Shown: positions 1-64,000 of the stretch, piece by piece
Numbering within the stretch: position 1 is the first letter of the stretch
How the letters are laid out: the number at the start of each line of letters is the position of its first letter
Source: an uncultured Eubacteriales bacterium
GTDB lineage: Bacteria; Bacillota; Clostridia; Oscillospirales; Acutalibacteraceae
Assembly (NCBI GenBank): GCA_900315465.1
Contig: OMZF01000101.1
Coordinates: 18,181 to 82,180, forward strand
DNA length: 64,000 bases
Reading direction: 5' to 3'
Program-made: the position numbers and the translations under genes
The notes under the pieces: model-generated
Told to the model about the DNA's origin: nothing
Database searches by the model: none
Seen by the model: only the letters and a program-made list of their open reading frames with translations

Positions 1-15
1 CAACTTATATTTGTT

Positions 16-576
16 GTGATAGGTTTTATAATAGCCGGACTGGTCATAGCCGGTTTGCTGAATGTTACAAAAAATGATATTCGCAGTCAGGTGAGCGAAA
101 ATAACGAAAAAACCTCCTCTATAGCAGTTAAAGAGCATGAAGACAATGAAAAGACACTTGTTTTCCTTTGTCTTCATCAGGATGCGGGTTCTGAGACATT
201 CAATGCATATGTTGTAAATAAAAACGGAAAGCGATTTGATATTGATCTAAGCAAAAATAAAAGAGATATTTCACAGTATGAGGAAATTTTCAAAGATGCA
301 CAAAGTTCTTTTGAAGACAGTGAGGGAAAGGATTTTATCGGTTCAAGAGATATTGAAAATCTGTGTGAGCTGCTCAGACTTGCTAAGCCGTCAAAAGAGT
401 TTACCACCGAGACTGACCCATATGGAACACATGGAGTAACGATAGTGTACGGTGCTAAGTATACAGATGATAAGCTTGAAATTTTGAAAATAGGACAAGC
501 AGGAGATACAAAACAAATCCCGTCTGATACTAATGCGTCATCAATTCTCAAATATTTTGCAAAAAAATCCGCATAA
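16..576 (+). CDS. hypothetical membrane-anchored protein; 5' end may lie outside the window
   Basis: ORF track 186 aa. N-terminal hydrophobic helix IGFIIAGLVIAGLL. The frame is open from nt 1, so the true start may be upstream. A hairpin plus T-run follows. Confidence 0.45.
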   Translation: MIGFIIAGLVIAGLLNVTKNDIRSQVSENNEKTSSIAVKEHEDNEKTLVFLCLHQDAGSETFNAYVVNKNGKRFDIDLSKNKRDISQYEEIFKDAQSSFEDSEGKDFIGSRDIENLCELLRLAKPSKEFTTETDPYGTHGVTIVYGAKYTDDKLEILKIGQAGDTKQIPSDTNASSILKYFAKKSA

Positions 577-623
577 ACACAAGCCCCCGGTATGTTAAGG
601 CATATCAGGGGCTTTTTTGTGTG
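577..623 (+). terminator. rho-independent terminator
   Basis: Stem GCCCC (583-587) / GGGGC (608-612) followed by TTTTTT (613-618). Confidence 0.6.
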
Positions 624-674
624 AATAATATTTCTTAATACGGCATATCCTTTGAAAAAAGGGGTGCTTTTCAA

Positions 675-1469
675 ATGTATCTTATTTTTGGCAGAAAATC
701 AATGGCAATAGTTCTTACAGCAGCTTTGCTTATCGGAGCAGTAATTTTTGCAGGGAGGGAATTTGAATCTATACAAACATCAAGTACGGATATAAACTGG
801 GGGCTGAGCTTTGGTGCGGAAGGTGAAGTGCCGAGGGGGAATTCTTCGGCTGAAGAACTTAAAAAGCTTGATGCACTGTATGTCGGCAACACAGCAGAAA
901 AGGTACTGTATCTGACTTTTGACGCCGGTTATGAAAACGGCTTCACACCGCATATTCTTGATGTACTTAAAAAGCATAATGTAAAGGCAACATTTTTTCT
1001 TGTAGGAAATTATATAAAAACCTCACCCGAACTTGTAAAGCGTATGGTTGATGAGGGGCATACTGTGGGGAATCATACTTTCACTCACCCTGATATGTCA
1101 AAAATATCCGATAAGGAAAGCTTTGAAAAGGAACTCGGTCAGCTTTCACAGCTTTATAAGGAAACAGTCGGAAGTGAAATGACAAAGCTTTACAGACCGC
1201 CGCAGGGAAAATTCAGTACGGATAATCTTAAAATGGCACAGGAAATGGGATATAAAACTGTTTTCTGGAGTCTTGCATATGCCGATTGGGATAATGATAA
1301 CCAGCCGACAAAGGAACAGGCATTTTCAAAACTGATACCGAGAACACATAACGGTGCAGTAGTATTGCTGCACAGCACATCAAAAACAAACAGCGAGATA
1401 CTTGATGAACTTCTTACAAAATGGGAAGAAATGGGCTACAGTTTCGACAAACCGGAAAATATTGTGTGA
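675..1469 (+). CDS. pdaA: polysaccharide deacetylase, PdaA-like delta-lactam-biosynthetic de-N-acetylase (spore cortex)
   Basis: YLTFDAGYENGFTPHILDVLKKHNVKATFFLVGNYI, GHTVGNHTFTHPDM, LYRPPQGKFS, VFWSLAYADWD and VVLLHSTSKTN closely follow the B. subtilis PdaA sequence as I remember it. N-terminal membrane anchor. Confidence 0.85.
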   Translation: MYLIFGRKSMAIVLTAALLIGAVIFAGREFESIQTSSTDINWGLSFGAEGEVPRGNSSAEELKKLDALYVGNTAEKVLYLTFDAGYENGFTPHILDVLKKHNVKATFFLVGNYIKTSPELVKRMVDEGHTVGNHTFTHPDMSKISDKESFEKELGQLSQLYKETVGSEMTKLYRPPQGKFSTDNLKMAQEMGYKTVFWSLAYADWDNDNQPTKEQAFSKLIPRTHNGAVVLLHSTSKTNSEILDELLTKWEEMGYSFDKPENIV

Positions 1470-1515
1470 CAATAGACGAATATTTTCTGTATTTTTCTGT
1501 TTTTCTACAAAACAC

Positions 1516-1544
1516 TTGACTAAACTTTCAGTTGAAATTATAAT
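1516..1544 (+). promoter_or_regulatory. sigma-A type promoter
   Basis: TTGACT (1516-1521), 17-nt spacer, TATAAT (1539-1544), about 65 nt upstream of the zinc-ribbon gene start. Confidence 0.55.
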
Positions 1545-1608
1545 AAAAACAGTTGCAGGCAATATTTTGTTGTCTGCATAAATAAAAATGACTGGAGGTT
1601 TTACTACC

Positions 1609-4068
1609 ATGTTATGTAAAAATTGTGGCATAATGCTCAAAGACGGAGCAAAATTCTGTCCGTCATGCGGTTCCCCAGTTGAAGCAGCCGATGCAGCACC
1701 TGCACAGCCGGCTGAAAGTACGGTCAAGTGTCCGTCATGCGGAACTGATGTCAAGCAGGGTGCAAAATTCTGTCCGGGCTGCGGATACAATATGAATAAT
1801 CCTGCACCTGCAGCAGAGCAGGATGTTCCGAGTGTAGAACAGCCTGCACCTGCTACTGTTGTACCTCTTGCAAAACCTGAGGAAAGCGGAAATAAATGTC
1901 CGTCATGCGGAATGGAACTCAAACCGGGTGCAAAATTCTGTCCGGGCTGCGGATACAATATGAATAATCCTGCACCTGCAGCAGAGCAGGATGTGCCGAG
2001 CATAGAACAGCCTGCTCCTGTTGTACCTCTTGCAAAGCCTGAGGAAAGCGGAAATAAATGCCCGTCATGCGGAATGGAACTCAAACCGGGTGCAAAATTC
2101 TGTCCGGGCTGCGGATATAAGATGGGGGATTCTGTTGTACCTGCAGCAGAGCAGGAAGTACCGAGTATTGAACCGTCTGCACCTGCTGTAAATCAGAATG
2201 TACCGAGCATTGATACTCCTGCACCGTCAGCAGATGCGGCTAAATGTCCGTCATGCGGTGCACAGTTAAAACCCGATGCAAAATTCTGTCCCGTATGCGG
2301 AACAGGTATGGCTGGTGCAGCTGCACAGATAAATACTCCTGCTCCTGTTAATCCGGCAGGTCAGCCTATGCCTCAGACACAGGTAAAGACGAAAAAACCA
2401 ATAAATATTGTACCGTTTATTATAATCGGTGCTGCAGTAGTTGTAGTAATCGTTGCCATTATAATTATAGTAAATCTGCTCAATAAAGCTCCTACAGTAG
2501 ACCTTGATGAATATATCACTATCGAGTACAGCGGTTATGAAGGTTACGGTGAGGCTAAAGTTGAATTTGATTACGCAAAATTCAACAAGGATTGGCAGGA
2601 TAAACTCAGCTTCAATGTAAAGCCGAGCGATATTGACTACAAGTATGGTTTTGATTATGAAAATCCTGCATCCTATATTTCAGCCTGTGCAAGAGATAAT
2701 ATAACACTTGACAAGAATTCGGAACTCAAAAATGGTGATACAGTAAAAGCAACATGGAGTTTCTCCAAAACAACTCTTGAGAAAATGTCAAGATATATCA
2801 AATGCGAGGTTAAATATACTGATAAGGAATTCAAAGTAGAAGGTCTTGATTCAATTCCTACTGTTGATCTTTTTGAAAAGATAAAGATAGAATATGAAGG
2901 CGAAGCTCCTAACGGTAGGGCTTATGTTTATAATAATAGTGATTATTATTTTGATTATAAGCTTGATAAGAGCGAAAACCTTTCAAACGGTGATAAGATC
3001 ACACTTACCCTTTCTTATGACGGCGAAGACCTTGCTGATGTTCTTGCAAAGAGATACCATGTAGTACCGAAGAGCCTCACAAAAGAATATACTGTTTCAG
3101 GACTTAACACATCAATAACAAATGTAAAGGATATTCCGGGCGATGTACTTGACAGTTTTAAGGAAGAAACAGAAGACTTCATTAAATCTGATACAAGTGC
3201 AGATACTCTGAAACTTAAAGCAACCAATTATCTTGGTTCTATACTTCTTGTTAATAAAAATACATCAAGCTGGTATTCAGATGATAAATACACATATGTG
3301 ATCTATCAGGTAACTGTAACAGCTACAGAAGAGAAAGACGGCAAAAAGACAACAAAGGATTATGATTATTATACCTTTGATCGTTTCGGTGCTGTCGTTA
3401 TTACTCCTGATAATACACCGAGCTATGACATAAACGGCTCCGAATGTTATAATTATCTTGAACTCGGCGGAAGTTATCGTAATTCTGTACACGGCTATGA
3501 AAATTATTCAAAGATGTATGATTATATAGTTACATCAAACCTTAAAGATTATACATTCACAAGTACAGTTGACGAAACAAAGGTAAACAAAGCAGCAGTG
3601 AGTGAAAATTCAAAGTCTGAGGAAAACTCAAAGCCGGAAGAAAGCTCAAATCCTGAGGAGAGTTCAAAGCCTGAGGAAAGTTCAAATCCTGAAGAAAGTT
3701 CCAAGTCAGAGGAAAGTTCAAAATCTCAGACAAGTTCATCTGCGGCAAAGGAAAGTCTTAAAGAGTATTTTGTTTCACATAAAGACGAGATACAGGCAGA
3801 ATATGGAAGTGACGATAACGGAGAGCTTAAATTTGAACTTGAAGGGGACAATACAGTAGTATGTACCTATAAATTCAAGGAACATGTACCTGTAGATGAT
3901 AGTGTAAAGACACAGATTCAGACACTTCTTGATGCACAGCAGTCAAATGCCGATTATATGATAGAACAGCTTGAAAGTGAAACCACAACAAAGGGGATCA
4001 CTCTGAAAATCAAATATCTGAATGATGACGGTACTCTTATAGGAGAAAAAGAGTTTAAAAAGTCATAA
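1609..4068 (+). CDS. membrane protein with five N-terminal zinc-ribbon repeats, one TM helix and a large extracellular domain
   Basis: Five copies of CPSCG-x8-KFCPxCG. TM segment IVPFIIIGAAVVVVIVAIIIIV. SE/KP-rich low-complexity tract near the C-terminus. I prefer ATG 1609 (GGAGG at 1594-1598, 10-nt spacing) over the ORF-track start at 1588. Confidence 0.7.
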   Translation: MLCKNCGIMLKDGAKFCPSCGSPVEAADAAPAQPAESTVKCPSCGTDVKQGAKFCPGCGYNMNNPAPAAEQDVPSVEQPAPATVVPLAKPEESGNKCPSCGMELKPGAKFCPGCGYNMNNPAPAAEQDVPSIEQPAPVVPLAKPEESGNKCPSCGMELKPGAKFCPGCGYKMGDSVVPAAEQEVPSIEPSAPAVNQNVPSIDTPAPSADAAKCPSCGAQLKPDAKFCPVCGTGMAGAAAQINTPAPVNPAGQPMPQTQVKTKKPINIVPFIIIGAAVVVVIVAIIIIVNLLNKAPTVDLDEYITIEYSGYEGYGEAKVEFDYAKFNKDWQDKLSFNVKPSDIDYKYGFDYENPASYISACARDNITLDKNSELKNGDTVKATWSFSKTTLEKMSRYIKCEVKYTDKEFKVEGLDSIPTVDLFEKIKIEYEGEAPNGRAYVYNNSDYYFDYKLDKSENLSNGDKITLTLSYDGEDLADVLAKRYHVVPKSLTKEYTVSGLNTSITNVKDIPGDVLDSFKEETEDFIKSDTSADTLKLKATNYLGSILLVNKNTSSWYSDDKYTYVIYQVTVTATEEKDGKKTTKDYDYYTFDRFGAVVITPDNTPSYDINGSECYNYLELGGSYRNSVHGYENYSKMYDYIVTSNLKDYTFTSTVDETKVNKAAVSENSKSEENSKPEESSNPEESSKPEESSNPEESSKSEESSKSQTSSSAAKESLKEYFVSHKDEIQAEYGSDDNGELKFELEGDNTVVCTYKFKEHVPVDDSVKTQIQTLLDAQQSNADYMIEQLESETTTKGITLKIKYLNDDGTLIGEKEFKKS
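1726..2115 (+). repeat. near-identical in-frame tandem repeats (168-nt and 162-nt units plus a partial third) encoding zinc-ribbon-plus-linker units
   Basis: Units start at 1726, 1894 and 2056, each with AA(G/A)TG(T/C)CCGTCATGCGGAA. Units 2 and 3 are almost identical over GGAATGGAACTCAAACCGGGTGCAAAATTCTGTCCGGGCTGCGGATA. Confidence 0.85.
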
Positions 4069-4072
4069 TAAA

Positions 4073-4112
4073 AAAGACCTTCGGTTGAAAAAATACAGCC
4101 GGAGGTCAATTT
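4073..4112. terminator. bidirectional rho-independent terminator between convergent genes
   Basis: Stem GACCTTCGG (4076-4084) / CCGGAGGTC (4099-4107), with an A-run upstream and a T-run downstream. Confidence 0.6.
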
Positions 4113-5423
4113 TTATCTTACAACAGAAATTTTTTCGGGTAAAAATGGAATATGTTCTTTTTGTATTACTTCACCGGGCATGATAACAGGTACTCCCGGA
4201 GGACAGGGGCAAACTGTATCAGATGAGATTCTGCCACTTGCATCAGCGGAAAGTATAATTTCTGAGGAGGAAAGCACAGCATCATGCACACTTAATTTTC
4301 TTTCGGGTAAAAAAAGTGCAGGAGATGGATTTTTTACAGGTGATTTTACAGGAATTTTTTCTATTGCCTGACGAAGCCTTGCAAAATCCTTTTCACTGTT
4401 GAACGGAGTGCAGATAAATACAGCATTTTCACCGTCACAGAATTCGCAGTCGATTCCCAGACTTTCAAAATACTCGATCTGTTTTTCAGTACCGCAAAGA
4501 CCTACAGCAGAGGTATCAAGTGTTATTCTTAGTGGGTCACATTTACCGTTAAGATTGAGCAATCCTTTTGTGAGAGCAACAGATTTTATATCATTTACTG
4601 TTTTTTCGCAATCACCGTATACTCTTTTACCGTTTTCGTACATATACGAAATGCAAATATCAATAGATGCCATAACAGGATATGAAGGGCTTGTAGAGCC
4701 GAAAAGTGACATAGCAGATTTTGCATTTTTGGCAAGATTGTTGTCTGCAATATTGAGCAAAGCACCGGATGTAAGAACGGGGAGTGTTTTGTGCAGTGAA
4801 CAGGCAGACATATCTGCACCAAGATTTATGGGATGAAGATTTTCGGATAAAAAAGCAAGATGTGAGCCGTGTGCATTATCAACAAGAAGTAATGCATCAT
4901 ATTTATGACAAATTTCCGAAATAGCCTTAATATCGCTCAGTTCACCGTAGTATGTAGGAGAGGTAATATATACTGCACTGATATTTTTTTCGTGTTTTAA
5001 TATTTTTTCAACCTCATAAGGATTTATTCTTCCTGTGTAACCCTTTTCACCCTCAGGAAATATCCAGACAGGCTCTATTCCAAGCAAGGCAACAGCATTT
5101 ATTGCACTTCTGTGTGCATTACGGCTGATGATCATTTTTTTGCCTTTTTTGCTTGCTATTTTGAGCATTGCCATAATAGCGAGCGAACATCCGCCTGCTG
5201 AAATAAGACTTCTTGCACAGCCGAAAAGTTTTGCGGCATTTTCTTCTGTTTGCCTTATAACTCCATCGGCTTCATAAAGTGCATCAGTATCGGGCAGTTC
5301 CGTAAGATCAAGCTCCAGCAGCTTATTATCAAAAAATCCGCTGCATTTATGTCCGGGGGTATGAAATGATGAACGTCCCAGAGAATTATGTTCTATCAGT
5401 CTGTTATATAAAGGTGTATCCAT
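4113..5423 (-). CDS. PLP-dependent Orn/Lys/Arg decarboxylase family protein
   Basis: FHTPGHK near the N-terminus. SLHKTLPVLT contains the S-x-H-K PLP-lysine motif of this family. The length fits. The start is placed at the fourth codon (ATG 5423), which sits 9 nt after AAGGA. Confidence 0.8.
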   Translation of the reverse strand: MDTPLYNRLIEHNSLGRSSFHTPGHKCSGFFDNKLLELDLTELPDTDALYEADGVIRQTEENAAKLFGCARSLISAGGCSLAIMAMLKIASKKGKKMIISRNAHRSAINAVALLGIEPVWIFPEGEKGYTGRINPYEVEKILKHEKNISAVYITSPTYYGELSDIKAISEICHKYDALLLVDNAHGSHLAFLSENLHPINLGADMSACSLHKTLPVLTSGALLNIADNNLAKNAKSAMSLFGSTSPSYPVMASIDICISYMYENGKRVYGDCEKTVNDIKSVALTKGLLNLNGKCDPLRITLDTSAVGLCGTEKQIEYFESLGIDCEFCDGENAVFICTPFNSEKDFARLRQAIEKIPVKSPVKNPSPALFLPERKLSVHDAVLSSSEIILSADASGRISSDTVCPCPPGVPVIMPGEVIQKEHIPFLPEKISVVR

Positions 5424-5458
5424 AATTATCATTCCTTAAAAAACTTTGTAGTACAAGA

Positions 5459-5487
5459 ATTATAACCATTTCTTTATTTTTTGTCAA
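5459..5487 (-). promoter_or_regulatory. sigma-A type promoter for the decarboxylase gene
   Basis: On the minus strand: TTGACA (5487-5482), 17-nt spacer, TATAAT (5464-5459). Confidence 0.55.
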
Positions 5488-5564
5488 GGCTGAGTGCCTC
5501 CGCTGTACATGAATTCAGTTAAGCGTAAAAATTTTTGACCAGACAATCAATTGCACATTGCACA

Positions 5565-5593
5565 TTGCTAATTGCTGATTGATTTGGTATAAT
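5565..5593 (+). promoter_or_regulatory. sigma-A type promoter for folC, embedded in a heptad ATTGCWN repeat
   Basis: TTGCTA (5565-5570), 17-nt spacer, TATAAT (5588-5593) with TGG immediately upstream (extended -10). Confidence 0.5.
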
Positions 5594-5628
5594 GTTGTTG
5601 TAAAATACAGGAAAAGGAGAAACAGAGT

Positions 5629-6927
5629 ATGAATTATTATGAAGCAGTAGAAAAAATCAATTCACTTTTGGTATTTGGCAGTCGTCCGGGGCTTGAGAGG
5701 ATAAGAGAATTTGTTGACCGTATGGGGAAACCTGACAAGTCGCTTAAATTTGTACATATAGCAGGAACTAACGGAAAAGGCAGTACCTGTGCAATGACAG
5801 CATCTGCACTGACAGAAGCCGGATATAAAACAGGACTTTTTATATCACCTTACGTTCTTGAATTTCGTGAGCGTTTCAGTATTGACGGTGAAATGATACC
5901 TCCGCAAACTCTTGCCGACATTGTTGAGGAGCTTTTCCCGCTCGTTGAAGAAATGAAAAAAGAAGATAAGGTAATAACAGAATTTGAATTTGTTCTTGCT
6001 GTTGCTCTCAGGTGGTTTGAAAGGGAAAAATGCGATATAGTTGTGCTTGAAACAGGTCTCGGAGGCAGATTCGATGCCACAAATATAATCGAAAAACCTC
6101 TTGTATCGGTAATAACATCCATTTCTCTCGACCATACGGCAATACTCGGTGATACGGCAGATAAAATCGCTTTTGAAAAGGCAGGTATAATAAAGAATAA
6201 CGGTGTGACAGTTGTATATGCAGACCAGCCCGAAGAAGCATTAAAAGTTATCACCGACATTGCAATGGAAAGAAATAATACTCTTTATCTTGCCGACAGC
6301 AAACAGGCGGTTATTAAAAAAAGCAATATAACAGGTACAGATTTTGAAATAGAGATTGATGATAAGAATTGGGAACTTTCGATAAGTCTTTGCGGAGAAC
6401 ATCAGATAAAAAATTCCGTAACAGCACTTTATACCCTGCTTACACTAAGAAAAAACGGAATTATAATACCCGATGAAGCAATACAAAAAGGCTTTGAGAA
6501 AGTGAGATTTCCTGCAAGGATGGAATTATTTTCCAAAGAGCCTGTTGTGATTCTTGATGGAGCACATAATCCCGGAGGTGCAAAAGCACTTTCTGAGGCT
6601 ATAAAAAAATATATACCCGAAAAGAAAAAAATCGGTATCGTGGGAATGCTTGCCGACAAGGATGTAAAGACAGCACTTGGCGAATTATTGCCGTTGTTTG
6701 ATATTATATATACTGTAGCACCGCCAAATCCACGAAGAATGACAGCCGAAACACTTTGCGGAATAATAAAACCGGTATGCCGTAATGTGACAGCCTGTGA
6801 AAGTGCAGAGCAGGCTGTAAATCTTGCACTGGAGTCAACAGGCAAGGACGATGCACTTGTGATTTTCGGCTCACTTTATCTTGCATCTGAGATAAGACCG
6901 ATAATCAAAAATATGCTTTTAAAGTAA
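5629..6927 (+). CDS. folC: bifunctional folylpolyglutamate synthase / dihydrofolate synthase
   Basis: P-loop HIAGTNGKGST. Mur-ligase-like layout (ETGLGGRFDATN, DGAHNPGG). 432 aa. RBS AGGAGA upstream. Confidence 0.9.
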   Translation: MNYYEAVEKINSLLVFGSRPGLERIREFVDRMGKPDKSLKFVHIAGTNGKGSTCAMTASALTEAGYKTGLFISPYVLEFRERFSIDGEMIPPQTLADIVEELFPLVEEMKKEDKVITEFEFVLAVALRWFEREKCDIVVLETGLGGRFDATNIIEKPLVSVITSISLDHTAILGDTADKIAFEKAGIIKNNGVTVVYADQPEEALKVITDIAMERNNTLYLADSKQAVIKKSNITGTDFEIEIDDKNWELSISLCGEHQIKNSVTALYTLLTLRKNGIIIPDEAIQKGFEKVRFPARMELFSKEPVVILDGAHNPGGAKALSEAIKKYIPEKKKIGIVGMLADKDVKTALGELLPLFDIIYTVAPPNPRRMTAETLCGIIKPVCRNVTACESAEQAVNLALESTGKDDALVIFGSLYLASEIRPIIKNMLLK

Positions 6928-7015
6928 AAAAAACACTAAAATCGGTATTGTAAAAATATGTAGTATTGTGATACAATAATGAATATCAGATCATAAAAAG
7001 AAAGGTCGTGAAGGT

Positions 7016-8026
7016 TTGAAAAAGAGGTATATTCTTATTGACTCGGAAAATATACAGAACAGAATGTTTGAAATAATAGATAATGCCCGTAAAAGTGACA
7101 GGATAATAATCTTTTATACGGTTTATCATTCAGGCAGACTTGAAGAGTATATGAAAGGTCATAAGATAAGAAAGAATACTGAATTTGTTGAATGTATGGC
7201 AGGAACGAACGCTCTTGATGTACAGCTTATAGGTGTTTTGTCATATCTTATTCAAAAACATCCCGATTATCGTTTTGTGATATATTCAAACGACAAGGGT
7301 TATCATATTCCCGTAAGATACTGGCAGACGCATAATGTGGATGTAGAGTTTGAAAGCTTTCTTACTCCTGTTGTGGGAGCGGAAAAATTTGTTTTTGACT
7401 CTCCCATAGTTATTAACGAAAAAGAAAAGACTAAATCAAAGAAAAAGAAAAAATCAGCCAAAGCAGCTGCCGGAACACTGGCACAAACAGTTACAGCAGA
7501 ATCCGATGATACAAAACCCGAACTTACTGTTGTTGATACAAAGCCGGTAGAAGAAAATGAAACGCCTGCTGAGGAAACATCTGAAGAGCTTATTCCGGAG
7601 ATATTATATTCTGAAGATGACACAAAGATGACAGACGAACAGTATGTATATGAAATATGCCACAGTATTCAGGCTTCGGATCTTGCGATGGTATATCGTG
7701 TTCTTTCGGCTGGCTTCGGTGTGGAAAACAGCAAAACTGCGTATAACCGTTTCAAAAAAGACCCTGATTATCGCATGAAAATGGAACAGCTTTATTATGC
7801 CGATAAGGATAAACGTGTAAATACTCTTATGCGTGCGGCACTCAGATATAATTCGATGGATGCTGGCGTTGCAGACGAAATATGCAGGATATTGGATGAA
7901 AAGGGAACGGACAATATGCAGCAGGTATATCTTAGTTTCATACAGCGTATGCCGGGAACGGTAGCAGAAAGACAGGCTATATATAAGGTCATAAAACCAT
8001 ATTTTTCGGTTCTGAATAATATCTGA
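7016..8026 (+). CDS. hypothetical protein with an N-terminal NYN/LabA-like (PIN-like) domain
   Basis: YILIDSENI, GTNALDVQLIG and VIYSNDKGY resemble the acidic-residue layout of NYN/LabA nuclease domains. A Lys/Glu-rich linker and an unassigned C-terminal domain follow. TTG start. Confidence 0.45.
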   Translation: MKKRYILIDSENIQNRMFEIIDNARKSDRIIIFYTVYHSGRLEEYMKGHKIRKNTEFVECMAGTNALDVQLIGVLSYLIQKHPDYRFVIYSNDKGYHIPVRYWQTHNVDVEFESFLTPVVGAEKFVFDSPIVINEKEKTKSKKKKKSAKAAAGTLAQTVTAESDDTKPELTVVDTKPVEENETPAEETSEELIPEILYSEDDTKMTDEQYVYEICHSIQASDLAMVYRVLSAGFGVENSKTAYNRFKKDPDYRMKMEQLYYADKDKRVNTLMRAALRYNSMDAGVADEICRILDEKGTDNMQQVYLSFIQRMPGTVAERQAIYKVIKPYFSVLNNI

Positions 8027-8058
8027 TAAAGCATAGGAATAAAGGAAAAGGGAACTGA

Positions 8059-9291
8059 ATGAATAAGAAGAAATTATGCTGTATGATTGCGGCACTTTTG
8101 GTATCGGTACTTATTTCAGGCTGTAGATCGTCTGATGATGAACAGCTTAAATCTCCTGCAAGAGAAGTTCAGCAGGCGGCTGTGTTACCCGAAATAAAAG
8201 CAGAGGAAAACAGTATTTCTGAGGAAAAGAAGGAGCTTATCGACATTTCTCTTTGTACTGTAACAGTAAAGGATAAAATATATCAGGATAAATTCACCGA
8301 GCCTTATGTAAGGGTAGAATACAGCGGAAAAGTTCTCACAAAGGACAGGGATTATATACTTCTGTTCGGTGATAAGGAGGACAAAAAGTCCGGACATTAT
8401 AAATTTACTCTTGAAATGACAGGTGATTACAAAGGAACGAAAGAGTTTGAATATAATGTACGGCCTATAGGTACAGCTATATCCGGCTTTGACAATAAAG
8501 TAACATCTGTAACGATAAACTGGCATGACAGAAATTATATTTGTGACGGCTACGAAATAGGTTACAGTAACTTTGATGATACATCATACGAACAGATAAT
8601 AACTTTGGATAAAGCGGATATTACATCCTATACAATGGAAGGACTTGCCGAAAACAGCAGTTTGAGTGTCCGTATAAGAACATATAAGGATATTGTTGTA
8701 AACGGTAAGGCAGAGAAGCTTTATTCCCCATGGAGTATACCTTGTGAGGTGAAAACAAAAACCATTGAAAATATCAACGGTGTTACATACATAGACGGTA
8801 TACTTATTGCAAATAAGACCTATGCATTGCCGCCTGATTACGGTGACGGTATGGATGATACTACAATGGATGCATATTATAAAATGTATTATGATGCGGC
8901 GGAGGAAGGAATATATCTGAATATAGTATCCGGATTTCGCAGTTATTGGCTGCAGGATACTGTATATCACAGCTTTGTTTATGAACGTGGAGTTGAACAG
9001 GCTGACAGAGTATCTGCACGTCCCGGACATTCCGAACATCAGACAGGTCTTGCAATGGATATAAACAGCACATGGTTTACCTTTGCAGATACACCCGAAG
9101 GGATATGGCTTAAAAATAATTGTGCAAGATACGGATTTATAATACGCTATCCCGAAGGAAAAGAGGATATAACAGGATATGCATATGAATCATGGCATAT
9201 CCGCTATGTAGGAGAAGAGCTTGCACAAAAACTTACAGATGAAGGACTTACACTTGAGGAATATCTCGGAATAACTTCTTGTTATTCATAA
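8059..9291 (+). CDS. lipoprotein with a C-terminal M15 (VanY-like) D-alanyl-D-alanine carboxypeptidase domain
   Basis: Lipobox LISGC. SGFRSYWLQ, SARPGHSEHQTGLAMDI and ESWHIRYVG match the H-x6-D...H zinc-site layout of peptidase M15B. Confidence 0.8.
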   Translation: MNKKKLCCMIAALLVSVLISGCRSSDDEQLKSPAREVQQAAVLPEIKAEENSISEEKKELIDISLCTVTVKDKIYQDKFTEPYVRVEYSGKVLTKDRDYILLFGDKEDKKSGHYKFTLEMTGDYKGTKEFEYNVRPIGTAISGFDNKVTSVTINWHDRNYICDGYEIGYSNFDDTSYEQIITLDKADITSYTMEGLAENSSLSVRIRTYKDIVVNGKAEKLYSPWSIPCEVKTKTIENINGVTYIDGILIANKTYALPPDYGDGMDDTTMDAYYKMYYDAAEEGIYLNIVSGFRSYWLQDTVYHSFVYERGVEQADRVSARPGHSEHQTGLAMDINSTWFTFADTPEGIWLKNNCARYGFIIRYPEGKEDITGYAYESWHIRYVGEELAQKLTDEGLTLEEYLGITSCYS

Positions 9292-9294
9292 AAA

Positions 9295-9336
9295 TCAGCC
9301 GCAGCTTCTGAAAGAAATCAGCAGCTGCGGCTTTTG
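9295..9336. terminator. bidirectional rho-independent terminator between convergent genes
   Basis: Perfect 9-bp stem AGCCGCAGC (9297-9305) / GCTGCGGCT (9324-9332), flanked by an A-run and a T-run. Confidence 0.65.
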
Positions 9337-9353
9337 TGTTAAGTTATTGAGTT

Positions 9354-11918
9354 TTAAGCGAAGTATGCCTTTGCACACTGGTTATAATTATACAGTGCCT
9401 TCATAAGTTCGCAAAGATCACTTCTTGATGAATCATCGGAATAATTTGAAAGTACATTATAGGCATAACCCAAAGCACTTACATTCATAGTGTTACCATT
9501 TCCGAAATAAACTGTAAACATCGTATCAAGTTCCTGTGCGGGAATATCGCTTATTTCAATAAATCTCATTCCGTCATCGCTTATACCCTTCGCAAATTCT
9601 ACAGGTTCAGAACCTTTTCCTATGGATATATTGCTTATATCTGTATTTTCCTCAAAATAAAGTCTGAGGGCGGTTTTGGATTCAAGCAGGAGAGAATGAC
9701 CGTAGTAACCGCATTCTGTCGGGTCAAAACCTTCCGAATTTGTACGTTTATAAGGTGCAAGTTTATCTGCCGAAACAGAAGGAGCTGCAGCTGTTGCAGT
9801 AAAATCATCATTAAAATAAGCCTTTGCAAGATTTCCGTAAATATTGAGAGAGGCGGCAAGATTTTGTAGATCTTCTGAGTAGTCTCCGCTCAATACGGCA
9901 TTTATATAATCCTTAACACTTTTGGAATAACCGTTGTTATATACAACACTGCTGTTTGAACTTATATGCATTACCTGATTTGTTCCGTTTGAATTATAGA
10001 GATTGAATGTAACAGTCTTGTCTATATCCTGAGCATTGATATTGTATGATACCATATATCCGTAACCATCCAGATAAGGAAGATCTGCAAGAGATTTTTT
10101 GACAGCCGTTGTATCGTACGGACCTTTTACCGTGACATATGCCCCTGTCGTATTGACATAATCAGAGGGGAGAATATAAGCATTAAGTGATATATCGCCG
10201 TTTACTGTAAGGCTTGTACCTGTGATCGTGTAATCAACGATCTGACGTGTATCGACATATGTCGTTCCGTCAATAACAGCGGTTGCGGTGTAGGTTGTAA
10301 TACCGTTCTGAGTTGATGAAGTTACTGTTGCAGTGCCTGTTTTTGAAGTTCCGCACGAAGTGCAGGTAATTTTCAAAGTAACATTATTTATGTTATTCCA
10401 ATTCCATACAGGATCGGAATAGGTATGAGAACCTGATGAAGCAATGTAAAGATCATTTTCCGAAACCTCAATAAATTCACCGTTCTGTTTGATATAGAAT
10501 TTACCGTCTGAGCCTTCATAATGTGCTTTGACTCCTCCCTGAGAGCAGCTTCCGGCACTTTGTGCCACATACTTTCCGACAATTGCAGAAACCTTTGATG
10601 CAGTTGACGGCATATAGAAATAATAAGATGTATTTGAGGTTTTTCTTACTTTGGCATTGCTTGCAGAAATGTCTATAAGTTCATATCCGCTGTTTGGAGT
10701 AACTGTAAGAATTACTTTCTCGCCGCCTTTTACAGAGGTGGCAGAAGGAGTCACCTTGCAGTTCTTTATATCGCTGTCAACCGTAACCGTGTGAGATTCA
10801 GACATACGATAAGAGTAGTCTTTTGTGTCAAGGGTCAGTATGTCATAGCCCCACATGGATATTGTAGAATCATAATAAATAAAAAATGCATTATTGAAAT
10901 AGTATATCGAGTCATTCTGATAGGGTGAACCGCCTTTAAGGAGATAATAGGTAGCACCGTAAAAATTATCGGAGTTTGTAACATCGGTAAGGTATGTTTT
11001 TTGGTTATCCATAGTAACGACATTCCACATATGACCGCCGTTGGTCGAACCCGACTGAAGTGTACCCGAAACAAGATGACATTCGATATTATCACTGTCA
11101 AAATCCGTCAGATCGCAAAGATATTTAAAAGCCTTTGAATAGCCCTCACATACAACATTGGTTGAACTGTCACCGTCAAATACATTTATAAGCTGCCACG
11201 GGTCACCGTATGAATAGCCTCCTGCTGCTGCATCATCATTATAATCAACAAGATTGATTATCTCGGTGGCATATCCTAAAAGTTTCTGATAGTCATTTTT
11301 ATCTGCATATTTATCGACTATTTTCACAGCATTCATAGTAACGCTGTCAATACCGCCATGACGGGATCTTTTAACTTTATAGGAATTATTATTATCTGTA
11401 TAATCACTTGAAACGATCATTTTCGCCTGATATACAGGTGCAACCGAATAAGTGACTGTGTTTCCTCTGATACTGTAGCTGCAGCTTGTTCCGCCGAAAG
11501 AACCGCCCTGTGTTTGGTCATACCAGAAAAATTCGTAAGGACAGTCGGCAAGCAGGGCTTCTATTATACTTTGCGTATCATAATCAAAGCATGCAAAATA
11601 ATTATTTAAAATAGCCTGTTGGCCGGCTGTTGAAGAAAGACTTGACACACCAAGCTCGGCAGCAGTCCATGTAAGTTTGAAATCATCGATAGGGAATGAA
11701 AATTCAGTGCTTGTTTCCTTGCCGGCAGCAATATTGATTGCTTTTTCTTTAAGCTTGTCATAAAGCCAAAGGTCTTTTTCCGACAGCTTATCTCTGCCGC
11801 TGACAGCTTCTGCTGAAATCACGCCCGAATCAAGACCGGGCAGGAGGGGGGCTGCTGCCGAGATCATTGTAAGAGCAAGTATAGCAGCGAGTGTACGTCT
11901 GAATTTTGTTTTGTCCAT
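9354..11918 (-). CDS. large secreted protein with a transglutaminase-like cysteine peptidase core
   Basis: Signal peptide MDKTKFRRTLAAILALTMISAAAP...AEA. Cys-His-Asp order in VVCEGYSKAFKYLC / GGHMWNVV / YLTDVT, typical of the transglutaminase-core fold. The rest is beta-rich with no assignment. Confidence 0.55.
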   Translation of the reverse strand: MDKTKFRRTLAAILALTMISAAAPLLPGLDSGVISAEAVSGRDKLSEKDLWLYDKLKEKAINIAAGKETSTEFSFPIDDFKLTWTAAELGVSSLSSTAGQQAILNNYFACFDYDTQSIIEALLADCPYEFFWYDQTQGGSFGGTSCSYSIRGNTVTYSVAPVYQAKMIVSSDYTDNNNSYKVKRSRHGGIDSVTMNAVKIVDKYADKNDYQKLLGYATEIINLVDYNDDAAAGGYSYGDPWQLINVFDGDSSTNVVCEGYSKAFKYLCDLTDFDSDNIECHLVSGTLQSGSTNGGHMWNVVTMDNQKTYLTDVTNSDNFYGATYYLLKGGSPYQNDSIYYFNNAFFIYYDSTISMWGYDILTLDTKDYSYRMSESHTVTVDSDIKNCKVTPSATSVKGGEKVILTVTPNSGYELIDISASNAKVRKTSNTSYYFYMPSTASKVSAIVGKYVAQSAGSCSQGGVKAHYEGSDGKFYIKQNGEFIEVSENDLYIASSGSHTYSDPVWNWNNINNVTLKITCTSCGTSKTGTATVTSSTQNGITTYTATAVIDGTTYVDTRQIVDYTITGTSLTVNGDISLNAYILPSDYVNTTGAYVTVKGPYDTTAVKKSLADLPYLDGYGYMVSYNINAQDIDKTVTFNLYNSNGTNQVMHISSNSSVVYNNGYSKSVKDYINAVLSGDYSEDLQNLAASLNIYGNLAKAYFNDDFTATAAAPSVSADKLAPYKRTNSEGFDPTECGYYGHSLLLESKTALRLYFEENTDISNISIGKGSEPVEFAKGISDDGMRFIEISDIPAQELDTMFTVYFGNGNTMNVSALGYAYNVLSNYSDDSSRSDLCELMKALYNYNQCAKAYFA

Positions 11919-12152
11919 ATTATAACCTCCTCAAAATCGAATGCAAAATTATTATTAATTATACCCTTAATCTTATCGATTTTCAATAGTCTTAAAGAAT
12001 ATTGTGATGATAAATATTGTATACGCAATTTTTGTTAAGCAAATTATGTATTGTTAATATTTTATTAATAAATTATCGTTACTATTGTGGTATAATACAA
12101 TTTATTGGCATTTGGTATGCCTGAAAATAATAAAAACAAAGGGGAAATTGTT

Positions 12153-12941
12153 ATGAAAACAGTAAAAAAGGTATTGGCTGTAACAGCAGCCGCAGCGATG
12201 GTCGGAGCCGTTTGTGCAGGATGCAGTGACACATCCGGAAAAAAGATCGAAAAGACAGATGATCTTGAGGGTGCAAGAATAGGTGTTCAGCTCGGTACAA
12301 CAGGTGCTATCTATGCAAAGGATGTAAAGAATGCAAGTGTTGAGGAGTATAACAAGGGTGCAGATGCGGTAATGGCACTCAATCAGGGCAAGGTTGACTG
12401 CGTTATCATTGACGAACAGCCTGCAAAGGTATTTGTAAAGCAGAACTCCGGACTTACAATTTTGGATGAAGAATTTGCAAATGAGGATTATGCGGCAGTT
12501 ATCAAAAAAGAAAATACACAGCTTCTTGATGATGTAAACAAAGCTCTTGCAGAACTTAAAGCAGACGGCACACTTGATAAGATCATTTCTTCATATATTC
12601 CTGCAGAGGGAGAAGAGGCAGGTTCATATCATTACACACAGACAGTAACAGACGGTGATAAACTGGTTATGGCAACAAATGCACAGTTCCCGCCTTATGA
12701 ATATTATGAATCAAATGAAATTGTCGGTATTGATGTAGAAATAGGAAAAGCCATTGCAGATAAACTCGGCAAGGTTCTTTCAATAGAGGATATGGAATTC
12801 GATTCTATCATCAACTCAGTAAGCTCCGGCAAGGCAGATATAGGTCTTGCAGGATTTACTGTAACAGAGGACAGAAAGAAGCAGATCAATTTCTCTGAAA
12901 GCTATACAAATTCAAAGCAGGTTATAATCGTAAAGAAATAA
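12153..12941 (+). CDS. amino-acid ABC transporter substrate-binding lipoprotein (SBP_bac_3-like, apparently circularly permuted)
   Basis: Start at ATG 12153 (RBS AAAGGGG). Lipobox [14 protein letters not shown]...DGTLDKIISSYI precedes [14 protein letters not shown]...[27 protein letters not shown]. Confidence 0.75.
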   Translation: MKTVKKVLAVTAAAAMVGAVCAGCSDTSGKKIEKTDDLEGARIGVQLGTTGAIYAKDVKNASVEEYNKGADAVMALNQGKVDCVIIDEQPAKVFVKQNSGLTILDEEFANEDYAAVIKKENTQLLDDVNKALAELKADGTLDKIISSYIPAEGEEAGSYHYTQTVTDGDKLVMATNAQFPPYEYYESNEIVGIDVEIGKAIADKLGKVLSIEDMEFDSIINSVSSGKADIGLAGFTVTEDRKKQINFSESYTNSKQVIIVKK

Positions 12942-12963
12942 ACTAATCAAGGGTAATTGAGCT

Positions 12964-14556
12964 ATGAAAAAAAGATATAACAGGTTAATTGCCGTTATGC
13001 TTGCGGTATTTGCAATATTTTGCACTTTTTCTGTATGTGTATATGCAGAAAATACAGATACATCAGGCTCTGCTGCTGAAAGTCCGGCAGCAGCTTCTGT
13101 TCCCGAAACAGAGGGGGTAAAAAGTGCAGATGACCTTACAGGCAAAAAAATCGGTGTACAGCTTGGTACTACCGGTGCAATACTTGCCGAAGATGTAAAG
13201 GATGCTGATGTACAGAAGTTCAATAAAGGTGCAGACGCAATAATGGCACTAAATCAGAAAAAAATTGATTGTGTCATAATTGACGAGCAGACGGCAAAAG
13301 CTTTTGTTTCAGCAAATAAAAATACACTTGCAATTCTTCCGGACAGCTTTGCGGATGAAGATTATGCGGCAGTTATTTCAAAAGACAGGTCTGACCTTCT
13401 TAAACAGGTAAATACAGCTATTGATGAAATAAAATCATCAGGTACACTCAATAAAATAGTATCAAGCTATATTCCCGAAAAAGAAAGCGACAGAGGAAAT
13501 TATCACTACACACAGGTAGTTTCACAGGGCGAAAAGTTAATAATGGCAACAAATGCCCAGTTCCCGCCTTATGAATATTATGAAGGCGGAGAAATTACGG
13601 GAATTGATGTTGAAATAGGCAGGGCAATAGCTGATAAGCTCGGCAGAGTTCTTGTTATAGAGGATATGGAGTTTGATTCCATAATCGGAGCGGTAAAATC
13701 GGGCAAGGCGGATATAGGTATTGCGGGCTTTACCGTAACTGAAGACCGTGCAAAACAGATAAGCTTTTCAAATTCCTATGCGAATTCAAAACAGGTAATT
13801 ATCGCAAGAATAAAAGCATCTGCAGTAAGTGCGGCTGAAAGCACCGTTTCATCCGATGAAGAAGAAGTACCGACATTCATTGACAGACTTTACACCAATT
13901 TTGTAAAGGATGACAGATGGAAATATCTCACAACAGGTTTGTGGAATACATTGCAGATAACATTTTTTGCAATGGTGATAGGTGTATTCTTAGGATTTCT
14001 TCTTGCTATAATAAGAGTGGCACATGACAAGAACGGAAGAGTGCCGGTACTGAATGTTATAGCGAAATTGTATATCACAGTTATCCGAGGCACACCTGCC
14101 ATGGTACAGCTGCTTATAATCTATTATGTAATATTTGCATCGGTAGATATAAATAAGGTGCTTGTAGCCATAATAGCATTCGGACTTAACTCCGCTGCAT
14201 ATGTATCGGAAGTTGTACGTTCAGGTATCATGTCTATAGATAACGGACAGTTTGAGGCAGGAAAAAGTCTCGGACTTAAATTCTCAACCACAATGATACA
14301 CGTAATTCTGCCGCAGGCATTCAAAAATATTCTTCCTGCACTCGGAAACGAATTTATATCACTTCTGAAAGAAACTTCCATTTCCGGTTACATAGGACTT
14401 ATGGATCTGACACGCGGAGGAGATATTATCCGAAGTGTAACATACGAAGCATTTATCCCTCTTATTGCGGTAGCACTTGTATATCTGTTCCTCGTTGTAC
14501 TGTTGTCTGCCGGAGTATCAAGGCTTGAAAGGAGGCTGAAAAAGAATGAACGCTGA
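12964..14556 (+). CDS. fusion of an amino-acid-binding domain (same permuted order) to an ABC transporter permease
   Basis: Signal peptide ending VYA/EN. The binding domain is paralogous to the upstream gene. The C-terminal half has the polar-amino-acid permease pattern ([40 protein letters not shown]). Confidence 0.8.
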
Positions 14557-15307
14557 TAATAAAAAAGAAAGCGGAGAAGTTCTTATAAAAGTAGAAAACC
14601 TTTGCAAGTCATTTGGAGATAATGTGGTGCTTAATGACATAAGCATAGATATACATAAAGGAGAGGTAATATCCGTAATAGGCCCGTCGGGATGCGGAAA
14701 ATCCACCTTTATCCGTTCACTCAATCTTCTTGAAACACCCACCGGAGGAAGAATAATTTTTGATGGTGAGGATATAACAGACAGGGGCTGTGACCGCCGT
14801 CTTGTAAGAGAGAAAATGGGAATGGTATTTCAGCAGTTCAATCTTTTTGACAATCTGACGGTAAAGAAGAATATAATGCTTGCTCCTGTTAAACTCAAAC
14901 TTATGAATAAGTCCGAGGCGGAAGAAACAACAATGAAACTTCTGAAAAATGTAGGGCTTGAGGATAAGGCGAATATGTATCCGTCACAGCTTTCAGGCGG
15001 ACAGAAACAGCGTGTAGCTATTGCACGTTCACTTGCGATGAATCCCAAGGTAATGCTTTTTGACGAGCCGACATCAGCCCTTGATCCTGAAATGGTAAAT
15101 GAAGTTCTCAATATTATGAATGACCTTGCCAAAAAGGGTATGACAATGGTTGTTGTAACTCACGAAATGGGTTTTGCGAAGGGCGTATCGAACAGAGTAA
15201 TATTCATTGACGGAGGAAAGATCAAAGAAGACGGCACTCCCGAAGAAGTATTCTCCAACCCGAATGATACAAGACTCAGAGATTTTCTTAAAAGCGTATT
15301 GAAATAA
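14546..15307 (+). CDS. amino-acid ABC transporter ATP-binding protein
   Basis: Walker [10 protein letters not shown], signature LSGGQKQR, Walker [13 protein letters not shown]. The start overlaps the permease stop. RBS GGAGG. Confidence 0.9.
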
Positions 15308-15325
15308 ATTCAATATACAGAATAA

Positions 15326-15366
15326 ATGACTGCTGCAGTCTTTTGTGATTGCAACAGTCATTTTTG
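15326..15366 (+). terminator. rho-independent terminator of the ABC operon
   Basis: Stem ATGACTGCTGC (15326-15336) / GCAACAGTCAT (15351-15361) with one mismatch, then TTTTT. Confidence 0.6.
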
Positions 15367-15464
15367 TTTTGATTGTGGAGCTTGATTCTGCTATTTTGGT
15401 TTAATTATATCAGCACTTCAAAGCAGGAATAGTAAGGTAAAGCAGAATCGCCGCTAATTGCACA

Positions 15465-15493
15465 TTGCTAATTGAATTTTTTTGTGGTATAAT
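15465..15493 (+). promoter_or_regulatory. sigma-A type promoter sharing the ATTGCWN heptad module with the folC promoter
   Basis: TTGCTA (15465-15470), 17-nt spacer, TATAAT (15488-15493) with an extended -10 TGG. Confidence 0.5.
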
Positions 15494-15524
15494 TGGGATT
15501 GTAATATTCTTTGGGGGTGTGGGT

Positions 15525-16262
15525 TTGTCTAACGAAAAGACTGAGCCGCTGGGTAAGGGCATAAAAATAATAGTTTCGGATGAACATAAATTCTGGACAG
15601 ATACAGTTCTTTTAGCAAATTTTGCAAGTCCGAAGAAAAATGATAATGTATGTGACCTTGGCAGCGGATGCGGAGCGATGCCTCTTATCTGGGCGAGAGA
15701 GCCATATCCGAAGAATATAACGGCAGTAGAGATACAGGAATATGCCTGTGATATGCTGAAAAGAAGTATTGCACTTAACAGCCTTGAGGAGAGAATAACC
15801 GTTGTAAACAGTGACCTCAGAGAACTGAAAGGTAAAGTGAAAACGGGCAGTTTTGACCTTGTGGTATGCAATCCGCCGTATAAAGCTGAGGGAACAGGCA
15901 TAAAAAACAGTGATGCGGCACATATCATTGCAAGACACGAAAGTATGTGTACAATGGATGATATAGCAAAAGCAGCTGCACAGCTTCTTAATTTTTCGGG
16001 AAGACTGTGTATGTGTCAGAGACCCGAAAGACTTAGTGATGTTTTATGCTGTATGCGTGAAAACGGGATAGAGCCGAAAAGACTTCGTTTTGTACAGCAA
16101 AGACCGGCTAAAGCACCGAAGCTGTTTCTTGTTGAGGGCAGACGAGGAGGAAAACCGGGAGGTCTGATAGTTGAGCCTGTACTGTTCATAGAGGGAGAAA
16201 ACGGAGATTTTTCCGAAGAAATGATAAATATTTACGGTGCATACAAGGAGGAATATCTTTGA
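15525..16262 (+). CDS. SAM-dependent N6-adenine methyltransferase (tRNA m6A37 TrmN6/YfiC-YabB-like)
   Basis: VCDLGSGCGAM SAM-binding motif and VVCNPPY catalytic motif. The ORF-track start at 15465 lies inside the promoter, so I place the start at TTG 15525, 7 nt after GGGGG. The start is uncertain. Confidence 0.65.
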   Translation: MSNEKTEPLGKGIKIIVSDEHKFWTDTVLLANFASPKKNDNVCDLGSGCGAMPLIWAREPYPKNITAVEIQEYACDMLKRSIALNSLEERITVVNSDLRELKGKVKTGSFDLVVCNPPYKAEGTGIKNSDAAHIIARHESMCTMDDIAKAAAQLLNFSGRLCMCQRPERLSDVLCCMRENGIEPKRLRFVQQRPAKAPKLFLVEGRRGGKPGGLIVEPVLFIEGENGDFSEEMINIYGAYKEEYL

Positions 16263-17089
16263 TAGGAAAGCTTTATGTGGTGGGAACTCCTATAGGTAAT
16301 CTGGAGGATTTTTCACCGAGAGCGGAAAGAACACTTAGTGAAGTAGATTTTATAGCGGCAGAGGATACAAGGGTAACAATAAAACTGCTGAACAGATTCG
16401 GAATATCCACTCCGATGATAAGCTATCATAAATATAATGCACGTGAAAGAGGAGAAGAAATATGCAGCCGTATAATGAATGGTGAAAATGCTGCCATTGT
16501 GACAGATGCCGGTATGCCGTGCATATCAGATCCGGGAGAATGGCTTATACAGAAATGTGCCGAATGTGGTATAGAGGTATGTGCTGTACCGGGCCCTACA
16601 GCACTTGCAACAGCTGTGGCAATATCCGGACTGCCAACAGGAAGATTTACATTTGAAGGATTTCTGAGTGTAAATAAGGGCAGCCGCAGAGAGCATCTTC
16701 TTTCACTTGTGAATGAACAAAGGACTATGATTTTTTACGAAGCACCGCATAAACTGCCTAATACATTAAAGGATATGTATGATGTACTGGGAGACAGAAA
16801 AATCTCAATAGTGCGTGAGCTTACAAAGATACATGAACAGGTAATAAGAACTACATTAAAAGATGCCGCTGAAAATCTTACAGACGGGTCTGTAAAAGGC
16901 GAATTAGTTCTTGTAATAGAGGGTGCTGCAGTACCCGAAAAGGTTGAAGATACCATTGAAGATGCAATAGAGCTTGCAAAACAAAGAATTGCAAACGGAA
17001 TGTCAGCATCTGCCGCTGCAAAAGAGGCAGCGGGTATAACAGGCTTCAAAAAGGGAGATATTTATAAAAAGCTGATAGAGGATCAATAA
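16259..17089 (+). CDS. rsmI: 16S rRNA (cytidine1402-2'-O)-methyltransferase
   Basis: LYVVGTPIGNLEDFSPRA, AAEDTR and TDAGMPCISDPG are typical of RsmI. TTG start overlaps the upstream stop. RBS AAGGAGG. Confidence 0.9.
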   Translation: MIGKLYVVGTPIGNLEDFSPRAERTLSEVDFIAAEDTRVTIKLLNRFGISTPMISYHKYNARERGEEICSRIMNGENAAIVTDAGMPCISDPGEWLIQKCAECGIEVCAVPGPTALATAVAISGLPTGRFTFEGFLSVNKGSRREHLLSLVNEQRTMIFYEAPHKLPNTLKDMYDVLGDRKISIVRELTKIHEQVIRTTLKDAAENLTDGSVKGELVLVIEGAAVPEKVEDTIEDAIELAKQRIANGMSASAAAKEAAGITGFKKGDIYKKLIEDQ

Positions 17090-17112
17090 TTAAAATATAG
17101 GAGAGATGGAAT

Positions 17113-17694
17113 ATGGAAATAATACTTGCTTCTGCATCACCCAGAAGAAAAACACTGCTTGGAAGAATATATGATGATTTTAAAGTAATTCCTTCGGATA
17201 TAAGGGAAATGGTACCCAGAAATCTTGAGGTTGACAAATGCCCTGAATATCTTGCCTGTGCAAAGGCTGAAAATGTTTCACACGGATATGAAAAAAGCCT
17301 TGTGATAGGCTGTGATACATCTGTTATATGTGAGGGTAAAATGCTGAACAAACCCAGAGATACCAATGATGCAAGAATAATGATGAATATGCTTTCAGGC
17401 TCGGTACACAGGGTCATTACAGGTGTATGTCTTTGCTATATGGGAAAAAGCTATAGTTTTTCCGTTTCAACGGATGTAGAGTTTTTTGAACTCACAGAAA
17501 AGGAGATAGAGGACTATATAAGCACTTCCGAACCGTATGACAAGGCAGGAGGCTATGGTATACAGGGAAAAGGCGGTCTTTTTGTAAAAGGCATACACGG
17601 AGATTATTTCAATGTTGTAGGTCTGCCCATAGCAAGACTTAAAAGGGCTATTGATGAATTTCTTTCATCTGAAGAATTTCAGGAGAAAAAGTGA
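17113..17694 (+). CDS. maf: Maf-like nucleoside triphosphate pyrophosphatase
   Basis: ILASASPRRKTLL, DKAGGYGIQG and NVVGLP motifs. 193 aa. Confidence 0.85.
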   Translation: MEIILASASPRRKTLLGRIYDDFKVIPSDIREMVPRNLEVDKCPEYLACAKAENVSHGYEKSLVIGCDTSVICEGKMLNKPRDTNDARIMMNMLSGSVHRVITGVCLCYMGKSYSFSVSTDVEFFELTEKEIEDYISTSEPYDKAGGYGIQGKGGLFVKGIHGDYFNVVGLPIARLKRAIDEFLSSEEFQEKK

Positions 17695-17753
17695 ATATCA
17701 TACACCAAAATTATACATTTATGTAATAATATACAAAAATTATTTTAGTGCTA

Positions 17754-17782
17754 TTTACAAAAACTTTCATTTGTGTTACAAT
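17754..17782 (+). promoter_or_regulatory. sigma-A type promoter for citrate synthase
   Basis: TTTACA (17754-17759), 17-nt spacer, TACAAT (17777-17782), preceded by TGT (extended -10). Confidence 0.5.
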
Positions 17783-17839
17783 AGTATTATCCTTTTTATG
17801 TTTTATGTGTTATAAAGGGTATTATTATACTTACTGCGA

Positions 17840-19243
17840 ATGGAGATGGTATTAGTGCAGAACGAATACTTATTGCAAAACGAAAACTTTTTTAATATAA
17901 CTGATGAACTCAGACAGCTCAGTAAACTTTGCGAGATGAACGGAAGTATCGATAAGGAACTTTACACAAAGTATGATGTAAAGCGTGGACTTCGTGATAT
18001 AAACGGAAAGGGTGTGCTTGCAGGGCTTACTGAAATATCAGAGATCTGTTCTTCTACCATTGTAGACGGAGTGAGCAAGCCGTGTGACGGTAAGCTTTAT
18101 TACCGCGGAATAGATGTGGAGGATATAGTAAAGGGTTTTATTGCTGATGAAAGATTTGGTTTTGAGGAGGTAGTATATCTCCTTATTTTCGGGAAGCTGC
18201 CCGACAAAGAACAGCTTGAACAGATAAAAAGGCTTCTTTCAACATACAGAAATCTTCCTCAGAGTTTTCCGAGAGATATAATACTTAAAGCACCGAGTAT
18301 GGATATGATGAACGGTCTTGCAAGAAGTGTGCTTACGCTTTATTCATATGACCCGAATCCTGATGATACATCAATTCCGAATGTACTCAGACAATGCCTG
18401 CAGCTTATTGCATTATTCCCTGTATTGTCAGTATATTGTTACAGGGCATACAGTCATTATTATCTGCGTGACAGCCTTTTTATTCACTCACCGCATCCGG
18501 AGCTTTCAACTGCCGAAAATATACTTTATATGCTGAGACCCGACTCAAAATATACCGAACTTGAGGCAAAGCTTCTTGATATGTCGCTTGTTCTTCATGC
18601 AGAACACGGCGGAGGAAATAACTCAAGCTTTACGACCCACGTTGTCTCTTCGTCAGGTACAGACACATATTCCGCAATAGCAGTGGCACTCGGTTCGCTA
18701 AAAGGTCCGAAACACGGCGGAGCAAATATCAAAGTAGTAAAAATGTTTGACGATATACAGCAGCATATAAAGGATTATACTGATGAAGAAGAAGTAAAGG
18801 CATATCTTAGAAAGCTGCTTCATGGTGAAGTATTTGACAAAGCCGGACTTATTTATGGTATGGGTCATGCAGTATATTCTATTTCAGACCCGAGAGCAAG
18901 GGTATTCAAATCATTTGTTGAAAAACTTTCGGAAGAAAAAGGCAAAACAAAAGAATTTCAGCTGTATTCTCTTGTTGAAAGGCTTGCACCGGAGGTTATT
19001 GCGGAGGAAAGACGTATATATAAGGGTGTCAGTGCAAATGTAGACTTTTACAGCGGATTTGTATATAGTATGCTTGGACTTCCGACACAGCTTTATACAC
19101 CTATATTTGCCATTGCAAGAATTGCCGGCTGGTCTGCACATCGTATAGAGGAGCTTGTAAATTCCTCAAAGATAATAAGACCCGCATATATGAATGTTCA
19201 CGAGCGTACGCCATATATACCTCTTAATGAACGAAAAGAGTAA
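17840..19243 (+). CDS. citrate synthase
   Basis: LHAEHGGGNNS, GPKHGGAN and GMGHAVYSISDPR match citrate synthase catalytic His/Asp regions. The exact start codon is uncertain (ATG 17840 or GTG 17855). Confidence 0.85.
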   Translation: MEMVLVQNEYLLQNENFFNITDELRQLSKLCEMNGSIDKELYTKYDVKRGLRDINGKGVLAGLTEISEICSSTIVDGVSKPCDGKLYYRGIDVEDIVKGFIADERFGFEEVVYLLIFGKLPDKEQLEQIKRLLSTYRNLPQSFPRDIILKAPSMDMMNGLARSVLTLYSYDPNPDDTSIPNVLRQCLQLIALFPVLSVYCYRAYSHYYLRDSLFIHSPHPELSTAENILYMLRPDSKYTELEAKLLDMSLVLHAEHGGGNNSSFTTHVVSSSGTDTYSAIAVALGSLKGPKHGGANIKVVKMFDDIQQHIKDYTDEEEVKAYLRKLLHGEVFDKAGLIYGMGHAVYSISDPRARVFKSFVEKLSEEKGKTKEFQLYSLVERLAPEVIAEERRIYKGVSANVDFYSGFVYSMLGLPTQLYTPIFAIARIAGWSAHRIEELVNSSKIIRPAYMNVHERTPYIPLNERKE

Positions 19244-19250
19244 AAAAATT

Positions 19251-19284
19251 AACGGATGTCTGTTGAAAGGCATCCGTTTTTTTG
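19251..19284. terminator. bidirectional rho-independent terminator between convergent genes
   Basis: Stem AACGGATG (19251-19258) / CATCCGTT (19271-19278), T-run 19277-19283, A-run upstream. Confidence 0.65.
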
Positions 19285-19289
19285 TATAT

Positions 19290-20078
19290 TCAGGATCTCA
19301 TAAAGAATTCATGCGGTATTGCAAATATTTCACGGGTAACAAGATGTGCTGTAAGATAGCGTGGAGTGGGTGCAGGAACAGCACCGCAGGAAATGTTGTT
19401 TCTTCTGCATATCATTGATGCTCTGAATTCGTGATACCAGTCCGTAACAACGGCTAAATCCTGTGAAAGTCCGTTATTTTCTATTATTTCCTTTGAGAAG
19501 CGTATATTTTCGTTTGTGGTTGTGGAGCGGTCTTCCATAAAAAGCCTGTCGGGAGATATACCTTTTTTGGTAAGATAATTATACATACACTGTGCTTCGC
19601 TTATGTCCTCTCCGCTGCCTTTTCCACCTGACAGTACAGCCTTTGCGGATGGGTGAGAATCAAGATAGCTGAAAGCGGTATCAAGACGGTTTCTGAGTGC
19701 ATGACTCGGTACTGTGCCACGCACCTGACAGCCCAAAACTACAACAGTTGCATTTTCATCCGGTGTATTGTTTGCACCGTAAAGCATAAGTCCTATTGCC
19801 ACAGCAACATATAGTACAAAAATTCCTGTTAACCCCATTAAAGCATGAACCAAAATTTTCCCCCATTTCTTCTGCATGATTTTTTTGCAGAAAAGTCTTA
19901 TCAGATCCCAGCATAAAGCTGCAAGTCCTGTCGTACCGAAAACAGTTATCCCCACAATACTGCCGAAAGCTATAAATCCGGAATCCATATACCACATTAT
20001 CATAATACATGAAACGATAAGTATGATAATTCTCACTATTATACTTATAATAATTTGAATTTTATTTTTAACATCCAT
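19290..20078 (-). CDS. membrane-anchored YdcF/SanA-like DUF218 protein
   Basis: Three N-terminal TM segments, then VVVLGCQVRG...LSGGKGSGEDISEAQCMYNYL...EDRSTTTNENI, the DUF218 pattern. Confidence 0.75.
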   Translation of the reverse strand: MDVKNKIQIIISIIVRIIILIVSCIMIMWYMDSGFIAFGSIVGITVFGTTGLAALCWDLIRLFCKKIMQKKWGKILVHALMGLTGIFVLYVAVAIGLMLYGANNTPDENATVVVLGCQVRGTVPSHALRNRLDTAFSYLDSHPSAKAVLSGGKGSGEDISEAQCMYNYLTKKGISPDRLFMEDRSTTTNENIRFSKEIIENNGLSQDLAVVTDWYHEFRASMICRRNNISCGAVPAPTPRYLTAHLVTREIFAIPHEFFMRS

Positions 20079-20246
20079 ATTTTTCCCTCCGCTAAGATTA
20101 TAATATATTCTGCTGTTTTTTACAATACGGTTACAAAATCGTCATATATTATAAAAATAAAAAATGATTATTATATATATTGACACTTGACAAGTCTGAT
20201 AATACAAGTTGTAAATTTTTTTAATAAATTATGAAAAAATTGTAAA

Positions 20247-20361
20247 GTTGAAACTGATTTAACAATTTCAACCGGACGGAAAGTCCGATGTATTCAACTT
20301 TTCAACCGAGTTTTCAACAATTATCAACTCTCTTTAACATATTTTCAACCGAGTTTTCAAC
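20247..20361 (+). promoter_or_regulatory. array of TTCAAC direct repeats (candidate regulator-binding sites) upstream of the DUF445 gene
   Basis: TTCAAC or ATCAAC at 20267, 20293, 20301, 20313, 20323, 20344 and 20356, plus inverted GTTGAA at 20247. The 20-mer TTTTCAACCGAGTTTTCAAC occurs twice (20299-20318 and 20342-20361). Confidence 0.4.
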
Positions 20362-20528
20362 TTTTACACATTGTATAATTCTGTAACTGAAATTAAAAAA
20401 ACCAGAAAAATGCGGTTTTCCGAAAATCTGTCAATATAAGTCATAAATAATGATAATATCTGTTGATTTTCGTTATAAAAAAGCCTATAATAATTATTGT
20501 CATTAAGAAAAAGGACAGGTGTGTTTGT

Positions 20529-21422
20529 ATGGATATAATAGGATTTCTAAGGTTTATTTCTCCGGTGCTTATCGGGTCTGTGATAGGATATTTCACAAAT
20601 TATCTTGCAATAAAAATGCTTTTCCGTCCGCATAAGGAATATAAGATAGGAAAGCTCACTATACCTTTCACACCGGGTATAATTCCAAAAAATCGTGGTC
20701 GTCTTGCAAAGGCAATAGGTGCTGCCGTAGGTGAAACACTTCTCACGACAGATGACCTTGTTGACACGGTAAAAAACAGTCCCATGAAAGAGCAGATAAG
20801 CGAAAAGATAATTTCAATAATATTTGAATCGGATAATACTGTGGAAACTCTGACCGGTACAAATGATATTGCAAAAACTCAGCCGGTTGAAGATATATGT
20901 GATATAGCAGGAGAAAAAATAGTCAAAGGACTTTGCAAAACTGATATGAAACCGATGATTTCATCTGCTGTTGATGAAATCATCGGAGAAAAGCTCCGTA
21001 ATCCTATGGTAAGTATGTTTCTGAATGAAAAGGTACTCAGTGCCATATATGTAAAGGTAGAAGACGGAATAAAAGAATATCTCAAAAATAACGGAAGTAT
21101 AATGTTCAGTCTTTATCTTAACGAAGAAATAGACCATATTGCAAAAAAGCCCTTCTGTGAGGGTGCAAAGGAACTTAAACTTGAGCGTGAAGCAATAAAG
21201 AATGCGGTAAATAAAGCTGTTGATACAGTGGCTCAGAAAGTGGGAGAAACCGTAGCCGAAAGTATGGATATACAGACCATAGTAAGTGATAAAATAGACG
21301 CAATGGATATAAACGAGCTTGAGGGACTTGTAATGTCGGTAATGAAAAATGAATTGCAGGCTATTATAAATCTTGGTGCGATAATAGGAGCTGTTATCGG
21401 GATAATAAATCTTTTTATCTAA
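20529..21422 (+). CDS. DUF445 family membrane protein
   Basis: GYFTNYLAIKMLFRPHKEY...IPFTPGIIPKNRGRLAKAIG at the N-terminus and a C-terminal TM helix, typical of DUF445. Start placed at ATG 20529 (MDIIGFL). Confidence 0.7.
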   Translation: MDIIGFLRFISPVLIGSVIGYFTNYLAIKMLFRPHKEYKIGKLTIPFTPGIIPKNRGRLAKAIGAAVGETLLTTDDLVDTVKNSPMKEQISEKIISIIFESDNTVETLTGTNDIAKTQPVEDICDIAGEKIVKGLCKTDMKPMISSAVDEIIGEKLRNPMVSMFLNEKVLSAIYVKVEDGIKEYLKNNGSIMFSLYLNEEIDHIAKKPFCEGAKELKLEREAIKNAVNKAVDTVAQKVGETVAESMDIQTIVSDKIDAMDINELEGLVMSVMKNELQAIINLGAIIGAVIGIINLFI

Positions 21423-21529
21423 ACGATAAAATAATCATGTAAAGATGAAAGCTTATTATGTATAATTCATGTTGAAAAAAATAACCGCATGATGTATAAT
21501 TTATACGCTGAATAAAAAAGAGGAAGTGT

Positions 21530-22252
21530 TTGATTTTGGAATTGATGACAGATCTTTTTGCGAACCATTGGCTATATCTTCTTATATCATGTCTTGCGGC
21601 ATATCTGATAAGCAGTATAAGCACATCTATCATAGTGACCTCGCTTGTTATGCATAAGGATATAAGAAAGCAGGGAAGCGGAAATGCAGGATTTACAAAT
21701 GTGCTGCGTACAGTAGGAAAAGGCCCGGCGATAATAACATTCGTAGGAGATTTTCTGAAAGGTGTAATATCCGTTTTGATACCGTATTTTCTTACATTCG
21801 GATGGGATAGTATTGAACTTCAGCAGGAAAGACAGATACTTATGTATCTTGCAGGACTGTTTGCCGTATTAGGTCATATGTTCCCCGTATATTACCGTTT
21901 TAAAGGCGGAAAGGGAGTTGTTACTACTGCTTCGGTAATGCTTATGACGGACTGGAGAGTTCTTGTTATAGCACTGATAATTTTCGGTATATTTTTTGCC
22001 GTTACAAAAACAATTTCAAAATGCTCACTTCTTTGTGCAGGAACATATCCGTTTGTAAGTGCAGGAGTAAGACTTCTTGATGCAACAGCATCTTTCCCCA
22101 CGCTTGCACCTGTATCACATACGTCTCCATTTCTTATCGGCTGTGTATTCGGGATAACATTTGTTTTAGGACTTACGATAATAATTAAACATAAGGATAA
22201 TATAAAACGTATTCTTAACGGTACGGAAAAGAAGATAATTTCAAAAAAATGA
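21530..22252 (+). CDS. plsY: glycerol-3-phosphate acyltransferase PlsY
   Basis: GSGNAGFTNVLR and FKGGKGV motifs. Multi-pass membrane protein. TTG start after GAGGA. Confidence 0.85.
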   Translation: MILELMTDLFANHWLYLLISCLAAYLISSISTSIIVTSLVMHKDIRKQGSGNAGFTNVLRTVGKGPAIITFVGDFLKGVISVLIPYFLTFGWDSIELQQERQILMYLAGLFAVLGHMFPVYYRFKGGKGVVTTASVMLMTDWRVLVIALIIFGIFFAVTKTISKCSLLCAGTYPFVSAGVRLLDATASFPTLAPVSHTSPFLIGCVFGITFVLGLTIIIKHKDNIKRILNGTEKKIISKK

Positions 22253-22258
22253 TACTAT

Positions 22259-22309
22259 AAAGGGAATTTTTGCCGGATTATTTATTTGTCGGCGAAAATT
22301 CCCTTTTTG
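22259..22309 (+). terminator. rho-independent terminator
   Basis: Long stem AAGGGAATTTT-GCCG / CGGCGAAAATTCCCTT followed by TTTT. Confidence 0.7.
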
Positions 22310-22385
22310 TTGTTTAAATTGCTTTTAAAAATACATTTTGTGTGCTATAATAAAAACACATACTATACCGGAAAGGTTGATATAA

Positions 22386-23144
22386 ATGAATTTTGATGCA
22401 CAGGATTGTATATTGGTTTCAAAAAAGAATCTTACACCGACAATTTTTGATTTCAGACTAAAAAATGCGGAGCTTGCAGAAATGTCAAAAGCCGGACAGT
22501 TTGCCCATGTGCTTGTACCGGGAAAAACTCTGAGAAGACCCATTTCGATATGTGATGTCGAGGGGGATGTTATCAGACTGGTATTTGAAGTAAGGGGCGA
22601 GGGTACAGAGATACTATCTTTGCTTGAAGAGGGTGAAAAAGTAAATATAATAGCACCGCTCGGAAACGGTTTTGATCTGAGTGAAAATAAAAAGACCGTA
22701 TTCATAGGCGGAGGAATAGGTGTTCCGCCTATGCTTTACAGTGCAAAGACAGCAGGAAGCGAAAGTATTGTAATAAACGGATTCAGAGATAAAAGTGCGG
22801 TAATTCTCACAGAGGATTTTAAAAAGCTGGGGGTAAGACTTATCGAAACTACAGATAACGGAAGTTATGGTATACATGGTTTTGTAACAGATCCTTTGAG
22901 CGAGATAATAAATGAAGTTGACAGAGTATGTGCCTGTGGACCGACACCAATGTTAAAGAAAATAGCAGAAATATGCAAAAAGCACGGAAAAGAATGTTTT
23001 GTTTCACTTGAACAGCGTATGGCTTGCGGAGTAGGAGCATGTCTTGGCTGTGCGGTAGCGGTTGTGCGTGATGACGGAACAAATACATATAAACACGTCT
23101 GCAAAGACGGCCCTGTATTCAAAGCTGAGGAGGTAGTATTTTAA
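22386..23144 (+). CDS. pyrK: dihydroorotate dehydrogenase B electron-transfer subunit
   Basis: RRPISI FAD-binding motif. C-terminal 2Fe-2S cysteines CGVGACLGCAV...C. Adjacent to pyrD. Confidence 0.9.
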   Translation: MNFDAQDCILVSKKNLTPTIFDFRLKNAELAEMSKAGQFAHVLVPGKTLRRPISICDVEGDVIRLVFEVRGEGTEILSLLEEGEKVNIIAPLGNGFDLSENKKTVFIGGGIGVPPMLYSAKTAGSESIVINGFRDKSAVILTEDFKKLGVRLIETTDNGSYGIHGFVTDPLSEIINEVDRVCACGPTPMLKKIAEICKKHGKECFVSLEQRMACGVGACLGCAVAVVRDDGTNTYKHVCKDGPVFKAEEVVF

Positions 23145-24055
23145 TGGCAGATCTTAGTGTAAATATAGCCGGTGTACATTTTGAAAATCCTATAATCGGT
23201 GCATCGGGAACAGTAGGTTTCGGAAGGGAATATAGTAAGCTTTATCCCCTTTCGGTATTCGGAGGAATATCCTGTAAGGGTACTACTCTTCAGGAAAGAT
23301 GCGGAAATCCGCCGCCGAGAATTGCGGAAACTCCTATGGGGATGCTTAATGCTGTAGGACTTCAGAATCCGGGAGTAGAGCATTTTATAAAGAATGAATT
23401 GCCGTGGCTCAAACAGCAGAATACTGTAGTTATCGCAAATGCGGCAGGAAGTACAGAGGAAGACTATTGCAAAATAGCAGAGATACTTTCCGATACAGAT
23501 GTTGATATGATAGAGCTTAATATTTCATGTCCTAATGTAAAGGAAGGGGGCGTGCAGTTCGGCACATCGCCTCAGTCGGTAGAAAAGATAACATCTGCTG
23601 TAAGAAAACATTGCACAAAACCGCTTATAATAAAGCTTTCACCTAATGTATCGGATATAGCTGCCGTGGCACTTGCGGCAGAAAGTGCCGGAGCTGATGC
23701 GGTATCGCTTATAAATACTCTTACAGGTATGAGGATAGATATAAATACCCACCGCCCGATAATAAGCAATATAACGGGAGGTATGTCAGGGCCTGCTGTA
23801 TTCCCTGTGGCTGTGAGGATGGTATATCAGGTAAAAAAAGCGGTTAAAATACCTGTAATAGGTCTCGGCGGCATATCCACATGGAAAGACGCTGTTGAAA
23901 TGATAATAGCAGGTGCGGATGCTATACAGATAGGTACTGTACTTTTTACAGACCCGTATGCACCTCTGAAAATTTCCGAGGGACTGCATGGCTATCTTGA
24001 CACACACGGAATAGAAAAGATAACAGAACTGACAGGAACAGTAAATACATATTGA
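23144..24055 (+). CDS. pyrD: dihydroorotate dehydrogenase B catalytic subunit
   Basis: LNISCPNVKEGG (catalytic Cys), NAVGLQNPG and GLGGISTWKDAVEMIIAGADAIQIGT. The start overlaps the pyrK stop. Confidence 0.9.
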   Translation: MADLSVNIAGVHFENPIIGASGTVGFGREYSKLYPLSVFGGISCKGTTLQERCGNPPPRIAETPMGMLNAVGLQNPGVEHFIKNELPWLKQQNTVVIANAAGSTEEDYCKIAEILSDTDVDMIELNISCPNVKEGGVQFGTSPQSVEKITSAVRKHCTKPLIIKLSPNVSDIAAVALAAESAGADAVSLINTLTGMRIDINTHRPIISNITGGMSGPAVFPVAVRMVYQVKKAVKIPVIGLGGISTWKDAVEMIIAGADAIQIGTVLFTDPYAPLKISEGLHGYLDTHGIEKITELTGTVNTY

Positions 24056-24073
24056 TGGGGAAGTTGTGAAATA

Positions 24074-24685
24074 ATGACGAAGCTTATCATAGTAAGGCAT
24101 TGTCAGGCTCAGGGAAATCTTGAAAGGTTTTTTCAGGGGAATATCGATACGGATATTACTCCGAAAGGCAGAGAGCAGATAGATAAAACCGCCCGAATGC
24201 TTAGTGCAGAGCCGATAGATGTCTTTTATACGAGCTATAAGAAAAGGGCAATAAAAACCACAGACGGAATAAATCTTTATCATAATGTACCGGTCATAAA
24301 TGATGAAAGGCTGACAGAGATAGATGCAGGAAAATGGGAGGGAATGCACCTCACAGAGATAGCAGAAGTTTTTCCGGAAGAATTTGACAACTGGAATAAC
24401 CATCCCGAAAGATTCCATGCACCCGATGGAGAAAGTATGGCACAGGTATATGACCGTGTAAGCAGTGCGTTGAGGGATATAGTCAGGGATAATGACGGAA
24501 AGACCGTATGTATTGTATCGCACGGATGTGCTATAAAGTGTATAATGTGTTATCTGCATGGTTATAAGGTAGATGATATAGGATTGATAAAACTTGGTAC
24601 AAATACATCGGTAAATGTGGTCAAAGCGGATAGTTCTATGAATACAAAGATAATTATTGAGAATTATGCAGACCATCTGAGTTAA
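24074..24685 (+). CDS. histidine phosphatase (phosphoglycerate mutase) family protein
   Basis: N-terminal LIIVRHCQAQGN (RHG-type motif) and a later VSHG motif. Confidence 0.8.
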   Translation: MTKLIIVRHCQAQGNLERFFQGNIDTDITPKGREQIDKTARMLSAEPIDVFYTSYKKRAIKTTDGINLYHNVPVINDERLTEIDAGKWEGMHLTEIAEVFPEEFDNWNNHPERFHAPDGESMAQVYDRVSSALRDIVRDNDGKTVCIVSHGCAIKCIMCYLHGYKVDDIGLIKLGTNTSVNVVKADSSMNTKIIIENYADHLS

Positions 24686-24716
24686 ATTCAGTATTTCAGA
24701 AAAAGGAAGTGAAGGA

Positions 24717-25136
24717 ATGGTAATATTATCCGTTGACTACGGAAAAGCAAGAACAGGGATAGCCGTATGTGACAAGGGCGAGAGAATAGCCTCACCGGTC
24801 GGAACTATAAATGAATACAATATGGAAAAGCTTGCAGAGAAGATAGCAGTATATACGGAAAATTATAAGGCAGAGCTTATTGTTCTGGGACTTCCGAAAA
24901 ATATGGATGGAAGTGAGGGAGAGAGTGCGGAAAATGTACGCAATTTTTCAAAGCTTCTTGAAACTGTTACCGGATTGCCTGTAGAACTGAGAGATGAAAG
25001 GTGTACAACGGTAATTGCCCATAAATACCTGAATGTAACAGATACGAGGGGTAAGAAACGTAAAAACGTGGTTGATACAGTTTCGGCAGTAATAATACTT
25101 GAGGATTATCTGAGTTACAGGAGGAACAGAAAATGA
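24717..25136 (+). CDS. ruvX: Holliday junction resolvase-like protein RuvX/YqgF
   Basis: ILSVDYGKARTGIAVCD, VLGLPKNMDGSEGE and DERCTT motifs. 139 aa. Confidence 0.85.
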   Translation: MVILSVDYGKARTGIAVCDKGERIASPVGTINEYNMEKLAEKIAVYTENYKAELIVLGLPKNMDGSEGESAENVRNFSKLLETVTGLPVELRDERCTTVIAHKYLNVTDTRGKKRKNVVDTVSAVIILEDYLSYRRNRK

Positions 25137-26053
25137 CTATTCTTCCCGGACAAAAACTGACGATTTCCGAGTTTCTTGTAGCATTTGCTGTGGGACTTAT
25201 GTTATTTTTACTTCCGAATGATGCGAAAAATCAGTTTGAATCCGAAGCAGTATGTGAAAGCTATGTTTTCATAATGTCATTTATTATTGTAAGTATGATG
25301 CTGTTTATAATAAAGAGATATGAAGCTGTGGGAACGTCGTTGTTTTTTATGGCGGTTTTTGAAGTTATAAGCATAATATTCGGAACGATAAACGGAATAT
25401 CTGCAAAAGGTACGGAATACTGGCCAAAGCTTAACGAGTATAATATAATAACACTTTTCATACTTTGGGTAACACCGTTCATAATAGTAGTTGTATTAAG
25501 AATGCTGACAAGAACATCAAGGGATTCAAACGACAAAAGGCGGAGCTTTACGAGATTTATGGTTTTAAGTATGCGTGGACTTATGCTGATTTACGGCATA
25601 GTATTTATTATGCGTCTGCTGTTTCCTCAAAGACCCGATATTCTTAGTGAGCGTACAATGGAGATAATACCGTTTGAAAGGATAGTACATTGTTTTGACG
25701 GTTCAATGTCCGGCGGAATGATATACTTTATATGGAATTGTATTATTTTATCGCCGCTGAGCTTTTATCTTGCGGTACTGACCCCTAAATTCAGACCTAT
25801 ACACGCTGTAATAATAGCTGTACCGCTGGGATTTGCAATTGAGGCGTTGCAGTTTTTGCTGAATACAGCAGTTATATGTTTTGACGATGTACTGATGTAC
25901 TGTATAGGGGCACTTTGGGGAGTAGGGCTTAAATATGGCATAGACTTTGTCCATAGTCTTATAACATCGGGCAGAGATCCGAATTTTCTAAGTTTTGAAT
26001 ATGTTCCTGTTCCGAGAAAGACCACACATTCACCTCAGATAGTTGAAGAATAA
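25133..26053 (+). CDS. VanZ-like family membrane protein
   Basis: Multi-pass membrane protein. IIPFERI...NCIILSPLSFYL...AIEALQFLL...FDDVLMYCIGALWG follows the VanZ pattern. Confidence 0.6.
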   Translation: MTILPGQKLTISEFLVAFAVGLMLFLLPNDAKNQFESEAVCESYVFIMSFIIVSMMLFIIKRYEAVGTSLFFMAVFEVISIIFGTINGISAKGTEYWPKLNEYNIITLFILWVTPFIIVVVLRMLTRTSRDSNDKRRSFTRFMVLSMRGLMLIYGIVFIMRLLFPQRPDILSERTMEIIPFERIVHCFDGSMSGGMIYFIWNCIILSPLSFYLAVLTPKFRPIHAVIIAVPLGFAIEALQFLLNTAVICFDDVLMYCIGALWGVGLKYGIDFVHSLITSGRDPNFLSFEYVPVPRKTTHSPQIVEE

Positions 26054-26054
26054 C

Positions 26055-26087
26055 AAAACGGGGCTGCCGTATGACAGTCCCGTTTTT
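26055..26087. terminator. bidirectional terminator between convergent genes
   Basis: Imperfect stem AAACGGGGCTG / CAGTCCCGTTT followed by TTTT, with an A-run upstream. Confidence 0.55.
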
Positions 26088-26089
26088 GA

Positions 26090-26446
26090 TCATTCTGCAA
26101 ACAAAAGGGTTTTAATTTCTTCCATAGAAAGACCGGATTCTTTAAAAAGATTATTTGCCTGAATATTTAACGAATTTGCCTCTATTTTCATAGCAGAGGC
26201 TTTTTTCTTTGAATTTCTTGCGGCATCAGCGGCAACACTTGCATTTCTCTGGGCATTTTTAATAAGTGCGACAGTCTTTTCATCGTCAGGGTCGGCATCC
26301 TTATATTCATTGCATATTGAGAGAAAATTATCATAAGCTGTTTTAGCTTCTGCAAAAAGTGCATCTCTTTCCTTGCAGGCTGTAAGCCATTCACAGTAAG
26401 AAATAACAGCCGCCCTGCATTTTTCGACAAGCTCAGTATTATCCAT
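26090..26446 (-). CDS. hypothetical small helical protein
   Basis: 118-aa ORF, coding-like composition, Ala/Lys/Glu-rich, co-oriented with the upstream HAD gene. I recognise no family. Confidence 0.5.
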   Translation of the reverse strand: MDNTELVEKCRAAVISYCEWLTACKERDALFAEAKTAYDNFLSICNEYKDADPDDEKTVALIKNAQRNASVAADAARNSKKKASAMKIEANSLNIQANNLFKESGLSMEEIKTLLFAE

Positions 26447-26458
26447 TATAAGATCTCC

Positions 26459-27187
26459 TTATTCACCGAAGAGGATTTTTCTTGCCTTTGCAAGACTTCC
26501 GTCCATTACAGAGTATGTAGCAAGGAGTTCCCCTTTAATTTCGGGAGATATATTGGTATGAAGGTAAAGGGAATCCATTCCTGCCTCACGAGAGCCTTTA
26601 ATATCAGTGATGTAGTCATTTCCTATCATAATACATTCCTTAGGGTCGAGATCATATTTTTTGAGTATGCACTGATAGAACATAATATCAGGTTTTGCAC
26701 AGCCTTCATCGGAGGATATAAGTATGTCATCAAATTTGTCATAAAGTCCGACCATTCTTATCTCAGGTTCAGTAAAAATTCTTTGTGCATTTGAAAGCAA
26801 ATAGACATTTCCGCCGTGAGCTTTTATAGCTTCAAGAAGTTCCAAAGCTCCGTCATAAAGGCGTATGTACTTGATTGATATAGCACGGAATACACGACCT
26901 GTATATGCTATCATTTCTTTAGAATATTTAACTCCTTTTTCGGCATAAAGACGGCGGAAAACCTTTTCGATCTGAGGTTCGGGATTTGTGGTATACTTGT
27001 TTTTGGGTACTTTTCTGATTTCATCTGCAAGAATACGGTCATAGCTTTTATTAAGCTCCTTTGCGGTATATTTTGCACCGCTGAGGGAGTAGATCATCGC
27101 CATTTCTTTCCAAAGACTTGATTTCCATTCATTTGTGTTAATATCTATAAGTGTGCCGTAAAGATCGAAGATATAATTTTTATACAT
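26459..27187 (-). CDS. HAD superfamily hydrolase
   Basis: Motif I FDLYGTLID at the N-terminus. LLSNA and GNDYITDIKG correspond to motifs II-IV. Confidence 0.75.
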   Translation of the reverse strand: MYKNYIFDLYGTLIDINTNEWKSSLWKEMAMIYSLSGAKYTAKELNKSYDRILADEIRKVPKNKYTTNPEPQIEKVFRRLYAEKGVKYSKEMIAYTGRVFRAISIKYIRLYDGALELLEAIKAHGGNVYLLSNAQRIFTEPEIRMVGLYDKFDDILISSDEGCAKPDIMFYQCILKKYDLDPKECIMIGNDYITDIKGSREAGMDSLYLHTNISPEIKGELLATYSVMDGSLAKARKILFGE

Positions 27188-27295
27188 AAAACAATTCCTC
27201 CCTGAATTTTGTCTTTATAAGCATAAATATAATTTTATTGTACAACATTTTCCATAATAATACAAGTAAAATATCAAAATTATTGTTCAAAAAAA

Positions 27296-27326
27296 GAAAA
27301 AGCACAGCCGCAAAACGACTGTGCTT
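27296..27326 (-). terminator. rho-independent terminator
   Basis: Read on the minus strand: AGCACAGTCG...CGGCTGTGCT followed by TTTTTCTTTTTT. Confidence 0.6.
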
Positions 27327-27347
27327 AAATTATACTGTTATGACAGA

Positions 27348-27809
27348 TCATGTAAAATATGTACGGTAATCGAGCATCGGGAATGGCTCCTGTCCAGCAG
27401 CAAATGCATAAAGAATATAGTAATTCTTACCGGATGAATGATAACCGAATCTCAGATCTTTATCAAAATTTTCTCCGAATTCATTTGGAGCGGAATCAAA
27501 GCTTATGACCTTTATTGCAAGATCGCCTTTGTAATTCTGATCATAATAAAGCTGAAGCTCACCGAGAGACAGGTTGCTCTTGAGGAAAAGTGCTCCGTAA
27601 TACTGCAAAGAGCCAGTGCCTGTAAGTTTACCTGTTCTTGAAATAGAAGCCTGAATACTTGTACTTTTCGGAAGCGGAATGCTTTTAAGCTCCTCCTCAA
27701 TATTTGAGGAGGTCGTATTATCTACTATAATAGCGGCAACCAGTGTTCCGACAGCGGCAAGTACAACTAAAACAAGAAAGGTAACAAAAAACTTTTTAAC
27801 CTTTTGCAT
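27348..27809 (-). CDS. hypothetical membrane-anchored protein
   Basis: Start moved to the internal ATG at 27809 (MQKVKKFF), 8 nt after GGAG. One N-terminal TM helix. No family recognised. Confidence 0.5.
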   Translation of the reverse strand: MQKVKKFFVTFLVLVVLAAVGTLVAAIIVDNTTSSNIEEELKSIPLPKSTSIQASISRTGKLTGTGSLQYYGALFLKSNLSLGELQLYYDQNYKGDLAIKVISFDSAPNEFGENFDKDLRFGYHSSGKNYYILYAFAAGQEPFPMLDYRTYFT

Positions 27810-27881
27810 CCGAACATCTCCTTTCATTAGAGTATTTTTCCACTTGATTATACAATATTCTGAATTACTTTTCAAGAGTTT

Positions 27882-30800
27882 TTAGTGGGGATTTTCGACA
27901 AGGCTTACATTTTCATCTCCTATGCGTTTGCGAAGTTCTCTGAGCATAACATTATTTATATCCACATACATTGAGCGTGGAGTATGCCAGAGCTGACGTG
28001 TATCCTTAAAGAATATATAAAGCGGTGTATTTCCGTCAAAAATATCAATTATCTGCACAGCTCGTTCATATTCTTTACAATCCTTGCTTTCCACTCGAAG
28101 ATAAAGACCGGCAGGCATACCGGAAGCATTTTTGTTTAGGCATTTTTGAGCATCCTGAACACTGTCTGGGATAGGGAGAAGTCTTTCACATATAAGTTTT
28201 GGTTTATTTTCGTCTTCACGCTGTATAGTGGCATTAAGACGTACTATTCTTTTTTCCGTAAGCATTGCACCAGATTCAGTGAAAGCTTTCGGGAATACTA
28301 CAAGTTCAAGTTCTCCATATTTATCTCCTATAACAGCAAAAGCCATATGGTCACCGTTTTTAGTTATTTTAGGCTTGATACTTCTTATCATGCAGAGCAT
28401 ATTTATTTTTTTGCCGTCATGGTAGCGGTCATCTTCATTAAGCAGAATATCGCATATCCTGTCGGCATTCATAGCCTTTATCATTTCATCATACTGAGTC
28501 ATAGGATGACCGCTCAGATATATCCCTGTCATTTCATATTCACGGTCAAGCAGTTCTCTTTCGGGAAATTCATCTTCATCATAAGGTCTCGGTTCATCAG
28601 GCTCCATTCCGTCTATATCGAACATATTCAGCTGTCCGAGAGAGCTTATCTTATTTTCTTCTGCTATTCTGTCAAGAAAACTCTGGGCGGAGAGGAACAT
28701 TGAACGTCTGTTTGAGCCGAGACCATCCAGAGCACCGCTGAAAATAAGACCTTCTACAACACGTTTGTTCAGCATCGAAGAATACACTCTTGATAGGAAA
28801 TTGTAAAAAGACCTGTAAACACCGTTTTTTCTTTCCTCAACTATAGTATCAATAATTCCTCTGCCGATACCCTTTACGGCTAAAAGACCAAAACGGATAT
28901 TATTTCCGCTTATAGTGAAGCCTGAATTACTGTAATTGACATGGGGAGGAAGGATTTTAAGTCCCTGTCTTGAGGCTTCATCTATATATGATGCTACTTT
29001 TGCACTGTCATTTAAAGCTCCTGTAAGCAATGCAGCCATATATTCGGCAGGGTAATGTGTTTTTACAAAAGCCGTCTGATATGATATAGTAGCATAGGCG
29101 GCGGCATGGGCTTTGTTAAAAGCATACGAAGCAAAGCTTTCCATTTCGCTGAAAATATCAAGTGCAACAGCTTCATCAATGCCGCGTCTTACACAGCCGT
29201 CAACTATGACATTGCCGTTTTCATCAGTCAGACCATGAAGAAAAATTTCCTTTTCTTTGTCCATCTCTGCTTTTTTCTTTTTTGCCATAGCTCTGCGTAC
29301 AATATCCGCTCTGCCGAGAGAATAGCCGGCAAGTGTGCGGAATATCTGCATTACCTGTTCCTGATATACTATACAGCCGTAGGTGACATTAAGTATAGGC
29401 TCAAGCAGGGGATGTTTGTACGTAACTTCTTCAGGATGATGACGGCAGCGGATATATCTGGGTATGGAATCCATAGGGCCCGGACGGTAAAGAGAAAGTA
29501 CAGCTATAATATCCTCGATATTTTCGGGTTTTAGCCGCATAAGACAATTACGCATACCTGCCGATTCAAACTGAAATACTCCGTCTGTTTCACCGGCTGC
29601 AAAAAGTGCGATAGACTGAGGATCATTTTCCGGAAGCTTCAGCAGGTCAAAATCAGGCACACGCTGACGTATCATTTTTTCTGCGGCTTGGAGGATAGTA
29701 ATATTTTTAAGACCGAGGAAGTCCATTTTTACAAGACCGAGTTCCTCAATCTCGTTCATTTTGAACTGAGTTACGGGAACATCTTTGTTTTTTGCAATAG
29801 GGACATATTCATAAAGCGGTTCTTCTGTTATCACAACGCCTGCCGCATGGGTTGAGGTATGACGTGGAACACCCTCAAGTGCCATTGAAGTATCTATAAG
29901 CTTATGTATCTGTTCATCCGTATCATAAAGATTTTTAAGTTCCTTTACATTTTCGAGGGATGATTTAAGGGTAACATTCACGTTATTAGGAATAAGTGAT
30001 GATACACGCTTATATACGGCAGCCGGAACTTCTGTAACTTTTCCTACATCGTTTATTACAGCCTTAGCGGCAAGAGTACCGAAAGTATTTATCTGAGCCA
30101 CATGACCTTCGCCGTATTTACGGAAAACATAATCAATAACTTCCTGCCGTCTTTCTGTACAGAAGTCGATATCGAAATCCGGCATTGATACTCTTTCAGG
30201 ATTCAGAAATCTTTCAAAGATAAGATTATATTTAATGGGGTCTATTTCGGTTATACCAATGCAAAAAGCGGCGAGACTTCCTGCACCCGAACCTCTGCCC
30301 GCACCCACAGGTATATCGTGTTTTTTTGCATAGCCTACATAATCGGCAACGATAAGGAAATAATCTGTAAAGCCCATTTTTGTTATAATACCTATTTCGT
30401 ATTCAAGTCTTTCACGAAGTTTTGGAGAGGGTTCATCTCCGTAGCGTTTTTTAAGCCCCTTTTCACATTCTTCTCTGAAGTAGGATTCATGGTCAACACC
30501 ATCAGGGAGAGGAAAGGCAGGCAGTTTAAGTTTTTTGAACTCTATTTCGATTTCGCATCGTTCAGCAATTTTTGCGGAGTTGTCAATAGCTTCGGGATAG
30601 AGCTGAAAAAGCTCACGCATTTCACTTTCACTTTTCAGATAAAATTCATCTGTCGGAAAAGCCATAGGGTTAGGCTCGCTTATGGTTTTGTCCGTCTGAA
30701 TGCATAAAAGCACTTTTTGCAGGTAAGCATCCTCTTTTTTGATATAATGGCAGTCATTTGTAGCAACCAAAGGAATACTGAGTTCGTCTGAAAGCTGTTT

Positions 30801-31367
30801 AAGCATGGGGAGTATCTTTTTTTGTTCAGGTATACCATGATCCTGTATTTCCAGAAAGAAATTACCATCACCGAATATATTTTTATATTCAAGAGCTGTT
30901 TCCTTAGCCGCCTGATAATCACCCGAGGCAAGTTTTCTCGGTATTTCACCGGCAAGACAGGCGGAAAGAGCTATAAGTCCTTCATGATGTTGTCTGAGGA
31001 GTTCTTTATCTATTCTGGGTTTTGAATAAAAGCCGTCTGTCCATGCTTTGGAGCAAAGATACATAAGGTTTTTGTAGCCCGTCATATTTTCACAAAGGAG
31101 TACAAGATGATAATTCGTTCTGTCAAGTGCGGCTGTCTTATCTGTAAGACTTCTTGGAGCAACATATACTTCACAGCCTATTATAGGCTTTATGCCTGCC
31201 TCTTTGGCGGTCTTGTAAAACTCTATCACGCCGTACATCGAGCCGTGATCTGTTATGGCAATACTGTTCTGACCGAGATTTTTAGCTTCTTCTATAAGAT
31301 TTTTGATTTTTGATGCTCCGTCAAGGAGACTGTATACTGTGTGGACGTGCAGATGTGTAAAACTCAT
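27882..31367 (-). CDS. dnaE: DNA polymerase III alpha subunit
   Basis: PHP domain FTHLHVHTVYSLLDG. GFTDYFLIVADYV. Catalytic SMPDFDIDF. About 1,160 aa. Start placed at ATG 31367, 7 nt after AAGGAG, rather than the ORF-track GTG at 31385. Confidence 0.95.
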   Translation of the reverse strand: MSFTHLHVHTVYSLLDGASKIKNLIEEAKNLGQNSIAITDHGSMYGVIEFYKTAKEAGIKPIIGCEVYVAPRSLTDKTAALDRTNYHLVLLCENMTGYKNLMYLCSKAWTDGFYSKPRIDKELLRQHHEGLIALSACLAGEIPRKLASGDYQAAKETALEYKNIFGDGNFFLEIQDHGIPEQKKILPMLKQLSDELSIPLVATNDCHYIKKEDAYLQKVLLCIQTDKTISEPNPMAFPTDEFYLKSESEMRELFQLYPEAIDNSAKIAERCEIEIEFKKLKLPAFPLPDGVDHESYFREECEKGLKKRYGDEPSPKLRERLEYEIGIITKMGFTDYFLIVADYVGYAKKHDIPVGAGRGSGAGSLAAFCIGITEIDPIKYNLIFERFLNPERVSMPDFDIDFCTERRQEVIDYVFRKYGEGHVAQINTFGTLAAKAVINDVGKVTEVPAAVYKRVSSLIPNNVNVTLKSSLENVKELKNLYDTDEQIHKLIDTSMALEGVPRHTSTHAAGVVITEEPLYEYVPIAKNKDVPVTQFKMNEIEELGLVKMDFLGLKNITILQAAEKMIRQRVPDFDLLKLPENDPQSIALFAAGETDGVFQFESAGMRNCLMRLKPENIEDIIAVLSLYRPGPMDSIPRYIRCRHHPEEVTYKHPLLEPILNVTYGCIVYQEQVMQIFRTLAGYSLGRADIVRRAMAKKKKAEMDKEKEIFLHGLTDENGNVIVDGCVRRGIDEAVALDIFSEMESFASYAFNKAHAAAYATISYQTAFVKTHYPAEYMAALLTGALNDSAKVASYIDEASRQGLKILPPHVNYSNSGFTISGNNIRFGLLAVKGIGRGIIDTIVEERKNGVYRSFYNFLSRVYSSMLNKRVVEGLIFSGALDGLGSNRRSMFLSAQSFLDRIAEENKISSLGQLNMFDIDGMEPDEPRPYDEDEFPERELLDREYEMTGIYLSGHPMTQYDEMIKAMNADRICDILLNEDDRYHDGKKINMLCMIRSIKPKITKNGDHMAFAVIGDKYGELELVVFPKAFTESGAMLTEKRIVRLNATIQREDENKPKLICERLLPIPDSVQDAQKCLNKNASGMPAGLYLRVESKDCKEYERAVQIIDIFDGNTPLYIFFKDTRQLWHTPRSMYVDINNVMLRELRKRIGDENVSLVENPH

Positions 31368-31381
31368 ACGATTTCTCCTTG

Positions 31382-31909
31382 TCACAAATAAACTTCATAC
31401 AATACTTCGGTGCGTTCTTCATCGGAATTGCGGTTTTTTCTTCCTGTGATTCTTGTTACAAATGACATACCTATTTTTTCCATAACACGTATAGAAGGTA
31501 TATTTTCACCGTCAGCATGGGCGATAAAATGTGAAATTCCGAATCTGTTTTTTATATAATTCATAAATGAAACAGCAGCTTCTGCAGCATAACCGTTTCC
31601 CTGATAATTCTTGTTTATTATCCAGCCTAATTCTCCGAAAGCACCATTATCTATAAATTCAATGCTTACTGCACCGATATGCGTACCGTTGAGTATTATT
31701 GCGGCATCAAGATAATCAGGTCTGTCTTTTTGCCATTGTATCTCGCACTTTTTAAGGTAATCCATTACTTCTTTGGCATCATCACACGGAAGAAAACACA
31801 TCATTTTTGTATTTTCAATATCGGTGGAATATACAAAAGTTGTTTCAAAATGCTTAGTTGCGAGAGGTTCAAGTAAAAGTCTTTTTGTAGTCAAAGTAAA
31901 TTCTTTCAT
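31382..31909 (-). CDS. GNAT family N-acetyltransferase (RimJ/RimL-like)
   Basis: 175 aa. WIINKNYQGNGYAAEA acetyl-CoA-binding region typical of GNAT. Confidence 0.75.
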   Translation of the reverse strand: MKEFTLTTKRLLLEPLATKHFETTFVYSTDIENTKMMCFLPCDDAKEVMDYLKKCEIQWQKDRPDYLDAAIILNGTHIGAVSIEFIDNGAFGELGWIINKNYQGNGYAAEAAVSFMNYIKNRFGISHFIAHADGENIPSIRVMEKIGMSFVTRITGRKNRNSDEERTEVLYEVYL

Positions 31910-31913
31910 AGCG

Positions 31914-33041
31914 TCATTTATTATTCTTAAAATACATATAGACCTGACATTTTATCATACCGTTATAAAGTTTGCGGCGTTTATCAGCCTGTCTGCCGAA
32001 AATACTTTCAAAATTATCGTCAGGACTTATTATTGTATAGCTGTAACCCTGTTTTTGTACAAATTTTTTACCCATAATACGATAAAGATCCCTTGCCTGT
32101 TCCATATCAAGAAGTCTTTCACCGTAAGGGGGATTAGTGATTATTGCAGCCCTCTCACAATCTGATGAAAAATCGGCTATTGAACGGCACTGAACATTTA
32201 TTCTTTTTTCCACTCCTGCTTTTTTTGCATTAGCGAGAGTGAGTTCAACAGCGTCTCTATCAATATCATAGCCGTAAGCCTGAAATTCACATTCTCTATT
32301 TATATTTTCAAGACAGGCTTTTCTTTCCTCAGACCATACATCAGAGGGTATACAAGACCATTTTTCAGCAGAAAAACTACGCTGAATACCGGGGGCAATA
32401 TTCATGGCTTTGAGTGCAGATTCTATAAGTATAGTACCCGAACCGCAGAAAGGGTCAATAACTGTACTGTAGCTGCGTACTCTTGAAAGGTCAGCCATAG
32501 CAGCGGCAAGAGTTTCTTTGATAGGAGCTTCGGCTGCATCACGTCTGTAGCCTCTTTTATGCAGACCTTCTCCCGATGTATCAAGAAGTATACTTACTTT
32601 GTCTTTAATAATAAGGAATTGTATCTGATGTTTTGAACCTGTTTCATCAAACCAGCTTGTGTGGTATTTTGAATTAAGTCTTTCAACAACAGCCTTTTTG
32701 ATTATTTTCTGACAATCCGGAATGCTTGCAAGCTTTGAATCAACCGAATGACCCTTCACAGGAAAAGCATCGTCTTTTCCAAGCCAGTCTTCCCAGTTGA
32801 TAGCTTTAACGCTTTCAAAAAGCTGATCAAAGCTGTAGGCACTGAACTCTCCCATAAGAATCTGTATTCTTTCGGCATATCTTGAGCGTAGGTTAGCCTT
32901 TGCAAGTGTATTATAATCTCCCTCAAAAAGCACCCTGCCATTTTCTGCTCTTACATTTTCGATACCGTTTCGTTTAAGTTCGTCGGCACATATGCCCTCA
33001 ATTCCGAAAAGGCACGGTGCAGCAAATTTTATCTTTTCCAT
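31914..33041 (-). CDS. THUMP-domain class I SAM-dependent RNA methyltransferase
   Basis: DPFCGSGTILIE SAM motif and ITNPPYGERL catalytic motif, with an N-terminal THUMP-like region. 375 aa. Confidence 0.8.
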   Translation of the reverse strand: MEKIKFAAPCLFGIEGICADELKRNGIENVRAENGRVLFEGDYNTLAKANLRSRYAERIQILMGEFSAYSFDQLFESVKAINWEDWLGKDDAFPVKGHSVDSKLASIPDCQKIIKKAVVERLNSKYHTSWFDETGSKHQIQFLIIKDKVSILLDTSGEGLHKRGYRRDAAEAPIKETLAAAMADLSRVRSYSTVIDPFCGSGTILIESALKAMNIAPGIQRSFSAEKWSCIPSDVWSEERKACLENINRECEFQAYGYDIDRDAVELTLANAKKAGVEKRINVQCRSIADFSSDCERAAIITNPPYGERLLDMEQARDLYRIMGKKFVQKQGYSYTIISPDDNFESIFGRQADKRRKLYNGMIKCQVYMYFKNNK

Positions 33042-33236
33042 AAAAAACTTCTCCTTCGTTCTTTGTCTTTCAATTTAGATTGTAACTCAATTCACCTGTA
33101 AAATCAACCCTGTGAATTTCATACAATGATTTTTACATTCAAATTAATGTATAACCGAAATAAAATTCTTATTGACATTTAGTAATTAGTGTGTGTGTTT
33201 TGTTTTTGTCTGCTTTTTTAAAAGCGTAACACACAC

Positions 33237-33289
33237 TTTACTTTTATTTACTTTACTTTTATTTACTTTACTTTTATTTACTTTACTTT
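33237..33289. repeat. 15-bp tandem repeat TTTACTTTTATTTAC, 3.5 copies
   Basis: Perfect units at 33237-33251, 33252-33266 and 33267-33281, plus a partial unit at 33282-33289, in the divergent intergenic region upstream of spoVAD. Confidence 0.9.
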
Positions 33290-33457
33290 GGGGGATTAAT
33301 GTGTGTTTTCGGGTAGTTTTTACTGTAAAAACCCCCGTTTTTGCATACAAAACTCCCGTTTTACGGAATTAATTCACGATAAAAAAGCATTAATTCTGTA
33401 TTTATTTTTTAATGATGTCAATAATAAATATAAAAAGGGTATCGGAGGAATTGTTTT

Positions 33458-34468
33458 ATGGCGGAAAAACTTAAAGGCGGAACAGTAATTTTTTCACAGG
33501 ATATATGCATAAAGTCATCGGCAGGTGTTGCAGGACATAAAGAGGGAGAAGGCCCGCTTGCATCATATTTTGACAGATTGTATAAGGATGATCTTCTCGG
33601 TCAGAAATCATGGGAAAAAGCGGAGAGCAGACTACAGACCGATGTATCATCGCTTGCACTGCAAAAAGCAGGATATAATACAACTGATATTGATGTGATA
33701 CTTGCAGGTGATCTTCTTAATCAGTGTATTTCATCGACATTCGGACTCAGAAGTTTAGGAATACCGTATCTCGGACAATACGGAGCTTGTTCTACAATGG
33801 CACAAGGAATTGCCACAGCGTCATTCCTTTTGGAAAACGGAGGATTTGAAAGGGCGATGGCGGTCACTTCATCACACTTCTGTTCTGCTGAAAGACAATT
33901 CCGGCTTCCGATAGAATACGGAGGTCAGAGAACTCCGACTGCTCAATGGACTGTGACGGGAGCAGGAGCGGCAATTCTTGAAAAGGGAAAAGGTATATGT
34001 CAGGTGAAAGCAGTGACTGTCGGCAGGATAATTGATTATAAAATCAAGGACGCAAATAATATGGGTGCGGCTATGGCACCGGCAGCAGCTGACACACTTG
34101 TAAGATTTTTTGGTGATACAGGAAAAAGACCGACTGATTTTTCTCTTATTCTGACAGGTGATTTAGGATATATCGGTTCAGAGCTTCTGATAAAGATAAT
34201 GCAGGAGGAGGGAATAGATATTAGTTCGGTTCATAATGACTGCGGAAAGCTTATATTTGACAGGGAGCGTCAGGATGTACACGCAGGAGGTTCGGGATGC
34301 GGATGCTGCGGATCGGTTTTTTGTTCATATATAATGGAGCAGTTCAGGCAGAAAAAATTAAATGATATGTTGTTTATAGCTACAGGAGCATTGATGTCAC
34401 CCACATCAGCACAACAGGGTGAAAGTATTCCCTCTATAGCACATCTGATACAATTGAAAGCTGAATAA
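33458..34468 (+). CDS. spoVAD: stage V sporulation protein AD
   Basis: AGDLLNQ, GACST, SSHFCSAERQFRLPIEYGGQ, MAPAAADT, LILTGDLG, HNDCG, AGGSGCGC and ATGALMSPT follow B. subtilis SpoVAD almost block for block, as I remember it. Confidence 0.92.
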   Translation: MAEKLKGGTVIFSQDICIKSSAGVAGHKEGEGPLASYFDRLYKDDLLGQKSWEKAESRLQTDVSSLALQKAGYNTTDIDVILAGDLLNQCISSTFGLRSLGIPYLGQYGACSTMAQGIATASFLLENGGFERAMAVTSSHFCSAERQFRLPIEYGGQRTPTAQWTVTGAGAAILEKGKGICQVKAVTVGRIIDYKIKDANNMGAAMAPAAADTLVRFFGDTGKRPTDFSLILTGDLGYIGSELLIKIMQEEGIDISSVHNDCGKLIFDRERQDVHAGGSGCGCCGSVFCSYIMEQFRQKKLNDMLFIATGALMSPTSAQQGESIPSIAHLIQLKAE

Positions 34469-34497
34469 ACTAATTTTTCACTAAAAAAGAGTATAAA

Positions 34498-34536
34498 ATA
34501 TCCGTAAGGTTGAAAACTTTACGGATATTTATTTTG
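34498..34536 (+). terminator. rho-independent terminator of spoVAD
   Basis: Perfect 11-bp stem AATATCCGTAA (34498-34508) / TTACGGATATT (34519-34529) followed by TATTTT. Confidence 0.7.
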
Positions 34537-34674
34537 TAAAGTCAAAAAGCATTATACATAATTAGGACAAAATGCCGAAAAAATCACATTTTATGGTTGT
34601 TTTTATTCGTTATATTATACAAATTAAATAAATAAATATCCGTTTTTTCTATTTCAGTTTATTCATTTAAAAAA

Positions 34675-34704
34675 TTGCAATTCAGTACTAAAATATTGTA
34701 TAAT
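34675..34704 (+). promoter_or_regulatory. candidate sigma-A promoter of the giant-adhesin operon
   Basis: TTGCAA (34675-34680), 18-nt spacer, TATAAT (34699-34704), in an AT-rich 314-nt intergenic region about 80 nt upstream of the ATG. Confidence 0.4.
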
Positions 34705-34782
34705 ATAATGTGATAATATAGTTGAAATTGGGTAAAAATAATAATTTTTCACATTCAATATTATGTGGATGGAGGATAAAAA

Positions 34783-37700
34783 ATGAAAACAGCAATGTAC
34801 AGAAATGACATTTTCAAAAGAATAATATCAGGGTTATTAGCGGTGGTGATATTTTTTAATGCGGCACCGCTGGATCTTTCTGTCTTTGCGGATGATAACA
34901 CTACAATGATGGGGATCTATAATAACTTTATGGTCTCTTCGGCTAATTCCGAGCAGATGACGAAATACACAATAAAATATCTTAGAAAAAAGCAGATGAC
35001 TGATTCATCCGGAAACCCTGTCTACAATTCTGATGGCACCCCGAAATATCAGCCACAGTACGAAAAGGATGAAAACGGAGATATAATTTACATAGATGAA
35101 TATGTAAGGGATGCTGACAATAATATAGTGCTTGATGCAAACGGTGATCCTGTAATTCAAAGAGTACCAAAACCGCTTTTAGTAAATGATGAGATCCAGT
35201 ATGAAATTGAGGATTTTACGAGTTCTGATTTTTTTGAATATAATAATGGAGGTACATATACTTATATCGAAGCAACCGGAACTATAAATATGCATCCCGG
35301 TGAAACTCTGAATTTCTTGTCATCGAATGATTTTAAGGATTTCCTTATAAAAAATAGAATAGAGACCATAGAAGTAACCTATGATCCCGATAATGATGCG
35401 TTTCTTTATGATCCGGATAAAGCAGCAGATGCAGATGATCAGAGTCAGGCATTAGGCAATACTGCAGTAATGACTTACGATGTAAAAATCACAGAAAACC
35501 AGGATACACATGAAAAGAATATTGATGTTTCAGACTGTACAGCTATAACCTTTACATCATCTGACTATATTGATCTTGATGTTACTGTGAAGTGGGTGGA
35601 TGATGGTAATGGAAGACCAGATGTAACAGACTGGGATTTTGATGTAAAACGAAAAGCTTACGCACAAAATGAATCCATACCTGCTTACGATGCCTCTACT
35701 GATTATGATGCAAATTCATCTTATGAAGAAAGCGGAGCATTGGCAGGATATACCGATTATGAAATTGATGTTCCGACTCCTGATACAACAAGCAGTAATA
35801 CGCATATTTTTAATTACAAACTTCCGAGAGCAGCAAAAAACGGAGATACATTTGACTATATTGCAATAAATAATCATAAGAATTTTACTGATTCGGATTA
35901 TCAGGGAGTATCAAACCCGAAAGAATATCGCTATGAAAGAGCAGGAAAAGAAGAATTCAAATATTTCTGCAAAACACAGTTTACATTTGATATTTCATGG
36001 CATGACGATAATAACGCAATAAACAGCCGTCCGGATGTCACGAATGAAAATATCAAGCAATACATAAAAGATCACTTTGTGTTAAAAAACAAAAATACAA
36101 ATGAAACTATCGACCTTGATGATTATACTGTAAGTCTGACACAAAATGATGATGGTACATACAGAGTGACTGTTGACGGACTTGACGAGATAGATGATGG
36201 TTCCGGTTCGGCTGTAACATATTATCTTGAACAGAACTCCGCAGTCATAAAAACAAGTGATAGCAGTTCTTCTGATTATTATGCACTTACCGCACAGAAC
36301 TCAGGCGTACATTCAAGTGAATCTGATAAGATATATAACGGAAGTACAGCTGTATTACTTCTTTCGGGCGAAGATACATTCAGCGGTGAAGTTCAGTGGA
36401 AGGATGAAGCCCGCAAGACAGAAAGAGAATCTAAGAGTAATATAGCTAATTATGTATTGTGGCGTTATGTTGGTACTGATACCGATATGAAAGCACAGGT
36501 AGGTACATTCTCTATAGACGGAAATGCAGATAATTTTTCATATACAGATACAAATGGTGATTCTATCATTATTCCAAAATACGACGTAATGGGTCGTAAA
36601 TATGTTTATTATGCAAAGCAGAGAAGTTTTAAACTTTCCGGTTACGAGCATTCGTACATAGGAGGTACAAGTACCGGTGTTGCCGATAGTTTTTCAAACG
36701 ATGCTGTAATTCAATACAGACTTGCGGGAACTGTAAACTATGCTGTAAATGCCCACTGGATAGCGGCAGCACTTCAGGGCGGTACTGGTGAAGTAAGGTA
36801 TGAACTTCAGAGATATAACTCTGATACAAATTCATGGGAAGATGTTCCGCATGAAAAGACGAATCCGTCACAGTCAACCACCAACAAATCAGAACTTGTA
36901 ATAGATGGTTTTTCGGCTGAACAGACAAGCATCACAGGTGCATTTTATGAAGCTGATGACGATGTTTTGCCGACCAAATATGATGAAAACGGAAGTCTTA
37001 TTATATACCGCATTGTACAGACTTATGCTGACCGTACCGATCAGGGTGTGAGTGGAAATACACCATATGAGACTCTTATATCACTGGTTGTCGATACTGA
37101 AACGGGTGCATTTGAGACGGTGACCGTAGATGGTAAAAATTACTTACAGCTTACTAACGGAAGTACCCCACAAGATGCAAATGGTTTTGTTTATATTACT
37201 GTTGATGGTTTGAAATTCAAGGTAAGAGCTTATATTGATGACGGTACTGTAAGATTTGAGTATATTCTTTATGATGAGATTGACGTAGTTGTAAATAAAA
37301 ACTGGTCTGACCCCACAGTAGATAATATTCTGGATATATGGGGGTCAACAGTTAAAAATAAGCTTCAGGTTTTCGATTATTCAACAGGTGCATTTGTTGA
37401 TTGTCAAAACTATAATACGATATATCCACATTTATCCGAAATAATTGATGAATATGGTAACATAAATGTTAAAAGAAACGATATTGGTAAAAATGAAAGA
37501 GACGATGATACATCGTATAATGATGCTGATGATGAACACTATTCTATCAGACTTAAGGATCTTCCGATGTATGATGATCAAGGTCGTTTGAATAAATATC
37601 AGATAGTAGAGACATCAGTAACCAAAAAAAATGGGGAACAAATCCCAAGTAAGAAAGTATATTCATCCTCAACTTACATCCAAAAAGACGTTGATAACAA

Positions 37701-40700
37701 TGAACTTATAGTTTCCAACTCTTTTGTAGGTGACGGTGAGTCTATAAAATTCAAAAAGATATGGCTTGCAGACGGTGAGGAACAATATAAGACAAATATT
37801 GGTATTCAGGCATCTATCCGTGCGATGCCCCGACCTGACACAGATAAGGATACTGACTATGTGTCACCGAATTACAAACAGAGTATATCCGCAGTTGCAA
37901 ATAGGTTAAATAAAAGGAACGGCAAAACTAAAGGTCAGGAAGGGTATATAGATGTAACCGGTTGGGAAGATATAGAAAATACTACTGAGCTTGAGACATG
38001 GATTCTGCAAATGAAGCAGAAGATCTACGACGACTGGAAAGCTGCATATATTGACAATATTTGGGAAAGAGCAGATAAGTATATCGAAAACTCGACTGAT
38101 AAGCGTTACACATGGAAAAACGAACAGTTAAGTAGTAGTATATCATATGATCCTGAAAATTGGATAATAAATGGTTATACTAAAGAAGAAGATGAAATCA
38201 GATACGTCAATGTCGGGAGGTTGGCATGGGATTATATAACAAACAAAGCTAATCTTCCTACACGACCGGAAGATTATAATGATAATACACCTTCGATAAC
38301 TGCTGCAAAAACAAAAAATGAATGGCAACAGATGTCGGGACATAAGTATTTCCCATGGGAAAGCGGTTATGGCGGAATTGATGACATTTTCCCCGAACTT
38401 GATGAAAACAATCCGCAAAGCAGTCAGACAAATGTAACAGATTATCCTTGGCCGGAATATACTGGCAGTGGTTGGTCACGCAATGCAAATAATTTTACCG
38501 ATGTACTTCTTTCTGCAAATACAGAGAATGTAGGAAATAAATTAGACTTCACTTCAACAACTGATTATCCCAATATATCCACGACACAGAAAAATCAGTA
38601 CAGCACTTTTGTAAATAATGTAAAAACAGACAAAAAACTGCTTTCAACAGGTATAACGCTCAAAGAAGATAACACATGGGAAAGTGAGCTTGGAATATAT
38701 CCTGATTATAACAAGGGTACAGGAGACGGTCAGAGTCAGAATAATTATGATCTCCGTGATTTCAGGGAATATCTTGCTCCCGGTCAAAATTCGAATGGTA
38801 CTACGCAAAAAAGTGTTACATCACAGGAATTTATTGCAGTAAAAGATAATAACGGAACAGAAATAGAGCCTGTAAAGACTGCAAGTAATAAATGGGTAGA
38901 GGGTGCGAAAACCACTTATTGGTATCAGGGTGATGATCAGAGTCAGCAGCAAGCGGCAACGAACAGTACCGATATGCTTAATCAAAATGTCAGCTATATC
39001 AGTAATGGTAAAGACGTTATTGCATATTCATGGCTTGCAGGAGTGCTTAAAGCTACATATGAAGGCGGTTTGACACGTTATTATGCGGTTCAGGAGGTAC
39101 CTCAATATAAAGGTGGTACTCCGACTGATGAAAATCATAATAAGGGAATTTCCGAAATTACCTTTATGAACAACCGCTGTGGTGTTGTCAATTATCATGT
39201 ACAGTTCGACTGGAAAGTCGGTGATATGATAAAGAATGGAACTCTTAAAAAGCTTAAGTTAAAGTTGCAGGCTGATTATGGCAGCGGCTACACTGATTTA
39301 ATTATTGATAATAATCCTTATTTTGAAATTACCATTACAGAAGATCTTACTGACTATTATATTTATAATCTTCCTAAATACACAAATCTCGGTAACCTTA
39401 TCACTTACAGAATTTCGGAATACAGTATAAATGATGATATAGTATTTAATAATGATGTAAGTGATACCGTAAGGTTTGAAAAAGATGGTACAACATATCA
39501 GGTTGAAAGAGAAGATCTTGCTACACAATTTAATACTTCTTCAAACAGTGATGACTGTTACAATGTAAAATTTACCAACAGTCTTTCGGGTACTACACAA
39601 ACAACAGTTTATAAGGCATGGATAGATGACAGCAACGATCAGGGTACAGGCAGAAGACCTGAACTTTATATCCGTCTGTATCATCAGAGTGTATCCGATT
39701 TGAATGGAGTAACAACCATAAAACAGCCATTTGCACGTGCAGATCTCGGTAAGGACTATCTCTGGGAAGGAAGTAATTATACAGATATATGGACATATAC
39801 TTATCAGAATCTTGATAAATATGACGATGACGGTTATCCTTACACTTATTATGTAGAAGAGTTTCCCGGTGACTTGGCAGCGTATGATTATGTCACACAT
39901 TATTATAAAGGTCATATCGACAATGATGATTATGTTAATGTCAGCGGCAAGGTCATAAGGGAAATTACCGGTCTGAAGAATGTTTCTAATGAAAACGTAA
40001 ACGGTATTGATTCTCTTGCAATGGATGGTGACACTATTGTAAACAAGAGAAAAAAGGAAATTAACATACAAGGTACAAAAGTATGGCAGAATATTGCCGA
40101 AAGTTTGCAGAAGAAGAATTATCCGATAGCTGATATTTTCCTTTACAAGACAACAAAGCAGGCGAATATTACTACAGCTGAAAATGTTTATGCTGTTCCT
40201 ATGGGTCAGCTTGCAGGCAAAAAGTTGTATATAAGCCTCGATGGTCTTCCTGATAAGGACGAGGATAATAATTCGTATGTTTATCAGGTATTTGAGTGTA
40301 ATGCAAACGGCGATAATGAAACAAGTATTGAATTCAATAAAACAGGTGATGTTATTGAGTTCTCAAAGGATAATACAGGCAGTGTATTTTATTTCAAAAT
40401 AAAGAGAACCAAAACTACAAATAGTGATCCATCAACCACAACGACAGAATTGATAAAGGCGGAATCTGTAAGTACATATGTTGAATCCTCTGACGGTCAG
40501 TATAGTCTTATAGAGTATAATGAAGATGATGAAAATAAGAATAAGACCGAGCTTATCAATATCACCCAGATATTCAAAGGTGATGCTACTTTCGGTTTTG
40601 GCAGAGAGGGTACACTTAAAAAGAATAACAATGAAGTGCAGTATACAAGTCATGGAAATGCACTTTTTGATTATGTTGACGGTCAGAATGAAAAAGGATT

Positions 40701-43700
40701 ATATCTGCCTAAGTACGATGAAAGAGGTGCATTGATAAAATATTCAATGCGTGAGCGTGCGATAAACGGGTATACGTTCCATATCAGTGACCAGACCATT
40801 ATCAATGATTATACGGGCGGTGATAAGGTAAAAATCAAATTCCACAAAGATTGGAAAAATATGGTTGAGGATACCGCAAACGCATATCCTAAACTTGTAA
40901 TAACACTTCATCAGGCTTATATAGGAAAAGATTCTTCAAATGATATTCAGCTGAAAGATTATAAGACATATTCCAAGGTATTTTATCCGAATTCGGAACG
41001 TGCAAAAAGTTTTGAAGCAATATTCGGAGATACCGAAGACCTGAGAAAATATGCTCCTGACGGCAACGAATTCTATTATTATATCACAGAAAGAATGATA
41101 GATGCCGAGCATACTCCGGGAGATAGTTTGTCGAGTGATTATTACTGTGATTTCCAGAACACCTATATAGTGGCAAAGAAAAATGGAAACAGTTATATCA
41201 ATACACAAAACAATCAGGCACTTGATACTCAAAATTATAAAAAAGTATACCCCAGTGAAAATGATATAAAAATTTACAATGACAAAAATGATACTGTAAT
41301 GGGTGAGTACTGTGTATTCAAGAAAACAGAGTCCGATGGCGGACTTGAAAAACACAGCGGTATGGGTTTCATCTGTACAATAGAAGAAGTAATTCCAAAA
41401 GTAACGCATTACAAGGATGTTGACGGTAATTTATCTAATGTTGTTATTGCTGATAATAAGTATTATGATTCCAATAATCCGGATGGTATTGAACTCAGTA
41501 CAGATACACTTATAAACCAATACTTATCGGGTAAAAGTGTTGATTACCATGACGAAGATGTTATTGTAACAAACAGGTATCAGCCTGATATTGAAAACTT
41601 CCAGGGTCATATTACTGTAGATAAATCATGGAATAATCGTGATTCACAGGCTGAGAACAGTAAAAACAGCGAATTCGAGGAGATAAGCAACTATAAATTC
41701 ACCTTGAAGCGTAAAACAATGAAAGTAAAGGAAAAGAGTCTTTTCCAGATAGTAACAGGTGGATATTATTCCAACAGACCAAATGTGCCAAGGATTGTTA
41801 TTGGTGCAGGTCTGACAGACGGTGTATTCCAAATAAGCTATAATGATGCAAATGACAAACTTGTTACAGAGTGGGTAGATGAAAATGGACAGCATTACAT
41901 TAAATATGTAGATGATAGTAATCAAACAGTAACAGAGATTCTTGCTGAAAATGCAGAAGCACCTAAACACCCGAAGTTCTATCCTTACGGCTATGACGAT
42001 AAAAAACTTCAAAACTATGATGAAGCGATCCTGACCGAAGCAGATTATAAATATTATGCTTGTAAAATGGTTTTGAAGAAAAATGCTTACGGAGATATTG
42101 AAATACCTGTTCAGGTCAGAGTATATCCATCAAGTGAGGACAGACGAGTAGAAATATACGGACTTGCTATATATGCACAGGATGGTGTACCATATACATA
42201 CATCATAGAGGAGGTAGCAGCGTCTGCATATGAGGCATCACCGTTAAGGGCAACCCGTCAGATGGTTGTAGACCATGCTTCAACCGAAAATACAACAGGA
42301 TATGCACCTGTTAACAGTCTTTATACTGTACCTGTTGATTATGTACAGAGAGGAAAGCTATTTTTAAGGATTGAAGATTTGCCTAAAAAAGATGGCAGCA
42401 ATAATTCATATACCTATTCGGTAGAGGAATGTGATCAAAATGGTGCTTCTCTTGCAAAACAGTCAATAAATCTGCATTATGAAAATAAGGAAAACAATAA
42501 GGTTGCACTTGAACTTTCAAAAGAGTATGCCGATGATTACAGCAGAAAGCTTTATTTTAAGATAAAGCGTACAGCAGGCAATACAACAGAGTATCTGGAT
42601 GACGCAAGTAAAAAAGCAATAGTATATGACCGCTACGGTTCAGACAGCTTTGCACTTACGAATATATTAAAGACATTCGATCTGCGTCTGAACAAGGTGT
42701 TCGGAAGATGGTATACTGACAGCAACAATCAGAAAAAATACGAGGTTATTACCTCAGAAGACTATAGTCAGTTCTTCAATCAAAAGTATATTGACAGTCT
42801 TCGTTTCCAGATTCAGAGAAAGCTTACCACAGATTCACAATGGGAACCTTATGATTATAGAATGATGAGTTCTCAGAGCGGAAAAACAAGTGCTGATGCA
42901 GGCGTGATCAGCGGAAGTCAGCTAATTTATGATTCAGGTAATGGTACATATTACTTCAAATTCATAGATCTGCCGCTTTATAAGCCCGGCAGCTCACTTT
43001 TAGAGGAAGATAAGGTCTACGAGTACAGAATTGTTGAGTTTAATGAAGCTGAACTGGACGTGAATGTAAATGCGAAAGATCCAGCCACAACTCTGAGTGC
43101 ATTTTATCTCAAAGTAGGCAGGAAAACTACAGAAGGAAACACTGAACCTGAGTATCTGACAACCGGATTTACTGCAAAAATTCCGGGCGGCAGTGATCTT
43201 ACAGTAACAAATGGTGTCATAAGCGTACCTAATCCAGCTTCGTCAAATGCAAAAATAGCAATAGAAGGCTTGGATTTTAGCGATGTAAACGGAAAGAGCT
43301 ACATTTATGAAGCAGTTCAGTGTGATTCAAACGGAGATGTTACTTCACCTGAAACTATAGATATATCAGGTGTAAGGCTTGGCGTGTGGAAATCACAGGA
43401 TACAGAACACGTTGAAATGCATTATCCTCAGTATCAGAACGACATAAATAATGTAGCCTCCCAGACATCTCCATATACCAAACATGAAACATCTCAAACA
43501 ATCAAGGGTACTACTCAGAATGTCTATGTACGCAATATTTTTGAGTCAAAGTCCATAACACTTGATAAATACTGGGATGACGATAATAATGCGGATGGTT
43601 TGCGTCCTGAGAGTCTGCAGATACGTATTTATGAAAATGTTCCGAATTCCGGAAATAACGGAGCAGAATTTCTGCCTTCAACAAACCCTGTTGTAATAAA

Positions 43701-46700
43701 CAAAACACTGAAAAGCAGTGAAGAATGGCATAAGATAGTAGCACTGCCAATGTATTATTATAACGGTAAAGCACCGATAGCAGATCTTACATATTCTATC
43801 CGTGAAAAGACACTTGACGCTGTTGTTACAAATAACGGATATGTTCATACAGACTACGGTTATAAGAAGAAAGAAAATGATAATGTAACCAGAGTATCTC
43901 TTGCGGGCAAAGAAACAGCAAATGCTCCGTTCAAATTGCCCGGAGCTGACGGAACTGATACTCAGCCGCTGTATGGTGTATCATCAGAAACAGCAGTTAC
44001 TCCTATAAAAATAAGTGACGATGATTTCGTAGGCTTGTATCTTGAGAATACCAAGACGAGAGTAAACAGCGTTCTTACCTTTACAAAGGACTGGGATGAT
44101 GATAAATACAAAGCTGATTACAGACCCGATAATGTGTATGTAAAGATACTCCGCAACACGAAAAATACAGCAACTATTGATGACAGTAATATGTTTGTTG
44201 TTGACGGGCTGGTGAAAGACGAGGATACAAACATAATCATAAGAAATCTTGCTGAAAATTATGATTATCAGGTACTTATATGTACTTCAACCGGCAGTCT
44301 TATTGAAACAATTACACCAACTGTAACTACAGCTGACGGTGTAACTGAATGTTCTTTCACAACCAAAGTTACCGCAGAAAACCAAAAGTTATATTTCAGA
44401 CTCAGACAAAAAACCACGAACAGTAATAGTTACACAGTAGTAAATAAAGATATAAACGGTTCACGTCTGGTAGCAATCGTTGACAAATCAAATATTTCTC
44501 AGTCAGATGTTGTAAAAGCTGATAATCAGAATAATCCTGTGGGAATTGTTATCAACAGTACTTCCTATAATGCAGCAGGGGGAGTATATACTATTCCGGC
44601 TGGTAATGCAGCAAACGGATATAATACAGTTGTTATACAAAATCTGCTGAAAAAGAGCGGAAATGATGTATATAACTATAGTCTTGTTGATGAAAACGGA
44701 AATGCATTGAATGGTACAAATCCTAGCCTTACTCTTTATCAAAATGTTGACAATCCGAATAATTACAATGCGATGATTGTATATAACGGTACGGATGAGT
44801 TTAAGTTCAAACTAAAACAGAGACTTGGTGATGCACAAGCAACTGATGTAGGAGATTCTGCAAAACGTTTTATATCCGCAGATCAGACAACAGGTGTTGT
44901 AGAACTTCCTGTTGATAAGAATACGGATAAAGCCGATTACTACTTTGAAAATCTGAGCTACGGTACAAACGCTTCGGGTAACACTCAGATAAACGGTACA
45001 TGGTCACCGTATTACTATACTGTTGTAGAGTGTGACAGAAATGGTAATGATATTACCGCTGTTATGTCTGATACAAACACTCCGAAAAATGAAACAACTG
45101 ATTCAAAAATCAATGTATCTAAAAAGATAAAATTTACGATCAGTGGTCTTGAAAGCATAGCTGAATCAAAAACGTATATCAATCTTAAAATTACCCGTAA
45201 TGGCGGCTCAGCAACTGATCAAATAGTAGTATATGATGTAAATAACAGACCTGTACATATAACCTTGCAGGAAACTGTTAATGGCACAGATCAAACAGTA
45301 AACAATGAATATTACGCAAGCGTAGGCAGTGTAGTTTCAAATGGTATAATAGTAGTGCCGATTCCATCCAATGGCAGTAATATTACAGGCTATATCGAAG
45401 ATCTCCCTGTCGGTTATGAATACAACGGTACATGGAGCGAATACACTTATAATATTGTACGTTGTAAAGCAAACGGAGATAATCATGGAACACCTGTTAC
45501 GGTAACACCATATCCATTAAAATGCGAGTACGAATATGAACCATTGTATACCGATCTTACATTTACCAAAACATGGGATTCATCAGCTTCTGATTACAAG
45601 CTTCGTCCTTCCGAAGTATATTTCAAACTTTACAGAACTTATGATGGTGCAACCGGTGCTGATGCAGATGAATTGGTAACAACTTTCGGTGATAATACGG
45701 CTCTTACGGCAAAGATAAATGATGCAGTTCATAATATTTCTCCTGAAAATGGTTATTTCACCTTACCCGTATCATCAGATTCACTCACAGTCAGCTTTGA
45801 GGGATTGCCAAACGGAAAAGTTGTTGCAGATGGTCATGGTAACGGCATATGGAAAGAGTATAAGTATTATATCAAAGAAGTTGATTCAAATAATACAGAT
45901 CTTGCTTCCACAAGCCCGTATGAATGGGAACAGAAAAAAGGTGTTGAAAAGCCATTCAACATTACCAAAGTCAGCAATTATTATACAAAGGCAACTCTTT
46001 CAGAGGGTATTGAAAACAGTATTATCAAAACTGAACATAAACTTGAAAAAACATGGTTTGATGAAGATAATACCTATGATATTCGTAAGAATTATGTGGT
46101 CACTCTCCAGAGACGAGAGGGAGATCATGGTAACTGGCAAAATGTAGATCTGAGCGGTACAGAAATAACTGCCAAAGAAAAATCAGATGGTACTCCCGTT
46201 AGTTTGAACGCTGAGGGAACTAATCATGAACTTTTGAATCTGACAAAAGATAAATTATATGCTGTTGTTTCAAATCTTCCTAAATACAGTTCATCAGGTA
46301 ATGAATATACATATAGATTTATTGAAGCATCAATAGGCGGAAATGATGTAAAAGGCAATAATGCGTCACTGGAAGAAAATTACCTTTTCCACATTCCCGG
46401 AAGAAATGGTGCGGAAACTTCATATGTTACACAGTGGCATACAGGTACAAAAGATTATAGTGTAGATTATGATTATAATACTACAGCAACAAGCAAAGTT
46501 ACAAACAGTGTTGTAACAAATGCTGTTTCATTTGTATCGGTGTCTGCTAATTTGAATTGGGTAGATGAATGGAATCTCTACGGAAAACGTCCTGAAAGCG
46601 TTACATATAAACTGTGGAGAACCAAAACTACTATTACAGATACCGGAAAGAATGATTCTGACGGTAACAAGATATATTACAGAAGTGAGCCTGTCATAGA

Positions 46701-49700
46701 CGGTGATTTCAAAAACTATGTGACTGTAGACGAAAGCGAAGCCAAAGACTGGAAACATGAATGGAGTACATGTGCGGCATTTGATGATAAGGGTAATGAA
46801 TATGATTACTTTGTAGACATATACCTCAATAATCAAGACGAGGTCATTCCGTACTATGAATCATCAGGTACATCTAATATTGGTTATGATGAACACGGTC
46901 ATATTGCAAAGAAGTATGTATTTACAGAAACATATAATCCTCCCAGAAAGAGTATAACCGTTTCAAAAAAGTGGAACGATCAGGAAAATATTTTCGGGTA
47001 TCGTCCAAATGATATTACTGTGAATTTATCATGTAAATATGAAGTTACTGAAGAAATCTATACCGAAAAGCAGAATGATAATACAGTTAAGGCTTACTAC
47101 ATAAAAGAAGGCGATAAGTATTATTACAGCGGGCCTTTGAGCGGTCTTTACAGTATAGTAAATAATGACACATATACTGCTTATTCAGAGGGAAGTACAA
47201 AAACATTAACTTCAAACGATAGCTGGGCTTATAAATCATTTGATGGTCTTCCGGCATGGGTGAATCCCACAGGAACGGCACGTACAAATGGTGAATATGT
47301 AAGAGTAACATACTACCTTACAGAAAATTGTCCGGCAAACTACACGTGCACTACTGCCGATCCTATTTTACTTATAGATACCGGTATGAGATATGACAGC
47401 AAAAGTGCGGATGTTAATAATCAAGGTATTATAACAATACCTGTGAACAGTTACTTTAAAGATGGCAATAATGTTAAAGCTATGATACCGCATCTTTCGG
47501 AAAAGGATTCATACGGTAATACGTATGTTTACACAATAACCGAAGTTGATTCCGAGGGAAATGCTGTCAGCAGCTCTGATATGAGTGCGACTAAAAACGA
47601 AAAGTACGATATTTCACATGATAATGAAATAGCGTATGACATTTCAAAGCCTATCAGCATTGAGTCACCTCCCGATAATATTTATGTTAAGGTTACAAGA
47701 GCTCACAAGGTCAGTGAAACTAAAACCTGTACAATTAATAACACTAATACAATAACCCCGTCTGAGACCTGCTCTGTTGTTAATTCACAGGTAGTAATGG
47801 TTCAAGTACCAAAAGATACAAGTACAATTTTAACATTTGATGTTGCAAATCTACCGGCACAGAACAACGGGCATAATCTGACTTATAGTGCGGAGCTTGT
47901 TGATTATGAAGGTAACGTTCAGCCACAAGATGATGTTACTTACACATCATCAGTAACTGATAGTATTACTTTTTCAGTAACCAAGAGTAATATATCGACA
48001 GACACCACAAGACCTGAGCATCTTTTCTTTAAAATCAAAAGCAATTGCAGTTATACAGAAACTGAAACTGTTAAAAAGGACTTCAGCAATCAGGATTTGA
48101 AAGCTGTGGTATTTAAGGAAGAACCCGATGTAACAAAAGTTACAAATACAGATAATCCTGTTTTGCTCGAAGTTCCTGAAAACAGAAGCTACACTTTTGA
48201 AAACACCCTTATAACCCGAGATGTAGTTGTTGTAAGGAATTGGAACGATAACGATTACGCTTCCGAAAAGGGTGCTGCTCAGCAGACTATCCTCAATGAT
48301 ATGCATTACAATCAGAAGGTTGTACTTACATCAGATGATTTCGGTAGTGCGGTAACAGGTCGTCAGATTACAGAAGGTGCTTACACCGGCTTCCAATACA
48401 GCGAAAGCAGGGTAATAGGCAGCAGTGAAAATGCCGTTGTATTCAAAAATCTTCCTAAGTTTAAGGCAGATGGTAAAACAGAGATCAGTTATAAGCTGTT
48501 TATGGATAAAACAACTGATGCAGAGTCAACCGGAACAGATGTTTATACCGATACGCTTCCGACAGAAAACGGAACAAAAATAACCAATATTGCTGATTCT
48601 TACAGATTCGGTACACCAAGTGCAAATGGTTCTAAAGAATATGGTTATGATTCCGACTGTTATGTTAACCAGGGAGATACATTGACAAAGTATACTATTA
48701 TCAATGAACTTCCTCTTACAGCTGTGGATGTTATAAAGACATGGGACGACCGGAGTAATATCTTTAAACTCAGACCTGCAGTTCCTGTAGCACATAAAGA
48801 CTCTAACAATAAAGTTACTACTGTTGACCCTGACCCATTGGGAATGACTTTGACGACAACCACAACGCCGTCAATTGATAATTCTTGGGCAGCACCTCAG
48901 TCATATATATTAAAGGACAGTGTTCCGACAGATAATAACAATGACACATGGACTTACTCATATCAGAAGCTTTTGAAGTATAATAAGAATAATCAGCATT
49001 ATTACTTCAAAGCAGACGAGCATTTTATTGAACAGTATGTAAATGAAACTGCGAAAGTTGGGGATACATCCTATACAGCCACAGATAATTTGTATACTGT
49101 TCCAGAGAAGGATGTTCAGAATACATATTGTGTAGTATTTGAGAATCTGCCAACAAAAGACGATTTTGGCAGAAGCTATACCTATATTGCAGAACGTTGT
49201 AAGTCTGATGGTACAGCGGCAGACACACAGAATTTGACAGTTACTACAACAGATACAAATACTGTAATTTCGGGTACAGCTGATACAAATCCGGATAATA
49301 ATTCTGAATATCTGTATTTCAAACTGAAACGCAGAAGTTCTCACCTGATGGATTATAATGATCCGAGCTATACTAAACATAATTTCTCACAAATTTCAGA
49401 GGTAGAAGTTGCTAACCATATTTATGACGGCGTACATGCTCTTTCGACACAGCTTACGCTCACAAATGCCCTTGATACCCGTACAGTTACTGTTAAAAAG
49501 GATTGGTATGATAACGATTATGATAGTACGTTAGCAAGTGATCTCCATTATGATCTGGATATTACTTTGAGCAGTCCTACACTTGAGTGTACTGATAATG
49601 ATAAGAAGGATAATTCCGGAAAGTACAAAGAAACAATTAAGCTTACAAAGGGTAATACCACAGGTGTTACATTTACCGGGTTGCCGAAGTATGATGCAAG

Positions 49701-52700
49701 CGGTGATGTAATAGTCTATAATGTCCGTGAGGATGCTAATCCCAAAAACACCTCTCCGGCTGCTGACAGGGCGGCAGTTAATATTACAAAGAAAACCGAA
49801 GTAACAAATTACGATCTGGAAACAGCCCCGAAATTCACAGACGGTGACAGACATTACGGTTATGTGGGAAGTGCGGTCTATACTGCGGAAAATGAGGGAA
49901 CAAAGAATTATCTTTCACAGGTAGACATCACAAATACTCTGCCGCTGACGGCTGTTAAGGTTGTTAAGCACTGGGATGATTTCAGTAATAAGTATAGTAT
50001 CAGACCAAGCAGCATTGATCTGAAACTTACCGCAAAAACAACAAATGATGGCTCAACGTGGGTTGACCCTGCAAATGACAGCGGAAATCACTATTTGTCT
50101 AAAACGTCTATGACAACACCTACTATTTATACATCAGCCGGAGATGACTGGACATATACCTATACAAAGCTGTTGAAGTATGATGTAAAGAACTTACCTT
50201 ATAGTTTCAAGGTAGAGGAGACATTTACTTCACCTGCTACGAGTGTAACAGGCTATACTGCTCCGAAGTATTGCAGACCGAGTGAAAATGATAACAATCG
50301 ACAGACTGTTACAGGAGATGCTCTTGATACTTTGTCATCAGGCAGTACATGGGATGGAAATACAGCACTTTCAACTCCTATGGAACTTACTAATAGCCTT
50401 GACACAAGAGATATTATCGTAACAAAGACATGGGCTGATAATGGCTATACAGGTACTGATACTCACTATAATGTTAAAGTAACACTTGATGCTGATAACG
50501 ATCTTACGATCAAGGAAAAGACAATAGGGGCTACAGTTGACGATTTAGCTTGTAATGTAGACGCTGCAACAGGTCTTATTACGGTCAATGTTCCTGCAAA
50601 TACAACCAAAAGTGTTGTAATTGGAGGTTTACCGAAGAAAGATGAATCCGGTGCAGATTATACCTATACTGTTGTTCAGTGTAATAACATAGGTGCACAA
50701 ACAGGCACACTTACACCGACAATAAATCATTCCGGTGATTATAATGTAATTACTGTATCGGTTAATAACAGCGAAGCCCAAGCTTCAGATTGTTATATCA
50801 AAGTAAAGAGAAACACCACCGAAACCGTCAGACGCATACCCGACAATACTGCTAATGCATACACTGATTCTCAGATAATCAGTAGTCGTGCGGGCAGCGG
50901 CTACAGTGTTGTATTCAAAGATGTACCGAAATACAAATCAGACGGTACTGCATATATATTTAAATTGACAGAAACACCGTCCGATGCCGTAGCAGATGCA
51001 AGCACAATCGGTCAAACATCAGGAAGTACAGTGGTTAATTCTCATGAATTTACTGTTTCAGCTACTCGTTTCGGTTATACAGGTACTTGTAAGAAAAAGA
51101 CAAGCGGAACAGGCAATAAGGCGTATGTTGAGCAGTACGACATCACAAATACTCTGCCTGTATACGCTTTCAATGCAGATGTTGAGTGGGATGATGATAA
51201 TAACCGTGACGGTAAGCGTCCAACAAGTGATAATCTTTCGGTAATTCTAAGCAGAAGAATTGGTACTGGCACTAAGTCTACAGTAGCAACTGTTAGTACT
51301 AAATCAGATGCAGACAATAAGTGGAATTACACCCTGACGGGTGCTGTTCCGAAATATTCGGAAAGTAATGTTCTTTATATTTACAGCATATCTGAGAATG
51401 ATTTCACAAATTACGGAAGTTATACAAGAAAGTATTCAAAATCAATAACTATGGTTGCATCCGGTTTACCGACCAACAATAGTGCTGAATCCGGAACGAA
51501 TGAAGTTTCAGATATGAATACAACAACAACTGATACTGTTGCAACATTCCATATCAAAAATGAATATATTCCAGAAAAGGGAAGTATAACAATCAATAAG
51601 ACATGGGCAGGTGAAACATTAGAAGGGCATGATTACCGTAGTGTTGCACGACCGAATGACCTGACAGTTACTTTAAAACGAAAGTATCAAGGTGAAAATG
51701 ATACTGTAACAGAAGAAACCGTTGGAACATATAATGGGTCATGGACTAAGAATGATGATACATGGTCATTAACTATAGAAAATCTTTATCTCAATACAAA
51801 TCCGACCGCTGATAAAGTTACTAATGGTGCTTCAAAGGTTTATACATATTATTTTGAAGAAACTGTACCGGGAGGATATACGGTAACATATAGTCAAACT
51901 CAAAATACAGGTGTTAATCTTGTAAAAGATGGTACTGTTTATATGGGTGCAACGAATACCCTGAACAAAAAAAAGGTGAAATTCTATAAAGAGTGGGACG
52001 ATAGTAACTATTCTGATAGAGATCATATTCACTATGATGTTACAGCGGATATAAAACTTAATGGTACTGTAGTAAAGAATGTTACTATACCAAATGGAAA
52101 TACCACAGGGGTTGAAGTTGAGCTTCCGGAAAATATCGGAGGAACAGCAACAAGTTATACTCTTACAGAAACAAATATCAAGTATAATTATAACCCGACC
52201 TATAAAGTAGGCAATAGTGGTTCATATGATGCAACAGCTACATTCAATACCTCAGATAATTCTGTAACTATCAAAAACAGTCTACCGCTTGTAAGATTCA
52301 TAGTTCATAAGGACTGGGATGATGACAGCAACCGTGATAATAAGCGTCCTGAAAGTCTGACATTTACTCTTACACAAAACGGTAATTTAATCAAAAGTGA
52401 TATTACAACTTCCCCCGGAGGATGGACTTCTGATTATACGCCATATTATCTTGTATATGACAAAAACAATGCAAAGTATACTTACAGCATAACAGAAAAT
52501 GATTTTGCTAATAAATCAACTGATTATGCAGGTTCACCGATGTCAACAGTAATATCAGCTCCTGTTATAAGCGGTAATTTGACAGAATACACCTACACAT
52601 TCACCAATAAAAAGGTAACAACTTATAAAGGCGATTTGCAGGCAAACAAGAAATGGGACGGAGATGAAACACATAAAGAATACACCCGCCCAGCAAATGT

Positions 52701-55700
52701 AACTGTTCAGCTTTGGTGCAGTTATAATGGCGGGGAGCCCATTTACGCAGCTAATGCTGATTATGTAAAATCTTTTGTTGGTTCAGAATATGTTTTTGAG
52801 CAAACACTTAATTCCGACAACATTTGGTCTTACACATTTAAGGATCTTCCGCTTTATATGAATGATGGCGGTACGGACAGTGTTCATCCCGAAACAAATG
52901 GTGAACAGAATAATGGTACCTTCTATCAGATTACTTATTACATTATGGAGAAGGATACCAACACAGGTGGTCTGACGGGTTATGATACCTCTTATTCCAA
53001 CACCGGAGCTATTACCAAAACAACCTATTCTTACAATGATGTTGGTGTTCAGCTTGAAAATGGTGATGATAAGAGTATAAATGTCATCAACACCCTTAAG
53101 ACAACCTCAGTTACTGTTAATAAGGCGTGGTCAAACAACAGTTGTCCTGAGACATTGGCTGAAGATAGATATAATGTAAATATCAGCGTTACATCAACTG
53201 ATATTGCTTCTTATAATCAGACCAAGCTAACAACCAATAATACTGTAACTTTTGATGGACTGCCTCTTTATAAATCTGATGGTACGGCGGCAGAGTATAA
53301 GATAGAGGAACTTACCACAACGCCAGAAAATCCGCATAAGTATAATTTTACACCGAGTTACAGCGTTACCAATGGTCAATTTAAACCTACAGCAACTCAC
53401 CAAATAACCGTTACAAACACCCTCCCAATAACAGAGATAGTGATAACTAAGAACTGGCTGGATAAGTTTGAAAATCTTGATTACAGCAGTTTCAGACAGA
53501 CTGTAAACTTTGAAATTCAACGCAGGACGGATGGCACTAATTGGGAAACATTACCGGAAGTTTACACTGCAAGTATTCCAGAATCAAAGGATAATGCTAA
53601 TAACAAGTGGACATATACAATATCAAATCTTCTGAAATATGATGTGAATAATAAACCGTATATGTTCAAGATAAAGGAACTCCCTGTAAACGGTTACGAG
53701 AGGACAAGCCCGGCAGATACAGACACTATTACCGAAACTGCCGCAGCTGACAGTCATTCATTTGCCTTCACAAACAGGTTGTATACCCGTGATATTACTG
53801 TGAATAAAAAGTGGGATGACAGCGGATATACACCGCAAAGCGGAGAAAATCTGCATTATGACATTGATATTACTCTCAGCAAGGATGCTGTGGACAATGT
53901 CAATCCGGCAATAAGCTATACAGGAAAAATTAATGCAGGTACAACTTATGATTCTACACAAGTTGTCAGCGGTGGAAGTGTAATATTCAAAAATGTTCCG
54001 GTATTCGACAAATCAGGTGCAGTTATAGAATACACTGTTTCAGAAAGCCCCTGCAGAGCAAATGAAAGTGCAGAAGTTACGACTCCATACGGTTATTATC
54101 TTGTAAGCGGTTATCCGACAAGTACGAATACAACTGTTAATAGTCAAAGTTGCATTAGTACCTACACATTCCAGAACAAACTCCCCGTTGTTAATATTCC
54201 TGTCACAAAGACATGGAATGTTGATACAAAATATCACACATATCAGAAGAGCAATGTAACTGTTCAGCTTAAACGTGAGAGTACAAACGAATCTCAAAAA
54301 CAGGTTGACGAAAAGGCAATAGAACTAAGCAACGGAACAAATGACAGTTATACATTCTCAAATCAGCTGAAGTATGATGCAGAGTATAACGCTTATACCT
54401 ACAGCGTAACAGAAACTAAACTTGAGGGTTTCAATGTGAGTTATTCACCTCAAAATGTAACAAGTACAGATAATTCACTTGCTCTCGGTGTAACAAACAC
54501 AATGATAACGGGTGATGCGGAAGTAAGGAAAATCGACAAATATATTTTTAATGTTGACAATGGAGTTGAAATTCCTGTATCTGATGCATATTTTGAACTG
54601 TATCAAAAGGATTCATCTAATAATAATGTATATGTAAATGTCCGTTTGCTTAGTGAATCAGATGATGATGTAGGAGAGAATAAAACTTATCCTGCATCTT
54701 ATGTCGGTTACTATGTCATCGACAACAGAACAGGAGCAAGTAACCATTATGTCAAATCCGGCAGTGACGGTTATATCAAATTCAAGGATCTTCCTTTAAA
54801 TAATTACTATCTCAAGGAATGTGAAGGTAGCAATGATACTCCACTTCCGACAGGATTTGTGCTTAATACAGAGGAATATCATTTTACTGTTGGAGTTGAA
54901 AATGCTGCAGCAACTGCCTCAACAACATCGTATTATACCGGTGATAATAACGGTACGCCTTATGGATTTATAGTAAGCAAAGACAACCAAAACCGTATAG
55001 GTAATGAAGAAAATGTACCGCAGGTCGTTATCGGAATACAAAAAGTCGATGCTGAGGATAATACAAAAACTCTTCAGGGTGCGTCTTATCTCGTACTTCG
55101 TATGAAGCATTTTGAGAACAGGACAACTGGTGAAACCTCAGAAGATGATTTTATTGCAAATGCAAAAAAATCTGTTGAAGAAAGCGGAAGAATATATTCC
55201 GAAGATAAAGCTATTGCGAAGTATTGGAACAAAATAGGTTCAGGAATAACTGATTCGGAAGGAAAGTTTATTATTAACAATAAACTTGATGGAACGGATA
55301 TTATATTTGGTACGTATGCATTCCTTGAGGTTCAGGCTCCGATAGGTTATGAATGTACTTATGACCGGAATTATCCAAGAACAGATTCATATGAAGGTAA
55401 TGACTTGTATGTTGAAGTTTCTGCTACACAGATGACACCTCCTGTGATAGTTCATGAGAACCCCCGCAAGAGTACACAGTTAGACATCCTCAAAACCGAT
55501 GAATTCGGTGATCCTCTCAACGGGGCAGAGTTTGAGCTGTATTACAGATCGACAAAGACAAAGGAAATAAAGACCTATTCTTATGATTATAAGGCAAATG
55601 GTACGATTGCCACTCCTTCTGTCAGTGGTGTTCAGGCTATTCAGCCCAGAACTGATCCAGACTATATCTACAAAGATAATTATATAAATGGAAATCGTTG

Positions 55701-58014
55701 GATTCCCGGATACGAAATACAGCTTACCTTTGAAACAGGCTGGGATGATCCGCATATTTACTTCCTTGATGAAAATGATATGCCGATATTACAGCCTAAT
55801 CCGGGTTATCTGTTGGAAAAAGCAAATCCGTCAGATTTGTATTATACTATCCGCACACCTGTAAATGCAGCAAAGTTTGTGCTGAATAATGGCATAAACA
55901 AAGGTTCTTATTCAAAGACCTCAACAGCAACAGAAATTATTGCAGATGCTGATGGTCTGGCAAAATATACTGTTCCGTCAACTGGTGAGTCAGGTAAATA
56001 TGTTCTCACTTCAACAAGTGTTCCCACACCCGTTGTACAGAAATTTGCAGCCGAGAAAAAAGCAACTGACATTCACATAGCAACAGTAGTAACAGGTGAT
56101 GACGGTCAGACTGAAAAGATCACATGGCTTAAACCTGAGGCAGGACATGAATCAGAAAATCCTCAGACAACAGTAGATTCAGACTATATTGGCAATCCTG
56201 TCGGAGATATTAACAATTCTGCTGTGAAAAAAGTTAAAATTGTCAAGTGGGGAGTGTATTATTGGCTTGAAAAATCTGCTCCGAAGGGTTATAATAAGGA
56301 TAGAGAAATATCAGAGCCGTTTGTAGTAGATGCTGAAGAAGCAGATAAGGTAATAAATATCGACAAAGCCATAGATACACGCCAAAAGGGCAAGGTTGAG
56401 CTTACAAAGAAATCCGAGCAGAAATTAGGAAGTGCTGATATAGGAGCTGTACTTTCGGGTGCAGAGTTTGAACTGTATAAAAAGGGTACAACTGATGTTC
56501 GACAGTATCTCCTGAAAAAGAGCAGTAATGAATACTTAGTTGTTGTTGCAGAAACTGGCAAGAGTGAGATTCAGGGTTCAGCAGGAAGTGAGTATCTGAA
56601 TGTTACAGATGCGGATTTGAAGAATACACTTACTACTGCCGGATACGAAGTTAATGGCGACAATAATGACAGTCACTTTAAACTGTATACTGTAGCCACA
56701 ACAGCCGCCACAACAGGAAAATTCCTTATCGAAGGCATTGACTGGGGACAGTATTACCTTAAGGAAACAAAAGCACCTGATAATTACACAAATATTGATT
56801 CTTCCACAAATCAGCCGAACAAGGTAGAATTTTCAGTCGGCAGGAATAATTGTGGTGATGTAAAACAGGAGCTTGTCTGCACAGACGAAATTGAATCTGC
56901 AAAGATACAGATAACAAAGACAATCAACGAATACATTGACGCATGGGGAACACCGACATTCATTTTCAAAATCAAGGGAATGAACGACGAACATAGTGCA
57001 TACACAGACTATGAAAGAACAGTTAGCTTACAGGTTACATCTAAAGATAATAAGTTCTCGACAGATGAAATAAAGGTAGAGCCCGGTGTGTATGAAGTAA
57101 GCGAAATAAATGTATCGAGATATTCTGTATTGAGCTGTTCGATTGATACTACAAATTCAGTTCAGACGTATACAGATTATAGCACTGAAAATTCCGGAAA
57201 GGCAGTATTTAAGGTGGAGAAGAACGGAAAAGTAGTAGTTGACTTTGAAAATACCATTGACTACTATGACAAGTTCACACATACCAATCTGCAAAGGAAT
57301 GACTTCCATGGTTATAAGGGAATAAAGGTAGTTTATAATCAGCTTATTGACCTTGACGATACTGATTCTTTAGCAAATAATAAAACAACTACCATCGAAA
57401 AGAAAAATCTCACAGGTTATCTTATTCCGTCAGGCGGTGGAAATTATGTTCCTATGACTACTGAGCAGCTTGAACAGCTTAGTTTCACCTATACTAATCC
57501 CGGAGAAGATGATGCAAGGTTCGGAACTTCGTTCAAAGATAACACAGATGCTAAGACTATCACTGTGAATAATTCACAGATAGTATCAGCAGGATGTTCG
57601 TATGTTGTTAAGGCGACGTATGGCGGTCTCACAACAGACCTCACTCTGAACTTTAAAGAACGTACACATCCCACAAAAATAACAAAAACTGTTATCTTTA
57701 AAGCAGACAGCGGTAATTATTCATACTTTGAAGATGAAAATGAAAGAACGTCAGAGTATGTATATGTGTACACAATAGACAGTAGTACACAGACCGTATT
57801 AAGCATAACCCACAACGGTAAGCCGGTAAAAGAGGCAGATGTCAAGATTCCGCCATCGGATTATATTAATGTGAATGAAGCTTATAGAAGTTCAAAAACA
57901 TTTAGTATTTGGGAAAGTGATAATCAATCTTATGATTTGAGTAGTTTCGATTTATGGAAGGGTCTCTCCGGAGATGATACGATAACCTTTACCGCAACAC
58001 TTGTCGACAGCTAA
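34783..58014 (+). CDS. giant (7,743 aa) secreted multi-domain surface/adhesin-like protein: Cna-B-like and SpaA-like Ig-fold repeats, no recognisable anchor
   Basis: Uninterrupted 23,232-nt ORF. RBS GGAGG 34771-34775. Signal peptide aa 1-36 (SVFA/DD). By eye about 30 starts of the type [VI]x[VIF]xKxWxDxxNxxxxRP, each with YxYx[VI]xE and [FVI]TNxL ends (Cna-B signature). C-terminal GxYxLxExxAPxGY segments (SpaA-like). No LPXTG or terminal TM helix. Confidence 0.9.
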   Translation: MKTAMYRNDIFKRIISGLLAVVIFFNAAPLDLSVFADDNTTMMGIYNNFMVSSANSEQMTKYTIKYLRKKQMTDSSGNPVYNSDGTPKYQPQYEKDENGDIIYIDEYVRDADNNIVLDANGDPVIQRVPKPLLVNDEIQYEIEDFTSSDFFEYNNGGTYTYIEATGTINMHPGETLNFLSSNDFKDFLIKNRIETIEVTYDPDNDAFLYDPDKAADADDQSQALGNTAVMTYDVKITENQDTHEKNIDVSDCTAITFTSSDYIDLDVTVKWVDDGNGRPDVTDWDFDVKRKAYAQNESIPAYDASTDYDANSSYEESGALAGYTDYEIDVPTPDTTSSNTHIFNYKLPRAAKNGDTFDYIAINNHKNFTDSDYQGVSNPKEYRYERAGKEEFKYFCKTQFTFDISWHDDNNAINSRPDVTNENIKQYIKDHFVLKNKNTNETIDLDDYTVSLTQNDDGTYRVTVDGLDEIDDGSGSAVTYYLEQNSAVIKTSDSSSSDYYALTAQNSGVHSSESDKIYNGSTAVLLLSGEDTFSGEVQWKDEARKTERESKSNIANYVLWRYVGTDTDMKAQVGTFSIDGNADNFSYTDTNGDSIIIPKYDVMGRKYVYYAKQRSFKLSGYEHSYIGGTSTGVADSFSNDAVIQYRLAGTVNYAVNAHWIAAALQGGTGEVRYELQRYNSDTNSWEDVPHEKTNPSQSTTNKSELVIDGFSAEQTSITGAFYEADDDVLPTKYDENGSLIIYRIVQTYADRTDQGVSGNTPYETLISLVVDTETGAFETVTVDGKNYLQLTNGSTPQDANGFVYITVDGLKFKVRAYIDDGTVRFEYILYDEIDVVVNKNWSDPTVDNILDIWGSTVKNKLQVFDYSTGAFVDCQNYNTIYPHLSEIIDEYGNINVKRNDIGKNERDDDTSYNDADDEHYSIRLKDLPMYDDQGRLNKYQIVETSVTKKNGEQIPSKKVYSSSTYIQKDVDNNELIVSNSFVGDGESIKFKKIWLADGEEQYKTNIGIQASIRAMPRPDTDKDTDYVSPNYKQSISAVANRLNKRNGKTKGQEGYIDVTGWEDIENTTELETWILQMKQKIYDDWKAAYIDNIWERADKYIENSTDKRYTWKNEQLSSSISYDPENWIINGYTKEEDEIRYVNVGRLAWDYITNKANLPTRPEDYNDNTPSITAAKTKNEWQQMSGHKYFPWESGYGGIDDIFPELDENNPQSSQTNVTDYPWPEYTGSGWSRNANNFTDVLLSANTENVGNKLDFTSTTDYPNISTTQKNQYSTFVNNVKTDKKLLSTGITLKEDNTWESELGIYPDYNKGTGDGQSQNNYDLRDFREYLAPGQNSNGTTQKSVTSQEFIAVKDNNGTEIEPVKTASNKWVEGAKTTYWYQGDDQSQQQAATNSTDMLNQNVSYISNGKDVIAYSWLAGVLKATYEGGLTRYYAVQEVPQYKGGTPTDENHNKGISEITFMNNRCGVVNYHVQFDWKVGDMIKNGTLKKLKLKLQADYGSGYTDLIIDNNPYFEITITEDLTDYYIYNLPKYTNLGNLITYRISEYSINDDIVFNNDVSDTVRFEKDGTTYQVEREDLATQFNTSSNSDDCYNVKFTNSLSGTTQTTVYKAWIDDSNDQGTGRRPELYIRLYHQSVSDLNGVTTIKQPFARADLGKDYLWEGSNYTDIWTYTYQNLDKYDDDGYPYTYYVEEFPGDLAAYDYVTHYYKGHIDNDDYVNVSGKVIREITGLKNVSNENVNGIDSLAMDGDTIVNKRKKEINIQGTKVWQNIAESLQKKNYPIADIFLYKTTKQANITTAENVYAVPMGQLAGKKLYISLDGLPDKDEDNNSYVYQVFECNANGDNETSIEFNKTGDVIEFSKDNTGSVFYFKIKRTKTTNSDPSTTTTELIKAESVSTYVESSDGQYSLIEYNEDDENKNKTELINITQIFKGDATFGFGREGTLKKNNNEVQYTSHGNALFDYVDGQNEKGLYLPKYDERGALIKYSMRERAINGYTFHISDQTIINDYTGGDKVKIKFHKDWKNMVEDTANAYPKLVITLHQAYIGKDSSNDIQLKDYKTYSKVFYPNSERAKSFEAIFGDTEDLRKYAPDGNEFYYYITERMIDAEHTPGDSLSSDYYCDFQNTYIVAKKNGNSYINTQNNQALDTQNYKKVYPSENDIKIYNDKNDTVMGEYCVFKKTESDGGLEKHSGMGFICTIEEVIPKVTHYKDVDGNLSNVVIADNKYYDSNNPDGIELSTDTLINQYLSGKSVDYHDEDVIVTNRYQPDIENFQGHITVDKSWNNRDSQAENSKNSEFEEISNYKFTLKRKTMKVKEKSLFQIVTGGYYSNRPNVPRIVIGAGLTDGVFQISYNDANDKLVTEWVDENGQHYIKYVDDSNQTVTEILAENAEAPKHPKFYPYGYDDKKLQNYDEAILTEADYKYYACKMVLKKNAYGDIEIPVQVRVYPSSEDRRVEIYGLAIYAQDGVPYTYIIEEVAASAYEASPLRATRQMVVDHASTENTTGYAPVNSLYTVPVDYVQRGKLFLRIEDLPKKDGSNNSYTYSVEECDQNGASLAKQSINLHYENKENNKVALELSKEYADDYSRKLYFKIKRTAGNTTEYLDDASKKAIVYDRYGSDSFALTNILKTFDLRLNKVFGRWYTDSNNQKKYEVITSEDYSQFFNQKYIDSLRFQIQRKLTTDSQWEPYDYRMMSSQSGKTSADAGVISGSQLIYDSGNGTYYFKFIDLPLYKPGSSLLEEDKVYEYRIVEFNEAELDVNVNAKDPATTLSAFYLKVGRKTTEGNTEPEYLTTGFTAKIPGGSDLTVTNGVISVPNPASSNAKIAIEGLDFSDVNGKSYIYEAVQCDSNGDVTSPETIDISGVRLGVWKSQDTEHVEMHYPQYQNDINNVASQTSPYTKHETSQTIKGTTQNVYVRNIFESKSITLDKYWDDDNNADGLRPESLQIRIYENVPNSGNNGAEFLPSTNPVVINKTLKSSEEWHKIVALPMYYYNGKAPIADLTYSIREKTLDAVVTNNGYVHTDYGYKKKENDNVTRVSLAGKETANAPFKLPGADGTDTQPLYGVSSETAVTPIKISDDDFVGLYLENTKTRVNSVLTFTKDWDDDKYKADYRPDNVYVKILRNTKNTATIDDSNMFVVDGLVKDEDTNIIIRNLAENYDYQVLICTSTGSLIETITPTVTTADGVTECSFTTKVTAENQKLYFRLRQKTTNSNSYTVVNKDINGSRLVAIVDKSNISQSDVVKADNQNNPVGIVINSTSYNAAGGVYTIPAGNAANGYNTVVIQNLLKKSGNDVYNYSLVDENGNALNGTNPSLTLYQNVDNPNNYNAMIVYNGTDEFKFKLKQRLGDAQATDVGDSAKRFISADQTTGVVELPVDKNTDKADYYFENLSYGTNASGNTQINGTWSPYYYTVVECDRNGNDITAVMSDTNTPKNETTDSKINVSKKIKFTISGLESIAESKTYINLKITRNGGSATDQIVVYDVNNRPVHITLQETVNGTDQTVNNEYYASVGSVVSNGIIVVPIPSNGSNITGYIEDLPVGYEYNGTWSEYTYNIVRCKANGDNHGTPVTVTPYPLKCEYEYEPLYTDLTFTKTWDSSASDYKLRPSEVYFKLYRTYDGATGADADELVTTFGDNTALTAKINDAVHNISPENGYFTLPVSSDSLTVSFEGLPNGKVVADGHGNGIWKEYKYYIKEVDSNNTDLASTSPYEWEQKKGVEKPFNITKVSNYYTKATLSEGIENSIIKTEHKLEKTWFDEDNTYDIRKNYVVTLQRREGDHGNWQNVDLSGTEITAKEKSDGTPVSLNAEGTNHELLNLTKDKLYAVVSNLPKYSSSGNEYTYRFIEASIGGNDVKGNNASLEENYLFHIPGRNGAETSYVTQWHTGTKDYSVDYDYNTTATSKVTNSVVTNAVSFVSVSANLNWVDEWNLYGKRPESVTYKLWRTKTTITDTGKNDSDGNKIYYRSEPVIDGDFKNYVTVDESEAKDWKHEWSTCAAFDDKGNEYDYFVDIYLNNQDEVIPYYESSGTSNIGYDEHGHIAKKYVFTETYNPPRKSITVSKKWNDQENIFGYRPNDITVNLSCKYEVTEEIYTEKQNDNTVKAYYIKEGDKYYYSGPLSGLYSIVNNDTYTAYSEGSTKTLTSNDSWAYKSFDGLPAWVNPTGTARTNGEYVRVTYYLTENCPANYTCTTADPILLIDTGMRYDSKSADVNNQGIITIPVNSYFKDGNNVKAMIPHLSEKDSYGNTYVYTITEVDSEGNAVSSSDMSATKNEKYDISHDNEIAYDISKPISIESPPDNIYVKVTRAHKVSETKTCTINNTNTITPSETCSVVNSQVVMVQVPKDTSTILTFDVANLPAQNNGHNLTYSAELVDYEGNVQPQDDVTYTSSVTDSITFSVTKSNISTDTTRPEHLFFKIKSNCSYTETETVKKDFSNQDLKAVVFKEEPDVTKVTNTDNPVLLEVPENRSYTFENTLITRDVVVVRNWNDNDYASEKGAAQQTILNDMHYNQKVVLTSDDFGSAVTGRQITEGAYTGFQYSESRVIGSSENAVVFKNLPKFKADGKTEISYKLFMDKTTDAESTGTDVYTDTLPTENGTKITNIADSYRFGTPSANGSKEYGYDSDCYVNQGDTLTKYTIINELPLTAVDVIKTWDDRSNIFKLRPAVPVAHKDSNNKVTTVDPDPLGMTLTTTTTPSIDNSWAAPQSYILKDSVPTDNNNDTWTYSYQKLLKYNKNNQHYYFKADEHFIEQYVNETAKVGDTSYTATDNLYTVPEKDVQNTYCVVFENLPTKDDFGRSYTYIAERCKSDGTAADTQNLTVTTTDTNTVISGTADTNPDNNSEYLYFKLKRRSSHLMDYNDPSYTKHNFSQISEVEVANHIYDGVHALSTQLTLTNALDTRTVTVKKDWYDNDYDSTLASDLHYDLDITLSSPTLECTDNDKKDNSGKYKETIKLTKGNTTGVTFTGLPKYDASGDVIVYNVREDANPKNTSPAADRAAVNITKKTEVTNYDLETAPKFTDGDRHYGYVGSAVYTAENEGTKNYLSQVDITNTLPLTAVKVVKHWDDFSNKYSIRPSSIDLKLTAKTTNDGSTWVDPANDSGNHYLSKTSMTTPTIYTSAGDDWTYTYTKLLKYDVKNLPYSFKVEETFTSPATSVTGYTAPKYCRPSENDNNRQTVTGDALDTLSSGSTWDGNTALSTPMELTNSLDTRDIIVTKTWADNGYTGTDTHYNVKVTLDADNDLTIKEKTIGATVDDLACNVDAATGLITVNVPANTTKSVVIGGLPKKDESGADYTYTVVQCNNIGAQTGTLTPTINHSGDYNVITVSVNNSEAQASDCYIKVKRNTTETVRRIPDNTANAYTDSQIISSRAGSGYSVVFKDVPKYKSDGTAYIFKLTETPSDAVADASTIGQTSGSTVVNSHEFTVSATRFGYTGTCKKKTSGTGNKAYVEQYDITNTLPVYAFNADVEWDDDNNRDGKRPTSDNLSVILSRRIGTGTKSTVATVSTKSDADNKWNYTLTGAVPKYSESNVLYIYSISENDFTNYGSYTRKYSKSITMVASGLPTNNSAESGTNEVSDMNTTTTDTVATFHIKNEYIPEKGSITINKTWAGETLEGHDYRSVARPNDLTVTLKRKYQGENDTVTEETVGTYNGSWTKNDDTWSLTIENLYLNTNPTADKVTNGASKVYTYYFEETVPGGYTVTYSQTQNTGVNLVKDGTVYMGATNTLNKKKVKFYKEWDDSNYSDRDHIHYDVTADIKLNGTVVKNVTIPNGNTTGVEVELPENIGGTATSYTLTETNIKYNYNPTYKVGNSGSYDATATFNTSDNSVTIKNSLPLVRFIVHKDWDDDSNRDNKRPESLTFTLTQNGNLIKSDITTSPGGWTSDYTPYYLVYDKNNAKYTYSITENDFANKSTDYAGSPMSTVISAPVISGNLTEYTYTFTNKKVTTYKGDLQANKKWDGDETHKEYTRPANVTVQLWCSYNGGEPIYAANADYVKSFVGSEYVFEQTLNSDNIWSYTFKDLPLYMNDGGTDSVHPETNGEQNNGTFYQITYYIMEKDTNTGGLTGYDTSYSNTGAITKTTYSYNDVGVQLENGDDKSINVINTLKTTSVTVNKAWSNNSCPETLAEDRYNVNISVTSTDIASYNQTKLTTNNTVTFDGLPLYKSDGTAAEYKIEELTTTPENPHKYNFTPSYSVTNGQFKPTATHQITVTNTLPITEIVITKNWLDKFENLDYSSFRQTVNFEIQRRTDGTNWETLPEVYTASIPESKDNANNKWTYTISNLLKYDVNNKPYMFKIKELPVNGYERTSPADTDTITETAAADSHSFAFTNRLYTRDITVNKKWDDSGYTPQSGENLHYDIDITLSKDAVDNVNPAISYTGKINAGTTYDSTQVVSGGSVIFKNVPVFDKSGAVIEYTVSESPCRANESAEVTTPYGYYLVSGYPTSTNTTVNSQSCISTYTFQNKLPVVNIPVTKTWNVDTKYHTYQKSNVTVQLKRESTNESQKQVDEKAIELSNGTNDSYTFSNQLKYDAEYNAYTYSVTETKLEGFNVSYSPQNVTSTDNSLALGVTNTMITGDAEVRKIDKYIFNVDNGVEIPVSDAYFELYQKDSSNNNVYVNVRLLSESDDDVGENKTYPASYVGYYVIDNRTGASNHYVKSGSDGYIKFKDLPLNNYYLKECEGSNDTPLPTGFVLNTEEYHFTVGVENAAATASTTSYYTGDNNGTPYGFIVSKDNQNRIGNEENVPQVVIGIQKVDAEDNTKTLQGASYLVLRMKHFENRTTGETSEDDFIANAKKSVEESGRIYSEDKAIAKYWNKIGSGITDSEGKFIINNKLDGTDIIFGTYAFLEVQAPIGYECTYDRNYPRTDSYEGNDLYVEVSATQMTPPVIVHENPRKSTQLDILKTDEFGDPLNGAEFELYYRSTKTKEIKTYSYDYKANGTIATPSVSGVQAIQPRTDPDYIYKDNYINGNRWIPGYEIQLTFETGWDDPHIYFLDENDMPILQPNPGYLLEKANPSDLYYTIRTPVNAAKFVLNNGINKGSYSKTSTATEIIADADGLAKYTVPSTGESGKYVLTSTSVPTPVVQKFAAEKKATDIHIATVVTGDDGQTEKITWLKPEAGHESENPQTTVDSDYIGNPVGDINNSAVKKVKIVKWGVYYWLEKSAPKGYNKDREISEPFVVDAEEADKVINIDKAIDTRQKGKVELTKKSEQKLGSADIGAVLSGAEFELYKKGTTDVRQYLLKKSSNEYLVVVAETGKSEIQGSAGSEYLNVTDADLKNTLTTAGYEVNGDNNDSHFKLYTVATTAATTGKFLIEGIDWGQYYLKETKAPDNYTNIDSSTNQPNKVEFSVGRNNCGDVKQELVCTDEIESAKIQITKTINEYIDAWGTPTFIFKIKGMNDEHSAYTDYERTVSLQVTSKDNKFSTDEIKVEPGVYEVSEINVSRYSVLSCSIDTTNSVQTYTDYSTENSGKAVFKVEKNGKVVVDFENTIDYYDKFTHTNLQRNDFHGYKGIKVVYNQLIDLDDTDSLANNKTTTIEKKNLTGYLIPSGGGNYVPMTTEQLEQLSFTYTNPGEDDARFGTSFKDNTDAKTITVNNSQIVSAGCSYVVKATYGGLTTDLTLNFKERTHPTKITKTVIFKADSGNYSYFEDENERTSEYVYVYTIDSSTQTVLSITHNGKPVKEADVKIPPSDYINVNEAYRSSKTFSIWESDNQSYDLSSFDLWKGLSGDDTITFTATLVDS
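40183..50823 (+). repeat. 11 dispersed copies (protein level) of an unclassified 80-105 aa module inside the giant ORF
   Basis: Consensus: [GN]xY[TA][VI]P - x8-12 - [ED][DN]LPxKD - x3-5 - YxYx[VI]x[EQR]C[DNK]xNG - x25-45 - [LF]YFK[IL]KR. Copies start at 40183, 42316, 43213, 44191, 44581, 44893, 45343, 47425, 47788, 49087 and 50572. Confidence 0.7.
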
Positions 58015-58020
58015 ATAATA

Positions 58021-58068
58021 CATTTGTCATTCTGAGATGCAGTTATATGCTCTCAGAATGACGAAATG
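58021..58068 (+). promoter_or_regulatory. intercistronic stem-loop without a T-run (possible attenuator, processing or stabiliser element)
   Basis: CATTTGTCATTCTGAGA (58021-58037) pairs with TCTCAGAATGACGAAATG (58051-58068), with one bulge. It starts 7 nt after the giant ORF stop, and no U-tract follows. Confidence 0.6.
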
Positions 58069-58111
58069 TTATCCATGATTACTCAGTAAGAAGAAAGGAG
58101 AGTAAACATAA

Positions 58112-58918
58112 ATGAATACTAATATAAAAGAGGTAAAAAAGAAGAAACGCTCTCCTGCACTTCTTACAACGATATTGTTGTTGTTTTTGCTTATAGTTAT
58201 ACTTGTCACACTTGCGTTTTTCACATCGTTTGATGAAGTGACCAATGCATTCACAGGAGCGAGGATAGATATAATCCTGACCGAGCCGAAATGGAAACCG
58301 AATGATGCACTTAATATCGTACCCGATACAACACTTGACAAAGACCCGTATGTAACAAACAACGAAAACATTCCTACATATGTTTTTCTCAAGGTTACAG
58401 TACCGGCTGTGAAGTATAAGTATGATCAGAGTAGTGGTGCTACTCAGGGAAGTATGGCTTATGACGGAACATCTGCTTACGTTCCGATTTATAAGTTTAT
58501 AAATTCTGATGGTACAAATAACGAAGAAACTGATATTTCAAAAACAAATCAGAAAGTCAATGATGGTTGGAAACTGGTTTCATTTACTTCTCCAAGTACA
58601 GAACAAAATCCAAGACTTATTAATGGTGATGATTCAACAAAGGCAGCATATGAATATGTTTATTACTATTATGGCAGTTCTGCTGCAACCACAATAACCG
58701 CACTTGACCCACATACCCAAACAACAAAGCCCTTGTTTGATAAGGTACATTTGCTCAACTTCCGAAATTATGAAGCTACTACAAATCCATATAGCATTAA
58801 TCGTGATTACAGTATTACAGTTGAGGCATACGGTATACAGGCGAATTATCTTTCAGACGGCAATGGCACATTGACTACTAACGACCCTGAGAAAATATGG
58901 GAAATATTAAACAGCTGA
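58112..58918 (+). CDS. TasA/CalY/camelysin-like secreted protein with SipW-type signal-peptide motif (paralog 1)
   Basis: Basic N-terminus, TM helix, then AFFTSFDEVTNAFTGARIDIILTE. Later PTYVFLKVTVP, YEYVYYYYG, PLFDKVHLLNF and ITVEAYGIQAN follow the TasA-family strand pattern. RBS GGAG. Confidence 0.7.
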   Translation: MNTNIKEVKKKKRSPALLTTILLLFLLIVILVTLAFFTSFDEVTNAFTGARIDIILTEPKWKPNDALNIVPDTTLDKDPYVTNNENIPTYVFLKVTVPAVKYKYDQSSGATQGSMAYDGTSAYVPIYKFINSDGTNNEETDISKTNQKVNDGWKLVSFTSPSTEQNPRLINGDDSTKAAYEYVYYYYGSSAATTITALDPHTQTTKPLFDKVHLLNFRNYEATTNPYSINRDYSITVEAYGIQANYLSDGNGTLTTNDPEKIWEILNS

Positions 58919-58932
58919 AAGTGAGATGAACA

Positions 58933-59700
58933 ATGATGAAAAAGAAAAAGCAATTTTTTCGTGGCGTAATTATAGGCACAGCACTTATTGTTCTTCTGGC
59001 TGCAAGTTTAACAACATCATATCTTACTGACAGGGAAATAGCGTATAATATTGTTACCATCGGAAATGTTGAGGTAACTATTGACGAAACTCCTTTTGAC
59101 CCGACAAGCAGTTATCCGGCAGATGCAGGGACTGTTATCGGAAAAGCTCCTAAGCTTAAAAATGAAGGAACTACTGACGAGTATGTATTCATTAAAGTTT
59201 CAGTTCCGAAGAAGGAAGTTACTTTTTTGGATGAAACCACAGGAAAAAAAGATGGAAATACTAATCCAAGAACAGGTGAGATATTCAAACTTCTGACAAA
59301 TGATACAGGTACAAAGTTGACACAAGATATTAATAATACTGCTCTTACAGACGTAACTTTTTATTATCACAAAGGTGATAATAGTAACAGTGTTGACGGT
59401 TGGTATTTAGTTTATACTACCGCAGCAACGGTTAATTCTGTTGATTATAACGTCTACACTTTCGGTTACAATAAAAAATTGAAACCAGGGGATTCAACCA
59501 AAACTCTTTTTGACAAGATACAGTTAAAGAGTATTATTGACACGGAAGTAAAGGGAGATGTGTCAATCCAAGTCGGAGCGTATGCAATACAATCTGATGA
59601 ACTGAATCTTCCAGGGATTGAGAATGATTACGAGGGACATTTGTCTACTACAAATGTAGAAACAATATACAACATCGTAAAGAATAAAGGTGGGGTGTGA
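58933..59700 (+). CDS. TasA/CalY/camelysin-like secreted protein (paralog 2)
   Basis: TM helix, then TTSYLTDREIAYNIVTIGNVEVTIDE. GKAPKLKNEGTTDEYVFIKVSVP, TLFDKIQL and IQVGAYAIQSD. Confidence 0.7.
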   Translation: MMKKKKQFFRGVIIGTALIVLLAASLTTSYLTDREIAYNIVTIGNVEVTIDETPFDPTSSYPADAGTVIGKAPKLKNEGTTDEYVFIKVSVPKKEVTFLDETTGKKDGNTNPRTGEIFKLLTNDTGTKLTQDINNTALTDVTFYYHKGDNSNSVDGWYLVYTTAATVNSVDYNVYTFGYNKKLKPGDSTKTLFDKIQLKSIIDTEVKGDVSIQVGAYAIQSDELNLPGIENDYEGHLSTTNVETIYNIVKNKGGV

Positions 59701-59706
59701 TGTGAG

Positions 59707-60351
59707 ATGAAAAAGAAAATCATATTTGTTCTGAGCATCACAGTACCATTGATGATATTGCTTACGATTGGAATAACTATTGCATATCTGAGTAACAAAC
59801 CTGATGATGTTACAAATACCGTCAGCGTTACGGAGGGTAAAGTAAGTATAGAAGAATCATTTCCCGTAGTTTCCGAGCAGTCGATGAATAATGAATTTAC
59901 AAAAGAAGTTCAGATAAAAAACACAGGTACAACACCGTGTTTTGTGCGTGTGTTTGTTGATTTTTCGGATAGTACAATCCGTGATAATTCTAAAACTAAG
60001 ATTGTAAAAGCAGATGGAACTACTCAAGTAACTTGGAGTGAATTCATTGAGAATCCAGGAACAAATTGGGAGTATGTTTCAAATGACAATGATAAGCTCA
60101 ACGGATATTTCTATTATAAAAAAATATTAAATGTAGGGGGATCGACTGATTACCTGTTGAGAAAAGTTTTTGTAGATTACAGAGCAAATGATGAAGACAG
60201 CAATATCGACAAGATAACTGATTTTGAAATGATAGTGTATGCAGAAACTGTTCAGACAACTGAAATTACTACGGATGGAACGTCTAAAGTATATACTGAT
60301 TCAGATTGGAAAACCGCTTGGGAAAGTTTCCTTAAAATACCTACACCATAA
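59707..60351 (+). CDS. TasA/CalY/camelysin-like secreted protein (paralog 3)
   Basis: TM helix, then IAYLSNKPDDVTNTVSVTEGKVSIEE. KEVQIKNTGTTPCFVRVFVDF, YFYYKKIL and EMIVYAETVQT. RBS GGTGGGG. Confidence 0.7.
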   Translation: MKKKIIFVLSITVPLMILLTIGITIAYLSNKPDDVTNTVSVTEGKVSIEESFPVVSEQSMNNEFTKEVQIKNTGTTPCFVRVFVDFSDSTIRDNSKTKIVKADGTTQVTWSEFIENPGTNWEYVSNDNDKLNGYFYYKKILNVGGSTDYLLRKVFVDYRANDEDSNIDKITDFEMIVYAETVQTTEITTDGTSKVYTDSDWKTAWESFLKIPTP

Positions 60352-60360
60352 AAACAACAA

Positions 60361-60408
60361 AAAACCGCAGCCGTTGCTTTTAAAAGCAATAGTTGCGGTT
60401 TTTTTATT
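60361..60408 (+). terminator. rho-independent terminator ending the giant-adhesin/TasA-like unit
   Basis: AAAACCGCAGCCGTTGCTTTT / AAAAGCAATAGTTGCGGTTTT long stem with an internal mismatch loop, followed by a T-run. Confidence 0.75.
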
Positions 60409-60421
60409 TATTCGGTTTTGT

Positions 60422-60567
60422 AAAGATTCTTCGTCGCTACGCTCCTCAGAATGACATTTTTTTGAATAGCAAAGTAAAGCCGCCCAAATGTCATCCTGAG
60501 CGAAGCGAAGGATCTTTTAAATAAAGTAGTTATTCTGGAAAGATTCCTCACTGTGTTCGGAATGACA
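60422..60567. repeat. three copies of a ~30-bp REP-like element in alternating orientation
   Basis: AAAGATTCTTCGTCGCTACGCTCCTCAGAATGACA (60422-60456). TGTCATCCTGAGCGAAGCGAAGGATCTTT (60489-60517, opposite orientation). AAAGATTCCTCACTGTGTTCGGAATGACA (60539-60567). Confidence 0.8.
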
Positions 60568-60607
60568 GTGTACGGTCATAAAGTTCCACTCTCCAAACTC
60601 AACACTA

Positions 60608-62446
60608 TCAAAGGAGCTGCATTACTTCGACACTTCTTGCAATAAAGCCTTCGAGTTCGGCAGCGGAAAGTCTTCTCTGACTGATTGCGGCAAGGTCATA
60701 AATGTGACGGCAGATAAGTTTCTGCTGGTCATCCTCAAAACTTTCAAGCTTTTCAACAATGGGGTTGGCAGTATTTATAATAAGAGTTTCCTGAGCCTTG
60801 TCGTTATTGTCGCCGAAAATATTTCCGTAGATACGGTTCATATCATTGATACGTCTCTGGTATTCGTTGATGGTGATAATGGCAGGAGTACCCGTTGTTT
60901 TAAGTGACTGAGCCTTTATTTCAAGCTTATCCATACCGAGTGCGGTTTTGAAAATTTCGATAAGCTTATCATCATCGGGCTTTTCTTCATTTTCGGATGT
61001 TTCTTCGTCATTTTTAAGAACTTCATCAATTTCAGAGTCGATTCTTACGAATTTAACATCCTGTTCTTTGTATTCAAGGTATGTTACAAAGTGGGTATCA
61101 ATGTTATGTTCAAGGATAATAGCGTCAAGGTCATTATCTTTGAAAAGTTTTATATACTGAGCCTGAACATCTGTACTTGATACATAATATACTTTATTGT
61201 CATTAAGCTTTGGAAGCTCGCCAAAGGTCTTGAATTCATCATTTATGGTCTTGTAAAGGATAATATCTTTCATTCTTTCATAGAATTTGTCATCCTTTAT
61301 GCATCCGAATTTGATGAATGGTGAAATGTCATCCCAATAGCTTTCATACTCTTTTCTTTCGTTTTTGAATACGGAAACCAGCTTGTCGGCAACTTTTTTT
61401 GTGATATGCTTTGATATTTTTGCTACTTCACCGTCATTCTGGAGGAATGAACGTGAAACATTGAGCGGAAGATCAGGACAGTCAATAACACCTTTGAGAA
61501 GCATAAGAAATTCCGGTACAACTTCTTTGATATTGTCGGCAATATATACCTGATTTGAGAAAAGTTTGATCTCACCGGGCATAACCTGAAGCTTGTCGGT
61601 CTGCTTCGGGAAGTAAAGAATACCCTTGAGGTTGAAAGGATAATCAACATTGAGGTGTATCCAGAAAAGAGGAAGGTTAATGTCGGGGAATACTTCTCTG
61701 TAAAAATCTTCGTATTCTTCAACCGTACAATCCTTCGGAGCTTTGAGCCAAAGGGGATTTGTAATATTCACAGGCTTTTCCTCGGGCATTTCTTCTCCCT
61801 CGGTTTCTTTTTCATCCTGTACACATTTGAAATATATTTCGTATGGCATGAAATGACAGTATTTTTTAAGCACAGAACGGATTTTAAGTGTGTCACAGAA
61901 TTCCATTCCGTCCTCAGAAAAATGCATGATTATTTCAGTACCTCTGTCGGATTTGTCACAGTCATCAAGTTCATAGGTCTTTGAACCGTCACTTGACCAG
62001 TGTACAGCCTGAGAATCTTTGAGGTAGGAAAGAGTGTTTATCTCTACAGTGTCAGATACCATGTATGCTGAATAGAAGCCGAGACCGAAATGTCCGATTA
62101 TTCCTCCCTCAGCATCTGTTTTATCGCTGTATTTCTCGATAAAATCCTTAGCACCGGAAAATGCTACCTGTGTTATGTATTTTTCAACCTCTTCATCGGT
62201 CATACCGATACCATTATCCTTGACTGTAAGGGTTTTTGCATCTCTGTCAAGTATAACATCAATTCTCGGAGTTATACCGTCATCCTCAGCCTCACCGATA
62301 GAGCAAAGACTTTTGTACTTTTTAATGGCATCGCAGCTGTTGGCAACGATCTCTCTCAGGAAAATATCCTTGTCAGAATACAACCATTTTTTGATTATCG
62401 GAAACAGATTTTCCGAATCAACTTTGATTTGTCCTTCACGTTTCAT
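60608..62446 (-). CDS. htpG: molecular chaperone HtpG (Hsp90)
   Basis: LREIVANSCDAI, DNGIGMT and GHFGLGFYSAYMV form the GHKL ATPase N-domain. 612 aa. Confidence 0.95.
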   Translation of the reverse strand: MKREGQIKVDSENLFPIIKKWLYSDKDIFLREIVANSCDAIKKYKSLCSIGEAEDDGITPRIDVILDRDAKTLTVKDNGIGMTDEEVEKYITQVAFSGAKDFIEKYSDKTDAEGGIIGHFGLGFYSAYMVSDTVEINTLSYLKDSQAVHWSSDGSKTYELDDCDKSDRGTEIIMHFSEDGMEFCDTLKIRSVLKKYCHFMPYEIYFKCVQDEKETEGEEMPEEKPVNITNPLWLKAPKDCTVEEYEDFYREVFPDINLPLFWIHLNVDYPFNLKGILYFPKQTDKLQVMPGEIKLFSNQVYIADNIKEVVPEFLMLLKGVIDCPDLPLNVSRSFLQNDGEVAKISKHITKKVADKLVSVFKNERKEYESYWDDISPFIKFGCIKDDKFYERMKDIILYKTINDEFKTFGELPKLNDNKVYYVSSTDVQAQYIKLFKDNDLDAIILEHNIDTHFVTYLEYKEQDVKFVRIDSEIDEVLKNDEETSENEEKPDDDKLIEIFKTALGMDKLEIKAQSLKTTGTPAIITINEYQRRINDMNRIYGNIFGDNNDKAQETLIINTANPIVEKLESFEDDQQKLICRHIYDLAAISQRRLSAAELEGFIARSVEVMQLL

Positions 62447-62508
62447 TTTAAAATACCTCCGTTAAAATAAAAATAATATAAATTATCAGTGTTTATTTGT
62501 ACAGTGAA

Positions 62509-64000
62509 TCAGCTTTCACTGTTACCGGAAACACTGCGTTCCAGCCATTGCTGATAAGTCATAAGCACCTTACGGGGTTTAGCACCCTCGTGAGGCCCGA
62601 CTATACCCATTTGTTCCATTTCGTCAATAAGTCTGCCGGCTCTTGCATATCCTACACGGAAACGTCTTTGCAGCATTGATGTTGAAGCCTGACCTGCCTC
62701 AACAACACATTTAATTGCTTCTTCCATCATAGGATCAAGATTTCCGTCACCATCGTCAGAGCCTGAACCGCTGTTTTCGGCTACGGCACAGTTTTCGATC
62801 TGGTCAATTACACTGCTGTCATATTCAACTACTTTGGATTTCTTTATGAATTCGATAATATTCTCAACCTCGGTATCATTCACAAAACAGCCCTGAATAC
62901 GCACAGGTTTTGTTACACCGAGAGGTGAATACAGCATATCACCCTTACCGAGAAGTTTATCCGCACCGCCCATATCAAGAATTGTTTTTGAGTCTGTAAA
63001 GGTTTTAACTGCAAATGCAATACGGCTCGGAACATTGGCTTTTATAAGACCGGTGATAACGTCAACAGAAGGACGCTGAGTAGCTATTACAAGATGCATA
63101 CCAGCAGCTCTTGCCATCTGTGCAAGACGGCATATAGACTCCTCGACTTCTTTTGAAGCAGCCATCATAAGGTCTGCAAGTTCATCTATGACAATTACTA
63201 CCTGAGGCATTTTTTTGAGTTTTACAGGCTCTTTTTCAATATTCTCCTGATCGTCATTAAGCTCGGACTGAGCCTGAGCAAGCATTTCGTCTTCCTCAAA
63301 TGTACGGTCATTATCATTTGTTATGTCGTCATTATAATAAATTTCGGATTGTGCATTTTGTTTTTCGACATAGCGGTTATAGCCGTGTATATCACGAACG
63401 TTGAACTCTGCAAAAGTTTTGTAGCGGTTAAGCATTTCATTTACAGCCCAATTCAATGCACCGGCTGCCTTTCTCGGATCTGTTACGACAGGAACGAGCA
63501 GGTGGGGTATTCCGTTATAAACACCAAGTTCAACAACTTTTGGGTCAATAAGCAGAAGCTTTACATCATCGGGATTCGATTTATACAAAAGGCTTACAAG
63601 CATTGAGTTTATGCATACGGACTTACCAGAACCGGTAGAACCTGCGATAAGCAGATGCGGCATTTTGCTCAGATCGGCAAGAGTTATTTTTCCTGTAATA
63701 TCCTTTCCTAAAATAACTGTGAGGTTACTTTTTGCATTCTGAAATTCTTTTGATTCTACCAGATCACGCATTTTTACAGTAGATACGGTTTTGTTAGGTA
63801 CTTCAATACCTACGGCAGCTTTGCCCGGAATAGGAGCTTCAATACGCACACCCATAGCAGCAAGGTTCATTGCTATATCATCGGCAAGGTGAGTTATTTT
63901 GCTGATCTTTACTCCTGTGGCAGGCTGAAGTTCAAACCTTGTGACAGACGGCCCTTTACAGATGTTTACTATACTGGTCTGAACACCAAAGCTTTTAAGT
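62509..64000 (-). CDS. ftsK: DNA translocase FtsK/SpoIIIE (C-terminal motor and gamma domains; 5' end outside the window)
   Basis: Walker [10 protein letters not shown], Walker [13 protein letters not shown], gamma winged helix [21 protein letters not shown]. The frame stays open to nt 64000 (..[26 protein letters not shown]..). Confidence 0.9.

Follow-up and report, generated by a model that had tools for sequence, protein, structure and literature searches.

The 64-kb stretch of DNA analysed here (the window) contains a four-gene locus which, on the reading we favour with a probability of roughly 0.55, supplies the subunits of a surface fibre of the BsaA/TasA type together with a giant passenger protein that is displayed on the fibre through a donor-strand-like segment. 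The argument is built on the absence of a recognised wall anchor from the giant, the family relationships of the three small proteins (T1, T2 and T3) encoded after it, the recurrence of the pairing in related genomes and a short conserved segment near the C-terminus of the giant.

Organization of the locus

All features described here lie on the forward (+) strand. The left boundary of the locus is a terminator-like hairpin (34496–34530; a 16-pair stem followed by a T-run) that ends spoVAD, the upstream neighbour of the giant gene, named by Pfam and NCBIfam. A candidate sigma-70-like promoter (TTGCAA-18-TATAAT, 34675–34704; 10 of 12 matches in a consensus scan) precedes the giant ORF (34783–58014), which encodes 7,743 amino acids (∼869 kDa). 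It is followed by T1 (58112–58918, 268 residues), T2 (58933–59700, 255 residues) and T3 (59707–60351, 214 residues). The preliminary description of this DNA had reported four same-strand ORFs with gaps of 97, 14 and 6 nt, followed by a T-run terminator, and both hold. The intrinsic terminator closing the unit is visible in the sequence as a hairpin with a T-run at ∼60362–60410 and was not picked up by the consensus scanner. F-ENA endospore appendages, a candidate identity with spoVAD next door, were ruled out, since their proteins form a separate family (DUF4183).

The gap between the giant gene and T1 holds a stem-loop (58015–58072; arms GTCATTCTGAG and CTCAGAATGAC) with a folding energy of −33.4 kcal/mol (z −7.1) and no U-tract; it may act in processing, stabilisation or attenuation. 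Its arm sequence is found again at 60445–60500. We infer that the giant gene and T1–T3 are co-transcribed in the window. In 11 of 19 relatives the corresponding giant-to-T1 gap measures −1 to 37 nt, which fits an operon.

An anchor-less stalk protein

The giant begins with a signal peptide (residues 1–36; 34783–34890) that reads ...SVFA followed by DD, with the cleavage site placed by inspection; it is of the Sec type and not of the SipW-cognate type. The stalk consists of ∼42 divergent Cna-B-like domains (residues 251–6564; 35533–54474), counted with an HMM built iteratively from the giant itself; the earlier figure of about 30 was an undercount. SpaA-like, prealbumin-fold domains follow in three stretches (54475–57261). 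Cna_B (E 3e-75 and 4e-24) and SpaA (E 3.6e-13) are the sole Pfam families matched by the whole protein, as had been anticipated. The Cna-B array is interrupted at about residues 966–1460 by a non-repeat insert that has no sequence match in the PDB (searched with residues ∼960–1466), and in the piece of the protein holding it Pfam reports no family other than Cna_B. The N-terminal 260 residues likewise gave no match in a PDB sequence search.

In characterised homologues, internal isopeptide bonds stabilise the Cna-B and SpaA domains. In the last SpaA-like domain (residues ∼7379–7490), conserved Lys, Glu and Asn positions are arranged as expected for such a bond: alignment A3 has K40 and E102 invariant and N151 nearly so (90% or more). 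The giant gene contains no tandem repeats at the DNA level, so its domain copies must be old. It was also found on seven independently assembled contigs, and the two observations together rule out an assembly artefact or a recent repeat expansion.

The general view is that large Cna-B/SpaA adhesins in Gram-positive bacteria need sortases. The preliminary description had found neither an anchor on the giant nor a sortase gene in the window, and both absences were borne out. The giant's C-terminus has no LPXTG-like motif, nowhere in the protein do hydrophobic or small residues (AILMFVWGCST) continue for 16 positions or more, and SLH, LysM and choline-binding families were not matched in Pfam. 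T1–T3 also lack an LPXTG-type sorting signal (motif, hydrophobic segment and basic tail), and among ∼45 related giants none carries a sorting signal. The sortase TLxTC motif occurs in no frame of the window, and tblastn with 49 SipW-like proteins found no SipW in the window (best E 0.21). The window ORFs scanned are housekeeping genes; those at 24717–27875 were covered solely by the tblastn and motif checks.

T1–T3 resemble TasA/BsaA fibre subunits

T1–T3 are paralogs (BLASTP E 3e-13 and 3e-5). Their N-termini share a Lys-rich stretch and a hydrophobic helix followed by the motif A-[YF]-[LF]-[ST]-x-x-D-x-x-x-N. A match to Peptidase_M73, the historical family name of TasA-like proteins, had been expected, and none of the three has any Pfam match. 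T3 matches the BsaA family model TIGR04090 with 41.6 bits (E 1.2e-10) against a curated cut-off of 60, T1 matches it with an E of 0.094, and T2 gave no match to it. The SipW-cognate signal peptide model TIGR04088 scores T1 at 17.8 bits (E 0.0027) against a cut-off of 19. The TIGR04090 cut-off is passed in relatives by an extra BsaA-like gene (64.8 bits in L028 and 88 bits in L020). PF12389 is present in P0020 and in neighbours of L011 and L094, and the T1 ortholog of L094 has a weak Peptidase_M73 match.

A predicted structure of T3 (AF2, mean pLDDT 78.9) was judged to be a TasA-like β-sandwich (jellyroll) with an N-terminal donor strand; the donor segment lies ahead of the domain at a pLDDT below 50. 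The best Foldseek match of this model, and the sole one at E ≤ 1e-3, is the TasA fibre 8AUR (probability 0.97, though with a low TM-score of 0.30). The archaeal bundling pilus 7UEG ranks 19th (E 0.028, probability 0.28). The T3 family profile gave three chance-level matches against PDB sequences (E 0.38 or worse).

An Asn-Glu-Lys triad is invariant among the three paralogs (N45, E58 and K77 in T1; N39, E52 and K71 in T2; N37, E50 and K66 in T3, as candidate positions) and 95–100% conserved in their families (48, 64 and 73 members). By its motif context the triad appears to correspond to N35-E56-K74 of BsaA from C. perfringens, through which donor-strand-exchanged subunits are locked by an Asn-Lys isopeptide bond (PMC11580942). 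The preliminary description had proposed a TasA/camelysin-type identity. All matches of T1–T3 fall below the NCBIfam cut-offs and Peptidase_M73 is absent; it is the combination of the TIGR04090 match, the TasA-fibre fold match and the SipW-type peptidases encoded beside homologous trios (see below), and not a family threshold, that places the three proteins in the TasA/BsaA family as divergent paralogs.

Giant and trio are linked in related genomes

A scan of reference genomes yielded 80 loci, 53 of which have enough flanking sequence to be informative. A giant Cna-B-type ORF adjoins TasA-like genes in ∼40 of these 53 (∼75%), a co-occurrence that the preliminary description had raised as a point to be checked, and the flanks, gene orders and orientations vary among loci. 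The related giants span 2,000 to 7,700 residues, some with a starch-binding CBM26. A reciprocal look-up of giant P0026 returned T1-T2-T3 followed by two S26 peptidases. Across related loci, 49 ORFs encoding SipW/archaeal-type peptidases adjoin homologous trios, and TIGR02228 scores such peptidases at 85–109 bits (cut-off 51.85). With ∼40 of 53 loci paired and no sorting signal on any of the ∼45 giants, a functional link between giant and trio is supported. The recurrence of the pairing in dozens of related genomes suggests a fibre that needs no sortase and on which the giant is displayed.

The linkage is not strict. Conservation of the trio without the giant had been named beforehand as evidence against the link, and it does occur in the closest relatives, where L009, L010 and L014 have spoVAD-T1-T2-T3 at the same syntenic site; conversely, the giant homolog of L095 has no adjacent trio. 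From these loci it follows that the giant is an accessory partner of the trio and not an obligate one. The same loci would suit a rather doubtful alternative, namely that the genes are clustered through a common adhesion and biofilm programme and co-regulated while their products are physically independent, the giant being an adhesin for matrix or substrate that is secreted or loosely attached, and T1–T3 a separate biofilm scaffold. Class-B giants are often encoded on the opposite strand, the strong hairpin in the giant-to-T1 gap could split transcripts, and the evidence for physical contact is a weak motif similarity. Against this alternative, adjacency survives rearranged orders and different flanks in three quarters of the informative loci, all linked giants share one family-specific module with its segment (described below), and an 869-kDa protein without an anchor must be retained somehow if it is to serve as a cell adhesin.

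The preliminary description had cast TasA-like proteins as partners instead of sortases, in a pairing it believed undescribed. The former applies to the window and is too strong for the wider family, in which 12 of the 80 related loci encode a sortase (PF04203). A strictly sortase-independent family is ruled out by these sortases and by class-B loci in which a TasA-like subunit carries an xPKTGD or LPATG sorting signal. The claim of novelty is weakened by a 2024–25 preprint, which noted that BsaA/TasA-family genes often share a putative operon with genes for LPxTG and SpaA-domain proteins, signal peptidases and sortases (Kivimaki et al., PMC11580942).

The sortase genes in related loci, and the family name Peptidase_M73, lend some appeal to a further view, in which a sortase encoded at a distance recognises the giant by a non-canonical signal, or T1–T3 process it as proteases of the camelysin type or as chaperones. 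We consider this highly improbable. A hydrophobic and basic C-terminal tail is found on no giant; where sortases occur, the sorting signal is on the TasA-like subunit and not on the giant; and the M73 'peptidase' label is itself considered a likely misidentification (PMC11580942).

A conserved segment in the C-terminal module

The most conserved stretch of the giant's C-terminal module is the segment YYDKFTHTNLQRNDFHGYK (residues 7494–7512; 57262–57318). It has the motif YDKFSH-x5-N-x-F with an invariant Asn at residue 7506 and may mimic the donor strand of a pilin. It occurs once in every class-A giant and as a recognisable variant in class-B giants, and is internal, ∼250 residues from the C-terminus. 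When the module was aligned with T1 (hhalign), only the segment aligned (15 columns, E 0.0074, probability 5%), and the T1 region aligned to it is exactly the T1 donor strand. A scoring matrix made from T1 donors, with scores of at most 12.7 bits, ranks the segment first in 6 of 15 giants, which are homologous to each other so that these ranks are not independent observations; in the window's giant it ranks only 78th of 7,724 positions. A donor-only HMM run over the giant failed to find it. The resemblance is therefore weak in absolute terms, and the segment may at most be called a putative donor-strand mimic. The AF2 model of the module shows no regular secondary structure up to its residue 26 (residue 7510 of the giant), with 10-residue pLDDT means of 47 and 50 over residues 7485–7504 and 82 over residues 7505–7514. 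The donor segment of T3 is modelled in a similar way, at low confidence in front of its domain.

The segment is followed by two Ig-like β-sandwich domains (residues ∼7513–7743; 57319–58011), modelled at a mean pLDDT of 85.7. A word-indexed homolog search with the last 404 residues returned one irrelevant SpaA protein; an exhaustive HMMER search showed the module to be family-specific, with 26 representatives in 1.84 billion proteins, and these served to build the alignment for the AF2 model. Foldseek returned generic Ig or S-layer-domain matches to the two domains (best E 1.7e-3) and no TasA match. Since hhalign aligned nothing beyond the 15-residue segment and Foldseek found no TasA structure, the domains were rejected as TasA-like acceptors; they also have no conserved Glu where the spacing would call for one.

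A conserved and confidently folded terminal module could instead be an anchor in its own right, binding the wall, the S-layer or a secondary polymer non-covalently without any involvement of the TasA-like genes. The S-layer proteins Sap, SbsC and SbsB indeed provide its best structural matches, through their Ig-like domains (E from 1.7e-3 to 0.02). These matches are weak and generic to the Ig fold, and they concern lattice domains that are not known as anchoring modules; SLH, LysM, CWB2 and GW profiles are unmatched. Class-B giants carry the homologous region internally and continue into different C-termini, and self-anchoring would leave the conserved linkage to pilin genes unexplained. We regard it as improbable.

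Proposed assembly and its implications

In the favoured model, that of a giant passenger on a T-subunit fibre, T1–T3 would be exported with SipW-type signal peptides, and the SipW gene must then lie elsewhere in the source genome. Donor-strand exchange would join them into a polymer in which each subunit's β-sandwich is completed by the N-terminal strand of its neighbour, and each joint would then be locked by an intermolecular Asn-Lys isopeptide bond with Glu as the catalyst, the mechanism established for BsaA of C. perfringens. The analysis itself establishes the gene content, the family relationships, the conserved triad and the conserved linkage; polymerisation, its polarity and attachment of the giant through the segment belong to the model. 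The giant would be exported by Sec, with its Cna-B and SpaA domains as a long stalk, and, having no wall anchor of its own, would be displayed on the fibre. The most likely route is insertion of the mostly unstructured residues 7494–7512, with Asn 7506, into a T subunit in the manner of a donor strand. Its place may be that of initiator and tip, as proposed for TapA, which would give TasA its first donor strand (PMC9674648), and for TafC, the tip donor of haloarchaeal tafi (PMC11821415). A more specific version, in which the giant is grafted covalently and without a sortase by a spontaneous isopeptide bond between Asn 7506 of the inserted segment and the acceptor Lys of the subunit, is put forward as a tentative and rather unlikely possibility.

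The clade is one of rumen Clostridia in which anchor-less giants are paired with TasA/BsaA-type subunits bearing an isopeptide 'lock' triad. If the giant rides on the fibre, TasA-like fibres would extend from matrix scaffolds to adhesive pili with tip adhesins, a second, sortase-independent route of covalent surface display would exist, and particle attachment by fibre-degrading rumen bacteria would gain a testable model. If the covalent graft is also true, the result would be a self-locking donor-strand pilus tipped by an 869-kDa adhesin, and with it a modular, enzyme-free display system, common to many rumen Oscillospiraceae and Lachnospiraceae and with interchangeable giant 'heads', some bearing CBM26. 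An Asn-Lys lock between different proteins could also find use in protein ligation. If the genes are merely neighbours, the locus is a useful catalogue entry and nothing further.

Comparison with known systems

The closest parallel to the trio is the sipW-bsaA-bsaB-bsaC operon of C. perfringens (PMC11580942, PMC7395162), which also contains tandem TasA-like paralogs. The likeness extends to the T3 match to the BsaA model, the Asn-Glu-Lys triad, subunits without LPXTG and SipW-type peptidases, found here in related loci. The similarity of T1–T3 to BsaA is below the family cut-off, and the triad is present in all three paralogs whereas it is missing in BsaB. The bsa operon has sipW and the vWA-domain protein BsaC, neither of which is found in the window; T1–T3 are instead partnered by a Cna-B protein of 7,743 residues that lacks an anchor and ends in a module specific to its family.

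The tapA-sipW-tasA operon of B. subtilis (PMC9674648) produces a donor-strand-exchange fibre of TasA-fold subunits, as is proposed for T1–T3. TapA, like the giant in the proposed model, is an accessory, sub-stoichiometric component encoded first in its operon, with a segment resembling the subunit donor strand. TapA is small and has its mimic at the mature N-terminus, whereas the candidate mimic of the giant is internal and close to the other end; TasA lacks the isopeptide triad whose residues T1–T3 possess, and sipW is adjacent to tasA but not to T1–T3.

With sortase-assembled pili and MSCRAMMs such as SpaA, Cna and SdrD, the giant shares Cna_B and SpaA domains, conserved residues of the isopeptide type and a long stalk holding the adhesin far from the cell. 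It differs in having no LPXTG, no sortase in the window and no polymerisation based on a pilin motif; in class-B loci the likely client of the sortase is a TasA-like base subunit and not the giant.

Haloarchaeal tat-fimbriae are built from the tip donor TafC, the adapter TafE, the shaft subunit TafA and the anchor TafF (PMC11821415). Like archaeal threads, bundling pili and chaperone-usher pili, they are heteropolymeric donor-strand fibres in which roles are split over paralogous subunits. Export in these systems takes other paths (by Tat, or through a chaperone and usher), and they have no giant Cna-B passenger. By analogy, a putative division of tip, adapter, shaft and anchor roles over T1, T2 and T3 can be envisaged.

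A four-gene unit with an anchor-less giant protein

The giant gene (34783–58014, + strand, 7,743 aa) is followed by T1 (58112–58918, 268 aa), T2 (58933–59700, 255 aa) and T3 (59707–60351, 214 aa), the TasA/BsaA-like trio. All four ORFs are co-directional and separated by gaps of 97, 14 and 6 nt, and these ORF coordinates confirm the arrangement reported in the preliminary description. A terminator-like hairpin at the end of the upstream spoVAD (34496–34530) and a promoter-like site (34675–34704) lie 5′ of the giant gene; a hairpin with a T-run at ∼60362–60410 closes the unit, beyond which htpG and ftsK are encoded on the opposite strand. The same gene set is present on seven rumen-type metagenome contigs, each independently assembled. 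No DNA-level tandem repeats were found in the giant gene, which argues that it is real and old. In one assembly of the same species (locus L004), the gene was called as two ORFs of more than 6,416 aa and then 1,192 aa; a strain-level frameshift near aa 6,550, or else an error of assembly there, would account for the split.

Pfam matches in the giant are confined to Cna_B and SpaA. A self-trained HMM counts ∼42 Cna-B-like domains from aa 251 to 6564, revising the ∼30 counted previously by eye, and the array is broken by a non-repeat insert at ∼aa 966–1460 and followed by SpaA-like domains and a C-terminal module. The N-terminus is predicted to be an ordinary Sec signal peptide. Neither an LPXTG-like tail nor a hydrophobic or small-residue run of 16 or more occurs in the giant, and the TLxTC sortase motif is absent from every frame of the window, upholding the view that the protein lacks a sorting signal and the window a sortase. 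When 49 SipW-like proteins of related loci were used as tblastn queries, the window also gave no match to SipW, the S26B-type signal peptidase serving TasA-family proteins (best E 0.21).

The remaining window ORFs scanned have housekeeping functions. Two other unusual proteins are encoded as well: one of 853 aa (9354–11918, − strand) carries a divergent InlB B-repeat (Flg_new_2), and one of 826 aa (1588–4068, + strand) combines several zinc ribbons with a DUF4854 at its C-terminus. Inverted-repeat hairpins formed from one 11-nt arm, GTCATTCTGAG, flank the trio (58026–58062 and 60445–60500). This arm matches the window 6 times, where 1.35 matches would be expected. A REP-like intergenic element is one possible reading; another is a remnant of the way in which the trio or the giant was joined.

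The trio is related to TasA and BsaA

Several independent lines support a relationship of T1–T3 to TasA/BsaA. The three proteins are mutually paralogous (BLASTP E 3e-13 and 3e-5). Their assignment to TasA-family models holds in part: Pfam returned no match and the NCBIfam scores are sub-threshold, with T1 just under the cut-off of the SipW-cognate signal peptide model (17.8 bits, cut-off 19), but T3 matches the BsaA family TIGR04090 at E 1.2e-10 (41.6 bits, cut-off 60), and for its AF2 model (pLDDT 78.9) the TasA fibre 8AUR is the sole Foldseek match at E ≤ 1e-3, with a low TM-score. Pfam Peptidase_M73 is found in some homologs of T1–T3.

C. perfringens BsaA polymerises via donor-strand exchange, in which the N-terminal strand of one subunit completes the β-sandwich of the next, and is locked by an intermolecular isopeptide bond from donor-strand N35 to acceptor K74, catalysed by E56 (Kivimaki et al., PMC11580942). 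An invariant Asn, Glu and Lys are present in T1 (N45/E58/K77), T2 (N39/E52/K71) and T3 (N37/E50/K66), conserved at 95–100% among 48, 64 and 73 family members. Judged by motif context, this triad probably corresponds to BsaA N35/E56/K74. The trio has the fold match and the triad, lies below the curated HMM thresholds and has no adjacent sipW; a divergent branch within the BsaA/TasA superfamily describes it best.

At related loci, one or two signal peptidases that pass TIGR02228, the archaeal/SipW-type model, go with the trio, and there is often an additional BsaA-family protein of 415–772 aa as well; the two tested, from L028 (772 aa) and L020 (599 aa), pass TIGR04090. In the L020 protein (7394–9190), a BsaA-family domain at the N-terminus is joined to a SpaH/EbpB-type pilin-like region, and another SipW-cognate-like stretch occurs at aa 371–396; the protein may be a natural hybrid of a TasA-like protein and a sortase-type pilin.

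Giant and trio are linked in related genomes

Scanning one genome per species for the pattern yielded 80 loci, mostly from MAGs of rumen Ruminococcus, Oscillospiraceae and Lachnospiraceae with a few isolates, in which we called ORFs ourselves and tagged them with phmmer and BLAST. The T genes adjoin a giant Cna-B-type ORF, in most cases of 2,000 to >3,100 aa, in ∼40 of the 53 loci with enough flank to judge (including L058 and L080, read from tagged ORF maps). In class A (17 loci, among them the type closest to the window), the giant is encoded directly upstream on the same strand; in class B (∼23 loci) it lies downstream or between T genes, or is carried by the other strand. The giant-to-T1 gap is −1 to 37 nt in 11 of 19 loci, and a reciprocal look-up from a 4,780-aa giant (P0026) returned T1–T2–T3 followed by two S26 peptidases. 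Flanking genes vary, for example a GH53-dockerin gene at L008, and a C-terminal sorting signal is absent from all ∼45 giants checked. As far as conserved gene neighbourhood goes, the link between giant and trio is real.

The proposed fibre tethering is supported in part by this conservation, but the two partners also occur apart. The closest relatives (L009, L010 and L014) carry spoVAD–T1–T2–T3 with no giant, and the L095 giant has the family's conserved segment, confirmed in its 3,020 aa, yet no adjacent T genes. Since spoVAD lies directly 5′ of the trio in those relatives and 5′ of the giant in the window (33458–34468), the 23-kb gene appears to have been inserted or lost at a fixed site.

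Homologous giants of L095 (4534–13596, 3,020 aa) and L096 (161–6415, 2,084 aa) have matches to the starch-binding CBM26 as well as SpaA domains, a hint that variable parts of such giants may bind plant polysaccharide or starch. A secreted 255–293-aa protein with the N-terminal motif G(S/A)V(K/R)GLPE(R/K)L and no Pfam match recurs at the edge of several clusters (L028 13512–14390, L038 10917–11681, L083 12185–12991).

Class B loci encode a TasA-like protein with a putative sorting signal

Sortase genes (Pfam PF04203) occur in 12 of the 80 loci. In class B, a gene between T2 and T3 encodes a TasA-like protein of 383–444 aa that finishes with xPKTGD or LPATG, then a hydrophobic stretch and a basic tail (L044 7021–8298, L052 8710–10011, L061 8854–10005; also L041, L048 and L059), with a PF04203 gene nearby. 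From its sequence, this protein looks like a sortase-anchored base subunit of a TasA-type fibre. The sortases and this putatively sorted subunit thus suggest that the wider family is a SipW-type donor-strand fibre, wall-anchored in some lineages via a sortase-sorted base subunit. The window version of the locus has neither sortase nor SipW nearby.

A candidate donor-strand mimic in the giant

The final ∼600 aa of the giant are homologous across all linked giants, C-terminal in class A and internal in class B. Of 1.84 billion proteins, a mere 26 representatives have the C-terminal module. Conservation in the ∼600-aa region peaks in a segment that directly follows the final SpaA-like domain, YYDKF[ST]HxDxxxNxFxGxK, located at aa 7494–7512 of the window's giant with the invariant Asn at aa 7506; class-B giants retain YD(K/E)F(S/T)H-x5-N-x-(I/F). 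In profile–profile comparison of the module with the T1 family, only this segment aligns, to the T1 donor strand FTSFDEVTNAFTGAR, and the alignment is weak (E 0.0074, 15 columns, probability 5%). An ungapped scoring matrix of T1 donor strands put the segment above every other position in 6 of the 15 class-A giants and among the best three in nine. For the window giant its rank was 78th of 7,724, and scores were low in absolute terms. A donor-only HMM scan of the giant did not recover it.

The AF2 model of aa 7485–7743 (pLDDT 85.7) has no regular secondary structure up to residue 26 (aa 7510), with mean pLDDT of 47, 50 and 82 in successive 10-residue blocks, followed by two confident Ig-like domains. 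The T3 donor segment is likewise of low confidence in its monomer model. The Ig-like domains gave generic Foldseek matches to S-layer Ig domains (E ≥ 1.7e-3), with no TasA among them, and were rejected as TasA-like.

Comparison with known systems

As an overall explanation we favour a TasA/BsaA-type fibre on which the giant is displayed, with a probability of about 0.55. Any mechanism of tethering is putative, and a covalent donor-strand graft specifically is a tentative and rather unlikely version. The preliminary description overstated the novelty of the pairing, as SpaA-domain, LPxTG, signal-peptidase and sortase genes were already described as neighbours of BsaA/TasA genes (PMC11580942). 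No account of a giant-plus-trio system in Ruminococcus or the rumen, or of giant anchor-less partners, came up in our literature search. The giant has domains in common with sortase-dependent adhesins but not the two features that define them, a sorting signal and a sortase.

TapA is proposed to give TasA its first donor strand (PMC9674648), and haloarchaeal tafi have been modelled in a tip–adapter–shaft–anchor arrangement (PMC11821415). The proposed connection of the giant resembles both the TapA proposal and the tafi model. By these likenesses we infer, with modest support, that the giant would be a donor-only initiator and tip of a TasA-like fibre, possibly locked covalently via Asn7506.

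Follow-up and report, generated by a model that had tools for sequence, protein, structure and literature searches.

The window, a stretch of 64,000 nucleotides, encodes a giant protein in which a module of ~85–95 aa is repeated eleven times. The two parts of this module are homologous to the canonical Cna-B domain in swapped order, and copies of it are inserted into the protein's Cna-B domains relative to related proteins. We think it probable, with moderate rather than high confidence, that the module is a compact, self-folding sandwich derived from Cna-B, permuted by duplication and used both in arrays and as a loop insert. More tentatively, it may be a natural loop-insertable, circularly permuted Cna-B family that lacks an isopeptide of its own and forms side branches, as single units or variable arrays, from the isopeptide-clamped stalks of giant rumen-bacterial adhesins. 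If true, this would define a new domain family as well as a new means by which a load-bearing fibre gains surface while keeping its length and strength.

An eleven-copy repeat in a giant protein

All eleven copies lie in one giant ORF (34783..58014; coordinates here and below are on the + strand) that encodes 7,743 aa. Its reading frame 0 holds 11 of the 11 start coordinates given in the original prediction, and the sequence quoted there opens each copy. The protein carries a signal-like hydrophobic segment at its N-terminus and is predicted to be secreted. Its domains comprise many Cna_B, four SpaA-type and a conserved C-terminal domain, with no LPXTG seen at the end of the protein, and its composition is biased, being repetitive and rich in Thr, Asn and Asp.

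The claim that these copies form a genuine repeat is borne out, since the copies are in frame and their leave-one-out scores lie far above those of shuffled sequences. Specifically, each copy scored 21.0–60.9 bits when compared with an HMM built from the remaining ten, as opposed to 7.8–13.3 bits for the best of 500 shuffles per copy, and the HMM of all eleven scored the copies at 56–95 bits and the next-best stretch of the same protein at 17.8 bits. Mean pairwise identity among copies is 24%, and several pairs align end to end by BLASTP (copies 1 and 2, E = 3e-14; copies 10 and 2, 1e-12; copies 11 and 1, 4e-9; copies 10 and 11, 2e-7; copies 10 and 9, 1e-5). The predicted motif order is kept in a MAFFT alignment of the 11 copies, where G.Y[TA][VI]P is followed by a hydrophobic strand, LP.KD, Y.Y.V.E[C], D.NG, a variable stretch and YFK[IL]KR. 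A consensus also survives proper multiple alignment when the copies of relatives are included (47 sequences; T.P...I..LP..D..G..Y.Y.V.E.D..G...T...L.V.K...YFKL.R). Relatives (n = 28) yielded 61 further full-length profile matches, of which 45 are true modules; with the 11 described here this gives 56 true modules, 37 of them in arrays. The relatives that carry modules are giant proteins as well, several of them from rumen Ruminococcus-type MAGs.

Swapped order relative to Cna-B

Cna_B (Pfam PF05738) is represented by the B-region repeats of the S. aureus collagen adhesin (PDB 1D2O/1D2P). The module shares with it the all-beta character, the setting in a Gram-positive surface protein, the blocks W/Y.Y.F..LP.YD..G..Y.Y.V.E, and a K-containing first strand that is followed by a loop and a hydrophobic second strand. 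It differs in that these blocks are order-swapped, a conserved Asn for a Lys-Asn isopeptide is missing, the window copies alone fall under the Pfam cut-off, and the modelled module has six strands. The module was rightly called unclassified, as neither a Pfam nor an NCBIfam family covers it. The sole recurrent match in these collections is a sub-threshold Cna_B match on the module's first half, found at E ≤ 1 in 20 of the 47 copies, with a best E of 1.5e-4; scanned singly, the window copies reach 14.8–16 bits against a Cna_B cut-off of 22.3, and copy 10 gives no match.

Comparison of profiles accounts for both parts of the module. Columns 2–60 align to columns 28–87 of canonical Cna-B, its C-terminal two thirds (hhalign probability 95%, E = 2.2e-8), while columns 69–96 align to columns 1–35, comprising the KxWxD..RP and next-strand segment. 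The latter part, which as a secondary hhalign alignment has an E of 0.43, gives through its C-terminal 32 columns a modest, though full-length and in-register, match to canonical A-B segments (P = 0.0011), placing K on K and YFKL on the strand after RP. Furthermore, the best non-module matches of an HMM of this part are canonical ..TKTW..RP..VYFKLYR stretches. Because the N-terminal and C-terminal parts align to opposite canonical ends, the segment order is swapped with respect to Cna_B, and the match of both halves in swapped order is a signature of circular permutation in the sequence. The alignment of the module to Cna_B is split, with the order swapped.

We propose that the module may be an out-of-phase excerpt from two tandem units of a compact Cna-B subfamily, of which Y.Y.V.E[C/Y]D.NG would be the hallmark. 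The excerpt would comprise the C-terminal strands of one unit and then the first two strands of the next (V.L.V.K ... YFKLKR), and would amount to a circular permutation by duplication. Tandem-duplicate intermediates are present in the form of arrays with a canonical A-B start and a canonical C-terminal half, such as that of copies 4–7. The module HMM also detects ordinary Cna-B junctions, into which its iterated profile drifts, and transitional forms with a full KxWxD..RP occur in copy 7 and in relatives P0011, P0015 and P0007. To say that the KxWxD..RP start is absent from the module is therefore not quite accurate: copy 7 has the canonical KTWDSSASDYKLRP-SEVYFKLYR as its C-terminal part, and copies 9 and 2 contain TRPEHLFFKIKS and SKEYADDYSRKLYFKIKR, respectively, with RP preceding the last strand in copy 9.

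The array is headed by a canonical A-B start, TFTKDWDDDKYKADYRPDNVYVKILR (aa 3095–3130; 44065..44172), of the form KDWDDD..RP..VYVKILR. Copy 4 (aa 3135–3213; 44185..44421), which lacks the G.YTVP start, copy 5 (aa 3267–3349; 44581..44829), copy 6 (aa 3371–3473; 44893..45201) and copy 7 (aa 3521–3620; 45343..45642) follow, and the array ends in an ordinary C-terminal half (aa 3656–3745; 45748..46017; GYFTLPVSS..FEGLPNG..YKYYIKEVD..FNITKV). The near-tandem array exists as described, with a canonical start and end. The sequences of copies 4–7 fit an ordinary tandem array of the compact Cna-B subfamily just as well as one of permuted modules. The phase of the module is arbitrary in tandem arrays, which include copies 4–7 and most copies in relatives and would represent the first of two modes in which the subfamily is used. 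Copy 3 (aa 2811–2913; 43213..43521) has the first half of the module, but a terminal YFKIKR strand cannot be recognised in it; instead, an AFYLKVGRK strand that follows ELDVNVNAKD lies ~30 aa before the copy (A/B-like strands, aa 2757–2781; 43051..43125). Together, copy 3 and these strands make up a unit in canonical, not swapped, order. The suggestion of a circularly permuted Cna-B relative stands as regards the swapped-order homology, is not supported for copy 3, which is canonical, and is to be qualified for the arrays, which are readable in either phase.

These observations bear on the strongest alternative, namely that there is no permuted domain and that the "module" is a phase-shifted reading of ordinary consecutive Cna-B domains, which we regard as unlikely yet a serious contender. 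Here the first half would complete the preceding A-B strands and the last part would start the next domain, so that copies 1 and 11 would each represent two chimeric domains in succession, and the arrays would be plain tandem repeats. The Pfam Cna_B profile indeed aligns collinearly over the host A-B start and the module's first half, both for copy 11 (residues 7–92 to profile positions 3–66; 29.9 bits, above the cut-off) and for copy 1 (residues 6–93 to positions 1–77; 19.4 bits, just below it). In distant proteins, the full module HMM aligns along its whole length with ordinary Cna-B junctions, the iterated module profile drifts into such junctions, and MAFFT always places the module's first half on the D-E strands of the host. 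The canonical ends of the copy 4–7 array, the full KTWD..RP before the last strand of copy 7 and the large share of modules in arrays (37/56) point the same way. The copies that lie before a host's last strand, and the intact hosts of relatives, argue against it.

Insertion into host domain loops

The second mode in which the subfamily would be used in this giant surface protein, which is of rumen-Ruminococcus type, is as single or double loop inserts, after strand B in copies 1 and 11 and before the last strand in copies 2, 8–9 and 10. The original prediction placed the module at different points of its host domains, following the second strand in copies 1 and 11 and preceding the closing TN strand in copy 10; relatives, in which the flanks are contiguous, confirm these sites, and the Cna-B hosts are otherwise complete. 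Host flanks are separated by 4–41 aa in relatives versus 111–146 aa here for copies 1, 2, 10 and 11, by 25–51 versus 265–287 aa for copies 8–9, and by 32–54 versus 158–182 aa for copy 3, which sits within a ~120-aa insertion relative to relatives. Because the relatives' host flanks are contiguous, copies 1, 2, 3, 8–9, 10 and 11 are true loop insertions. The inserted piece measures ~110–125 aa, since ~25–45 more residues come after the last strand of the module.

Copy 1 (aa 1801–1879; 40183..40419) is a solitary insert after strands A-B of its host (aa 1757–2015; 40051..40827; K in TKVWQN, E in YSMRE, N in TIIND), whose flanks are 17–20 aa apart in P0008 and P0004 versus 128–133 aa here. Copy 11 (aa 5264–5347; 50572..50823) is likewise solitary and after strands A-B of its host (aa 5207–5460; 50401..51162; K in VTKTWAD, E in FKLTE, N in DITNT), with flanks 4–41 aa apart in six relatives versus 112–141 aa here. 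Copy 2 (aa 2512–2600; 42316..42582) is a solitary insert before the closing strand of a host (aa 2275–2632; 41605..42678; K in VDKSWNN, E in YTYIIEE, N in FALTN) that is contiguous in six relatives, with gaps of 8–39 aa versus 125–146 aa here. Copy 8 (aa 4215–4307; 47425..47703) and copy 9 (aa 4336–4424; 47788..48054) share the last loop of one host (aa 4055–4480; 46945..48222; K in SKKWND, E in YYLTE, N in TFENT). This site spans 25–51 aa in P0045, P0001, P0002 and P0009, and 670 aa in P0008, where it covers four modules; the array size at this site thus differs among relatives. Such variation in copy number at a given loop suggests that the surface is diversified by duplication.

Copy 10 (aa 4769–4854; 49087..49344) is inserted singly into the loop that leads to the closing TN strand of its host (aa 4645–4900; 48715..49482), which could be aligned with uninterrupted relatives. 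In the resulting alignment of 23 sequences, interrupted host included, K8, W10, D12, R20, P21, E102 and N251 are invariant, an invariance of K, E and N that refers to this one host family. The family is of genuine Cna B type (1D2P, E = 8e-12), and the host domains score above the Pfam Cna_B cut-off. An uninterrupted Cna-B pair (aa 4903–5055 and 5056–5208; 49489..50406) consists of paralogues of the copy 11 and copy 10 hosts.

The data on these sites speak against a phase-shifted reading. The units of copies 2, 8–9 and 10 lie between the sixth and last strands of the host, have no A-B strands of their own upstream, and are followed by the host's closing strand and not by a C-terminal half of their own; relatives without the unit have complete, contiguous hosts; and the isolated module is confidently predicted to form a closed sandwich in which the last strand is paired. 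In the preferred reading, that of a permuted, loop-inserted Cna-B derivative, the Lys, Glu and Asn isopeptide positions of the host would lie on both sides of the insertion, and the host domain with its cross-link would accordingly carry the load along the stalk. The insert would then be an unloaded decoration on the side of the stalk, and we infer this side-branch geometry, the bypass of load and the module's function together. The module itself probably has no isopeptide of its own, because it lacks a conserved Asn or Asp partner: its isopeptide positions hold K in 27 and E in 31 of the 47 copies, and no Asn- or Asp-enriched column was found across these copies in its strand 4, where the consensus is [IL]-T-x-T.

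Predicted fold, known systems and the cysteine position

AlphaFold2 predicts a confident six-strand sandwich for the module on its own (copy 2, aa 2510–2604; pLDDT 88, pTM 0.75), with the YFKIKR strand in paired beta structure and a mean pLDDT of 92 for the 10-residue block that contains it. The module is thereby predicted to be able to fold alone, and the permutation may extend to three dimensions. In canonical Cna-B the first and last strands are parallel; the 4-residue turn that connects strands 4 and 5 of the model is therefore unexpected from a simple permutation. The predicted model of host plus insert was poor (pLDDT 53).

Fold comparison also raises the alternative of an independent Ig-like or FN3-like domain, not derived from Cna-B, whose motif resemblance would be convergent. 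By sequential alignment with Foldseek, no PDB match of the model reached E 1e-3 and no Cna-B structure was among the top 50; the best matches, Ig C1-set constant domains (TM 0.45–0.52, probability up to 0.96), are weak and not significant (E of at least 0.08) and have no sequence relation to the module. With HMMER, the module profile did not reach Cna B (1D2P) in PDB, where its only notable match, to 9vel_C 'Gp6.1' (E = 1e-4), covered the module's second two thirds. Convergence is nevertheless very improbable in view of the hhalign alignment to canonical Cna-B (E = 2e-8 over 56 columns, including LPKYD..Y.Y.V.E), the Cna_B matches of 20/47 copies and the transitional forms with a full KxWxD..RP, and no copy has an fn3 or Ig match among the 25 families matched by most copies. 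That the consensus is a low-complexity artefact of biased protein composition, as the modest identity between copies might suggest, is refuted by the same-composition shuffles and by the presence of the module in independent relatives.

Building adhesins by domain insertion is known; new here is an order-swapped Cna-B module plugged into the loops of stalk domains. In nested-domain pilus adhesins, which are short pilins, the inserts known so far are either adhesive domains (vWA, thioester) or isopeptide domains of the ordinary kind. S. pneumoniae RrgA and S. pyogenes Spy0125/Cpa resemble the present case in that the insert occupies a loop between the isopeptide-forming residues of the host, whereas here the insert is a rearranged Cna-B derivative, found at several loop positions and in loop arrays of variable length, and the carrier is a 7,743-aa non-pilin protein. 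Stalk domains are normally arranged end to end. A survey (PMC12617251) states that both the CnaA and the CnaB fold can accommodate domains inserted into their loops. The fibrillar adhesins and giant stalk proteins of Firmicutes (PMC8286594) are, like this protein, very long, secreted and built of dozens of Cna_B/SpaA-type stalk domains, but several stalk domains here carry side inserts.

Finally, the Cys that had been counted at the same motif position in 7 of the 11 copies is present in 8 (copies 1, 2, 3, 4, 6, 7, 10 and 11). Across the 47 copies this column holds C in 20, Y in 14, T in 5 and V in 3. As Cys alternates with Tyr in this column across the family, it is not essential and is not a conserved functional residue; it would be free, probably buried, and interchangeable with Tyr.

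The repeat family and its carrier protein

All eleven copies of the module (c1–c11) are carried by one giant ORF (34783..58014, + strand), whose 7,743-aa product has a hydrophobic, signal-like segment at its N terminus. Pfam, with the protein scanned in two halves, matched Cna_B in 16 stretches and located four SpaA-type prealbumin-like domains, and apart from these no family was detected in the whole protein at E 0.1.

The module is a real repeat family. Each of the eleven starts in the original prediction is in frame and opens with the sequence quoted for it, and the proposed motif order, rather than dissolving upon proper alignment, was retained in a multiple alignment of the 11 copies and in one of 47 copies that includes relatives. 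In a leave-one-out comparison, with the profile built from the ten remaining copies, each copy scored 21–61 bits, compared to 7.8–13.3 bits for the best of 500 shuffles per copy. When the 11-copy profile was run over the whole giant protein, the copies scored 56–95 bits and the next-best stretch 17.8 bits. Two copies depart from the shared order: c3 lacks the final strand and c4 the first motif. Similarly, the claim that the module has no KxWxD..RP start requires qualification: the C-terminal parts of c7 (KTWD..LRP), c9 (TRP), and c2 (SKEY.DD..RK) retain remnants of the canonical Cna-B start.

A Cys reported in 7 of the 11 copies is present in 8 on recount, and it is not a special conserved residue, since C (20), Y (14), T (5), and V (3) alternate at this column among the 47 copies. 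This alternation, together with the presence in c2 of one Cys in total, located in that column, led us to reject the Cys as the mark of a thioester, disulfide, or cross-link and makes any such obligatory chemistry in the module unlikely; no second conserved Cys column was found among the module copies. The residue at this column is presumably buried. The Glu of Y.Y.V.E occurs in 31/47 copies and 27/47 have the Lys of V.L.V.K, while the module strand matching the canonical closing strand has no Asn or Asp column in the 47 copies. For this reason a conserved isopeptide within the module was rejected as a candidate and is considered unlikely.

Relation to Cna-B and predicted fold

No Pfam or NCBIfam model reaches the module at its curated cut-off: NCBIfam returned nothing, and the Pfam matches to Cna_B were sub-threshold and confined to the first half of the module (profile positions about 37–81). 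We compared the 47-module profile to a canonical reference of 53 ordinary Cna-B units from distant relatives. Module columns 2–60 correspond to canonical columns 28–87 (probability 95%, E 2.2e-8), an alignment that spans the LPKYD hairpin, the Y.Y.V.E strand, and the closing strand. The last 32 module columns, compared alone to 300 canonical KxWxD..RP segments, aligned full-length and in register (P 0.0011), placing V.L.V.K over the first strand, which bears the Lys, and YFKLKR over the strand that follows RP. Both values favor the original proposal that LPxKD..YxYxVxE resembles the C-terminal half of Cna-B and YFKIKR the N-terminal strand by RP, in swapped order. Furthermore, apart from the modules, nearly everything that an HMM of the C-terminal part matched was a canonical ..TKTW..RP..VYFKLYR stretch, and in distant proteins the full module profile also fits, end to end, ordinary Cna-B junctions, where the back of one unit meets the front of another. 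The two segment alignments and the junction matches indicate homology of the module to the rear of one Cna-B unit plus the front of the following one; it is Cna-B-derived, with an order swapped relative to Cna_B. Iteration of the module HMM drifted into ordinary junctions, with 629 'full' matches by round 3; the module set from relatives comprises first-round matches only, with canonical junctions filtered out. No relevant work on CnaB domains permuted in nature turned up in the literature searched, which is not proof of absence.

The sole notable PDB sequence match of the module profile was residues 309–370 of chain 9vel_C ('Gp6.1'; E 1e-4). Its Y.Y.V....G...V.LT.T.P....Y.KVYR pattern follows the order of the second two thirds of the module, and the matched region looks like an FN3-type junction.

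AlphaFold2 modeling of c2 (aa 2510–2604) with the 47-module alignment gave a mean pLDDT of 88 and a pTM of 0.75, with six strands at residues 4–7, 16–25, 33–41, 54–59, 64–72, and 81–89. The YFKIKR strand was assigned as paired beta, and its 10-residue block averages pLDDT 92. This model supports a closed fold of the module's own. Foldseek comparison of the model to the PDB and to viral models (BFVD) gave nothing at E <= 1e-3; Ig C1-set constant domains were the best among the weak matches (TM 0.45–0.52). Cna-B was not among the top matches, in a search where the host+insert positive control for Cna-B detection failed; because Foldseek aligns sequentially, this would be expected of a permutation but is not proof of one. 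The control, a model of a host domain with its insert, was poor (pLDDT 53, and 31–47 in the module region). It was built on a hosts-only alignment with the module rows left out, since MAFFT superposes the module on homologous host strands: given hosts and modules together, it either laid the first half of the module over the host D-E strands or stretched fragments over the full length. In canonical Cna-B the first and last strands are parallel, whereas only a four-residue turn separates strands 4 and 5 of the c2 model. The module fold may hence be a permutant with further rearrangement and not an exact one, and it does not constitute a categorically new class of fold.

Placement of the copies in host domains

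The original prediction had the module nested at different loop positions of Cna-B stalk domains (hosts), and this is borne out: c1 and c11 lie after the second strand, and c2, c8-9, and c10 before the last strand. The sequences flanking these copies lie close together in relatives, with gaps of 17–20 aa for c1 (128–133 aa here), 8–39 aa for c2 (125–146 aa here), 25–51 aa for c8-9 (265–287 aa here), 6–8 aa for c10 (111–112 aa here), and 4–41 aa for c11 (112–141 aa here). For c3, the corresponding gap is 32–54 aa in relatives and 158–182 aa here. In an alignment of the c10 host with 22 uninterrupted counterparts, every sequence has K8, W10, D12, R20, P21, E102, and N251, and the insert forms a single block ahead of the closing ..ITN.L strand; the profile of the c10 host reaches 1D2P (Cna B repeats of S. 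aureus) with E 8e-12. The contiguity of the flanks in relatives and the conservation of the c10 host argue that c1, c2, c8-9, c10, and c11 are true insertions into complete Cna-B domains. The c8-9 site is empty in some relatives and holds 670 aa in another (P0008), covering its four modules, suggesting that loop arrays grow and shrink.

Part of the pattern, however, is ordinary tandem repetition. Copies c4-7 do form an array, as originally described, but it is a plain tandem array of a compact Cna-B subfamily in which the proposed module boundaries are arbitrary: it has a canonical TFTKDWDDDKYKADYRPDNVYVKILR at its head and an ordinary C-terminal half at its end. The phase is likewise arbitrary for 37 of the 56 true modules (11 here and 45 in relatives). 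Copy c3 is in canonical order, since its own A/B-like strands precede it (aa 2757–2781). For c1 and c11, judged by sequence alone, two sequential chimeric domains are possible, as Pfam Cna_B is collinear across the host start and the first half of the module. The same reading fails for c2, c8-9, and c10, which have no first two strands of their own upstream and are followed by the host closing strand alone. Loop insertion applies to about half of the copies, and the original idea largely holds.

The host domains would serve as stalk units whose Lys-Asn positions bracket the insertion, so that fibre tension would be carried by the host with its cross-link, leaving the insert as an unloaded lobe at the side. 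A plausible role for the module would be to add or vary exposed surface, for adhesion or evasion. Loop insertions are tolerated by the CnaA and CnaB folds (PMC12617251); in the present case, by contrast, the insert would itself be a rearranged Cna-B, several loop positions and variable-length arrays are involved, and the carrier is a giant non-pilin protein. If the module is a permuted Cna-B able to fold on its own within loops, it extends the known adhesin stalk domains by one family and would be a clear natural case of permutation by duplication, with tandem intermediates kept in the same gene. Giant fibrillar adhesins would thereby gain lateral surface, the load path staying in the cross-linked hosts. 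SpyTag/SpyCatcher-type tools are built on Cna-B domains, and a Cna-B variant whose termini lie side by side would offer protein engineering a natural loop-insertion scaffold. The finding opens no long-standing question.

Relatives and gene surroundings

The giant-protein family is rare and very divergent. An exhaustive search of 1.84 billion representatives recovered 146 relatives only, many of them giant proteins, and a word-indexed protein search gave no match to the c11 host+insert (1e-5) or to the 47-module alignment (1e-6). In one relative (P0001), the position of the c4-7 array is occupied by one canonical-order domain at ~aa 2230–2340, KLWEDYENKWKERPDEIYVMIQRK...GVITIS...LPYGE...YIYKVVECDSNG, which, read by eye, bears the same E-C-D-x-N-G hallmark; the module subfamily could plausibly descend from this domain. 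Another (P0003) has a divergent piece of ~100 aa, EGLYTIPVTEKN..LSFKLQYS (aa 6972–7050), within a SpaA-type domain whose counterpart in the giant protein here (aa 7221–7330) has no interruption; it scored 5.8 bits only against the module HMM and is tentatively a module-like insert. The C-terminal thirds of P0002, P0003, P0004, P0006, P0007, and P0008 carry large extra blocks between stalk domains, with the repeated motifs 'DYIYF(T/K)..W....H.Y.YF' and 'WDD.HI.F.D', which are absent from the giant protein here.

A long W/Y/N-rich stretch of the giant protein (aa 1000–1450, about nt 37780..39130; e.g., WEDIENTTELETWILQMKQKIYDDWKAAYIDNIWERADKY) is devoid of any Cna-B motif marked elsewhere in the protein and may be a non-stalk, functional region. 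All complete relatives share a C-terminal domain (56920..58011, + strand; aa 7380–7743) with the motifs AWG[DT]PTFIFK, EPG.YEV.E..VSRY, and YYDKFSH, for which Pfam and NCBIfam gave no match; no LPXTG was seen at the end of the protein. A genome scan with the family alignment of this domain found relatives in rumen MAGs labelled Ruminococcus, Acutalibacteraceae, and Ruminococcaceae, and a scan with the window's own domain as query found none. The source is hence probably one of the Clostridia of the rumen.

G+C is ~0.38, and the giant ORF is surrounded by housekeeping and sporulation genes of the chromosome (SpoVAD, DnaE, HtpG, FtsK). Directly 3' of it lie three small ORFs (58112..58918, 58933..59700, and 59707..60351, all + strand), each with an N-terminal membrane segment. 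Pfam did not match these ORFs, and in NCBIfam they scored 17.8 bits against the SipW-dependent signal peptide model TIGR04088 (below its cut-off of 19) and 41.6 bits against TIGR04090, the BsaA-family SipW-dependent biofilm matrix protein (below its cut-off of 60). Together they may make up a set of TasA/BsaA-like matrix proteins with a link to the adhesin.
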